Assembly (NCBI RefSeq): GCF_004010195.1
Contig: NC_057759.1
Location: forward strand, 990,163-1,054,162
Reading direction: 5' to 3'
Source: Chiloscyllium plagiosum
Taxonomy: Eukaryota
DNA: 64,000 nt
In this document: one piece after another, positions 1 to 64,000 of the stretch
How the letters are laid out: each line of letters begins with the position of its first letter
How positions within the stretch are numbered: position 1 is the stretch's first letter
The notes under the pieces: model-generated
The model's input: the letters and a program-made list of their open reading frames with translations, nothing else
Told to the model about the DNA's origin: nothing
Databases searched by the model: none
Made by a program: the position numbers and the translations under genes

Positions 1-700
1 TTTTTTTACATACTTCTGGGAGATCCCATAGTCAAACTTCTATGTACCTTGAAAATTTACTTCTCGTACTTTATTTTTACCCTCTTAAACAACATCATGG
101 ACCTTCTTTATTAAATTCTGTACTGCTCCTAAGTCCCACGCATGCTACTTTCTCTAGCATCTTTATATGGCTTCTCTTTGATGATAATACAATTATCAAT
201 TTATTTTATTAGCCATGGTTGGGCCAATATTCCTTTTGCGCTATTTCTTCCAAAACAAATGTATCGCTCTTACAATGTATGCATGCATTCCTATAATACT
301 AACCATTGCCTATCCACTGTTGCGCATACTAATGAAGTTACATAGTCTATTTTCGCCAACTCACATGCTTGTGATTTCCTTTTCTTGCATTTAGATCTTG
401 GTTTTGGATGGAAACACATTGGTTTCTACCCCAATGAACAATTATGTCATATCATGTCACCTTTCCCTAAGCACGTCCCATCACGAGATTTTTAATTAAA
501 CCCTCACCATTACAGAAACCCAATATAAGGTAATCTCTCCTGGTCTAAAACCCATCTTATGCACACTCCAGAAATTAATTGCCACATTATTATTACGTTT
601 GTGGATTGCCAGTCTCTATGTAAATTGAAATGATGATCACTGTGGCATCCTAGTTGTATGCATCTCTAATTTAGTATTATCTCCTACGTCATTAGTACTG
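1..700 (-). mobile_element. Old CR1-like LINE fragment
   Basis: Degenerate similarity to the ORF2 5' region of the CR1 copy at about 51.6-52.2 kb. Confidence 0.45.
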
Positions 701-1289
701 TTTGGAGATCATGAAGAACTTCACGATAGCATTTTGTCTCTCGTCGCTTCTTATCCGCATGCAGACTGATTCCATATCGAGATTTCCTGCTCCAATACCT
801 TCTTACACCATTGCATCAATTCCACCTTCACAACACTCCAGGCCACTCTCTGAAAAATTGTATGCAGCTTGATACGCTTGTTTGCTCTGCCTTTCTTTGC
901 TTTCTACTTTCCTATCTTTCATTTCCATCTGTGTTTCCCTGAATCCTGTCTCCCAGCTTTGTTTCCCATCTCCTTTCCACTCCAGTGTAAATCCTCTCCC
1001 ACAGTCTGTCGGAGTGTCCCTGCAAGCATGTTGATACTGTTGCTGCTGTGCAAACTATGTGTATTGTACACATCCAACCTTCACCTGAGTCAGTCCCAGC
1101 CCTGAAGAATCGAAACCCCTACCTCTATTCAATCCCTCTAAGCAAACATGCAGCTGGTCTATTCTCCTATTCCTTTGCTCAGAGATCAGGTATTTGTCGC
1201 TGGACTGAACGGTCTCTTTCCACGTGAAAAATTAAGTTCTTTCGAATATTTTTTTTCCAGAATGGTCTGCTGTGTGCGGCAACGACTTT

Positions 1290-2185
1290 AGGGATTGGAT
1301 GTCAATGAATTATAGCAAGGCATTCAGCAAGGCTCTTCATGATAGACTGTCTAAAATAGTTAGATCACATGCAATACGTAGAAAACTACCTATTTCGATA
1401 CAAAATTCGTTTGAAGATAGGAAACTGAGGGTGCTAATGGGTCTTGCTTTTCGGACTGGAGGCCTTTGACCAGCAGTGTAACACAGGAATCGAAGGTGGG
1501 TTCCGTGGTATTTCTGTCATTTATAGAAATGATTTTAATGAGAATACAGGAAGAAAGGTTATAAAGTTTGCAGATGACACCAAAATTGGTGGAGTTTGGA
1601 CAGTGAAGAATGTTATCACAGAGTACGATGGGACCCGGATCAGATGGGCCAAATAGTGACAATTTAATTCAGAAGAAAGTGATGTGTCACATGATGAAAA
1701 AGGTAAATCAGGGCAGAACTTATACGTTTAATGGTTAGAACGTGGGAAGTTTTGCCAAACAAACAGATCTTGGAGTGTAAGTTTATAGTTCCTTGGAGTT
1801 GGACAGGTTGTCCGGTAAGCAGGGTAATGAAGTCATTTAGTATGCCTGACTTTATTGGTCAGGTCAATGAATATAAAAGTTAGGAAGTGATGTTGTGTCT
1901 GGACAGGGCAACGTTTTGGGCACTTCTATGCAATTTTGTTCTCACTGCCAAAGAAAGGAAGTTGTGAAACTTGATACGGTTCAGAAAAGATTACAAGGAT
2001 GTTGCCATGTTCGGAGGGTATGAGCTAAATGGAGACGCTGAACTAGCTGGGCCGATTTTCCCTGGAACGTCGGAAGCTGAGGGCTAACTTTATAGAGGTT
2101 TTAAAATCATGATGGGCATGAATACGATAAAGAGACAACGCGCGTGGCAGAGAAATGGGCACAAGTTAAACGGGAAAGATTTGAA
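1290..2185 (+). mobile_element. CR1 LINE RT/3' fragment
   Basis: MNYSKAFSK and KFADDTKIGG motifs, plus CR1 3' sequence. Confidence 0.8.
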
Positions 2186-4901
2186 AAGGAAGCTCTAGTT
2201 CTGTGAAAGAGCGACTCGAGATAAAGCATTAATTCACAGCTCTCTTCACAGATGCTACTTGACCTGCTGAGCTTTCCCTGCTGAAATTTCGGTTTTTGTT
2301 TCTGAATTACAGCATCCTCAATTCTTTCGGTTTTTATTAATGGAGTGACAGCTTCTTCGGTACCTCTACGTCTCAACATTTATACGGGCATCACGGGAAA
2401 TTATAGAAGCACACACCTTCGGGAATCACTCTAAACCGGGAATACAAGGATACGTCCGACCGCTCCTTCAGAGGGAGAAAACATTGTACTTAATCATCCA
2501 TCAAATATATCTTCTATCAACGAGTGGGCGACATTCTGTGAGTTGCAGGATTGTCACCCACTCCTGACTAGAAAGTTGTGGATCATAGAAGCTGAATGAA
2601 ACTGTGATCCTAACAGCCACTGGCAGCACCGACCTCCACATGGCGTGAAGCTGCAGGTCGTGTTGAAAGAGGTGACACCGCTCCGTGACCAGTTCCTTGT
2701 TTTTTTTTCAGGGACCTTCGCACTCTGCTCCTGCGTTAAGTGCAGCTTGGAAAGCTGTTCTTGGAAGGCCTGGGGTGGTTATGGCAGATCGCTTTCCCCA
2801 CATGCAATCACTCCCTAGTTTCAGAGCTTCCTCTCTCTGCAGATTCTGCTGCATTTCTTGTTCGTGTTACAGACCCAGATGTTGTAACTACAATCCCCAT
2901 GCTCCATCCCGAGTTGGGAACCATATACTCCACTCGCCCAGGATGTCTCCATCAGCTCACAACACAACCTTCAGCAAACCATCCACAAACCTCCACTAAT
3001 CTTTTTAAAAACAGGAGTCAGTCAGAAGCCCCTCAACTTNNNNNNNNNNNNNNNNNNNNNNNNNNNNNNNNNNNNNNNNNNNNNNNNNNNNNNNNNNNNN
3101 NNNNNNNNNNNNNNNNNNNNNNNNNNNNNNNNNNNNNNNNNNNNNNNNNNNNNNNNNNNNNNNNNNNNNNNNNNNNNNNNNNNNNNNNNNNNNNNNNNNN
3201 NNNNNNNNNNNNNNNNNNNNNNNNNNNNNNNNNNNNNNNNNNNNNNNNNNNNNNNNNNNNNNNNNNNNNNNNNNNNNNNNNNNNNNNNNNNNNNNNNNNN
3301 NNNNNNNNNNNNNNNNNNNNNNNNNNNNNNNNNNNNNNNNNNNNNNNNNNNNNNNNNNNNNNNNNNNNNNNNNNNNNNNNNNNNNNNNNNNNNNNNNNNN
3401 NNNNNNNNNNNNNNNNNNNNNNNNNNNNNNNNNNNNNNNNNNNNNNNNNNNNNNNNNNNNNNNNNNNNNNNNNNNNNNNNNNNNNNNNNNNNNNNNNNNN
3501 NNNNNNNNNNNNNNNNNNNNNNNNNNNNNNNNNNNNNNNAGCTGAAGGGAAGGAAAGGTCAGTTGGGGTACCAGTAGCAGTGAGTCTCAGAGGAAAATGG
3601 GACTCACCAGCAGGCAGTTCAACGCCTACAAGTTAGAAATCTGGCGGGAAAGTGATACTGTCCCTACCTCTGAGCCAGGAGGGCAATGTTCTAGTCCCAC
3701 CTGCTCCTGTGTTGTGCCATATGGATATAGAAGCAGGAATGTGATGATGGAGTGGGACAGGACTTTGGTGAGCCCATTGTGTGCTGTTCCAACCTCTACA
3801 CTATCGTAAGGATATGATACACTGACAGGGTGCAGAGGAGATTCGCCAGGATGTTGTCTGGGATGGAGCATTTCTGTGATGAAGTGAGGCGGGATAATCG
3901 CGGCTTGCTTTCTTTGGAGCAGAGTAGACGGAGGCGGTTTTGATTTTGTTTCCATTTACTTATGGGACGGCAGTAACGTGGGTGGGCCCAGCATTTTTTT
4001 GCCCTGTCTCCAGTTGCTCTCCTGAGCCACCGTACTCCCAACTTCTGAAGGTTAACTCACAATTCACTTAGGGAGGGAATTCCAGCATTTTGACGCAGTG
4101 ACACTGAAGGAACAGTTGATGTATTTCCAAAGGATGTTGAGTGGTTCAGAGTGGAGTTCACAAGGGTTGGTCTTCCCTTCTGCTGCCCTTGTCCTTTTAG
4201 GTGGAATTGGCTGTGGATTTGGAAGGTGGTGTCTAAGGATATTTGCTCACTTTTTACAGTGCATCTTGTAGATGGTACGCACTGCAGCTACCAATTGGCA
4301 AGTATTTAACGTCAATGTCAGTGATGTTGTAATAATGTACGAAAGGGAACTGGAACATCAACACTAATATTGCCCCAATTTTGAAACTCACTTGTCTCTG
4401 GGCATTGGAAGTGGAATACGAAGCAGTGTGTAATCTACTCCATTGAGAAAGTATTGCCGGTTATTTTCCATTGTGCTTAAAGGCAGACACAAAATTGGCG
4501 GGGGGAGAGGGAGCGGAAAAGGAGGATGCAGAGATGCATCAGTGTGATTTCGACAAGTTGAATGAATGGATCAATGCACGACAGATTGAGGTGATTGTGG
4601 ATCAGCGTGAGATTTTCCAATTGAGAGCAAAAACAGGATGGTGAATTATTATCCGAATAGTGATGCATTGGGAAAGGCTGACGTGTAATAAGACTGGGTG
4701 CCCCTCATACAGCAGTCACTGCAAGTGAAAACACAGGAAGGATGTTCCTGATGAACAGGAGGGAGTACAGAATCAGGGCGTCACAGTCTGAAGGAGATGG
4801 AGTAGGACGGAGATGGGCATAATGTTTTCACATAGAGAGAGTGGGGAGTCTGTGGAGTTCTCTGTCACACAACGCATTCATGGCCAGAACACTGAATGTT
4901 T

Positions 4902-5213
4902 GATTAGATTAGATTACCTACAGTGTGGAAGTAGGTGCTTCGGCCCAACAGGTCCACACTAACCCTCCGAAGATAAACCCACCACTCTATATTTACCCCT
5001 AACTAATCCACCTAACACTGCGGGCAATTCAGCATGGCCAATTCACCTAACCTGCACATCTTTGGACTGTGGGAGGAAACCGGAGCACCCGGAGGAAACC
5101 CATGCAAACACAGGGAGAATGTGCAAACTCCACACAGACAGTTGCCTGAGGCGGGAATTGAACTAGGGTTCCTAGTGTTGTGAGGCAGCAGTGCTAAACA
5201 CTGAGCCACTGTG
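4902..5213 (-). mobile_element. HE1-like tRNA-derived SINE
   Basis: A box gtggctcagtg, B box-like gttcaattcc, core ...ccacagtccaaagatgtgcaggttagg, (aatct)n tail. Confidence 0.85.
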
Positions 5214-5378
5214 TTGTTCAGGAAGGTGCTGGATAGAGTTCTTAGGGGCTAAAGGGAGAAAATGGGGAACAGGAAACTGAGTTGCATGATGCTATTGAAC
5301 GGGGAGAGTAGGATGGAAGGGCTAAATGACCTACTCTCATAATAATCCACAGTTCATGTTTTACACTGTGGATGCAAA

Positions 5379-5479
5379 TTATAAATCTACCTGCACGTTC
5401 TGTGGCAATAGCCGTGGTCTATTTAGATATGAAATGTTACAACCCTTCTTCAAATCGGAGGAGAAAGCAATTCTGTTGC
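5379..5479 (-). pseudogene. Probable FCRL-like terminal cytoplasmic exon
   Basis: Strong acceptor ctttttctctttcattttcag, phase 1, NRIAFSSDLKKGCNISYLNRPRLLPQNVQVDL*. Confidence 0.5.
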
Positions 5480-6070
5480 CTGAAAATGAAAGAGAAAAAG
5501 ATGAGAAGGAACTCTTTGCAGGTATTAGCGATTCGATCTGGAACCTGGAGGGCTGATCAACACCAAAGACGGAGCTGCATCTTGTGAAATTGTAGTGTGC
5601 TTTTGTCATTTTTTTGAAAAAAATCAGTGCAATACTTTCTAAATTGTGTCCCTCTCAATCAATCCAGACATTTCAGAATATTGCATTTAGAAAAGTCGAA
5701 ACTGTTGAAACCCAGCAATTGGTATTCTGACCATTAAGTCGGTGTATCAGTTTTTACTATGCTTGTCAGTGCAACACCTTCGACAGGCCGCCTTAATCTC
5801 GTCAGCCTTTGCATCACTTGCTCAGTAGTTGTTCATTAAAGACAGGAGTGAACTATTCAGTTTCCATACATTTGGGTTTTAACTGCTGTATGCTGCTAGT
5901 TCAGTGTGATTCAGCTGGATGCATGGCTAGTTTTTGCAATGCGTTATATGCCAAACCTTGCCATCAACATGGTTGCAATTGCCACACCAGCTGAAGTTAC
6001 CCTGAGGCACTCTCGCCTTCTGAACCTCTCCTCTCTCATAATGCACAATGACCAGCAAATTAATTTTGAT

Positions 6071-6072
<2 letters not shown>

Positions 6073-6118
<46 letters not shown>
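6073..6118. repeat. (CA)n microsatellite running into gap
   Basis: Directly visible. Confidence 0.95.
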
Positions 6119-7086
6119 NNNNNNNNNNNNNNNNNNNNNNNNNNNNNNNNNNNNNNNNNNNNNNNNNNNNNNNNNNNNNNNNNNNNNNNNNNNNNNNNNN
6201 NNNNNNNNNNNNNNNNNNNNNNNNNNNNNNNNNNNNNNNNNNNNNNNNNNNNNNNNNNNNNNNNNNNNNNNNNNNNNNNNNNNNNNNNNNNNNNNNNNNN
6301 NNNNNNNNNNNNNNNNNNNNNNNNNNNNNNNNNNNNNNNNNNNNNNNNNNNNNNNNNNNNNNNNNNNNNNNNNNNNNNNNNNNNNNNNNNNNNNNNNNNN
6401 NNNNNNNNNNNNNNNNNNNNNNNNNNNNNNNNNNNNNNNNNNNNNNNNNNNNNNNNNNNNNNNNNNNNNNNNNNNNNNNNNNNNNNNNNNNNNNNNNNNN
6501 NNNNNNNNNNNNNNNNNNNNNNNNNNNNNNNNNNNNNNNNNNNNNNNNNNNNNNNNNNNNNNNNNNNNNNNNNNNNNNNNNNNNNNNNNNNNNNNNNNNN
6601 NNNNNNNNNNNNNNNNNNNNNNNNNNNNNNNNNNNNNNNNNNNNNNNNNNNNNNNNNNNNNNNNNNNNNNNNNNNNNNNNNNNNNNNNNNNNNNNNNNNN
6701 NNNNNNNNNNNNNNNNNNNNNNNNNNNNNNNNNNNNNNNNNNNNNNNNNNNNNNNNNNNNNNNNNNNNNNNNNNNNNNNNNNNNNNNNNNNNNNNNNNNN
6801 NNNNNNNNNNNNNNNNNNNNNNNNNNNNNNNNNNNNNNNNNNNNNNNNNNNNNNNNNNNNNNNNNNNNNNNNNNNNNNNNNNNNNNNNNNNNNNNNNNNN
6901 NNNNNNGGCTCTCTCTCTCTCTCTCTTTCTCGCACACACACACAGACACACACAGACACACACCTTCCCAGCAACTGAGATCGTGCCATTGTTGAAGCTT
7001 CAATGATTCTACACTCCCCCACCACCGACACCACCCCTACCATCCTATCTCACACGATCGTAGTTCTGAAGTAAAGAGATCTTTAC

Positions 7087-7146
7087 TGGACTCTTTTCTC
7101 TTCTTGGTGGTGACCTCTGAATAAACCAGATCCGCAGTGGTGTTTT
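7087..7146 (-). pseudogene. FCRL-like cytoplasmic exon 4 with ITIM LVYSEV
   Basis: Acceptor ttatttctttgtag, ENTTADLVYSEVTTKKRKES. The donor (A|gtaaag) is less certain. Confidence 0.75.
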
Positions 7147-8914
7147 CTACAAAGAAATAAAGTGCCAGAAGAAACATACATCAATCCGACAGCTTCACTA
7201 TAAAGGGCTAAATGATCCATAGATAAAATGGATAGATAGATAAGAGAGATTGATAGACAAATACATTTAGACTGAGATGATAGGAGCTTGATTAGGAAGA
7301 GGGATGAAGGTTAAACGGGAGAAGGGAGGAGAGTGAGGTTGAGGCACACATTAGCTCCAATTGAGGGGGAGTGGTGTCTTGATCGGCTGAATTGCCGAAT
7401 TATGCTCCTATATCTTATGGTCTCGTGATCTCATCTTGATAGATAGATTGATAAACATGCATACAGAGACATTACATGAGGAAACATTAAGTTAGCCACG
7501 ACCTCTCTAAAGTCTACTGTACCGGAAAAGTGCACCTCGTCATTATCAATTGCCTGGGTGCTCGTGTGTCTGAGGAATCAGATCTTTGCACATAATCGTT
7601 CGTTGTAAACAACCTCTGTTGGACTTCTCAACACCATAGAACTCCGCCCTCAGTTTCCAATGTTACTTGAGATAAAATAAGCATTAATAAGTCGAGCAAA
7701 ACACTCTAATGGAGTACCAATCACAGAATATTAACAGCAGTAGCCGTTTGGAAAAGAGATTGGTTGGAGATAAAGGTCTACAGCACAGAAAAAAAAGCCC
7801 ATTGAGTGTGTGCCAGTCAAAAACAAGCACCTCACTATTTTCTGATCCCACCTCCCCTGCTCTTGACCTGTAGGTTTAGCATCGCAAGTGCACATTTAAA
7901 TTCTTCTTCAATGAGGATTTCTGCCTCTCCCACCTTACAGGCAGTAGCTTCCAGACTTCCCACCACCCTCTGTTATTTCCTTGCCTCCCACTCTGAATCT
8001 AATCCTCCTTACTTCAATGTATGGTGGCCACGGTGATGCAGAAGGCATATGGCATGCGTGACTTCATCGGTCAGGGCATGATGTACAAGAGTTGGCAATT
8101 TATCTTGCAGCTATATAAAATCCTTGTTCGGCCACAATTGAAGAATTGTGTACTGTTTTGGTCGCCACACTACCAGAGGACGTGGAAGCTTTAGAGAGAG
8201 TGCAGAGGAAGGTTTTCACACAGAGAGTGGTAGGACTTTCCAGAAGAGGTGGTAGAAGCAGGCCCATTGGTGATGTTTAAGAGGCATCTGGATGGTTACA
8301 TAAATAGGAAGGGAACAGAGGGATATGGTTTTAAAAAGGCAAAAGGTTTGCTTTTCAGTTTAGTTAAGGCATGATGATCGGCACAGGCTTGGAGGGCTGA
8401 AGGGTCTTTTCCTATCCTGTATTTTTTCTTTTATTTGTTTTGTTTTTTTTTTCTTTTCATGGTCCCCATTGATCCCTCTATCGAGAGGGAAGTGTTTCAT
8501 CCTGTTTCTAAGTTCCTCATCATTTTATACATCTCAAACAAGAAGCCGGGATTGAAGGGTATGGCGGAGAAATCGGGGAACCAGGGACTGAGTTGGATGC
8601 TCACCCGTGATCCTATCAAACGGGCAGAGCAGGCTAGAAGGGCCAAATGGTCTATTCCTAGTTTCTAGGAGAACCGGAGGTTGAATTGATTAGTCAGCCA
8701 TGATTATAAAGAATAGCGGGGCAGGCTAGAAGGACTGAATAGCTTACTCCTGTTCACTACTTACTGCATTCTCCTTCAGCCTCCGCAGCTCCAAGGAAAT
8801 TGGTCTCATCCGAGCCCAACTGACTGCTCAAATGCTTATCCAGAATTTCTACCAGGTTACAGTGCACTGTCACTGTGTGGGGCTCTTTAATCACACCGAT
8901 GCAATGGCACTCAC

Positions 8915-8994
8915 CAGCAGTGTGCGCTGCTCCAACTACTGCATACTCCAGATTGCTGGCTGCTGCCCCTTCACCAGAAGGATGCGATCTAGTT
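8915..8994 (-). pseudogene. FCRL-like cytoplasmic exon 3 with ITIM LEYAVV
   Basis: 80 nt phase 2-1, ITRSHPSGEGAAASNLEYAVVGAAHTA. Pyrimidine tract plus tag acceptor, donor G|gtgagt. Confidence 0.8.
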
Positions 8995-9531
8995 CTAGTA
9001 GAAAGGGGAACAAAAAGAAGACATCATTTCGAACACAAAGCTTTCAAAACAATGTTCAACTGCCATAAAACTGCAAAGCTATCAAACAAACTACAAACCC
9101 CAGCGACACCTGGTATTGCATGGCCCGATGTCTCTGGTTTCCATCCGAACATGGAGTTTTCTAAACCCTGGAGGAGCTGCCCAGTTCTCCATCTTGTTTT
9201 CACTACAGTCCTTTAGGGAAGGTAATCCTCCGTCCTTACCTGGTCTGGGCCTACATGCGACTCCATACCCTGGTTAAATATTACTGCCCTCTGGGGCATT
9301 TAGCGATGGACAACAAATGCTGTCCTAGCCAGTGACAGTATCATCCCTGTGAATGAATGAAAGCTGTCTGGGATCTTCCTAGAATATAGTTTCCTGATTT
9401 GTCGATAATATGCATGTTAAAAAGATATCCAAGCTCCCTGTATGACTTCTTGATTTCTGTTATCTTTCCCTGACTGCGAGGAATCGGGATAAACAATGGC
9501 AAATATAAAAACTGTAGTTTAGGTCACTTAC

Positions 9532-9562
9532 ATCCTGGGCTGTGACACAGTAGACGAATTGC
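9532..9562 (-). pseudogene. FCRL-like cytoplasmic exon 2
   Basis: 31 nt, acceptor ttctctctttccctgcag, donor |gtaagt. Phase 1 in, phase 2 out, matching the next exon (GNSSTVSQPR). Confidence 0.7.
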
Positions 9563-9733
9563 CTGCAGGGAAAGAGAGAATATTCTCAGCATCATTTACA
9601 GTAGTGCTGCACTGTCACAGACAGGAGCTACCAAAGTGTTATCTCAGTCAGAAACAGGGATCGTACACATCATTAGATGATAGTTGTCAAACCTATCTTA
9701 ATGCATTAAACAGCTTAACATTAAACAGCTGCA

Positions 9734-10160
9734 TAGGGTTAGGGTGATGGGTAGGGTTAGGGTGAGGGTTAGGATTATGATAACGTTTAAGGTTAGTGTT
9801 AGGTTGAGGGCTGCGGTTAGAGTAATGTTAAGAGTTAGGTTTAAGGTTAGAGTTACGGTTAGGTTTATGGTTTGGATTAAGGTTAAGTTTAGTTAAGGTT
9901 AGAAGCAGGGTTAGGTTTAAGGTTAGGACTAGGGTTAGAGTTAGGGTTAGGATCAGCCTTAGCTGTATCGTTAGGGCCCATGTTAGAATTAGGGCTAAGG
10001 TTGTGATTGAGTTACGTTTAAATTTAAAGCTCAGAATTTGCGTTAAGGATGGGTTTGAGTTTATGGTTAAGTTTAGTTTTAGGGTAAGGGTTAAGGTTCA
10101 GCTAGGTTAGAATTTAGGGTTCGGCTGCGGGCTAGGGTTCAGCTTATGTATCAGGTTAGG
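9734..10160 (+). repeat. Degenerate (TTAGGG)n interstitial telomere-like tract
   Basis: About 430 bp of hexamer-phased ttaggg/ttaagg/ttagag/tgaggg variants. Confidence 0.8.
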
Positions 10161-10404
10161 TCAGCCTGCCCAATGGATACTGAATAATTTTAAGTAAGAA
10201 ATAAACATTGTTTAAACGAGTCACAGTTTCAAGAGAGTGAAGCAGGAAAGTGAAGTTGATCCAGATGGATTGCATTAAATAACAGAGCAAAATCCTGAGG
10301 GGCTGAATGGGCTCTTTCTGCTCCTAGCACTCATGGTCTTACGTCTCTCCTCCTCTCTCAGGTGCTCTGACACAGTGTGGTGGAGTGTGGTGGGTCACAG
10401 TTAC

Positions 10405-10512
10405 CTGATCCAGCAGGCTAACTTTGTGAGTGCTCTCCCTCCCGACTGTCAGGAACACGGTCTACTTTAGTTCCCGACCCATCACCTCCTTCCCCCGGCT
10501 TCCCACATTCAG
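10405..10512 (-). pseudogene. FCRL-like cytoplasmic exon 1
   Basis: 108 nt phase 1-1, AECGKPGEGGDGSGTKVDRVPDSREGEHSQS*PAGS. TAG at 10418-10420, acceptor tttacag, donor G|gtaact. Confidence 0.6.
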
Positions 10513-10590
10513 CTGTAAAGTTACATTCTGGCGGGGATGGCAGTGTCATGGTGTGGGGATGTGGAACATATCCCATGGGATGTTACAGAC

Positions 10591-10689
10591 CTGTGGAGCT
10601 TCGGTGGATGTAGTACCACAACAAAATCATACTAGCCAACAGCAGACCTGGGAGGAGCGACACCACGATTTCCTTGGAATAATTCTGAG
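10591..10689 (-). pseudogene. FCRL-like transmembrane exon
   Basis: 99 nt phase 1-1, AQNYSKEIVVSLLPGLLLASMILLWYYIHRSST. Uncharged hydrophobic stretch followed by HR. Confidence 0.8.
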
Positions 10690-11523
10690 CTGGAACCCAA
10701 CACGAATATTCAGCTCACGTTAACAAATTCACCATGAAATGTTATCACATCACCCCTGTGTGAGGTACACAGTTAACATCGGATTGACCAATCCCCACAG
10801 ATATGGAACTCCTTGCCACCATGGAGGCATAGAGAGTCTCACAGTGTGGGAGAATCCGGCCCATTGAGCTATCTACACCAATCCCACTTTTCCACACTAA
10901 CCCCCAACAGCCTTCAGTGTTATGACACATCAAGTGCTCATCCAAGTACTTTGCAAAGGAAACAGTTACCCTGCCAGGCAACATGTTCCAACCCCCAACA
11001 CTCCTTGGGTGAAACAATTCTCAAATTCCCGCTTTATACCTCCCGTCCTTCACTTTGAAATGACCACCACCACCCCCCCAATCCCAGCACTTGTTGCAGA
11101 CACTTTGACTATGGGAACACCTGCTTCCTACTCCCCAGTCCTTCCTCTCACAATCTTACACATCTCAATTGGGTTCCCCTCTCAGCATTTATTGTTCCAT
11201 TGAAAATATCATAAGATTATCCAGCCTCCCTCTCCTCCTCCCTAAAATCCAGGGAAAATCGTGATATATCTCTTTTGCATACTGCCCTCTCCATGGGGCG
11301 TGCAATTCCAGGTTATTATTGCATTCAAATTCCACTATCTTGTATGGGCAGGATCCCAGGAACATCACGCACCATCACGTTGGATCAATAGCCTATTACA
11401 ATACCACCCAGCTATCACCTCACCAACTGAGATGGTTAACAGTGTCTGATTGGCACAGATTGGATGGAGCGAAAAGGCCGTTCTCTCTGCTCTGTCTATG
11501 TTCGATCCGAGTGCCACTGTTAC

Positions 11524-11826
11524 CTCCCAGTGTGAATTCGATGTAGTCGCTCGTCATATTAAAAATTGTGTTGTTGGTTCCTTTGTTGATTGCTGCACAA
11601 TGATACCTCCCGAGATGGTTTCTCTAGAATGAATGAATAGCCAGCTCACCACCATCGGCAGTCACATGGTAACCTGCACTGCTATTTCTTAGCAGCACGT
11701 TGTCATGGTACCAAAGGAACAGGGGCTCAGTGCCTTCCCTCACCCGACACCAAGGAACAAGGTGATCCCCGGAATGTATCTCAGTTCCGTTAATGAAGTA
11801 AATCAGCACAGCATCTGTGACGGGAA
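11524..11826 (-). pseudogene. FCRL-like Ig domain exon 6 (membrane-proximal)
   Basis: 303 nt, VPVTDAVL...WCRVREGTEPLFLWYHD...LAIHSF*RNHLGRYHCAAIN...SDYIEFTLG. TAG at 11624-11626, donor G|gtaaca. Confidence 0.88.
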
Positions 11827-12811
11827 CTGAGGAGAAAACACACCGTGATCAAAAAGCATGGAGTTTGCCCATTGATTCAGATCGTCAGTGAGAATCAGTT
11901 TGACACAATGATTTTAAAAGAGAGTTAGGGAATTACTTATATTCAAAAGCTAATGTAATGGGTGGATGTTATTAAACTAGAGAGAATACCGAAGAAATTT
12001 ACAAGGATGCTGCAAGGATTCAAAACTGAGAGTTTTCGGGAGAGGCTGGGTAAGCTAAGCCCTTTTCCTTTTAAGCGTAGTAGACTGAGGGGACATCTCA
12101 AAGAAGTTTAAACAATTATGAGAGGCATGGTTGGGGTGAATGCACTCAGTCTGTTCCCCAGTGTTTTGGAGCCGAGGCTAGAGGGCATCAGATTAAGGTT
12201 TGACGGGAATGAATAAAAGGGAAAACTGAAGAACAACTCTTTTACACACGGGGTGGTACGCATATGGAATGAGCTGCCAGTGAAAGTGGTTGAAGAGGAG
12301 ACATCAAACAATATTTAAAAGTCGTTTGGGCAAGTACATGGATAGGAGTGGTTTGGAAGGATATTGGACCAAGTGCAAGGACATTGGGTTAGCGTGAATG
12401 GACAATTTGGTAGGCATGGACCAATTTGAGCAGAAGGGCCTGTTTTCCTGCCATAGGACTCTATGATTCTGATGTCGAAGGCTGTGCTGCTTTTGTTTTG
12501 AGAAGTGTGATGCTGGAAAAGCATAGTTGACATTTCGAGCATAAGTTCTTCATCACATTCCTGATGAAGAGCTTATGCCCGAAACATCGACTCTCCTGCT
12601 GCACGGACTTTTCCTAACCAGCTGTGCTTTTTCAGCATCATACCTTTTGACTCTGAGCTCCAGCATCTGCAGTCCTCTCTCTATGGTTGTGTTGCTTTAG
12701 TCAAAAGTGTGGTTTTTAAGGACGAAGCACCGGCTTTGCTTTGGTCTCAGCAGAGTATTTCCTGTGCTGATGGTTCATTTACTCTTTGGGAGAGAGTCCT
12801 TGTGAACTCAC

Positions 12812-13089
12812 CCATCACTGTGATCTCCATGACTGCGCTGTGCTGAGGGCCTGTCACCTCATTTCTCACTGACCAGTGGTAAAGCCCTTCGTCTCTCCTG
12901 CTGATAGGCCCAATGTTGTAAACAAACTCAGTGCTCTTGGAAAGCTCCCGGTACAGTTTCACACTTGAGCTGTTGTAGAATTGGTAATAAATAGGCAGTG
13001 AACCATTGAACAGACTAAGGGTCCTGTGTCTCCTTCAATTAGATCCTTTCCGGGTAGAATTGTTAGTTCCGGTTTTGGCACTGGAATTC
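12812..13089 (-). pseudogene. FCRL-like Ig domain exon 5
   Basis: 278 nt (frameshifted): RIPVPKPELTI...EGDTGPLVCS / NGSLPIYYQFY...DEGLYHWSVRN...SAVMEITVM. The F-strand Cys position is Trp (12873-12875). Donor G|gtgagt. Confidence 0.85.
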
Positions 13090-13569
13090 CTGTAATCATG
13101 GACAAATGATAGATCATTGTATTTTCTGGAGTTAATTGCAAACTCATTTATGAACATCATCACAGACAAAAAAACGCATATCCTTTTGTTTTTGTTCATT
13201 GGTTGGATGTAGGTGTCACTGGGTCGTCCAGTATTTCTTGCTCATCCCTAACTACACAGAGGGCAGTTGACGGTTGTCCGGCTGCAATCAACCTTTGGAA
13301 TTGAATTCAGATTCTCTCATCTGTTATGGTGAGAATTCTTAGGACATAAAAAAGTACAGCACAGGGACAAATCCTTCAACCCACCGTGTCTGCGCATGAC
13401 GGTGACATCATTCTGTATGAATTCCATCCGACGACATGTGGTCCGTATCCCTCTACTCCCTACATATTCAAGTGTCTGTCTACATGCCTCCTAAACATTG
13501 CTATCATGTTTGTTTCTACCAACTGCTCAAGCAGTGTGTACCAGGCATTTACCACTCCTTGTGTGAAAT

Positions 13570-15340
13570 CATAGAGTCATAGAGATGTAGCGCAGCTTTA
13601 GTCCAACTCGTCAGTGCCGACCAGGTATCCTAAATTGATCTAGTCCCATTTGCCAGCACTTGACCCTTATATCTCTAAACCCTTTCAATTCATATACCCA
13701 ACCAGATGCTTTTTAAATGTGGTAATGTTACCAGCCTCCACCACTTCTTCTGACAGCTGATTCCATCGACGCACCATCCTTTGTTTGAAACAATTACTCC
13801 TTAGGTCCCTTTTAAATTATTCCCCTCTCACCCTAAACCTACGTCCTCCAGTTTTGGACACCCCAACCCCACACCCAAGGGAAAAGCCTTTGTCCATTTA
13901 CCCAATCCATACCCCTGATGATTGTATAAACCTCTATAAGGTCACCTCTCAGCCTCCAATTACCCAGGGAAAGCAACCCCAGCCTATTCAGCCTTTCCTG
14001 GATAGCTCAATTCCTCCAACCCTGGCAATATCATTATAATTTTTTTTCCTAAACCCTTTCAAGTTTCACAATATCCTTCCTTTCGGAGGGAAACCAGATT
14101 TGTACACATTATTCCAGAAGTGGCCTAACCTATATGCTGTACAGCTACAACATGACCTACAAACCGCTGTACTTAACGTCCTAACCAAAAAAGGAAAGCA
14201 TACTAATCACCTTCTTCACTAACTTATCTATCTGTAACTCCACTTTAAAGGAACTGTGAATCTGCACTCCAAGGTCACTTTGCTCAGCAAACCCAGAATC
14301 TTACCATTAAGTGCACAGGTTTTGTATTGATTTTCCTTTTTAAAATGCAGCAACTCACATTAATCCAAGTTGCACTCCATGTGTCACTCCTCAGCCCATT
14401 GCCACATCCAATCAAGATCCCGTTGTACTCTGAGGTAAACTTTCCTCGCATATCTCCTTTAAACGCTCCTCCTCACACGTTAAAGTTGTGCTCCCCATCC
14501 TCGTATTTGACATTTACAATCTGGGAGAGAGATACTGACCATCCACCCTGCCCATTTTGTATACGTCAGTCAGGTCCCACTCCAGCCTCCAATGCGCTCG
14601 TGAAAACAATCCAAGTTTGTCCAACCTCTCCTCATATTTCACATACTCCAATCCAGGCAACATCAAGGTAAACCTTTGCACCTGTTTTGCACCTTCTCGA
14701 AAGCCTCCACATCTTTGTTGTAGTGCAGGCAAAAAAATCTGCACATATGCTCCAAATGTGGCAAAAAAATAAAGTCTTATACAGCTGCAATATGACTTGC
14801 CAACATTTCTACTCATTGGCTCGACTGATGACAGAAAGTATGCCATAAGGCTTCTTTACTCATATCTCCTTTAAACGCTCCTCCTCTTTGCACCTGTTTT
14901 GCACCTTCTCAAAAGCCTCCACATCTTTGTTACAGTGCAGGCAAAAAACCTGCACATATGCTCCAAATGTGGCAAAAAAATAAAGTCTTATACAGCTGCA
15001 ATATGACTTGCCAACATTTCTACTCATTGGCTCGACTGATGACAGCAAGCATGCCATATGGCTTCTTTATCACGTTATCCACTTATGTTGCCATTTTCAG
15101 GGAACTATGGACTTGCACCCCAAGACCCTCTGTATATAAATGCTCCCAAGGGTCCTGTCATTTATTGTGCATTTTACTCTCGCATTTCACCTCTGAAAAA
15201 TGTATCAGCTCACATTATTCAGGATTAAAATCCATCTACGGATTCTGTGCCCAACTTTCAGACTGATCTATATTCTTTGACAAACCTCCTCACTGTCCAC
15301 CAACACCACCGAATTTCATGACATCTGCAAATTTACTAAC
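13570..15340 (-). mobile_element. Nested CR1 LINE fragments with internal tandem duplication
   Basis: CR1 3' ends (MLPGLE..YEERL.KLGLFS). 14675-14858 is repeated at 14888-15069. Confidence 0.75.
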
Positions 15341-15868
15341 TAGACATGGAAAGCGCAAGAAAAATGTTATTGACATTCGTGAGACATCCAGGGTCGCAGT
15401 CTAAAGGACATGGAGTAAGACTGAGATAGGTATGATTGCCTGCACCAAGAGAGCGGGGAGCCTGTGGAATTTTCTGCCATAAAAAGTGGTCGGAGCTGAG
15501 GCATTGAATGTTGTTCAAGAAGGCAGTGAATGGAATTCTTAAGGGTAAAGAAGAGAGTAAGTGGACAAGGAACTGAGTTGGAAGATCAGCCACAATCCTC
15601 GTGAATGCATAACAAACTGGAAGGACTGGATGGCCTAGTGCCATTTACATGTTTCCATAATTTTCTGGGCGATGAATCCCACAGGCTTCTCACTCTCTGT
15701 GTGAAGACATTTCTCCCAATCTCAGTCCTGAATGGCCCACCCAATGCCCTGTGCTCCTTGTCTCTAGCTCTCCAATATATGTCTGTGAGATGTAGGGGAG
15801 TGATGATAAATTGTCTCTATTCTGAGTCTTTAACAGTTAAGAAACGGACAATGATAAATGATACTTAC

Positions 15869-16141
15869 GCCTGATGGGCAAAGGGAGCTAATTACTCCGT
15901 TTCCACACCTTCCCATCTGTGACTTCACAATGATAAGTACCCGAGCCTGCCAGACGAGCTGACTCAGTGACGTAATCGCTGTAATCAGCTGGAGACTGGA
16001 GAAGGACCCCATTTCTGTAAAAACTGTACCGTAAGGACGCTTGGGAGGGATTCCCTTCAACCCAGCACACCAGTTTAACCCTTTGACCATCAAACAGCTG
16101 TCCCTCAGGACGCATGATCAACATAGCGACAGCGAACGCCT
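15869..16141 (-). pseudogene. FCRL-like Ig domain exon 4
   Basis: 273 nt, ...PEGQLFDGQRVKLVC...LRYSFYRNG...GSGTYHCEV...KRSN*LPLPIR. TAG at 15888-15890, donor C|gtaagt. Confidence 0.88.
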
Positions 16142-16859
16142 CTGAAAAGCAAAAGGACATGTTTCTGTTTGAGCCTGTAGAGTGTCTGGGCTTGGGTAAG
16201 CTCAGTGATCAGAACGAGAGCAAGAAAATCACGAGGCGGGGCCAGTGCAGGAGATTCCTAACAATCTTTCAATGTCAATCAAGAGTGTCATCATCGTGCT
16301 AGCTCCAGGTCAGATTTGGGGATGATCGTGATCGCATTTGGAATAAATAAATACAACCACAGCGAGAGTACTCGGTTATGGAATCCACATTCTAGGATGG
16401 ACAGGACAGTACTGGGAGAGAGTGCAGAAGGAGATTTACCAGGAGCTGTAGAGATTCAGTGATGGAGAGAGAGTGGATAGATTTGGGTTGTTTTCCTTAG
16501 AGCAGAGGGTGGAGGTTATGATGGAGATTTATTAAATGATGAGGGGTGTAGATAGGGTATACAGGAGGGAACCTTTCCCAATTGGTGGAGGGAGGGGGAC
16601 ATCGATTAAAGGTAAGGTACAGAAGATTTAGAAGGGATGAGAGGAAACACATTTTTACTCAGATTATCTGGAACTCACTGCCTGTTAGGGTAGGAGAGGT
16701 AGAAACCCCCATTAAATTGAAGAGTGTTTAGAAGTGCACTCGCGAGGCCAAGTACCACATGTTAGGAAAATAGGGATTAGATAATAGTGAGGTGGCTGTT
16801 TTTGACTCGATGGGTCGAAGGGCCTTTAATTTGCGCTGGGGATAATGACAGATAGCTAC

Positions 16860-17141
16860 GTTTAATGGAAATGTGAATGCTGTTGCTCCTTTTCCTTAGA
16901 CTGTAAACTGTGTTAATCGCTTCACAGGCGTAATTCCCATAAACTTTTGCAGCCGCTGCGTTGATGGTGTACACGCTGTCTTGATCAGGCACGGCCTCCA
17001 GGACGGCGCTGTCTTTGTAAAATGAGTAGTGAAGCTGGATGAAGGGTTGTGCCACCGAGACAGTCCACGACAGGGTGACCGGGAGGCCCTCGAGCACTTC
17101 AGGCGCCAGTTCCACCCTCAGCACGGGCTTGGTGAATCGTT
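16860..17141 (-). pseudogene. FCRL-like Ig domain exon 3
   Basis: 282 nt, ERFTKPVLRV...EGLPVTLSW...YSFYKD...GNYACEAIN...KRSNSIHISIK. The B-strand Cys position is Trp (17065-17067). Confidence 0.85.
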
Positions 17142-18466
17142 CTGGAATGTAACACACAATTGGGACTCATTAATCTACTGTTATGATCACAAAGCCAAAT
17201 CCACAATTGCGACCCGGGATGAAGGATGTGAGCATTTACTGACCAAGGACAGGAGAGAGGGAGAAATTTTATCTTTCTCTTACTTTCCAAATTTAAAATT
17301 ATTTTTTGATGGCACTGCAGTCATAGAATCATACAGGACAGAAACAGAGACTTTGGCCTAACTCTGCCAAGCTAACCAGGTTTCCCAAACTGATTTATTC
17401 CTATTTGTCTGTATTTGCCCATGTCCCTCTCCAGCGTTGCCATTCACATATTTATCCAAACGCCTTTTAAATGCTGAAATTGTATCTTACTTCAAACGCC
17501 TTTTAAATGCTGAAATTGTATCTTACTTCTCCAGTACTTCCTCTGGCGGCTCATTCCGTACATGCACCACCCTCTGTGTGGAAATTTTGCCCCTCAGGTC
17601 TTTTTCAAATCTTTCCCTTCATCTTAAAGTTATACCTTCTTGTTTTGGACTCCCCAACACCTTGCTTGAATCACCTTATCTCTGCCCCTAATGACTTTAT
17701 TAACCTCAATTCCAACACCAGCTGAGGTGGTCACGAAGGAATCTACATCTCCACCTCTCCCCTTTACTGAGGCGTGGTACTCCTCAGATTCGACCACAAC
17801 CCAGTTCCCTCTCTCACTGATTAAAGAGTGGGACCATGGGTGACTTTACTCATACTATTGTAAAAGGAGGACTAACAAACGAGATGTGGATAGAATGTTC
17901 CCTCGTATGGGATAATCTGGCACGAGACGTCGCTGCTTCATTAGAAGGGTTTGGGGACAGATTCAAAACAGAGATGAGGAGGAATGGCTCCTCTCAAAGG
18001 CAGGTGAGCAGGGTGGGAGGTGATGAGTGGAGAGCTAATGAGCTCTGTTATTTTCTCTGGAGCAGACAAAGTTGAGGGGGTACCTGACAGATTTGTGTAG
18101 GATTGTGGACAGGATGAATCGAAAACAGCTGTTTCCCTTGGTTGAAGAATCAGTAACAAGGAACTCATCAGTTCTAAATGAAAGAAAGGAGGTTTGTAGG
18201 GGGACTGAGGATTGTTTCACCAACAGGATGGCGAGGGTCTGGAATGCCCTGCCTGGAAAGGTAGTTGAGGCAGGAAACCACACAAACTTTAAAAAGTAAA
18301 TGGGTGAGCACTTCAAGGGTCATAACGTTCAATACAATGCGGAAAAGTGGGTTTGAAAAAAGGGCCCCTTCTATACTGGATAATTGAGAATGCCTCCTGT
18401 GTTTAAATTAACAATTGAGACCAGTATGCACATTGTCTACCACAGAATGCAAACTCAAGTACGTAC

Positions 18467-18721
18467 CTTGTACCTGAACTTTAACATTTCGTGATTCAGA
18501 CCAATCAATTTTACAACTGTACCATCCACTGTCATCGGTGCTGTTTACTTTAATGTTATATGATGATTCACGTCATGAGAGCCACATTGAATGGATCTTC
18601 TTGCCATTTCTATAAAAGCCAAAGTTCTTCTTCCACCAATTTGTAAGGGTATTTGTGAGTATTTGTACCGACAATTCAGTTTTAGGGTTTCTCCTTCCAA
18701 AAGTGAAACTGGGACACATTT
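18467..18721 (-). pseudogene. FCRL-like Ig domain exon 2 (degenerate; missed by ORF track)
   Basis: LLEGETLKLNC lies in one frame and NWWKKNFGFYRNGKKIHSMWLS*RESSYNIKVNSTDDSGWYSC...RNVKVQVQ in another. TGA at 18573-18575, donor G|gtacgt. The 5' boundary is uncertain. Confidence 0.8.
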
Positions 18722-20345
18722 CTATTTAAATCAAAGGTAAAGTTGCATCATCACAGCTGACCGTAGACGTTTGTTACATTGGAAACTGCTCCTGAAACAT
18801 TCACGATCACTGATAATTTATTGCCCAAGTACATTTTCAAGTATCGGCCAGCCAATCCCCAATATTTTATACAATCCAGTCCAGAGAACTACTGCCAGTT
18901 TGTTTTCAACGTCCCTGGAATGTTAAGTACAATTTTGGAACCCCTAACCTGAGGAGAGCTCATAAGACCAGGACAAAAAGAAGCAGGAGTATGTAATTTG
19001 GCTACCAAGTCCCCTCCACCTTAAAGCGATCAGACCTCAAGGCTATAAGACGTATGAACAGAATTAGGTCGTTCATCCTATCGAATCTGCTCCTCTATTC
19101 AATGAGACCATGGTTGATCTGATCTTTAGGTAAAAACCAGGGCTACAGATGCTGAAAACCAGATTCTAGATTAGAGTATTGCTGGAAAAAAACATGAACT
19201 GCTGTGATTTTCCAGCATTACTCTAATCTTGATCTGATCATTGTCAACTCCACTTTCCTGCCTTTTTGTCCCATAAACCTCGATTCCCGTCCCAGCTTTA
19301 AAATCTGTCTATTTTACCCTCAAATATATTAAATGACCCAGCCTTGACAGCCATCCGAAGTAAAGAATGCCAAAGACTCACTCCCCTCGGAGAGAAGAAT
19401 TTCCTCTTCATCTCCATTTTTAATGGGTAATTCCAAACGCCCACGCCCCGCCTCTGCCTCGTCCTTATTCTGAGATGATGGCCCTCTGGACTATGCCTCA
19501 CCCACACAAGAGTAAACAACCTCTCTCCAAATATAGCCTGTCAAGTACTCTAGCAATCTTCAAAAAGGTGGCCTCTGATTCTACTAACTTTCAATGAGTG
19601 AAGGCCCAACCTATTCAAATTCTCCTCGTGAGAAATTACTAACTCCCATGTGAGGTACCACACTTTACATAAGTGACTGACTGAGCAAAACTAAAGTTTC
19701 AGCATTAAATCATGTTGAAACATTTGCATTTGTTTGAAATTTGTTTGAAGGTCAAGAAAATGGTGCAGTTTTGGTCGCCACACTACCATAAGGATGTGGA
19801 AGCTTTGGAGAGGCAATTTAACTTGTTTACCAAAATAATGCCTAGTTCGGAGGGTATTAACTAAGAGCAGATATTGCACAAATTCAGCTTGTTCTTGCTT
19901 GAATGTCAGAAAGAAAAGGATGACGTGATTGAAGTTTTCAAAATTATGAGCTGTATGGGTCGAAAGGATTGTCAGAGCCTTTTTCCCAGCGTCGGAATGT
20001 CAATTACTCAGTTACAGGTTTAAGGAAAAAAAAGATTCTAAGAAGATGTAAGGAGCACCTTCTTTTCCAGAGAGGGTAAATACCTGAAATTCACTGCCAG
20101 AGGATGTGGTGGAAGCAGATACAATACAAATTTTTAAAAGGCGTTTGGCAGATAAATGACCAGGCAGTAAATAGAGGGACATGGACAGCCGTGCAGTAAA
20201 AGTGTTTCAGTTTAGATAGGCATTATGTTGCAGCACAGTCTTGCGAGGCTGAAAGGACTCTCCAGTGCTGTATATTCTTTGAACACTGTGCACTCCACTT
20301 CCATGCAATTTTAAAAAATGTAAATGAAAGTCAAAGTTCGCTTAT

Positions 20346-20591
20346 CCGTGACGACAACTTCAACAGTTTCACTCTTTTGCCATGAGTTGTATGTCTCACA
20401 GTGATAAGACCCGCCACTTTCATTGTTCGCGAATGTTTCATAAATATTACCCCATCCATAAGCGAAAAACTGTCCATTTTTGTAAAAATAAACAGCCCGT
20501 CTTTTTCCTGTCCCACATTGAAATTTTAAAGTCTCTCCTTCTTTTACAAATCCATTTGTAGCATATACTTTAAGTACGGGCCTTCCAAAAG
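20346..20591 (-). pseudogene. FCRL-like Ig domain exon 1
   Basis: 246 nt, AFGRPVLKVYATNGFVKEGETLKFQC...YFYKNG...ESGGSYHC...KSETVEVVVT. Acceptor follows a (CT)n tract. The expected donor reads ataagc rather than gtaagc. Confidence 0.85.
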
Positions 20592-21329
20592 CTGAAGAGA
20601 GAGAGAGAGAGAGAAGCAGAAAGGTTGAAGACCCAATCATTGCATCATGTTGACCTCTCACTACAATAAACACAGTGTGTAGTTCAGCCTCAGTGTCCCA
20701 GTATAGAGAGTTCCAGTTCAAGTTGTCTATTGACCAAAGGGTACAGTCCAGACAAAAAAGTCTGTACTCGGTGAATTTAGTTGGCACCTAACCATTGATT
20801 GCTTGACACATCGCCTCTGCAGCGCCAACCATTAAGTCAACTTCTTTATTTTTCAAAGGGCTAATTGTTGACAGGCAATAGTTGATTTACTGTTCGGAAG
20901 AGTTAACTGCACAGATTATTTTTAGCTTTATTAGAACCAATTGATTACAATGTAAAAACATTTCTGCAATACTCAATGCTTCGATGAAATCTCAACTCAA
21001 CCTGTGCAGCTGAAATGAGAAAGTTCACAATATTATCTTTCTGTATTTTCCATCTGTAGCTACATGTAGACTCGACCAGGTAATGATGGCAGTTTCATTC
21101 CCTTAAGGGCATTAGTGAGTCAAATGGGTTTTTCCAACAATTGGTAGATATTAATTGAATTCAAATTCCACCATCTGCTGTAGGGGTTTTGAACCCAAGT
21201 CCCACGAACATTGTCTGAGGCTCTGATTTAAGAGTCCGGTGATAACGACTCTAGGCCATTGCTACCCCTTCTGAGAGAAGGCAATGGCCTCTACTGAGAG
21301 AGAATTTTACTATCGCCCCCTTCATATTC

Positions 21330-22020
21330 AATTTCGCCATCACTGCATCTTCTCACTATCAACACCTTGGGGATTACTATTAGCAAGAAACTCAGCTGAA
21401 TTCACTATGCTAATATCATGGTGACAAGAGAAGATCAGCGTCTGGGAATATTGCAGCAACTAACTTACCTCCTGACTTCGCCAAGGCCTGTCCACTATTG
21501 ACAAGGCACAAGTCGGGAGTGTGATGGAATGCTCCCCACTTGGCCAAATGAGTGCAGATCCAAAAAACAGCACAACACCATCCAACCACAATGCAGCTCC
21601 CACTTGATTGGTACCACATCCTCAAACATTCGCTTCCTCAAATATCGATGCTCAGTAACAGCAGTGTGTACCATCTACAAGATGCACAGCAGAAATTCAC
21701 CGGAGATGGTCAGACAGCACCAGAAAACTCACTACCACTTCTTTCAGAAGGATAAGGTCAGCCAGTCCATAGGAACACTGCCACCTTCACGTTACCCTCG
21801 AAGGCGCTCAGCATCCCAACTTGGAAATATAACATTCATTCTTCCGTGTCACTGGTTCAAAATCCTGGAATTCCCTCTCCAAGGGTATTGTGGCTCTTCC
21901 TGCAGCACATGCCGGAATGGCTCAAGAAGACAGTTCAATCTCCACCTTCTTAAAGAGAGCAACTAGGAAATTGGTCAACAAATGCTGGGTTCAGCCAGTG
22001 ATGCACATATCCCACGAGTG
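21330..22020 (+). mobile_element. L2/CR1-group LINE 3' fragment
   Basis: Degenerate STIDKAQVGSVMECSPLG, resembling the YKAQVRSVMEYS motif after the RT domain. Confidence 0.55.
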
Positions 22021-23002
22021 AATAAAGTTTCATGTTCCATGCCCCTGCCTATTATAGTCTGTCCGCATTTCCCTCTGTTGTCCTCCCTTACGCTCCTCCT
22101 TGTTTATTACCTTTCCACGCATCTGATCACCTGTTATGGAATTGAGGATCAGAATTGAAGTTAATGTTCATTTATATTTATCATAATGGTTATCATAGCT
22201 AGTTCTGATCAGTACGAGGCACCATTTCATGCTGATGTCCTGTCAAAAACAGACAGAATTGTCCATTTTCCACATTATTGTCTCCAAATATATTGTGTCA
22301 ATGATTACTGCCATTAACTGCCAGTGCCATGACCTTGCATTTTAAAAGGCAAATTTGTAATGTGACTTTAAGTTATAGCTTCCCAAACCCCTTTTTAAGT
22401 AAATCAACGCAGCAGTCATTAAAACTTTCAATTTACTCTCTCGCCAATCTTATCTATCCACTGCTTTCCTAATCATATTTAAGACCTGAAGAGCATGAGA
22501 ATAAGAATATACCATTCAGACTCTTGATACTGCTCTGAAATCCAATTGGATCATGGATGATGCGACATCCCTCACATCCACCTTCTTGCCTGATCCGATA
22601 ATCATTAATTCCCCCCACTGATCAAGAATTTACGTCAGCTTTAAATATACACAAGGACTCTATGGCTAGAATTTCCAAAGACCCCCATACCTGTGAGAGA
22701 AGAAATCACCCCTGATCTCAGTCAGCAATTGCTGCCCCATTACTGACCTGCTGTGCTGTTCCAGCAATAAAGTTTCAACTTTGATCTCCAGCATCTGCAG
22801 ACCTCACTTTCTCCTCCAGGATTGAGTTCCACTAGGATTCTTTTTACAGCAAATTAGCTTGCCAAATTGAGATTGATCACCCTAATGGTCATTCCTTGTG
22901 GATCAGGATGTTGGTGAACTGCAATCCTGCTTCTACTTAGAGACATGAAGTCATGCAGCACAGAAACAGACCCTTCAGTCCAACTAATCTATGCCAGCCG
23001 TA

Positions 23003-23622
23003 GAACATGGAAAAGTACAGCACAGAACAGACCCTTCGGCCCACAATGTTGTGCGGAGGGTTATTCCTAATCTAAAATAAAATATCTTAACCTACGCACC
23101 CCTCAATTCACTGCTGAATATGTGCATGCCCAGCTGTCGCTTAAATGACCCTAATGACTCCGCTTCCACCACCACCGCTGGCAACGCATTCCATGCATTC
23201 ACAACTCTCTGAGTAAAGAACCTACCTCTGACGTCTCCTCTATACCCTTCTCCTAATGTCTTAAACCAATGACCCCTCGTGCAAGTCAGTCCTGCCCTGG
23301 GGAAAAGTCTCTGGCTATTGACTCTATCCATGCCTCTCATTACCTTGTATACCTCGATCAGGTCATCTCTCTTTCTCCTCTCCAGAGAGAAAAGTCCAAG
23401 CTTAGTCAACCTCTCTTCATAAGGCAAGTCCTCTAGTCCAGGCAGCATCCTGGTAAACCTTCTTTGCACCCTCTCCAAAGCCTCTGTATATTTCCTATAA
23501 TAGGGCAACCAGAACTGGACACAATATTCCAAGTGTGGTCTCACCAAGCACTTGTAGAGCTGCAGCAAAACCTCATGGCTCTTAAACTCGATCCCCTTCT
23601 TAATGAAAGTCAAAACACCATA
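23003..23622 (-). mobile_element. Young CR1 LINE 3' end
   Basis: ORF LYKCLVRPHLEYCVQFW...LERVQRRFTRMLPGL...FFTQRVVNAWNALP. Confidence 0.92.
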
Positions 23623-23624
23623 CT

Positions 23625-24168
23625 CGTTGTTGTGGTTCTGTTCGCCGAGGTGGAAGTTTTTGTTGCAAACGTTTCGTCCCCTGGCTAGGCGACATCATCA
23701 GTGCTTGGGAACCTCCTGCGAAGCGCTTCTTTGATGTTTCCTCCGGTGTTTTTCGCGGTCTGTCCCTGCCGCTTCCGGTTGTCAGTATCAGCTGTCCGCT
23801 CTAGTGGTTGGTATATTGGGTCCAGGTCGATGTGTTTGTTGATGGAGTTTGTGGATGAATGCCATGCCTCTACTGGGACAACACTACTATCATAGGGCAA
23901 GCCAGACAGAGAACAGCCAGGGAATTCCTAGAGGCATGGCATTCATCCACAAACTCCATCAACAAACACATCGACCTGGACCCAATATACCAACCACTAC
24001 AGCGGACAGCTGATACTGACAACCGGAAGCGGCAGGAACAGACCACGATAAACACTGGAGGAAACATCAAAGATTCGCAGGAGGCTCCCAAGCACTGATG
24101 ATGTCGCCTAGCCAGGGGACGAAACGTTTGCAACAAAAACTTCCAGCTCGGCGAACAGAACCACAACA
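23625..24168. mobile_element. Penelope-like element 3' end with inverted pseudo-LTR (fold-back)
   Basis: GIY-YIG C-terminus AREFLEAWHS..SIN. Arms about 23628-23872 and 23928-24168 are reverse complements. Confidence 0.85.
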
Positions 24169-24447
24169 GTTGTGGTGGAGTTAAACTTTGATGCAGATTT
24201 ACTGAATAGACTCTGTCCAATGTGACTAAGTCATTGGCCCTCTTTTTAACTGTTGGTATATCCACGAGGGATAAGAGTTGAACATGATTCCAGTGTCTGA
24301 CCTTGCAGAGGATATCCCGAACTCTGGACAGAAAAACAGTGATTAAATCCCAATTGATTCATATTTAAATTGTCACTGAAAAGATGTGCACAGCACGACT
24401 TCAGATTTCCAAATAATTATCCAAAAAAAACCTTGCCGTTCATTCAC

Positions 24448-24477
24448 CTTGGGTGATCCGACAGAGAGCAAGATTCA
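24448..24477 (-). pseudogene. FCRL-like leader mini-exon S2 (L-NLALCRITQ)
   Basis: 30-nt phase 1-1 exon, acceptor ttctgttttccag, donor G|gtgaat. It continues the signal peptide in frame into Ig1 (AFGRPVL). Confidence 0.7.
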
Positions 24478-26117
24478 CTGGAAAACAGAAGGGAATTGAA
24501 ATGCAAATGTCATTATTTGTGAAAGTGTCCTTGAAACGGCAAAGTAAAGACAATATCAAAGCAATATAAGTGGATATGCAGCAGAGAAACAACACCTGTC
24601 CTGTCTGTAACTCAATGTTAACTGTTAATTGTTCACTCTCTTTGAAGTGTACACAGAAATATGAATTTATATCAACATGTGAGGACCCATTGGTTTCTTC
24701 ATCCTTGTCACATTCCAACTGCCAATTTTGCTTTGTACCTTTCTGTCTTTTATTTATCCCCTCGTTTTGCCTTCCTGCTTTCTCTCTGCTTAGGTTCCCA
24801 TTTCATTTGTAATTGTTCTTACACAAATAAAGGTCTCTGGAAATCTAGATTTCTTGTAAAATAAAGTACGTTTGGGAAAATGATTGCAAAATGAATAAAG
24901 TCACATGATTCTGCGTTTCCTGCCTCAGTGTGATTCTTAGAAACCCCCAAAGTCAGCCAAGTCTCACCAATGACCACACTGAGACTTCTAGCTCAGCGAC
25001 GATAGGCTACTCTTACAACGAAACATCTCTGAAGAGTTTTGAGCTTGTTGTGCATCGCCCTCTCATCTAAAATTACTTCGCAAGAGAGCAAGAAACATCT
25101 CCAGTCTACATTCAGAGCTGGAGAGGTCTACAGCATAGAAAAAGGCCCACCAGCTCATCGAGTCTGTACCAGTCTAAAACAAACACCTCATTATTCTCGA
25201 ATTCCATTTTACCAGCACTTAGCCCCTAGCCTTGGTGTCGCAAATTGACATCTAAATCATTCTTCAATGTAATGAGAGTTTCTGCCTCTCCACCCTTTAC
25301 AGGCAGGGAGTTCCAGATTCCCCATCACCCTCTGCGTGAAAATGCTTTACCTCACATCCCCATGTAAAACTCCTGGTATTTGTTTCCTACCTATGCATTC
25401 TATCTGCCTCGTCCCTATCATTAATCCCTCCACCAAAGAGGAAAACTATCTCCTTGTCTATTCTATCTAGTCGACATCATCATTTTTTGCATCTCAGTCA
25501 TGTCTATTCTATCTAGTCGACTTCATCATTTTTTGCATCTCAATCATGTCCCACCCCATCCCCCCTCTCAATATCCTCTGCTGTGAGGAAAATTACCCCA
25601 GTCTCTTGAAGTTATCTCCATCATTGCAATTCTTCAATCCCCAAGGCAACATCCTCGTTAATCTCCTAATGTTGATGGAATGTGATGGCATATCCATTCA
25701 TTGCTCAGTGACATATCTCGCCTCTATATTGTTGCTGATTGTCCTTCCTTTTGTGCGATTCTGAAATTCTTCTGATCCGCCCATGACTTAACATTTTTAG
25801 GTCTGATTGCCCAAGTGTGTGTAACATGTATCCTTTTCCGATAAGATCAAATAATGTTGTCCGAAGTGGGAACAAAGGACATGATGAAATGATTATTGTT
25901 TTCTCTCTCTCAAAATATTATCGTCCATGTTGCCAATTTGTTTCATTCCAGAATTTTGCCAAGTTTGATTTTTTTTTATGTTGGCCACAGTCATTAGATT
26001 CTGCTTTGTGTATCTGAGAAGGAAGTGTGGGGTTATCTACTGCAGAACTTAATCTCACGTGACCGGGTAACAGCACAGGTTTGTCACGGGTAAGGTCCCT
26101 TAGAAACACACACTTAC

Positions 26118-26148
26118 AGAGAATCAGAAGCAAGGAGGTCTGTATCAT
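26118..26148 (-). pseudogene. FCRL-like exon S1 (signal peptide first half, MIQTSLLLIL)
   Basis: ATG at 26148, 31 coding nt, hydrophobic, strong phase-1 donor T|gtaagt. An in-frame upstream ATG lies at 26175. Confidence 0.75.
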
Positions 26149-27379
26149 TTTCAACACGGTTTTGTAGCACAGCATTTTCCAACTCAGTGTGACCTGGTGC
26201 TTGCTACATCGATGCCTGCTCTCTCTCGCATTTATCTGTAACAGAAGACAATAAGTTTAGAAACAGCAAAAGGGGCTGCTCTCTCCATACNNNNNNNNNN
26301 NNNNNNNNNNNNNNNNNNNNNNNNNNNNNNNNNNNNNNNNNNNNNNNNNNNNNNNNNNNNNNNNNNNNNNNNNNNNNNNNNNNNNNNNNNNNNNNNNNNN
26401 NNNNNNNNNNNNNNNNNNNNNNNNNNNNNNNNNNNNNNNNNNNNNNNNNNNNNNNNNNNNNNNNNNNNNNNNNNNNNNNNNNNNNNNNNNNNNNNNNNNN
26501 NNNNNNNNNNNNNNNNNNNNNNNNNNNNNNNNNNNNNNNNNNNNNNNNNNNNNNNNNNNNNNNNNNNNNNNNNNNNNNNNNNNNNNNNNNNNNNNNNNNN
26601 NNNNNNNNNNNNNNNNNNNNNNNNNNNNNNNNNNNNNNNNNNNNNNNNNNNNNNNNNNNNNNNNNNNNNNNNNNNNNNNNNNNNNNNNNNNNNNNNNNNN
26701 NNNNNNNNNNNNNNNNNNNNNNNNNNNNNNNNNNNNNNNNNNNNNNNNNNNNNNNNNNNNNNNNNNNNNNNNNNNNNNNNNNNNNNNNNNAAGGTCAATG
26801 TTTCTCTAACAATTTCACTTTCAAGCTTGGGCCCGAGGCTTTTAGCACAGTTAGTTCAAAATGAATCAGCTGCTTGCCGAACTTGTACCCTTAATTGGTA
26901 GGAGGTAAAAGCAATTTAACTGTTCCAAATCAGCTATAGGTGCACTTTCTTGGGTGTGCACCATCCTGAATACCAACCAATGAGTTCTCTTACTGGGTAT
27001 CATGTGCTATATTTTGTCCACATAAACAGAAGCTACAATCACCTGTTGGCCTGCATGAGTACAATTTTTAAACATGAACCATTCACTATCCACCAGCAAC
27101 CACATTAGTATGGCCCCACAATCCATCCTTGTCAATTCCTGCCTCTTAAATTATATATCCTTTTATTTAGATTCTGGATCCTACCCTCTAAATTCAACTA
27201 CGTGGCTTTTCATCTTCATGGAGAATGGTGCCACATTATGGTCACCCTGCTCCAAAGGATCTTTGCATGACAAGACTGTTAATTTCTCATTGCATCTAGA
27301 TGAGCCTGTTGTCCAGTTGGTTCTTCAAGGTTAAATAACTATCCCTTTTTGATTCTTCAAGACGATGGCTGACCAACAC

Positions 27380-28697
27380 TTTCTCTATTCTGGATTGGTG
27401 GTGCTGGAAGAGCACAGCAGTTCAGGCAGCATCCGAGGAGCAGTAAAATCGACGTTTCGGGCAAAAGCCCCTCATCAGGAATACAGGCAGAGAGCCTGAG
27501 GCTTGGAGAGATAAGTGAGGGGTGGGGAGAAAGTAGCGTATTCCAAATTCCAAATTCCTCCGCCGCCGCCGTATCTGCTCCCTGGAGGACCAGTTCCACC
27601 ACAGAACACACTAGATGGCCTCCTTCTTCAGAGACCGCAATTTTCCTTCCCACGTGTTTAAAGATGCCCTCCAACGCATCTCGTCCACATCCCGCACCTC
27701 CGTCCTCAGACCCCACCCCTCCAACCGTAACAAGGACAGAACGTCCCTGGTACTCACCTTCCACCCTACCAACCTTCGCATAAACCAAATCGTCAGTCCA
27801 CATTTCCGCCACCTCCAAACGGACCCCACCACCAGGGATATATTTCCCTCCCCACCCCTTTCCACCTTCCACAAATACCGTTCCCTCCGTGACTACCTGG
27901 TCAGGTCCACGGCCCCCAACAACCCATTCTCCCATCCTGGCATCTTCCACTGCCACCGCAAGAATTGCAATACCTGCGCCCACACCTCCTCCCTCACCTT
28001 CATCCAAGGCCCTAAAGGAGCCTTTCACATCCATCAAAGTTTTACCTGCACATCCACCAATATCATTTATTGTATCCGTTGCTCTCAATGCAGTCTCCTA
28101 TACATTGGGGAGACTGGACTCCTCCTAGTAGAGCGCTTTAGGGAACATCTCCGGGACACCTGCACCAATCAACCCTGTGGCCCAACATTTCAACTCCCCC
28201 TCCCACTCTGCAGAGGACATGGAGGTCCTGGGCCTTCTTCACTGCCGCTCCATCACCACCAGACGCCTGGAGGAAGAACGCCTCATATTCTGCCTCGGAA
28301 CACTTCAACCCCAGGGCATCAATGGGGAGTTCAACAGTTTCCTCATTTCCCCTTTCCCCACCTCACCCCAGTTCCAAACTTCCAGCTCAGCACTGTCCCC
28401 ATGACTTGTCCTACCTGCCTATTTCTTTTCCACCTATCCACTCCACCCTCCCCACTAACCTATCACCTTCATCCCCTCCCCCACTCACCTATTGTACTCT
28501 ATGCTACTTTCTCCCCACCCCACCCTCCTCTAGCTTATCTCTCCACGCTACAGGCTCTCTGCCTGTATTCCGGATGAAGGGCTTTTGTCCGAAACGTTGA
28601 TTTCACTGCTCCTCGGATGCTGCCTCAACTGCGGTGCTCTTCCAGCACAACTAATCCAGAATCTGGTTTCCAGCATCTGCTGTCATTGTTTTTACCT
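27380..28697 (+). mobile_element. Penelope-like retroelement, 5'-truncated, inverted 5' pLTR
   Basis: GIY-YIG region (FTCTSTNIIYCIRC..C.LLYIGETG...ERFREHL). The 3' terminus is duplicated in inverted orientation at 27380-27540. Confidence 0.92.
27447..27482 (-). ncRNA. Minimal hammerhead ribozyme motif in Penelope pLTR
   Basis: AUUC-CUGAUGA-G-GGGC-UUUU-GCCC-GAAAC-GUC-GAUU. Confidence 0.7.
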
Positions 28698-30521
28698 AAC
28701 ACTTTCTCTAGGGCAACTAGGAACAGGCAATAAATACTGGCCAGCCAGTGACACCCACATCCTTCAAAACAAATTTAAAAATACACATACACATACTCAC
28801 GAAAACATTCCATCATTTTGTTTTGTCGATGTCTATGTCAATTAAAGTCACCTAAGATTACAGTTGCACGGTTATTGCAAGAATCTCTGATGCCTTGCTG
28901 CATATCTGATTACGCTTGTAGGAAGGCTAATGGAACGGTAATTCATTATTACAAGAGGATTTGAGTACAGGAGCAGTTAAGTTTTGTTTCAAATGCATAG
29001 GACTTTGGTTAGGCTGTATCTGCAGGTCTGTGTGCAGTTTGGGTCTCCTTATGTCAGGAAATATGCTATTTTCCTGTAGCGAGAGAGCCATGAAGATTCA
29101 CCAGACTTGCCCCTGGGATGGGGCCAACATCATATGAAGAGCCAGTGGGCAAACTGGGCCTGCATTGTCTTGGCATTCCACGGATGAGCGATGATATCAT
29201 TGAAAATAAAGTAACACAATTCTTAAAGAGACATGTTACCTATAGGTTGAATATTTGCTGGTTGGGGGAAGATGAGAACTGGGCAGAATTGTAAAATAAG
29301 TGTAATTTGAAAGATGAGGGTTTATTTTGTTTTGCTCAGTAGATTGTAATCTACCTGCAGGGTGCTAGGGTCACTCCATCACTGTGTATGTTTAAGGTAG
29401 AGGCTGATAAATTTCTCATTACCAATCTTTAAGTAGGTTATGGGATGGAGTGTGTAAATGCATTGTAGTTGCTCGATCAGCCATTGTCGTACTCAATGGG
29501 ACAGCAGGTTGATGGGGATGAACGGCCCACTCCCGTTATTACGTTCCTCTGTTACGAAAGCAACGGATCTGGTTGCTTTTCTCTCAGAAATACACTCAAG
29601 TACTTTCCTTCCCTAACAATGAAACGCTGCTCGGAAATGCACAATTTATACATCTGTTGGCTCAAAAGCCTGTTCTCTGAATTGATGCAGTGGCCATGAA
29701 AAAGTAGTTATAGTGTTATAGAGATAGACAGCATGGAAACAGACCCTTAGGTCGAATTTGCCTATGCCAACAGATATTCTAAATCAACCTAGTCCCCTTT
29801 GCCAGTACTTGGCCCATATTGCTGTCACCATTCCTATTCACATTCCCATACAGATGCCTTTTAAATGTTGTAATTGTAACAGCCTCCACCACTTTCTCTG
29901 GCAGCTTATTTACATTGCACCATCCTTTGCATGAAACAAGTTGCCCCTTAAGTCCCCTTTAAACTTTGCTTCTCTTACCCTAAACCTATGCCTTCTAGTT
30001 TTGATCAACTACCCTTCCCCCCAAACTACCACCATTCCAGGGAAAAGATTTTGTCTACTTACCATATCAATGCCAATGATGATCTTATAACCTCCATAAG
30101 ATCACCGCTCAACCACTGACGTTTCAGAACAAACAGCCCCAGCCTACTCAGCCTCTTCCTATAGCTCAAATCCTCTAATCCTGGCAATATCCTTGTAAAT
30201 CCTTTCTGAACCCTTTCAAACTTCACAAAATCCTTCCTGTAGGAGGGAGACCAGATTGCATGCAATATGGCGAAAGTATGAGATTATGCTACATCTGTCC
30301 TTTCTCTCAAGGAGGGATTGAAGTTTTATCAACGATTGAATCAAGCTTCATCAAAGCAAGTATTTCCAGTAAATAAATCTGACAAATATGTGTTTCTGTA
30401 AATGAAAGCTGCAGCCCATTTTAATTTAACTTTAGGACTCGAAAAGCAGCGTTAGCAACTTTTTTTATTTCTCATATATTACAAGTAAGCTGGAGTGTAA
30501 CGGTAGAAATGTGAAGAAAGG

Positions 30522-30584
<63 letters not shown>

Positions 30585-30612
30585 GTGGATGACAGATAGA
30601 TGGATGGATAGG
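30522..30612. repeat. (GATA)n microsatellite
   Basis: Directly visible. Confidence 0.95.
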
Positions 30613-32041
30613 ACATTTGAATCATACATTTAATATCGTTTTTCATAATAGAGTACATATACATCAAAATTGCACGATTTCGTTCAGACTGTTACTGCTG
30701 AGCCCTGGTTTAATGTGCATGTCTTCCTTTCTTATCTTCACATACCTACCCATCGTTGAAAAAAAAATAATGAAATGAAAAGATTTTTTGTCGAACATCA
30801 TGCTGCAAATAGAATTAACCCAGAGATGTTAAAAAAGTTAGACACAAGATTAAATTACAAACGCTAAATCTTCACCTTTGGTGAAAAAGTAATGCACTAA
30901 TTCGACAACAACTCAATTGAAATAACTTTCAAGTAATACACTAAAATTCTACACCATCTGACAATGCTTCCCGCTAAATTTGAGTCAGAATTCAGACGCA
31001 TATAAATCATTTTCGGTGTTACTTACACCATTATTTTCATGGAAGGGAAAATCGAGCTAATATTTACATATAACTCCTTGTGTCAAGAAGGGAAATGAAA
31101 GCTCATGCGTATTACTGAGAGATAAAGAAGTTAGCTTTGTCTGACAGTGAGAATCAGCAGACATGCACACATATCAGCAATGCCTACTGTCACCACCCCT
31201 AGCGTTCACAGAGCAGAATCACAGATTGGAACAGTGCAATCAGATCATTTACCAGGGAAAGATTATTTTATGGTCAAATACTGTCAAAAGGAGGCAGGGG
31301 TGATTCCCTCAATCCTGCACCTTGGATAATGGTTCATTTCTTTCCTCTCTTGAATTTATCTACACCCATGTGCCCATTAATTAAATAATCTGGGTCAAAT
31401 ACCCGCTAGCAGATGGTATTAAGTTCTGGAAATGGTTGAGGCGGGTACATTGACAACATTTAGAAGGCATTTGGACAATTACATAGATAGTAAAGGTTTG
31501 GAAGGATATGGGCCTAGTGCAGGGAAATGGGGCTAGAGTGGCTGGACATCTTGGTCAGCGTGGAGCACATTGAACTGAAGGGCCTGTCTCCATGTTGTAG
31601 GACCCTAAAGCCGAAACAATCTTTCAGGTGAAGCAGCATTTCAACTGTACCTCCTCCAATATTATTTATTGAACTCGCTGCACCCAATGTGGCCTACTCT
31701 ACATTGGTGAAACCAAACATAGACAAGATTGACACTTTACAGAACACCTCCAGTGTGTGCACAAACAGGACCCCAACTTTTTTGGAAGCCAGTCATTTTA
31801 ACACAGGTCACATGTCCATGTGTTCTTCCTCGGCTTGTTGCAATGTTCCAGTGAATCACAATGCAAACTGAAGGAACAACGTCTCATCTTCAGACTAGGC
31901 ACTTTACAATGGTTTGGAATTAATGGTGAGCTCAATACCTTCAAATTGTGAACCCACTCCCTCCCGTTGTCTTAGCTAGTTACATTCTGTTATTATGTCA
32001 TCTCTCCCCTCCCACCCCCTCATGCTGTCTGCAACCATCTC

Positions 32042-32044
<3 letters not shown>

Positions 32045-32083
<39 letters not shown>

Positions 32084-32120
32084 TTTCCCCCCCCCCCCCC
32101 ACCCCCCCCCCCCCCCCCCC
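32045..32120. repeat. Poly-C tract
   Basis: Directly visible. The corresponding position in copy B is an N gap. Confidence 0.9.
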
Positions 32121-32844
32121 TTGCAACAATTTCCATAAATACCCCTTGGCACAAATGGTAAAATCAAACACAGGTTCTCCGGGGACAGATGTCAGACTGA
32201 GGGAGGATCAGCATGGACCTGCTTTTTTTGGTGCAGCAGCTTCACAATGACTGCTTGCTAAAACGAAACCAAACCAGAGTAAAGCTGAGCTGGGAGAACT
32301 GACCACTCTCCTTTCATTGTACAAGTATTCTTACCTAACGACTTGAAAGTCTTTTTCATGAGGCAGTATCTGTTAGCTCGAATCAAATTGACCCGAGAAC
32401 CTTTCAAACCTGGACTTACCTGCAATCTCTGTTTTTCCAACATCTCTGAAAAAAATGCCAAGGACAGCATCGTCAAATGAGACACACCATTCCTGAGGAG
32501 GACCTTATGCTCAAAACGTTGACTCCCCTGCTCCTCAGATGCTGCTTGAACTGCTGCGAATCTCTAGCACCACACGCTTCAACATACCATTGTTCAGCCA
32601 TTCTCACATTTGAATCACTTAATGTGAACTACGAACATATATTCTCCAATAGCACTCTATACCCAGACCCCCATAGTACCCCTTCCAAACCATAACATAA
32701 ATGCTGAGCCCGCCACACCTCTCCAGCTCTGATGGACAGTCATCTAAACTCCAAGCATTAGCTTGTTCTCTCTCCATTGATGCTGCCTGACCCATTGTGA
32801 TTTCCAGCATTGGCTGTTTTCAGTAAGAAATATTGTGCTCTCAT

Positions 32845-32880
<36 letters not shown>

Positions 32881-33125
32881 TCTGTCTCTGTCTCTCTCTG
32901 TCTCTCTCTTTCTCTCTCTCTGTGCGTGTGTGTGGAAGAGAGGGAGAGAAAGACAGAGAAAGAAGATGATCAACCTCAATTCAGATACTTTAGCATTCCC
33001 TGCACACTCCCACATATACACGCACGTGCGTGCACACCCACACAAATATACAGACACACACGCGTGCACATGCACACACATGCATACACACACATGCGTG
33101 CACATACACACATGCGCACACACAA
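32845..33125. repeat. (CT)n and degenerate (CA)n microsatellites
   Basis: Directly visible. Confidence 0.9.
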
Positions 33126-33129
33126 AACG

Positions 33130-33592
33130 TTGATAGAGTTCCTTTTGGAATGCCATGCTTCTGGGAATTCTCGTGCATGTCTTTGTTTGGCCTGGCCTAG
33201 GATGGATGAGTTGTCCCAGTCGAAGTGGTGTCCTTCCTCATCCGTATGTTAGGATACTAGTGAGGGTAGGGCATGTCGTTTTGTGGCTCGTTGATGTTCA
33301 TGTATCCTATCAACAAACACATTATCTTGGATCTTATTTACCACCCACTGAGAAAAACAATATGAAATGACATCACCAGAGGAAATGATGTCTCCACAGG
33401 AAATTACATCATCAACCCAAGGAAACACAGACATATAAATCGAAAGTGGGCTACACCACCAATGCTTCATCCAGAGGCTCAGTGAAGATGTTACCTAGTA
33501 TGGTGACAAACTGTCTGAAAATGAACCTTCCAGTTCAGCGAGCAAACCTACATCCAATACCTCAACCTGAGCTACGAATCTTCTCAAAACCA
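33130..33592. mobile_element. Old Penelope-like fold-back fragment
   Basis: Same AREF.EAWHS-type sequence as 23.9 kb, with a pLTR tail. Duplicated at about 59150-59612. Confidence 0.6.
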
Positions 33593-33668
33593 GTTAAATT
33601 TTAATTCCACAATTATATTTATTCAAAACTTTTTCTTTATGGATTTTGTTAATTTTTGTTGTATGGGA

Positions 33669-33993
33669 GGCACGGTGGTGCAGTGGCTTGCACTGCTGCC
33701 CCACAGCACCAGAGACCCGGGTTCAGTTCCTGCCTCAGGCAACTGCCTGTGTGGAGTTTCCACGTTCTCCCCGTGTCTGAGTGGGTTTCCTTGGGGTGCT
33801 CCGGTTTCCTCCCACAGTCCAAAGATGTGCAGGTTAGGTGAATTGGCCATGTTAAATTGCCCGTAGTGTTAGATGCATTAGTCAGGGGTGAGTGTAGTGG
33901 AATGTGTCTGGGTGGGTTGCTCTTCAGAGGGTCGGTGTGGACTTGTTGGGCCGAAGGGCCTGTTTCCACACTCTAGGGAATCTAATCTAATCT
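33669..33993 (+). mobile_element. HE1-like SINE
   Basis: ggcacggtggtgcagtgg A box, ggttcagttcc B box, (aatct)n tail. A paralogous copy lies at 59689-59978. Confidence 0.88.
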
Positions 33994-34495
33994 CATGAGA
34001 TGTCGAAGGAGTCGATCGGCAGAGAGAGGGAAAACACTGAGATTTTCTGACTGATTCCCAACAGGATGGTTCAATTTCCTTCCATTCTAGTTAATCGTTC
34101 TTCTCCCATTGTTAGCTTCACAGACCCGAACGGAAGTATTTGAAAACATAACGGCAATTTACTCCTGTACTACATCGCAGTTGTAAACTGAACTTGATTG
34201 TTGTCACAGAGTCCTATAGCATGGAGACGAGCCCTTTGGCCCAAACTAGTCCATGCTGTCCACAATGTCCGGCCAGGCTAACCTCATTTCCCTGCACTTG
34301 GCCCATATCCTTCTGTGCTTTCCTATCCTTATCTTGTGTTGACAATGCTGCATCAACTGTCGTCTGTCTGAAACGGTAAATCAGATATGTAAGACAAATT
34401 TCTGAGAGAAACAAATATAATGTGAATTAGAACCATAATTTTCAATAGGCCAAGAAACTGGGGAGAAGGTATGTGTGTGTGTGTGTGTGTGTGTC

Positions 34496-34539
<44 letters not shown>

Positions 34540-36351
34540 TCAGCGAGAGAGAGTCTGTGAGAGAGAGACAGGGAGCGAGAGAGAGAGTTAAACAAACAAT
34601 GAAAGGCAGAGAAGGGGAATGAGACAGTGTGAGTTGGGCCATCGTATGAACCATAGCATTAATTTATTGAGTAACAGGAGATGGTGCAATATCTGTGATG
34701 GTCGGAGTGAATTTCGAAATGTAAGGTGTTTTTATTGCGTATGAGTTTGAAGCAATATGGAATTTCACAGGCTGAATATTTTTAGAAACAAATCAAACAT
34801 GATACAAATGAACCACAAAACAGACCGTGCTGGCTTAATGGCACTGACGTTTGTTATCTGATACTACATTTCAATGGATATCAAAAAAACGCATGACCCT
34901 AATGTAACAGGTGCCCACACAGCACTAAAAGTAGAGAATCGGACCACTTAGATGATGCATGAGCAAGTTCTATTAAGGAGAGAAAATCTTCTGTTGTTTT
35001 CTGAAGTTTACTGTCAGGCTCTTTAGATATTTGAGGGCACTCTTCACCTATGCTCTGTATTTATTCTGAGTTCCGGAATAAATAAATGGGCTGATAGAAG
35101 AACTCAAATGCTGAAGTATGATTCCGATTTCTTGCAGACTGAAGTTTGATTCGTTGGAATTGTTTCTGGGAAAATAACTGACTCTCGCAATGCTGACGTA
35201 CAGGAAAGTTATGAGACCCAAATTCATAAGAGTATGAAGTTGCCTGAGATGGTGAAAAGTAAAACAATAGACTTTCTGCGGTTCCCTATCTCAGGGTCAC
35301 ATTTATCTCCATTGCTCTGGATCCGTCGTCTCCTGCGAGCTTTACTGGCCGCTAGAATGTGCCTGACAGTCCGAGCATTGAGCAGCAGAATCAACGTGAA
35401 TGCGAGACAAGGTGTTAAAGTATAAAGAATCAGGTGATATGCTACCCAAGCTGATGATGTATAAAATATGATTTTAACCTGCAAAACCAGGGTGTATTGT
35501 TAATTATGTACAAAGGTTCAAATATTAAATACAGAAAAGAACATATAAAACAGCACACTATGAAGACCACTCCAATTACATATGCCGCCGTTTTCTCTGT
35601 GCAATACTCCTCTTTTATCTCCTGGCAACAAATAACTATAAATCGATCAAAAGTGAAAGCCACTGTTAGCCAGATGGAGCTGCCTAATGCTACAATGTTG
35701 AAGACAGAAACTGCATAATGGTGTAATAGAAAGGAAACTGACCGGGAAGTAAATACCACAAATCCTGTTTAATATCACGGCGGCAAAAATGACAAGAAGA
35801 TCGGATACTGCCATCGATATCAGGTACCGAGTGACACATCTAGAGAGCCCGCATCTTCCTTGGGACAGAACCGCAATGGCCTCCATGTCAGCTGTAACAT
35901 ACACACATAATGAAATGGGTGAGCATACAGAAAACGAGGGAAAGTGTATCTGCGTGCTTTGTTGAGGGTAGGAATGGTGGGAATGGGAGGTCAGGAGGAG
36001 GACTGGTTGGGATAGCAAATAAAAACCTACCTATTCAAAAGACAGATTTTATGTGGTTTTCTAAAGATCAATCTCCAATACTCATTTGAATACTAACACT
36101 TTCCCAGCGTGTATGGTTTCTTTGCTGGCAATATGCATGCTCATTAATCTGTGTGTACTGACTGTTTTCCCTCCCACCTGTTCTTTCATACTTCTCAGTC
36201 CCTTTTATTAATACAACTACATAATACATATTGATAAAAAAGAGTTAAAATAAAAATAATTTTATTGGTTTATATTTAAAGATGAGTTACAAGCTTCAAA
36301 CAGAAAAAGGAAACGTATTTTAAAAATCTTTATAATGGCAGTAAACTCACA

Positions 36352-36612
36352 TTAATATGAAACAATGAAATTTTAGTTCGTTTGATAGTTATGTGCTATT
36401 CCTATAAGATATTCCAAACAATCTTATCACCATTTCAAACACGCATACATACGTTGAACGCTACTTATTTGGTAGAAGCATATACAATATTGGATGAACC
36501 GCATCAAGTCTTTTTGCTAAAATGTTTGAAATGGTGAAGAGTTTGTTTGGAATATCTTAGGCGAATAGCACATAACTATCAAATGATCTAAAATTTCATT
36601 GCTTAATATTAA
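36352..36612. repeat. About 90-bp inverted repeat pair (fold-back/MITE-like)
   Basis: 36352-36441 is the reverse complement of 36523-36612 with scattered mismatches. Confidence 0.85.
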
Positions 36613-36700
36613 GTGGAAAAACGCTACCATCGATATTCAAAATATACGACTTATTTGCGGTGGCGAATCGTCTTCAGTGGTCAATGGGCGGTGGCTAAGC

Positions 36701-37636
36701 GTCCTCAGTGGTCAAAGGACAGTGGCTAATCTTCGGCGGCGAATCTGCTGTGGCGAATGGTCCCATCCCAGAGTTTATTAGCATGGAACTTAATAAGAAT
36801 AGTGAACATACCGTATTTTTTTTTTAAATGAAGACTCGAATTCCTTTTCCATTGCATTCTGCAAAGGGGCGGAAACACCCTGCTCCCAGTCTGGATGGCA
36901 AAATGATTAACTTATGAATATACGGCAATGAACCTGTTCTAAAATATATTGAGAGGTTAAAAAAAAGCTGCAGATGTTGGAATGCAAGGTAGACAAGCAG
37001 GAGGCTGGAAGAACACTGCAGGTCAGACAGCATCAGACGGTGGAGTAGTGGACGGTCGGTTGAAACCTTTCTTCACAAGCATCCTGAAGAAGGATTACAC
37101 ACAAAAGCTTGACTTCTCCACGCGGAAATATATTCAAACAGACAAAGAGGAACGGGTTGTTAGCCTTCTGTAAAAGTTGACTGTCACGATTGATAACTCT
37201 CCATGATTATTCCTGGAGCATACTTGGGAAGTCACGTACTCTACTTGGTGCAGAGTTGAACCACGGGAGGTGGCAGAATTTGGTCCTCAGTGGTCAAAGG
37301 ACAGTGGCTAATCTTCGGCGTCGAATCTGCTGTGGCGAATGGTCCCATCCCAGAGTTTATTAGCATGGAACTTAATAAGAATAGTGAACATACCGTATTT
37401 TTTTTTTAAATGAAGACTCGAATTCCTTTTCCATTGCATTCTGCAAAGGGGCGGAAACACCCTGCTCCCAGTCTGGAAGGCAAAATGATTAACTTATGAA
37501 CATACGGCAATGAACCTGTTCTAAAATATATTGAGAGGTTAAAAAAAAACTGCAGATGTTGGAATGCAAGGTAGACAAGCAGGAGGCTGGAAGAACACTG
37601 CAGGTCAGACAGCATCAGACGGTGGAGTAGTGGACG
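36701..37636 (+). repeat. 354-bp direct duplication next to an assembly gap
   Basis: 36701-37054 matches 37283-37636 with only a few substitutions. Confidence 0.85.
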
Positions 37637-40191
37637 NNNNNNNNNNNNNNNNNNNNNNNNNNNNNNNNNNNNNNNNNNNNNNNNNNNNNNNNNNNNNNNN
37701 NNNNNNNNNNNNNNNNNNNNNNNNNNNNNNNNNNNNNNNNNNNNNNNNNNNNNNNNNNNNNNNNNNNNNNNNNNNNNNNNNNNNNNNNNNNNNNNNNNNN
37801 NNNNNNNNNNNNNNNNNNNTAAATGAAATAATTTCAAATAGGGAGATACGTTCAAAACAACCGTTGACACATAAATAACAGTGGATCTTCATTTCCACTT
37901 TAATGTGTGTGACAAATTCCTCATTCTAAATGGGCAATAAACAATTAAACTATAAAAAGATATACTGTCAATTCATAAGCAAATGTGCAATTTGTGGAAT
38001 TCAATGCAGATAGAAAAGACCAGATAATATCATTAATGTGAACACCTTAGTTTTGTGAAGAAACCGTGCACAGAAGAGTTGACGTCATACTGGTAAAGGG
38101 AGAACATGGAACACGAACAAGAAAAAAATTAAACTGGAAATCTATACACTTAAAGCAGTAAAAATTGATACAGTAAAAGTGGGAAGTATGTCAACTCAAC
38201 GATGAGTACGTGACTGCTTTTCTTTTAACAGATAAGCTGTCGCTTTAAAATGAAACAAACATATGCGGCAGTGAGTCAGTAAAACCGTGATTACGTCAAA
38301 CAGTGCCCAACTTCTTTGATTTACCTGGAACTCCAATCGCTGCAACCATAGGATAGTAAATAGCAGACCCAAGGCCTTTTGGTATTCTGTGCATTTCTTT
38401 AGAAATGTGAGCTCTGCAGTTCATGGAAATAATCCAACATAGATAGTTAATGCCAAACACAAGGATTCCAATTGAAACAAACATAACTATGAAGTTGCTG
38501 ACAATCTCATGTTTATTGTTTTGAAAAATTACATTTGGCTTTTAAAAAGTCGCACATGCATTTACGACGGGGGCCCATAGACCATCCCATGACATCAGAT
38601 ATGCTTCATTCATATTTATTATAAAAGAATAAAAAATGAATTAGCCCCATTGGTTCAACTGGCATTTGTTCAATAGAAAATTATTGACATAAGGGCCTTC
38701 CTGCCGAGTTAAGTGGTTTGAGCATCATGCATAACTGACCAGAGATATCTGGTTCCTCAATGAAAGACGGTCTTTGCTGACATCCGAAACGCTGTGTGCG
38801 CACTCATTCAGGGATGTCCATGAACAGAGCTCCATTCCCGTTTTGTGACGTGAAATTTCTATGAAGACACACAAAAGAAGCACTACACAGCGGCCGAGAA
38901 GTTGTGATGTCACTGAGCAAGTAATCCAAAGCCTTGATATGATGATGCTGTACCGGTTTGTGTCTAAACGCCATCATGAGATGTAGGGAAATTTGAATTC
39001 AGTAAAAATCCAAAGTCGAAAGCCAGCAGAATGTTGATTTTTAAAATAAATCTGATTCACTCATGTATTTCCAGGAAAGATTTTATTTGTTCTGAACATT
39101 GATTTTTACATGCAATAAGATGCAATCGAGGTTTGCATCCATAATTCCCACTGCTTCGCCGACCATCAGATGAAATGTAAATTCATGACCTATACTTCTT
39201 GTTCACCTCCAAGGAAAAGTCCGTCTGGTACAATGTTGAGACTAATCCTCAATGAACAGCGTCAAATCAGAATATCCAACAAACAACATGGATTTTGTCT
39301 TCTTTGAAAACTGTTTCCCACGGTTTCCAGCACTATAACAATGACATAATTTCAAAACTGTCTGATTAATAACAGAGATCTATGTAGCACCAATTGCTGT
39401 GAAAGGTGCAATGTACTCGCGGCAACTTCTGGTTCTTTCTTCCTCGATTATCATTGCCTATAAAGTAATAGTGTGACACCAGTTTATCAGCGAGTGGTAC
39501 ATCCTTCCCTGACACAATCTCCACCAATATTCAAATCATTCATCCCACAAATGCTAATCGAATAACTACACTATTATTTCAAAAAATAAATGTTGGAAAG
39601 CATTGCACTGCGTTAATGTCAAGTATATTCGATAAAACAGTTTGTTGAATTTCCAGAGAAGAATGATTGGCTTTGAGTTGAATTGCTTTCAAAGAAACAT
39701 CTTGTGGGAGGCAACACGAAAATCCGGAATCTGCATGCTACCATCGGTGCTTTTTGGTACTGACAGTAAGAGCGAATTCAGATTATTAAACTAGTTGTTT
39801 TCTTGGTTCAGTTATTGTTTTCTTCCTCCATTGTTTAATGAAATTGTGGGTTTTCAATTTAATTACTGATCTAGACGTCACCTAGCCCTGTTGTAAATTG
39901 TTGTGACAGAAATGCTCAGTTGGAATAGAAGCCTGTTCAGAAAAAGGTATGAGCCATATCACTCACTCATGCTATGGGTCAGACCAGAACCCGTCAAAAC
40001 ATTTCAAGAAAGTAGCTTAGGCCCTAACTTTGCCCGTTGTTTTAACCCAGTGTAGAGTGGATGTTCCTGGAAATATGCAGCCGACCAAACCACTTAGTTT
40101 TAAATGAATCAGAATTTATTTGGACATTTATGGAAAGAAATACATACACAAGAAAACAGAATATAGACTAACTCAACAATTGAAAAACTCA

Positions 40192-41272
40192 GAGGAGAAA
40201 GTGAGGTCTGCAGATGCTGGAGATCAAAGTTGAAGCTTTATTGCTGGAACAGCACAGCAGGTCAGGCAGCATCCAGGGAACAGGAGATTCGACGTTTCGG
40301 GCACAGGCCCTTCTTCAGGAATGAGCAGAGAGTGTTCAGCAGGAGAAGATAAAAGGTAGGGAGGAGGGACTTGGAGGAGGGGCGGGGGAAATGTGATAGG
40401 TGGAAAGAGGCCAAGGTGAGGGTGATAGGGCGGAGTAGGATGGAGGCGGAGAGGACAAGAAGAAGACTGCAGGACAGGAAGGCGGTGCCGGGCTGGAAGG
40501 ACCCGGCTGAGACAAGGTGGGGGGAGGGGGGATGAAGAAACTGGTGAAGTCCAAGTTCATCCCCTGCGGTTGGAGGGTTCCCAGTCGGAAGATAAGACGC
40601 TCCTCCTCCAACCGTCGCGTTGTTGTGGTTTGGCGGTGGATGAGTCCAATGACCTGCATATCCTCGGTGGAGTGGGAGGGGGAGTTGAAATGCTGTGCTA
40701 CAGGGTGATTGGGTTGGTTCGTCCAGGTGGCCCAGAGGTGCTCCCTGAATCGCTCCGCAAGTAGGCGGCCTGTCTCCCCAATATAGAGGAGGCCACACCG
40801 GCTGCAGCGGATGCAGTAGATGATGTGGGTGGAGGTGCAGGTGAATCTGTGGCGGATATGGAAGTTTCCCTTGGGGCCTTGAAGAGAAGTGAGGGGGGAG
40901 GTGTGGGCGCAAATGTTGCACCTCCTGCGGTTGCAAGGGAAGGTCCTTCTTCAAGGACCGCAATTTCCCCCCCGACGTGGGCGGCGGTGCCCTCCCCCGC
41001 ATCTCCTCCACTTCCCGCTCCTCCGCCCTTGAGCCCCGCCCCCCCAACCGCCACCAGGACAGAACCCCACTGGCCCCCACCTACCACCCCACCAACCCCC
41101 ATGTACAGCGCATCATCCGCCGTCACGTCCGCCACCTCCAAACAGACCCCAGCACCAAGGATATATTTCCCTACCCTCCCCTATCAGCTTTCCGTAGAGA
41201 CCACTCCCTACGCGACTCCCTTGACAGATCCACACCCCCCACCGACCCAACCAACACTCCCGGCACCTTCCC
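40192..41272. mobile_element. Penelope-like retroelement with internal inversion
   Basis: Minus-strand GIY-YIG 3' end (RRLEEERLIFRLGTLQPQGMN) at 40192-40940, then plus-strand upstream ORF part (DRTPLAPTYHP...) at 40940-41272. Confidence 0.9.
40287..40322 (-). ncRNA. Minimal type I hammerhead ribozyme motif in Penelope pLTR
   Basis: AUUC-CUGAAGA-A-GGGC-CUGU-GCCC-GAAAC-GUC-GAAU: intact core, perfect stems I and II, GUC cleavage triplet. Confidence 0.75.
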
Positions 41273-42528
41273 AAATGCACAGACAAATGTTCAAAACGTT
41301 ACATAGTAGACATGGGGATTTGCACACAAGTATTAAAATTTGTTATTCCCCTCTGAAATACGAACAAAAAGCTATCACCAATTACTGTGAAGCACAACCT
41401 TGGCTCATGAATGCTCTATAATCAAGGCAACCTGCCATCCTTACGTCTTCTGTGTGCAAGTGATTGTTGACCAACGTCAATCTATGGAAGGTAAATATCC
41501 ACATGAAAAGGCTGAGGATGGCATTGATTGAAGGCGCAATTAGACATTGGAAATAATTCTAACTTTAATAGCGACGCCGACATACCAGGAGGAAGTGAGA
41601 ATAAACAGTTACAGGGAAAGTTAATAAGAGAATGTCCATCGTCACAGAAATCGTGCTTTGTGCTTTATTTTAATCAGTAACAGCTAATTCAGAGGGGTGA
41701 CGTAAATTATATAACAGCCGTTTGAATACTTAATTAGTTGTGGATTAGAAACAATAAATGTAAAATATCCGGCTAATATGTGCTAAGAATACTAATTTTG
41801 TTGAATGTTCAGAAGCAATTAACCCCTTCCATGACGGTATTCCTGTAAATCCACTTCACATCATTTTACGTCCCACTCCAATGAAGTTAGATGACGCGCA
41901 ATTACCTAGTCCACTTTTTGTTTCCAAATGGGTAATCTGAATGGGTAACTGAAACCACCTTGAACACTTCTCAATATATCCTGCAAGGTTGTCATGTTTA
42001 CTAACCTAAGGACAAGATTGTGTATTGGGTTGAAAATCTGGAGTGAGACCAAAGGAATATGTCCGTGCTTGTTTCTCTCTTAAAGAGACAGACGAGATGG
42101 GAGATTGCGACGTTGTCTTGGATTGCAAAAGTGTGGTGAGACATTGGATGTAATCATCGCGGGAGATACTGCATGATGATCTGGAGTGCACTGCTTTTGT
42201 CTCCAATTGGGTGCATTAAAAAAAACTATTAATTTGTGGGCTGCGGGTGTCACTGGTCTGCAGTCCCCACGTTCACGGTAATGACTAAAAGTCATTGCAT
42301 GTCAATCCATCAGGACCGCAAAAAGTTTCGGCTCTGATTCTGTGAGATGGACCAAAGTATGTTGGTTCCTGTTTCAATATGTTTGCAGCATCATAGGACT
42401 GGATGATAAAGCCTAATGTTGCAGCGCACTGAGTGTGGAGCCTGAAACAGTTATATTGCCTGGAAACAGGAATTCACGGCGGGCAGGGCCTGTACACGCG
42501 TCTGTGTGCGGCTGAAGCTACTGCCATG

Positions 42529-42810
42529 CAGAAACCCGAGGAATCCCTGCCCTTGGACAAACCGTGGAATTGTGGCAACTTGCTTGTCCTTTCTGCACTG
42601 GAGACTTATGGGTGCAATCACACTAGAGAGAGACAGTTCTCCTGCACCGAATGTGGGAAGGGCTTTACCCAAGCTCCCAAGCCTCCCACCTGCTTTCCCA
42701 CTGGCAGGTCCACACTGGGACTGGTGGTCCAAATGCCCCGTGTGCAGGAATTGCTTTACCCAAGCCTGCTAACTGCTGTCACACCAGCAGGTCCACACTG
42801 GGACTGGGGT
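42529..42810 (+). pseudogene. C2H2 zinc-finger gene remnant
   Basis: KPEESLPLDKPWNCG...SALETYGCNHTRERQFSCTECGKGFTQ, then frameshifted HTG...KCPVCRNCFTQ fingers. Confidence 0.75.
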
Positions 42811-42995
42811 GACCTGCCCTGCACTTGTAGAGGCACCAAAAGGGGCGGCAGGGCTCCCAGCAATTAGATTCCACCGGTGTCGCTGCTGTAGGTCTCTCCA
42901 AGGACTGAACCTCCTGCCCATTCACACAGTGGGTGCAGTATGAGAGTTTGTGGGCATTTCTTTTTGTTTTCTGTAGGATCCCACAGTGCTCAGGG

Positions 42996-43352
42996 GTGGC
43001 ACAGTGACTCTGTGGTTGGTCCTGCTGTCTCACAGCGCCAGGGACACGGGCTCGATTCCACCGTCGGGCCGAATGTCTGAATGAAGTTTGCATGTTCTCC
43101 CTTTGTGTCTGCGTGGCTTTTGTTTGAGTGCTCTGGTTTTCTCCTACAGTCCAAAAATATACCGGTTAGGGTGAATTGGCCAAGCTACGTTGCCCACAGT
43201 GTTCAGGGATGTGCACGTGTGGTGCATCATTCAAGAGTAAATGTAGGTTAATAGGATAGGAGAATTGGTCTGGGTGGGTTAATCTTATGACAGACAGTGT
43301 GGACTTGTTGGTCTGACGGGCCTGTTTCCACGCTGTCAGCATTCTATTATTC
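42996..43352 (+). mobile_element. HE1-like SINE (older)
   Basis: ggcacagtg...ggctcgattcca head and conserved core. Confidence 0.75.
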
Positions 43353-43649
43353 TGTGCACTTTGCTTCCATTTGGCGCTGCTGCTCAGGACTGCCTGTTCC
43401 CACTGAAACGATCTGCAGAAACTTGAGACCACAAGACCATAAGAGCAAAAGTTAGGATATTTGGCCCATCGAGTCTGCTCGGCCATCACTGGAGACAAAA
43501 AGAGGACCGCAGATGTTGGAATCCAAAGTAGGCAGGTGGGAGGCTGGGAGAACACAGTAAACCAGACAGCACCAACAGGTGGAGAAGTCAGAGTTTGCAG
43601 TATTAACCCTTTTACCTGAAACATTCACTTCTCCAATTTCAAATCTTTC

Positions 43650-44105
43650 CCACGATGATGCCAGGGATTGCAGTGTTTAAGCAAGAGGGAGAGGTTGAAT
43701 AGGTTGGGGATTTTTTTCACTGAAGCGTCAGATTCTGAGTGTTGACCTTGTGGAGGTTTATAAAATCATGAGGGGCATGGATAAGGTAAATAGACAAGGG
43801 TATGGGGCATCCAGAACTAGAGAGCAAAGGCTTCTGGTAAGTGGGATGAGATTTAAAAGAGATTTAGGGTGCAACATTTTCACACAAAGGGTGGTGCATG
43901 TATGGAATAAGCTGCCAGAGGAAGTGATGGATGCTGGTGTAACTACAACGTTTAAAAGACATCTGGATGGGCATATGAATAGGAAGAGTTGGTAGGGATA
44001 TGGCCAATTGCTGGCAAATGGAACTAAATTAGGTTAAAATGTCTGGTTGGGATTGATGAGTTGGACCAACTCTGTTTCAGTGCTGTTCATCTCCCTGACT
44101 CTATG
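43650..44105 (+). mobile_element. CR1 LINE 3' fragment
   Basis: EVYKIMRGMDKV...FTQRVVHVWNKLP. Confidence 0.85.
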
Positions 44106-45629
44106 ACCCTATTACCATTCAATCATAGCTGATAAATTTCTCCACACCACTCTCCTGCTTTTTCCTTGTAACCTTTGATCAGCAATCAAGAACCTCTCCA
44201 CCTCCATCTTCAATATACTCAATGGGTCTTGCCTTGCCCAGAGCTGGCAACTGGTTGATTGTTGGGCTTTTGCCCAAAACGTTGATTTTCCTGCACCTCA
44301 GATGCTGCCTGACCTGTTGTGCTTTTCCAGTACCACTCTAATCTTGACACTAATCTCTAGAATCTGCAGTACTCAGCTCCGCTTGTGGATTTAGTAAGTC
44401 GAGAGAAAACTGTTTTGAAGCAGACAGCCACAGAGAATGTTAATTCTCCTTTTAAACAAAAAGAGGAAAATCGCTGTTGACCGGCTGCTGCAGATTTTGG
44501 AAGCTTTGAAAACCAGCTGTTTGACTCGAGTATTTTTCTATCCAGTTAAAGAATTCTTGTCACTTTCTGGGAATGAGTCCCAGGTTGTAAGAAATAGATG
44601 TATACTTCATGGCGTCCATTCACGTTCTGCAATGACTACGGAGTTTGATATAGAGTTATGTGCCTGCAAACAACTCATCATCCAAGGTTTTCCCAAAGGA
44701 ATGGCAATCCATTGTTGGAAACTATTTCATTGAATGGCTAATTCTTTGTTTTTATTTTCTCTTTTAATTTGCCCCTTGAGTCTCTGTCTATGGGACAGTG
44801 GGGGACATGATCAAAAGGCTGAGACCATCCCTATAAATTCGGTTATCTTGTTTAACCTTGCCCTAGTAAAGTTGCAGTGTTTACAATTGTTAATTTGTGT
44901 TCAAATTACAATTTTTGTGTGCAATATCTGTTCTTCATCAAGTCTGGTTCGGAATAGTTGAGGAATGTTGAGGGATATTGCATGTTTTAATTTCACTGTG
45001 TTGTGAATCCGGTGATAGTGACACTCGTTAATGTTGGCTTGCTTCCCCTGAGTTGTAAGGCCTTTCACCCCAACCACTCATTATGGTAGTGACACTCAGC
45101 ACATGCTGAGGTTTCTCATAAAGTTCTCAGTACAGACTTTGAAGGGAGAATGTTGACCAGGTCAGAATATAAGGTGCTAACTGCAAAATACCAGGAAGAC
45201 ATGTGACAAGGTAAAACCTTGACAATGTGAGACAAATAAGGAACTTCGACAGCAATGAGGAGGTCACAAGTCAGTGTTCAAGATAGTAACAAAGTACTAT
45301 GTAGACATTGAATGTTGTAATTAGGCAAGTGTCTAGATGCTGTAGTTGGTTGAATATGATCAGGTAAGACAAATGAAATAACCAAATCCATCAATCATAA
45401 TTGAATGTTGGTAACCGTAAAACAAGTGCATACTATTGATTGGTATATGCAAACTGCTTATCAATTCACACAGCTGTATATAAAACTGGTATATTTTATT
45501 ACTTGGGGAGTTTGTTGCCATCGTGTGGAAATGGTTCTGCAAGCTTTCATAAAAGCAGTGTAAGAAGAAAGTTTCCACGTGTCATCTGGTCTGTTACAGA
45601 TTCCAGGCAGTTCTAGATTCCCCACAGTG

Positions 45630-45900
45630 GGCAAGCAGGCCATTCAGCCCTGAGAGTTGACACTGACTGACCGCCCCACCCCGTTATCCCATCCCTGCAA
45701 CCCTACATTTTCGACAGCCATTGCACCGTAACCCGCACATATTTTGGATTGTGGGAGGAAGACGAAGACCCCGGAGAAAACCCACGCAGACATGGCGGAG
45801 CAGAAAGCGCAAACACCACACAGACAGTCACCCGAGGCTGAAATCGAACCTGAGTCGCTGATGCTATGAGACAGCAGTGCTAACCACAAGGCCACCATCC
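45630..45900 (-). mobile_element. HE1-like SINE
   Basis: Reverse-complement tRNA head (ggtggccttgtggttagc...ggttcgatttc) and core. Confidence 0.75.
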
Positions 45901-46639
45901 AATACGGCTCGCTGAAGAAGTGAATTCCAAAGACTCGGGAACCCCTAAGAGAAAAAAACAAAACTCTCCTACATTAAATGAGAGGACGTCTATTTGTTAA
46001 CTGTGCCCACTCATTTCTCGTGTCAGACACAAAGGGATTTATACATTCACATTGTTAAGTCCTCTCGGGATGTTGCAAACCTCTATCAGATCATTTGATT
46101 CTTCTAAGGTCTAACTGATGTAAGCCCAACCCGGCATCTCCTTGTCCCCAGTTGTAAGTTGAGTAAATCAGCTCTGAACCACTTTGAATGTACTTACATC
46201 CTTTCTTAAGTGAAGAGACCAAGTCTGGTGGTCTTCCCAAAACCACNNNNNNNNNNNNNNNNNNNNNNNNNNNNNNNNNNNNNNNNNNNNNNNNNNNNNN
46301 NNNNNNNNNNNNNNNNNNNNNNNNNNNNNNNNNNNNNNNAAAAAAAACTGAAGCCCTTGCATTGTATCCCATTCATCACCTCTTGACAACGTTTGGACGA
46401 CTTTCCTTCCTGTTCATTCAATAATGCTATTAATGTTAATCAACACTGTTAAATGAGCTGAAAATGATGAGCTCTATTTGAAATGATGACTGTCAATGTG
46501 GCACGATGCCAATAGACTTCTGAAATAGAGGGGCATAATTCCACTATTCATATTGTTGTGGCTGATCCTTTCGTGGTCTTAGCTCCACTTACGCACCCTC
46601 TCGCCATAACTCTTCCTTCCATCATTGTTTTAAAAGGTA

Positions 46640-47345
46640 CCTATCTTAGCTTTAAAAAACATTTACTGAAGAAGCCTCAAGTACTTCACTGGGCAAGGAA
46701 TTCCACAGATTCACAACCCTCTGGGCAAAGAAGTTCTTTCTCAATTCTGTCATAAACCTGTTCCACCTAATTTTGAGGCTAAGCCCTTTTGTCTCAGTTT
46801 CACCCACGAGTGGCAAAATCCTCTCTGCGCCTCTCTTATCTATTCCCTTCATAACTTTATATGTTTCTATAAGATCCTACCTCATTCTTCTAAATTCCAA
46901 TGAATATAATCGCTGCCTACTCAGACTGTCTTCATAAGCCAACAACCTCAACCCTGGAATCAACTAGTGATCCTCCTCTGCACACCCCCCAGTTTCAGCG
47001 CATGTTTTCTTAAGCAAGGAGACTAAAACTGCAAGCAGTACTCAGGGTTGGCCTAGCAAGCACCCTATACAGCTGCAACATACCCTCAATGCTCCTAAAC
47101 TTTAACCCTTTAGCAATGAATGACAACATTCTATTTGCCTTCTTAATGACCTTTTGTACCTGCATACCAACCTTCTGTGATTCATGCACAAGGACACCCA
47201 GGTCCCTCTACACACTAGCATGCTGCAACTTTTTTTTTACCATTCAAGTAATAGTCCTTTTTACTCTTATTCCTACTTAAATGGATGACTTCATATTTAT
47301 TAGCATTGTACTCCAACTGTCACACCTTCAATCACTCACTTATCC
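46640..47345 (-). mobile_element. CR1 LINE 3' fragment
   Basis: ELRKNFFAQRVVNLWNSLP. Confidence 0.8.
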
Positions 47346-47354
47346 TAGCTCAGG

Positions 47355-47700
47355 AGGCTAAGGAGGTTCAGCATAACTGTAAAGACTCTTACGAATGTTA
47401 AAGATGCACCGAAGAAAGAATTCTATCCAGATGCATCGTGGCTTGGTATGGCAACTGCTGTGCCGAGGACCATAAGAAACTACAGAGAGTTCCAAACACA
47501 GCCCAGTCCATCACACATGCCAACCTGCCATCCATTGACTCAACGTGTACTTCCTGCTGCCTCAGGAAAGCAGACAACATTATCAAAGACCCATCCCTGC
47601 CCAGTTATCATCTCTTCCATCGGGCAGAAGATACAGAAGCTTATACAGATGGACCAACGGATTCAAGAACAGCCTTTTCCCTTCTGCTATTGAAATTCAG
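47355..47700 (+). mobile_element. Rex1/Babar-like LINE 3' fragment
   Basis: AWYGNC..DHKKLQRV..TAQSIT..LPSI and LPSGRRYRSL...FKNSLFPSAI. Confidence 0.7.
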
Positions 47701-49127
47701 AATATACACTTCAAATTTCAAATTTAATATCGATCTCACCCTTTCTGCACCCTCTCTGCAGCCTTAGCATTCATTCCTCACTCTGTTCTATTACCCTAAT
47801 GCATATTGTGTTACATAACTTGCCTGCACTTTCACTGTACGGAGGTACACGCAACAAGAATAAAGCACAACATATCAAATTGAATGATCCACGTTGTTTG
47901 TTTTTTTAACAAGATAAAACTCCCATTAAATGAGTATCATTCGCAAAGCAATGTTGACTCTGCCTGATTGTAACTAGAGGTTATAAGTGTCACACTTGTC
48001 TTCCATCACGGCTGATTGCAGCATTTTCCCCCGTGACTGGTGTTAAACCAAGCAGCGTATACATTCCTGCCTTTTTATCCCTGCTTCCATGAAGAGAGCA
48101 ATATCCTGCAGTCTGCTGTGACCACTTAAGAACCTCGGATACTTTGAAAGATTAAAACTCGTGATCCGGCTCCTTCCTTTTTGAAGATGCGATGATAAAG
48201 TCTCTTGTAGCATTGCATGGATCACAGAAAGAACATGCACATTTCGGGCAGGTGGATCACCTCACAATGTGTGACATTCCACTGCAAAGGTTCTTCCTTC
48301 ACCTCAGTAGTCAGAGTGCAACGTGTGGACACGCAGTTAGCCTCATGTCATGTTATAGTCATGTGATGCGTCAATAAGCACAGAACCCACATGTGTCTCA
48401 GCCTGAGGTCTTGCAATATTGAGTGTTGTTAATAAACTTCAAGACATCTGTCTCAACAACAACACAGGCTGCATGCTATTGGGACAATTCTACCTCTGTA
48501 GCAGTGTTATGTTGTCCTTGTTTTGTTTTTTTCAAAAGGGTTTGTAAAGGCAGTGGTGCCGAAATAGTGAATAGACACAGCCTGACTCAACAACCAGGGG
48601 AAACCTTGATTTTTTTTTTAACAGTTGTACGATGAAAGGCGAGTGGCCAGTTCTCTCAGCTCAGGTTTTATTTCAGTTTGATTTAATATTACTGGAATAA
48701 AAAAAAACTGCTGAGGACTTAGAGAAGCAGCTACAATGAAACAAAGTTCTATGCTCTAACAGACGTTTTCTTGATTGACTCTACTCTCTGAAACTACTAA
48801 TACTGACCAGAATGTGTCGGTTAGAGTGAATTGGCCATGCTAAATTACCCATAGTGCCCAAGGATGTGCTGGTTATGATAGATTGGTTGTGCGAAATAAC
48901 ACATGTGCGGGTTATTGTGGCTTGCCATGCTAAATTACCGATAGTGTCCAGGGATGTGTAGGTTTGGTGCATGAGTCAGGGTTAAATGCAGAGGGGTAGG
49001 GGAATGCGTCTGGGTGGGTTATCCTCTGGAGGGTCAGTGTGCACTCGTTTGGCCGAGTGACCTGCTTCCACATTGTAGGATTTCTCTGAAAGGAAGGGAT
49101 TTTTGCAAACTGTACTCTCCTCCTGGT

Positions 49128-49250
49128 ACACTGCAGGGCAACGCAGGCACAGTGCAGACTCGCCGTCCGGCCGTCCAGAGCAGGCGCAGTGCAGATTCCG
49201 CCATCGACCGGACCCTCGCCTCATTTTAATGTCACAACGCGGAAGTGGCT
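49128..49250. promoter_or_regulatory. CpG-rich promoter-like patch
   Basis: NRF1-like gcaggcgca, YY1-like ccgccat and ETS cggaagtg are clustered in about 120 bp. Confidence 0.35.
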
Positions 49251-49774
49251 TTGTCAGTTTCAGAATGAATCTCCCTCCTCTATGCAAATCCTCGAACTGG
49301 GAGGCAGAGAGAGAGAGAGAGCGAAGGGGACAGTCTCTTCACTTGTAGCAAGTAGAGTGAACCCAGGGAGAGAGCAGACTTTGCGAACTCGGGTATGTGT
49401 GTTAATTACCCGGGTGAGGAGGGACAGAAAGACAGAAATTGGGAAGGGGGAGGGGGAGAGATCTTTTCTGCTTTTACTTTTAAAATGCACACGGTCCCCA
49501 CAACTAAATACAACAGTTAAAAGTGCATGCAATATGCCTCATTGCATCTCCAAGCTGGCTGCAACGGTTTTGCATCCTCCGTTCTTCCTCCGCCTTGTTT
49601 CCACCACATTTTGCTTTCTTTCCCCATCCCCAACCCCCGCCCCGAGGCGTTGATGCTTCCAATCTGACCCTCTTGAGTACAGGAGAAGTAAGGTTATGTT
49701 GAGACTGTGCAGGACATTGGTAAGATCACTGGAATATTGTGTGCAATTCTGGTCTGCCCCCCATAGGAAGAATG

Positions 49775-52245
49775 AAGAACAAAGAACAAAGAAAATTTAC
49801 ATCCCAGGAACATGCCCTTCAGCCCTGCAAGCCTGAGCCGATCCAAATCCACTGTCTAAAGCTGTCGCCCAATTCCTAAGCATCTCTCGCTCCCCAACAA
49901 CTCATGCATCTGTCCAGAAACATCACAAATGAATCTTCCGTGCCTGCCTCCACAACCTCTGCTGGGAACGTGTTCCAGGCATCTACCACCCTCTGTGTAA
50001 ACATCTTGCTGCGTGTATCCCACTTAAACGTTTCACCTCTCACCTTGAAAGTTATCTCTATCTACCCTGTCTGTACCCTTCATGATTTTGTCGACCTCAA
50101 TTAGGTTCCCTTCTCAATCTCATTTTTTCTAATGAAAACACACCTAACCTAATCAACCTCTCTTCATAGCTAGCACCTTCCATACCAGGCAACATCCTCA
50201 TAAACATCTCTGCACCATCTCCAAAGTGTCCACATCCTTTTGGTAATGTGGCGACCAGAACTCTGCACAGCATTCTAAAGGCGGCTGAACCAATGTCGTG
50301 TACAATTTTACCTGCCAGCACTTATACTCAATACCCTATCCGATGAAGGCAAACATACCATATGCCTTCTTGACCACTCTACCGATGCAGCAACATTCAG
50401 GGTACAATGGACCTGAACTCCCAGATCTCTCTGCTCATCAACGTTTCCCATTACTATTTCAATTACTATATAATTTGCTCTAGAATTAGACTTCCCAAAA
50501 TGCATCACCTCACAATTACCTGGATTGGTCTCCATCTGCCACTTTTCCACACAAATTTCTAGTCTATCTATATTCTCCTGTATTCTTTGACAGTCCCCAT
50601 GCTTTCTGCTACTCCATCAATCTCCATGTCATCTGCAAACTTGCTGATCATACCAACAGTGCCCACTTTCAGATCATTTATGTATCACAAACAACAGTGA
50701 CCCCAGCACTGATCCCTCTAGAACACCACTGGTCACCTTTCTCTATTTCGAGAAACTCCCTTCAAATACTACTCTCTGTCTCCTGTTGCTCAACTAGTTC
50801 TTTATCCACCTAGCAAGGACAACCTTCACACTATGTGACTTCACTTTCTCTATTCGTTCATCAAACGTCTTACTAAAGTCCATGTATATGACATCTATAG
50901 CCTTTCCTTCATCTATCAACTTGGTCACTCCCTCAAAGAACTCTATTAAGTTGGTAAGGCACGATCTCCCCCACACAATACCATGTTGCCTAATACTGAT
51001 AAGCCCATTCTTTTCCAAATATAAATAGACTTTATCCCTCAGTAGCTTCTCCAACAACTTTCCCACCACTGACGTCAGGGTCATTGGTCTGTAGTTACCC
51101 GGAATATCCCTTCATGTACAGGGGACAATATGAGCAACGCTCCAGTCCTCCGGCACCTCACTTTTATTTAAGGATGCTACAAAGATAGTTGTCAGGGCCC
51201 CAGCTATTTCTTCTCTTGCCTCCCTCAGCAACCTAGGATAGATCCAATCCGGTCCTGGGAATTTGTCCACCTTAATAACCTTTAGCGTACCCAACAGATC
51301 TTCCTTATTTATGTCAACGTGATCTTGAGTAACCAAACTTCTGTGTCTGATCTCAACATTCATCATGTCCCCCTCTTCAGTGAAAACTGATGCAAAGTAA
51401 TCATTCACAATCTCATCCATTCTCTCAGGTTCGACACACAGCCTTCCTTCATGATCCTTTAGTGGAACATTCCATTCCCTAGTTACCCGCTTGCTTCTTA
51501 TATAAGAATTAAAGGTTTGGGATTCTCCTTATTTCTGCTCACTATAGCTATTTCATGGCCCCTTTTATCCCGCTTGATTCCTCGCTTAAGACTGGTCCTA
51601 GACTCCTGATATTCCTCCAGGGTCTGTTCTGTTCTTAGCTGCCTGAACTTTATGTACACTTCCCTTTTCATCTTGGTTAGTCATACGATTTGTCCTGTCA
51701 TCCACGGTTCACGAATCTTGCCTTTCCTATCCTTTGCTTTCAACGGGACATGCCTATCCTGCACTATCTTTAACCTATCTTTGAAAGCCTCCCGCATATC
51801 AAATGTGGGCTTCTCTTCAAATAGCTGTGTCCAATCCCCATTTCCCAGCTTCTGCCTAATTTTGATATAATTGGCCTTGCCCAGTTTAGTAATCTTCCCT
51901 TAGGACCACTCTCATCTTTGTCTACCAGTATTCTAAAACTTACAGAATTGTGGTCACTATTCTCAAAGAAACCCCCCACAATGTAACTTCTCCCACCTGG
52001 CCTGGCTCATTCCCCAACACCAGGTCCAATATGGCCCCTTCCCTCGTCGGGCTGTTGACATATTGCTCCAGAAAACTCTCCTGGATGCTTCTTAAAAATT
52101 CTGCCCCATCCAGAATTCTGACATAAGTGTATCCCAGTCAATGTTGGGAAAATTAAAATCTCCCATCACCACCACCCTGTTGCCTTTACATCTTTCCATA
52201 AGCTGTTTACCTATTTGTTCTTCTACCTTATGCTAACTGTTGGGA
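49775..52245 (-). mobile_element. Long degraded CR1 ORF2 (endonuclease C-terminus, RT, 3' end)
   Basis: SDHNSVSF, PGPDWIYPRLLRE...VPEDW, LTSVVGKLLE...QHG..GRSCLTNLIEFFE...DVIYMDFSK. Confidence 0.92.
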
Positions 52246-52969
52246 GGCCTGTAATACAGCCCCAGCAATGTAACAGCACCCTTTATATTTTAGCGTCTCT
52301 CGCCCGGAGGTGTATGTGGCGCTTAGGTGNNNNNNNNNNNNNNNNNNNNNNNNNNNNNNNNNNNNNNNNNNNNNNNNNNNNNNNNNNNNNNNNNNNNNNN
52401 NNNNNNNNNNNNNNNNNNNNNNNNNNNNNNNNNNNNNNNNNNNNNNNNNNNNNNNNNNNNNNNNNNNNNNNNNNNNNNNNNNNNNNNNNNNNNNNNNNNN
52501 NNNNNNNNNNNNNNNNNNNNNNNNNNNNNNNNNNNNNNNNNNNNNNNNNNNNNNNNNNNNNNNNNNNNNNNNNNNNNNNNNNNNNNNNNNNNNNNNNNNN
52601 NNNNNNNNNNNNNNNNNNNNNNNNNNNNNNNNNNNNNNNNNNNNNNNNNNNNNNNNNNNNNNNNNNNNNNNNNNNNNNNNNNNNNNNNNNNNNNNNNNNN
52701 NNNNNNNNNNNNNNNNNNNNNNNNNNNNNNNNNNNNNNNNNNNNNNNNNNNNNNNNNNNNNNNNNNNNNNNNNNNNNNNNNNNNNNNNNNNNNNNNNNNN
52801 NNNNNNNNNNNNNNNNNNNNNNNNNNNNNTTTCAACAACCATCCGTGAAGGAGGGGTTAAGTTTTGAGATGGAGGGAAACTGTGCTTACTGACAGGACAA
52901 GAGTTAACGAAGAGTCGTCGAGTCATAGAGACTTATAGCGTGGAAACAGACCCTTCGGTCTGCTATAAC

Positions 52970-54330
52970 TCAGTTAATTTACCTGAGCTAAAGATGTCTG
53001 CTTTTTCATCACTGTTCCTGGTTTGTCTCAACTATCTATCCAACAGGGTCTCTGCTAATTTCTCTTCAACTTTCTTATCTGTACTCTTTGATCTTTACTG
53101 TTTCAACTGGTGACTTTGTGACCTCGTTACCACACATTCAGGAAACATCCCAGGATGTGTGTCCTGCAGTAGTCCAGTTGCCTGAATTTCCATTGGCTTT
53201 TCAACCACAATCAGCACTCCCACCAGTGAATCAGCAACATCATTATCAAGGATAAATTGTATTCCCGGAGCTGAAAGTTTGTCCAGTACTCCTACTATGA
53301 CTTCTCCCCTCTTCACTCTAACCTCACTTCTTACAATTGAGCATTTCTTATTTCAATGTGAATTCCAGTTACTCATATCTTTTCTGGCAATAGTCCTTTA
53401 GAGGTACATATATCTTCATATTTTAGCATCACAGATTGAGAGGATCCTTATATCTCTGAATATTGCTACCTCTTTACCTGTTGCTCCTGGCCGATGCGAG
53501 TAAACTTTACCTTCATGGTGTATGGTTTAAGAAGATCTGGCACTTCCTCCATAAACAACCTCCAACCAGCTTGTACATTCTGGTGCACCTTTCTAGTCTC
53601 CACAGTGCTCTCTGTTACCACTTCAACAAAATTCACTGGCTTATCCTGTTTTCCTACATCTGGCTTCTCAGTGTTTTTCCTAACCAGCTCATACTGATTC
53701 CATGGCCTACTTTATTGAAAACACCAGAGCTTTTTCACATGTCTTTCCCCTTCAAGGGTTTCCTTTTTACCCTGTGGTAAATTATCCTTATGATCTTCAC
53801 AGAGATCTAATTTTTACTTTCCATGTAAGAATTTCTCTTATCCACAATTATTATCCCTCATGGATTGAAATTGATTTTGGCAGCCCAATTTTGATTGATT
53901 GATCAACTCAATCATCAGCCATTTCTGATGTCAGTCTTACTGTTTTAACTCTCTCCTCTTACATGTGAGTTCTCATTACATCAGGAAGTGAATTTTTGAA
54001 TTCCTGTCGAAGTGTCAATTACCAAAGTTCAAACTCCCTCTTTATTCCTTTCCTCTCTCTCCTTTTCTCTCTTCTCCCTCTCTTCTGTTTTTAATCGTAA
54101 TTCAAACTGTTTCGTTTCTGTTGCCCTTTCCTTGACTTTTGCCTCTGACTCGAGTTGTTTCATTATCATTGTTCCCTAGCTGCTGCCTGACCTGCTGCGC
54201 TTTTCCAGCAACACATTTCCATCTCTGATCTCCAGCATCTGCAGACCTCACTTTCTCATCATTGTTTCATTATCAATTAAATGTTAGCCATCCCTAAAGA
54301 TTCTGATGGCATTTCCAGCAAATTTAAATG
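52970..54330 (-). mobile_element. Gypsy (Gmr1-like) LTR retrotransposon gag/protease remnant
   Basis: GEVIVGVLDKL..PGIQFILDND...FPECVVTRSQ is typical of the region after the protease. Upstream charged coiled-coil gag-like sequence. Confidence 0.6.
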
Positions 54331-54792
54331 GTGAGCTATAAGTGGATGATAGCTGTATGCTTCAAAACTATACAGACGGTTTGGTGGCGTGTGCAAGAAC
54401 GTGGCAGATGGAGTTCAGCTCTGATAAGTGTCAGGGAATGCATTTTGGGAAGTCAGACGGTAAATGAGAATCGACAATAAATGGGAATATACTGAGGGGG
54501 ACAGGTGAAGTGAGAGATCTTAGTGTGCAAAAGCTCAGAAGGGGCTGTAAAGAAGGCACATGGAATGCTCTCCTTCATTGGCAGAGGGTTGAATACAAAA
54601 ATAAGGAAATAACACTGGTGGCTACAACAGGAATATTGTGTGCAGTCGGGTCACCACATTACGTCATTGCTGTGGAGAGAGTGCAGAGGAGATTTACTAG
54701 AATGTTGCCGGAGCTGGTGAATTGTAACTATCAGGAGAGATTGGAGAGTTTGGGATGGTATTCCTTGGAACAGTGGTGCCATGATTAAGGAA

Positions 54793-55015
54793 TACAGGGC
54801 GACACTCATATCCGCAGGTCCGGTTATCGCGGTTTCACGTACCCGTAGTTTACAGTGGTCTGAGCATATAAAAGGAAATGTTCCAGAACCAGGGACCAGG
54901 AGACTGCCGGAAGGTATATTTCCCATTTAAATGAATGGTTTTGCACCTAGCTGCGATTTTGCGTTTCCGCTGTAGGTCCTGGAACATATACCCCATGGGT
55001 ACTGGGGTCTACAGT
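54793..55015. mobile_element. Tc1/mariner (pogo/Tigger-like) non-autonomous element
   Basis: Begins tacag...tatccgc...ttatcgcggtttc and ends ggggtctacagta. Degenerate TIRs, TA flanks. Confidence 0.5.
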
Positions 55016-56387
55016 ACTAAATAGTGAGCTACCTGATGAAGAAGCTGCACTCTGAAAGCGTGCACTTCCATATAAACCTGTTGAACTATAACCTAGTGTT
55101 TTGTGATTTTTAACTAACTGGAGTTAAAAATCTAGTCCTGGAGCGAGGACTGCAGATGCTGGAGATCAGAGCTGAAAATGTGTTGCTGGAAAAGCGCTTC
55201 AAAACTATACAGGAAGGGCTCATGCCCGAAACGTCGATTCTCCTGCTCCTTGGATGCTGCCTGACCTGCTGCGCTTTTCCAGCAACACATTTTCAGAGGG
55301 AGACATGAGACAGGAGGAACCTGTTTCCTTTAGCAGAGAGTTCAAAAACCAATGATCACGGATTCAAGTTAAGTAGCTGTAGGATTAGACTTTATGAGCA
55401 AAAATTATTTTTTTATGCAGAGAGTGGAGGGTATCTGGAATTCGGTGCCTGATTTGGTGGTGCAGGCAAAGACCTTACATATTTTTAAACAAATTCCCTG
55501 GTACTGAGCCTCAAGTGTTCTAAACTGCAAGGTTACAGGCGGTGCCAGGATGGTGGGATGAGAAAGGGCATGTAGGCATGGACAAGATGGGCATGTAGGC
55601 ATGGACCCCCCACCCCAAAGCTGTATTATTTTTATAATTCTCCAGTTATCAATGAGACCAGACCAGTCAATGCTGTGTGAATATGTAAATATATTTACCC
55701 TATACAGAAAGTTTCAGTTTGATAACTACACCCACACATTCACCAAACAGGAACTGACAGGCATAGATCAATAACTAAACTCACATATACCCACTTGCAT
55801 CAGGTGGCCCCATTCATGGAGCTGTATGGGTGTTGTTTAGTTTCTGAATCTCACTCAACTGGTATTAGAATTTTAAGAAAAAATGGACAAGGAGCAGCTC
55901 AGCAGGAGTGGAATCAGACCCGTGATTCTGTTTAAATTGCTGGCTTTAAACAAAACCAAAAAAACACATTCAGTGATGATTAACTGAATGTTACATTGTT
56001 GTTGCCAGTCACAACTGATGTTGATTTACTGGAGCTCTCCCTTCTATATTCCTCCACGCAAGTACTCAAAGGACCAAGACAATGTAATATTCCCTCGGTA
56101 CAGAGCCAAGTGTGACCAGCTGCTTCGAACAAACAGCAGGTATGTTCCTGCTGTCAGAGCGAAGAACATCCTTTCAATAGACAATAGGTGCAGGAGTAGG
56201 CCATTCTGCCCTTCGAGCCAGCACCACAATTCATTATGATCATGGCTAGTCATCCTCAATCAGTATCCTGTTCTTGTCTTATCCCCATAACCCTTGATTC
56301 CACTATCCTTAAGAGCTCTATCCAACTTTCTTGAAAGTATCCAGAGACTTGGCCTCCACAGACTTCTGGGGCAGAGCATTCCATACA

Positions 56388-56913
56388 CTAGGGTGAGGTG
56401 GGGGAAGGGGAAATGTGGAAACTGTTGAAGTCCACATTGATGCCCTGTGGTTGAAGTGTTCCGAGGCGGAAGATGAGGTGTTCTTCCTCCAGGCGTCTGT
56501 TGGTGAGGGAGCAGCGGTGAAGGAGGCCCAGGACCTCCATGTCCTCAGCAGAGTGGGAGGGGGAATTGAAAAATTGGGCCACGGGGTGGTGTGGTTGATG
56601 TGTGCAGGTGTCCCGGAGATGTTCCCTACAGCTCTCTGCTAGGAGGCGTCCAGTCTCCCCAATGTAGAGGAGACCACATTGGGAACCCTTCCCTCACCCT
56701 AGTTCTAAACTTCCAGCTCAGCACTGTCCCCATGACTTGTCCTACCTGCCTATCTTCTTTTCCACCTATCCATTCCACCCTCCTCCTTGACTTATCACCT
56801 TCATCCTCTCCCCCACTCACCTATTGTNNNNNNNNATGCTGTCTGAACTGCTGTGCTCTTCCAGCACCACTAATCCAGAATCTGGTTTCCAGCATCTGCA
56901 GTCATTGTTTTTA
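56388..56913. mobile_element. Penelope-like fragment with inversion
   Basis: Minus-strand RRLEEEHLIFRLGTLQPQG, followed by plus-strand 3' terminus. Confidence 0.85.
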
Positions 56914-59900
56914 CAAGGTTGTTATTGTACCCACTTCTGCCACTTCCTCTGGCAGCTCATTCCAAAAAACATACCACCAAAAAACATATCTCTGTGTGAT
57001 AAAGTTATCCCTCAGGTCGCTTTTAAATATTTCCCCTCTCACCTTAAACCAATGTCCTCTAGTTTTGGACTCCCTGCCCCGGAGAAAAGACCTTGACTAT
57101 TCACCTTATCCAAGCCCCTATTTCTGCAGCAATATACATATGAAACATCAAAGACCACTTAATGTGAGTCTAGCCTTGGACTGCAAGTGCACATCTAAAT
57201 CGTCCTTCAATATGATGAGGATTTCTGCCTCTCACACCCTGACAGGCAGTGAGTTCCAGATCCCCACCACCCTTTGAGTGAAAATGTTTTCCCTCACATC
57301 CCCCTTGAAACCTCCTACCCCTTGCTTTAAATCTATGCCCCTCCCCCAGTCATTAATCCCTCCTTCAAGGGGGCGGGGGAGGTTTCTTCCTGTCCACCCT
57401 ATCTATGCCCCTCATCACTTTATACATCTCCATCACATCCCATACTCAATCTGCTCTGCTCTAAAGAAAACAACCCCAGTCTGTCCAATCTCTCTCCATC
57501 ACTGAAACTCTCCAGCCCCCAAGGCAATAACCTGGTAAATCTGTAGTTCCCTATGGCCGAAACAATCTTTCAGGTGAAGCAACATTTCAACTGTACCTCC
57601 TCCAATATTAAGTATTGAACTTGCTGCACCCAATGTGGACTACACTACATTGGCGAAACCAAACATAGACAAGATGGACACTTTACAGAACACTTCCAGT
57701 GTGTGCACAAACAGGACCCCAACTTTTTTGGCAGCCAGTCATTTTAACACAGGTCACATGTCCATGTGTCCTTCCTTGGCATGTTGCAGTGTTCCAGCGA
57801 ATCACAGTACAAACTGAAGGAACAACGTCTTTTCTTCAGATTAGGCACTTTGCAATGGTTTGGAATTAATGTTGAATTGTGAACCCATTCCCTCCCATTC
57901 TCTTAGCTTGTTACATTCTGTTATAATGCCACCTCTCCCCTCACACCCCCTCACGCTGCCGCCTCNNNNNNNNNNNNNNNNNNNNNNNNNNNNNNNNNNN
58001 NNNNCCACCCCACCCCCGCCATTTCAATATGGATTTTCTGTCCTTTCAAGTCTGGCAGGAGTGTTATGGACCAGTCCGGTCTCCTAAACATATTTCAAAA
58101 AGTTGCCCAGACTCTTACTTAGCTAAATGTTTTAAGCAGGTGTATGGCAGACACTCCAAGAGTGTTTGAGCTGATCAAACCTCTTAGTTTTAAACAAAAC
58201 AGAATTTATTAACAAGATTATTGAATGAAACACAAGGTTTCCGAACTGAATGATACTGTTCCAAATAATTGCAACAATTTCCATAAATGCCCCTTGGCAC
58301 AAATGGTAAAATCAAACACAGGTTCTCCGAGTAGAGATGTCAGTCCATGGGAGGATCAGCATGGCCCTGCTTTTTTGGATGCAGCAGCTTCACAATGACT
58401 GCTTGCTAACACCAAACCAAACCAGAGAAAACTGAGCTGGGAGAACTGACCGCTCTCCTTCCATTGTACAAATATTCTTATTTAAAAACTTGAAAGTCTT
58501 TTTCATGAGGCAGTATCCGTTAGCTTGAATCAAATTGACCCTAAAACCCTTCAAACCTAGACTTACCTGGAATCGCTGCCTTTGAAACATCTCTGAAAAA
58601 AAATGCCAAGAACAGCATCGTCAAATGAGACATACCAATCCTGATGAAGAGCTTATGCTCAAAACGTTGACTCTCCTGCTGTGTGTCTCTAGCACCACAC
58701 TCTTCAACATACCATTGTTCAGCCATTTTCACATTTGAATTACTTAATCTGAACTACGAACGTATATTCTCCAATAGCACTTTATACCCGGTACCCCCAT
58801 AGTGTCCCCTTCCAAACCATAACATAAATGCTGAGCCCGCCACACATCTCCAGCTCTGATGAACAGTCATCTTGACTACTTTTTCTCTCTCCATGGATGC
58901 TGCCTGACCCATTGTGATTTCTTGTATTGGCTGTTTTCAGTGCTAACATTCTTTCTGTGTGTGTGTATGTGGAAGAGAGAGAGAGAGAAAGACAGAGAAA
59001 GAAGATGATCAACCTCAATTCAGATACTTTAGCATTCTCTGCACACTCCCACATATACACACGTACATGCACACACATGCGTACATACACGCACATGCGT
59101 GTGCACACACACACATGTGCTCACATAGACACATGTGCACACACAAAAAGTTGATAGAATTCATTTTGGAATGCCATGCTTCTAGGAATTCTTGTGCATG
59201 TCCCTGTTTAGCCTGGCCTAGGATGGATGAGTTGTCCCAGTCGAAGTGGTGTCCTTCCTCATCCGTATGTTAGGATACGAGTGAGAGTAGATCATGTCGT
59301 TTTGTGGCTAGTTGATGTTCATGTATCCTATCAACAAACACATTGACTTGGATCCCATTGACCACCCACTGAGAGAAAGAATAGGAAATGATATCACCAG
59401 AGGAAATGATGTCTCCACAGGCAATTACAGCACCAACCCAAGGAAACTCAGACGTATAAATTGATAGTGGGCTACACGAACAGTGCTTCATCCAGAGGCT
59501 CAGTGACGATATTACCTAGTCTGGTGATGAACAGTCTGAAAACGAACCTTCCAGCTCAGTGAGCAAACCTACATCCAAAACCTCAACCTGAGGTACGAAT
59601 CTTCTCAAAACCAGTTAAATTTTAATTTCACAATTATATTCATTCAAAACTTTTTTTAATGGATTTTGTTCATTTTTGTTGTAGGGACGGCACGGTGGCG
59701 CACTGGTTTGCACTGCTACCTGACAGCGCGTCAGGCAACGGTGTGGAGTTTCCACGTTCGTCTCTGAGTGCGTTTCCTCCGGATGCTCCGGTTTCCTCCC
59801 ACAGTCCAAAGATGTGCAGGTCAGGTGAATTGGCCATGCTAAATTGCTCGTAGTGTTAGGTGCATTAGTCAGGGGTGAGTGGAGTGGAATGTGTCTGGGT

Positions 59901-60928
59901 GGGTTGCTCTTCAGAGGGCCGGTGTGGACTTGTTGGGCCGAAGGGCCTGATTCCACACTGTAGGGAATCTAATCTAATCTCATAAGGAGTCGATAGGTAG
60001 AGAGAGGGCAAACACTGAGATTTTCCGATATTACCAGATTCACAACAGGATGGTCCAATTTCCTTCCATTTTAGTTAATCGTTCTTCTCCCATTGTTAGC
60101 TTCACAGGCCCGAACGGAAGTAATTGAAAACATAACGGCAATTTACTCCTGTACTACATCGCAGTTGTAAACTGAACTTGATTGTTGTCACAGAGTCCTA
60201 TAGCATGGAGACAACCCCTTTGGCCCAAACTAGTCCATGCCGTCCACAATGTCCGGCCATGCTAACGTCATTTCCCTGCACTTCGCCCATATCCTTCTGT
60301 GCTTTCCTATCCTTATCTTGTGTTGACAATGCTGCATCAACTGTCCTCTGTCTGAAACGGTAAATCAGATATGTAAGACAAATTTCTGAGAGAAACAGAT
60401 ATAATGTGAATTAGAACCATAATTTTCAATCGTCAGGTCGGGAAACTGGGGAGAAGATGTGTGTGTGTGTGAGAAAGAGAGAGAGAGAGATTCAGCGAGA
60501 GAGAGTCTGTGAGAGAGAGAGATAGAGGGCGAGGGAGAGAGTTAAACAAACAGTGAAAGGCAGAAAAAGGGGAATGAGACAGTGCGAGATGGGCCACCGT
60601 ATGAAACATGGCATGAATTTATTGAGTAACAGGAGATGGTGCAATATCTGTGATGGTCAGACTGAATTTCGAAATGTAAGATGTTTTTATTGCTTATGAG
60701 TTTGAAGCAATATTGAATTTCACAGTCTGAAAATTTTTAGAAACAAATCAAACATGATACAAATTAACCACAAAACAGACCGGGCGGGCTTAATGGCACT
60801 GACATTTGTTATCTGATACTACATTTCAATGGATATAAAAAAAAACGCATGACCCTAATGTAACAGGTCCCCACACAGCACTAAAAGTAGAGAATCGAAC
60901 CACTGAGATGATGCATGAGCAAGTTCTA

Positions 60929-61463
60929 TTAAGGAGAGAGTATCTTCTGTTGTTTTCTGAAGTTTACTGTCAGGCTCTTTAGATATTTGAGGGCACTCTT
61001 CAACTCTGCCCTGAATTTACTCTGAGTTCCAGCATAAATAAATGGTTTGATACAAGAACTCAAAAGCTGAAGCATGATTCTGATTTCTTCCAGAATAAAG
61101 TTTGATTCGCTGGAATTGTTTCCGGAAAAATAACTGACTCTAGCAAACCTGACGTACAGGAAAGTTATGAGAACCCAAATCCATAAGAGTATGAAGTTCC
61201 CTGAGATGGCGAAGAGTAAAACAATAGACTTTCTGTGGTTCTCCATCTCAAGGTCACATTTACCTCTATTGCTCTGGCCGCTAGAATGTGCCTGACAGTC
61301 CGAGCATTGAGCAGCAGAATCAGCGTGAAAGCGAGACAAGGCGTTAAAATACGAAGAGTCCTGTCATATGCTACCCAAGCTGATGACGTATTAAATATTA
61401 TTTTAACGCTGCAAAACCAGGGTGTATTGTTAATTATGTACAAAGGTTCAGATATGAAATACA
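60929..61463 (-). pseudogene. GPR139-like GPCR copy B, 3' half (ECL2-TM7)
   Basis: EPLYIINNTPWFC...TPCLAFTLILLLNARTVRHILAA / ENHRKSIVLLFAISGNFILLW...MLQLLSSCIKPFIYAGTQSKFRAELK. It has a 28-bp deletion relative to copy A. Confidence 0.88.
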
Positions 61464-61980
61464 TGAGTGAATCAGATTTATTTTACCTCTTTTTTTATCA
61501 ATATGTAGTATGTAGTTGTATAAATAAAAGGGACTGAGAAGTATGAAAGAACAGATGGGAGGGAAAACAATTAGTACATATATATATTTCCGGTGGCCAA
61601 TAATCTTCAGAGGTCAAACGACCCCAGTGGAGAAACGCTGGTGGAGAACTGGCAGTGGCTAATCATCGGCGTCGAATCTTCCGTGGCGAATCGTCACCAA
61701 CCAATAATTCATATCAGCATGTCAATTATTAATGAGCATGCATATTGCCAGCAAAGAAACCGTACAGGCTAGGAAAGTGTTAGCTTTCAAATGAGTTTTG
61801 GAGATTGATCTTAAAAAAACTACATAAAATCTGATTGTCTTTTGAATAGGTACATTTTTCTTTGCTATCCCAACCAGCACTCCTCCTGACCTCTCATCCC
61901 CACCATTCCTACCACCAACAAACCACGCAGATACACTTTCCCTCATTTCCTGTACGCTCACCTACGTGTGTATGTTACAG

Positions 61981-62260
61981 CTAACAAGATGGCTATTGCG
62001 GTTCTGTCCCAAGGAAGATGCGGTCTCTCTAGATGTGTCACTCGGTCCCTGATATCGATGGCAGTATCCGATCTTCTTGTCATTTTTGCCGCCGTGATAT
62101 TAAACAGGATTTGTGGTATTTACTTCCCGGTCAGTTTCCTTTCTATTACACCGTTATGCAGTTTCCGTGCTGTCTTCAACATTGTAGCATTAGGCAGCTC
62201 CATCTGGCTAACAATGTCTTTCACTTTTGATCGATTTATAGCTATTTGTTGCCAGAAGAT
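61981..62260 (+). pseudogene. GPR139-like GPCR copy B, 5' part of exon 2 (TM1-TM3), inverted
   Basis: Acceptor gttacag, then ANKMAIAVLSQGRCGLSRC...SIWLTMSFTFDRFIAICCQK. It is on the opposite strand to its own 3' half. Confidence 0.88.
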
Positions 62261-63669
62261 GATTTTCTGGCCAGGAAAGATTTTTTTTTGTTCTGAACAT
62301 TGATTTTTACATGCAAGAAGATGTAACCGAGGTTTGCTTCCGTAACTCCCACTGCTTCGTCGGCCATCAGATGAAATGTTAATTCATGACCTATACTTCC
62401 TGTTCACCTCCAAGGAAACGTCCGTCTGATACAATGTTGATACTGATCCTCAATGAATAGCGTCAAATCAGAATATCCAATCAACAACATGGGTTTTGTC
62501 TTCTTTGTTTGCAAACTGTTTCTCACGGTTTCCAGCACTATAACAATGATATAATTTCAAGACTGTCTCATTAAAAGCAAAGATCTATGTAGCACCGATA
62601 GCTGTGAAAGGTGCAATGTCCTCGCGGCAACTTCTTGTTCTTTCTTCCTCGATTATCATTGCTTACAAAGTAATAGTGTGATACCAGTTTATCAGCGAGT
62701 GTTACATCCTTCCCTGCCACAATCTCCACCAATATTCAAATCATTCATTCCACAAATGCTAATCGAACAACTACACTATTCTTTCAAAAATTGGTGGAAA
62801 GCAAATACTTGCATAACATTGCACTGCGTTACTGTCAAGTACATTCGATAAAACAGTTTGTTGAATTTGCAGAGAAGAATGATGGGCTTTGAGTTTAATT
62901 GCTTTCAAAGAAACACCTTTTGGGAGGCAACATGAAAATCCGGAATCTGCACGCTACCATCAGTGCTTTTTGGGACTGACAGTAAAAGCGAATTCAGATT
63001 ATTAAACTTGTTGTTTTCTTGGTTCAGTTATTGTTTTTTCCTCAATTGTTTAATGAAATTGTGGGTTCTCAATTTAATTACTGATCAAGACGTCACAAGG
63101 CACTGTTGTAAATTATTGTGACAGAAATGCTCAGTTGGAATAGAACCTGTTCAGAAAAAGGCATGAGCCATATCACTCACTCATGTTATGGATCAGGCCA
63201 GAACCCGTCAAAACATTTCAAGAAAGTAGCTTAGGCCCTAACTTTGCTCGTTGTTTTAAGCAGGTGTAGAGTGGGTGTTCTAGGAGTGATGCAGCTGGCC
63301 AAACCACTTAGTTTTAAATGAATCAGAAGTTATTTGGACATTTATGGAAAGAAATACATACACAAGACTTACTCAACTATTTAAAAACTCAACAGACTAT
63401 CCCAATTCATTGAAGCTGTTCCAAATTCCTGCAACAATCCCATACGCACAATTTCGCAAGAACGTTTAAAACATACACAGGGTATTACAGGGAAGTGAGA
63501 TGCCAAAGCAATTTAGCGTGGAACACCTTCCGTGTAGCAGTTTCTTTTGGATTCAAAGCTAACAAGTGACCAACAGTTCTGAACAGTCAGATTGCTAATG
63601 AAAAATCAAAGCAATCCAAATCAGGGAAAAGCTGAGCTAGGAGAACTGGCGACTCAACATTCATTGTTT

Positions 63670-64000
63670 GTTTTGAAGAAGTAACAAAGAAGATTGATGA
63701 GGGCATAGCAGTAGATGTGATCTATATGGACTTCAGTAAGGCGTTCGACAAGGTTCCCCTGGGAGACTGAATACAGGGAGAACTAACCATTTGGACACAG
63801 AACTGGCTTCAAGGTAGAAGACAGTTGTTGGTGGTGGAGGGTTGTTTTTCAGACTGGAAGCCTGTGACCAGTGGAGTGCCACAAGGATCGGTGCTGGGCC
63901 CTTTACTTTTTGTCAATTACATAAATGATTTGGATGTGAGCATAAGAGGTACAGTTAGTAAGTTTTCAGATGACACCAAAATTGGAGGTGTAGTGGATCA
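63670..64000 (+). mobile_element. CR1 RT fragment (runs off window)
   Basis: VDVIYMDFSKAFDKVP...[14 protein letters not shown]...[10 protein letters not shown]. Confidence 0.92.

Follow-up and report, generated by a model that had tools for sequence, protein, structure and literature searches.

A pseudogene from a tandem cluster of probable FCRL-family inhibitory receptors in the shark Chiloscyllium plagiosum

The window analyzed here is the whole stretch of 64,000 nucleotides taken from contig NC_057759.1 of the Chiloscyllium plagiosum assembly. On its minus strand lies a receptor gene that spans positions 26148-5445, with 13 exons in the sequence and one more placed in an assembly gap. The gene comprises a split leader, six immunoglobulin (Ig) domains, an uncharged transmembrane (TM) segment and four tail exons, and all Ig exons are of phase 1-1. 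Its features are as follows.

26118-26148, minus: leader exon 1 with the ATG; 31 nt, phase 1; length and GT donor the same in 6 of 6 aligned paralogues
24448-24477, minus: leader mini-exon; 30 nt; AG/GT and the 30-nt length in 6 of 6 aligned paralogues
20346-20591, minus: Ig exon 1, shark-specific, FcR-D1/D2-like; open frame; donor GT changed to AT
18467-18725, minus: Ig exon 2, FCRL D2 type; acceptor AG changed to AA; 13-nt deletion and 14-nt insertion; TGA at 18575-18573
16860-17141, minus: Ig exon 3, FCRL D3 type; first Cys replaced by Trp
15869-16141, minus: Ig exon 4, FCRL D3 type; TAG at 15890-15888
12812-13089, minus: Ig exon 5, like FCRL D5 or PECAM1 D6; 7-nt deletion; second Cys replaced by Trp
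11524-11826, minus: Ig exon 6, FCRL D6 type; TAG at 11626-11624
10591-10689, minus: TM exon; hydrophobic core without a charged residue
9532-9562, minus: tail exon 1; 31 nt, phase 1 to 2
8915-8994, minus: tail exon 2; ITIM 1, LEYAVV, at 8951-8934; in-frame acceptors at 8994 and 8988
7087-7146, minus: tail exon 3; ITIM 2, LVYSEV, at 7129-7112
5445-5479, minus: tail exon 4; 35 nt; donor GT changed to GG; read-through into the intron gives the stop at 5379
3040-3539, minus: assembly gap; putative site of the terminal exon with ITIM 3 (ITYATL type) and a YxN motif

The two-exon leader, the six Ig domains, the uncharged TM and the multi-exon tail had all been described in an earlier note on this DNA, and all were recovered here. 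The order of these exons is repeated in the genomic paralogues, and database protein models, on which the exon joins of the family rest, connect the same exons; the exons of the window are therefore more than a chance arrangement. A lone ITIM hexamer, on the other hand, proves nothing here, since 73 of them occur in the six frames of 3540-26290. The phase-compatible splicing claimed throughout fails where the donor of Ig exon 1 reads AT and the acceptor of Ig exon 2 reads AA. A 41-nt candidate exon at 10445-10405 was rejected: it has frame-breaking indels in the paralogues, and the models splice the TM exon directly to 9562.

The 3' end required revision. The exon starting at 5479 is internal, its donor being GT in all seven aligned paralogues and GG in the window copy, and the stop at 5379, previously taken as the end of the gene, is reached by reading into the intron beyond this dead donor. 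In all six paralogues compared, the next intron can be followed along the window only to the gap edge at 3540, where the alignment breaks off 47 bases before the terminal exon; we therefore place that exon in the gap at 3040-3539. An unplaced contig, C97252, which is nearly identical to the window, carries it. Against the 14 exons originally counted, 13 were found in the sequence, with one more assigned to the gap, and the architecture is not complete as claimed. Likewise, the tail is not of the two-ITIM kind: in the paralogues it consists of three ITIMs and a terminal YxN motif.

The gene is real but is a pseudogene. Ten lesions are scattered over it, namely three stops, two frameshifting lesions, three splice-site losses and two Cys-to-Trp replacements. 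Changes private to the window copy (48 nonsynonymous and 16 synonymous, ratio 0.91) indicate neutral evolution, whereas those private to an intact sister copy (23 and 22, ratio 0.32) differ significantly (Fisher p 0.014). Note that these dN/dS values use private changes only; they replace polarized values of 0.56 and 0.52, in which both branches counted shared changes. The earlier view of a dead family member is thus borne out. That the copy is alive, with lesions produced by misassembly or with a functional splice form of reduced length, is hardly credible. The assembly is indeed a draft with gaps, exon skipping is feasible with phase 1-1 Ig exons, and paralogue models do skip domains. Against this, the lesions are spread over the gene and the private changes are neutral; the stop in Ig domain 4 recurs in unplaced contig C43021 (100% identical to the window over 15570-17030) and the deletion in Ig domain 5 recurs in C97252. 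Moreover, skipping all the broken exons would leave one domain without its disulfide.

The 8-Mb scaffold that carries the window gene (C50) has at least 11 paralogous tails, and histone H1 genes are interspersed through this receptor cluster. Two copies look intact, one at 1.48-1.50 Mb with six Ig domains and one at 4.89-4.94 Mb with eight, including a D1-D2-D3 unit. Relatives occur across sharks and rays: elasmobranch database proteins of the family (P0001-P0027 and P0061-P0070) are predicted, intact and annotated, and P0012 shares the six-domain layout of the window gene. The intact ITIM-bearing paralogues that had been postulated therefore do appear, both in the cluster and in the database models. 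The automatic names of these proteins are inconsistent (FCRL2/3/5/6, FcgRI-like, PECAM-like, HSPG-core-like), and we found no publication that treats them as one family. No charged-TM activating member was found among the TM candidates of the fetched loci, nor a central TM charge in any of 26 proteins from sharks and rays, both being partial samples. The cluster evolves by birth and death, the window copy being one that died. Between paralogues, the two distal domains show dN/dS of 0.79 and 0.92 and the four proximal domains 0.35-0.47; because the distal domains diverge fastest, the copies likely differ in ligand.

To assign the family, each domain was compared with known classes by a tree of 147 domains and by profile and pairwise scores. 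In the tree, domain 2 joins FCRL D2 (98/91; 74/64 in a smaller re-aligned tree) and domain 6 joins FCRL D6 (98/83 and 84/68, respectively). A D1-type exon, found before D2 in four fetched paralogue copies, joins FCRL D1 (98/94 in the 147-domain tree); no remnant of it was found in the window copy. Profile scores place all six shark domains of type 2 with FCRL D2, although pairwise scores, unlike the HMM, choose FCRL D3 in five of the six. Domains 3 and 4 are closest to FCRL D3 by both score types (8/8 and 7/7), and domain 6 to FCRL D6 by profile (7/7). In a PDB search, window domain 3 matches D3 of human FcgRI and FCRL5, and also FCRLA. For the domain 5 type, the HMM picks FCRL D5 in seven of eight cases and pairwise scores are split with PECAM1 D5/D6; the window domain itself scores 35.3 bits with PECAM1 D6 and 31.5 bits with FCRL D5. 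Window domain 1 fits no class in either the tree or the scores. CD22 and CEACAM score lower for domain types 2-6, give mixed results for domain 1, and have the lowest whole-protein scores. No sequence named for teleost LITR, which combines FcR-type D1-D2 with proximal domains of LRC type, was among the relatives retrieved from databases. All seven shark proteins have an FCRL-named best match among 14 references, whose labels are mostly automatic names.

Single-domain trees are weak evidence on the family. For example, joining domain 2 to PECAM1 D2 (p 0.16) or D1 (p 0.06) is not rejected by AU tests; the best D3-only tree groups the shark D3 types with PECAM1 D4 (support 13/80), and a clade that unites these types with FCRL D3 is neither established nor rejected (p 0.10). 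Structural resources were not discriminating: ESM Atlas gave 0.97-0.98 for FCRL and 0.97 for PECAM1 clusters, and the AlphaFold model of P0004 (mean pLDDT 72.8, pTM 0.42) gave only generic multi-Ig matches in Foldseek. Equally uninformative was a generic ig family search for LRC-type genes, with none on C50 among the 150 of 1280 candidates scored. A top PDB match to FCRL5 was not accepted as sole evidence, as a bird PECAM1 control also ranks FCRL5 first.

An HMM of the shark tail was scored against FCRL, PECAM1 and CD22 tails, each compared with 50 shuffles. Of the 14 FCRL tails, 13 scored above all their shuffles; none of the eight PECAM1 tails did, some of whose records are partial. Three of four CD22 tails also exceeded their own shuffles, at lower scores. 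The matches include turtle, gar and frog FCRL tails. The family combines an uncharged TM with an ITIM tail on separate exons that is homologous to FCRL tails. The signal peptide is split over two exons (31 and 30 nt), as in FcR/FCRL. The 30/21-bp leader rule does not hold, the second exon being 30 nt in the window copy and in 6 of 6 paralogues; according to PMC2413239, however, this rule describes mammalian FCRL1-6 and only a fraction of XFLs rather than the whole family. The proposal of a cartilaginous-fish FCRL-like family accordingly gains from domains 2 and 6 and the tail, and a grouping with PECAM1, CEACAM or Siglec, the outcome set against it at the outset, was not observed for domains 2, 3, 4 and 6 or the tail, with domain 5 ambiguous. 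Such similarity makes FCRL membership of the intact neighbours likely.

Two other origins have to be weighed. The family might be a shark expansion of PECAM1-like adhesion receptors, which have the same gross layout of six Ig domains, TM and ITIM tail. Several database records are named PECAM-like, the PECAM1 clusters of ESM Atlas come just behind FCRL, domain 5 is ambiguous, and the D3 tree fails to separate the FCRL and PECAM1 groups. Nevertheless, a separate gene on scaffold C24, with four exons best matching PECAM1 D1, D2, D3 and D6, groups with PECAM1 D1, D2 and D3 (97/96 for D3) and matches four of the six domains, while the window family has neither the D1-D6 order nor the tail type of PECAM1. 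Shark PECAM1, as predicted from these exons, sits on C24, apart from the receptor cluster on C50. In addition, placing domain 6 with PECAM1 D6 is rejected (p 0.04), the tail matches no PECAM1 tail, and no PECAM1 chain is among the PDB matches listed for the shark proteins, although the bird PECAM1 control finds such chains at about 100 bits. This origin is already largely refuted and is very improbable.

The family might also be a sister lineage, assembled from the FCRL/PECAM1/MILR1/C17orf99 domain pool by independent exon shuffling and FCRL-like in its working rather than by descent. The shark-specific first domain, the separate clades formed by the shark D3 and D5 types in the 147-domain tree, the D5- and D6-type exons in C24 genes (the latter in an unrelated gene) and the histone H1 genes within the cluster speak for it. 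So does the lack of synteny markers: FCRL genes are linked to CD2/SLAM, IGSF9, TAGLN2, ETV3 and FcR gamma, and calponin-repeat, ETS and zeta/gamma-chain markers gave no Pfam match on C50, which was only sampled. On the other side, FCRL proteins of turtle, caecilian, frog and gar share the order D1-D2-D3(n)-(D4/D5)-D6-TM with the shark family, whose three-tyrosine tail aligns with theirs motif by motif, which independent shuffling would not readily yield. We regard a sister lineage as improbable, and hold it probable that the window gene, a broken copy, comes from a shark tandem cluster of FCRL-family receptors, the intact members of which would act as brakes, likely on B cells.

The B-cell link comes from LOC122544517, a bamboo-shark B-cell marker (log2FC 4.75, 43% versus 3.7% of cells; PMC11372145 supplement). 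The marker's description agrees with the name that P0011, a paralogue at C50 6.97-7.00 Mb, bears in the database, the match being one of gene description and neighbouring gene numbers rather than accession. The intact paralogues are likely braking receptors on shark B cells. YxN motifs serve to bind Grb2-type adaptors. Following established ITIM biology, the membrane-distal domains would bind a ligand and bring the receptor beside an activating one, for example the B-cell receptor; the three ITIMs would be phosphorylated by Src-family kinases and would recruit SHP-1/SHP-2 type phosphatases that damp the signal, and the terminal YxN motif would bind its adaptor. What we observed directly comprises the lesions, drift, cluster, anatomy, and domain and tail similarity. 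Sharks are not known to have IgG. As to the ligand, we lean mildly towards other self or pathogen surface ligands; polymeric or complexed Ig is a tentative possibility, and MHC is unlikely. The paralogues are candidate binders of shark antibodies, and it is conceivable, if rather doubtful, that one is a B-cell Fc receptor for polymeric IgM (or IgW/IgNAR). FCRL membership does not imply Ig binding, since PMC12757038 describes IgG binding for FCRL5 alone among human FCRL1-6, and no binding of mouse FCRL5 to the Fc of either IgG or IgM.

According to a 2014 survey (PMC4016189) and a 2026 review (PMC13337447), cartilaginous fish have no FCRL genes, which raises for them the question of how Fc-dependent functions are carried out in sharks. 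If sharks and rays do have an FCRL family, its origin would go back, like that of antibodies, to the ancestor of jawed vertebrates. In PMC2413239, D6 is called Xenopus-specific; it is present in the shark family and in turtle, caecilian and gar proteins, and would thus be ancestral, not frog-specific. The window copy itself is only a pseudogene, and the family is already in databases under automatic names. The two intact-looking C50 loci offer concrete genes for an Ig-binding test. Should the B-cell Fc receptor be real, feedback inhibition by antibody through an FCRL would have been in place in the last common ancestor of jawed vertebrates. An Fc receptor for shark IgM was reportedly described in 1988, and would then gain a candidate gene.

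Among known systems, PECAM1 resembles the family in its six Ig domains, TM, multi-exon ITIM tail and related domain pool, but differs in having its own shark gene on C24, an unmatched tail and other domain types. Human FCRL5 (PDB 9loc; PMC12757038) and FcgRI share D2-D3 type domains and the ITIM tail, and expression on B cells, as of FCRL5, is probable for the shark family. FCRL5 binds two IgG Fc through D1-D3 according to that paper, whereas the window copy lacks the D1-type exon; paralogues keeping this exon have the D1-D2-D3 order of FCRL5 and FcgRI. According to PMC2413239, the inhibitory TM2 class of Xenopus XFL is likewise a large tandem family with a split leader, phase-1 Ig exons, D2, repeated D3 and D6 subtypes, an uncharged TM and tyrosine motifs on separate exons. 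The shark family differs from it in an extra N-terminal domain of its own, a mini-exon of 30 instead of 21 nt, no clear D4, no charged-TM activating member in the fetched loci, and no CD2/SLAM-linked synteny seen. The best non-shark whole-protein matches, at about 27% identity, are tortoise P0028, paddlefish P0112, gar P0030 and caecilian P0099, whose FCRL3 names are automatic. In place of the single ambiguous shark domain they carry D4 and D5; their domain types are otherwise collinear with the shark family, and their tails, with two ITIMs and a terminal YxN motif, are in register with the shark tail.

The window gene lies on the minus strand, where 13 exons, rather than the 14 of the earlier note, were recovered together with splice signals; the proposed order of leader, six Ig exons (numbered from the membrane-distal end), transmembrane (TM) exon and multi-exon tail was retained.

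Exons of the window gene (window coordinates; all with splice signals)
26148-26118, minus strand, leader exon
24477-24448, minus strand, second leader exon
20591-20346, minus strand, Ig exon 1
18725-18467, minus strand, Ig exon 2
17141-16860, minus strand, Ig exon 3
16141-15869, minus strand, Ig exon 4
13089-12812, minus strand, Ig exon 5
11826-11524, minus strand, Ig exon 6
10689-10591, minus strand, TM exon
9562-9532, minus strand, tail exon 1
8994-8915, minus strand, tail exon 2
7146-7087, minus strand, tail exon 3
5479-5445, minus strand, tail exon 4 (35 nt by the donor position in paralogues)

Pfam assigned Ig families to all five of the window Ig exons submitted (E 1.6e-9 to 0.044). The 3' end had been placed at a stop at 5379, with two ITIMs in the tail, and both points have to be revised. 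Thirty-five nt into the exon at 5479, 7/7 aligned paralogues have a GT donor where the window reads GG; because of this GG, the stop at 5379 is an intron read-through. The paralogue proteins go on with a terminal exon, which contributes a further ITIM, the third, and a YxN motif. In all six paralogues tested, the intron before this exon matches the window as far as 3540, ending 47 bases short of the terminal exon at the edge of an N gap (3040-3539).

The earlier claim that the gene is dead is borne out. Ig exons 2, 4 and 6 contain stop codons, exon 2 has a 13-nt deletion plus a 14-nt insertion, and exon 5 has a 7-nt deletion; the D1 donor, the D2 acceptor and the tail exon 4 donor are lost, and domains 3 and 5 each carry a Cys>Trp change. 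Of the changes private to this copy, 48 are nonsynonymous and 16 synonymous (0.91 of neutral); the corresponding counts for an intact sister copy are 23 and 22 (0.32; Fisher p 0.014). An unplaced contig, C97252, is 98% identical to the window at the gap edge, 95-97% in three other blocks and 87% in one, and contains the terminal exon, whose frame is open there. The contig is either a second haplotype or a duplicate of the window gene that arose very recently, and it is also broken. Near-identical to the 3' half of the gene, it lacks the D6 exon, which a deletion of about 340 bases has removed.

Elsewhere in the window, the minus strand carries two single-exon genes for rhodopsin-type GPCRs, both broken, at 35224-36030 and 60929-62303 (Pfam 7tm_1, E 2e-5 and 7e-5); they fall within a segment that is duplicated locally at about 87% identity (32.1-36.1 kb versus 58.3-62.3 kb).

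Of 13 genome matches to the terminal exon, 11 are on C50, the scaffold that carries the window (at 990163-1054162), and matches to the remaining exons extend from 0.47 to 7.08 Mb of C50. Among nine copies fetched for detailed comparison, two look intact, one with six Ig domains (1.48-1.50 Mb) and one with eight and a duplicated ITIM exon (4.89-4.94 Mb); two have one damaged Ig exon each, which the database models skip, in one, two tail exons close to gaps are missing, and the other four are broken. Domain number varies, as four copies keep one more Ig exon, following domain 1, that is absent from the window. Among open-frame paralogues, dN/dS is 0.79 for domain 1, 0.92 for domain 2 and 0.35-0.47 for domains 3-6; the distal domains change faster, which is not proof of positive selection. 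Near-identical database proteins for the cluster exons carry the Chiloscyllium plagiosum label, and relatives occur in carpet, mackerel and ground sharks, horn shark, sevengill, sawshark and two rays; the 60 matches listed and the named 30 of 150 representatives included no chimaera protein.

Just before the window (C50 959-965 kb) lies a headless copy consisting of D6, TM and tail; its D6 is frameshifted, and its ITIM-1 exon is present twice. A second subfamily, less closely related and resembling database protein P0092, is located at C50 2.50-2.53, 4.10-4.12, 1.19 and 5.51 Mb; its domain types and tail are those of the cluster, and several copies are broken. A third kind of Ig gene (C50 5.146-5.165 and 3.37-3.38 Mb) has exons whose best matches are FCRL D1-like and D5-like parts of proteins from turtle, gar and paddlefish, and no TM or tail was located at these two loci. 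Histone H1 genes are interspersed with the cluster (19 of 37 genome matches on C50, 0.10-6.71 Mb); human FCGR1A likewise adjoins a histone cluster.

One alternative to an FCRL assignment is PECAM1. We compared 153 domains (21 proteins, the window exons and eight exons from scaffold C24; six near-duplicate rows dropped), using subtypes D1-D6, which are defined together with the leader rule in the available part of PMC2413239. In the large tree (88 columns; bootstrap not converged), domain 2 groups with FCRL D2 (98/91), domain 6 with FCRL D6 (98/83) and the extra paralogue domain with FCRL D1 (98/94), and domains 1, 3/4 and 5 form shark-only clades whose position is not fixed. A 35-row tree recovered the same D2 and D6 groups with lower support (74/64 and 84/68); in AU tests on it, a grouping of domain 6 with PECAM1 D6 was rejected (p 0.04), and groupings of domain 2 with PECAM1 D2 or D1 were not (p 0.16, 0.06). 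A 31-row D3 tree gave no firm placement; its best topology does not unite shark and FCRL D3, and their joint clade is not rejected (p 0.10). Class profiles assigned domains 2, 3/4 and 6 to FCRL D2 (6/6), D3 (15/15) and D6 (7/7), divided domain 5 between FCRL D5 and PECAM1 D5/D6, and offered no fitting class for domain 1. In PDB searches, window domain 1 weakly matches FcgR domains (E 5e-5) and domain 3 matches D3 of FcgRI and FCRL5. A synteny search with Pfam markers of the FCRL locus gave no match in the sampled parts of C50.

Outside the Ig fold, the tail gives the clearest signal. An HMM of shark tails scored above all 50 shuffles for 13/14 FCRL tails (8-33 bits), 3/4 CD22 tails (2-9 bits) and 0/8 PECAM1 tails, some PECAM1 records being partial; the reference labels are mostly automatic, and three otherwise-named frog proteins were counted as FCRL. 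The last three tyrosine motifs of the shark tails are in register with those of turtle, gar and frog. Four exons on C24 best match PECAM1 D1, D2, D3 and D6, and therefore shark PECAM1 sits elsewhere than the receptor cluster. Judged from these sequences, the elasmobranch family, which the earlier note had proposed to be FCRL-like, is very likely FCRL, with domains 2 and 6 placed by tree and 2, 3, 4 and 6 by profile.

At the PECAM1 locus itself (C24 48.062-48.096 Mb), only D1, D2, D3 and D6 exons are shown; since only about 0.85 kb separates D3 and D6, shark PECAM1 may have four domains. It is followed by two D5-type exons, which we take to be possibly MILR1-like. A gene outside the cluster (C24 37.395-37.398 Mb) has D5-like and D6-like exons, the latter nesting with FCRL D6; we assume that it may be C17orf99-like.

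The intact proteins are predicted to be type I membrane receptors. Among 26 shark and ray proteins, none carries a charge in the centre of the TM (one model is without a TM, and another ends its TM with an Arg), 25 contain one or more ITIM consensus motifs, and no activating-type TM exon was found in the loci scanned. By established ITIM biology, the tails of intact receptors would attract SHP-type phosphatases and dampen signalling from an activating receptor. A single zeta/gamma-chain TM match was found in the genome, at G000:C12:49769721-49769807 (locus L107); it may represent CD3 zeta or FcR gamma.

Available parts of a bamboo shark single-cell study (PMC11372145) report high B-cell expression of 'fcgr1a-like, fcrl3 and fcrl5', and the B-cell markers listed in its supplement include LOC122544517 (log2FC 4.75; 43% vs 3.7%) and the PECAM-like LOC122544513 (4.45; 48% vs 3.2%). 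The description of LOC122544517 agrees with the name that the database gives to P0011, whose gene copy is at C50 6.97-7.00 Mb, and neighbouring gene numbers are histone H1 genes; this marker, linked by description and not by accession, probably belongs to the cluster.

No paper describing the shark family was found in a search that reached few subscription journals, and the accessible portions of PMC5278576 and PMC7916592 contain nothing on it. As far as their accessible text goes, PMC4016189 reports that no FcRL was found in sharks and PMC13337447 (2026) repeats this absence; the references of PMC6795676 list a paper from 1988 under the title 'Fc receptor for shark IgM'. Databases already carry the shark genes under automatic names. 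The window copy is a real, pseudogenised family member, ordinary in itself; the family contradicts a standing printed statement, and its intact genes can be named as candidates for Ig binding. In the available part of PMC12757038, other human FCRLs and mouse FCRL5 showed no binding in that study, and human FCRL5 bound two IgG Fc via D1-D3.
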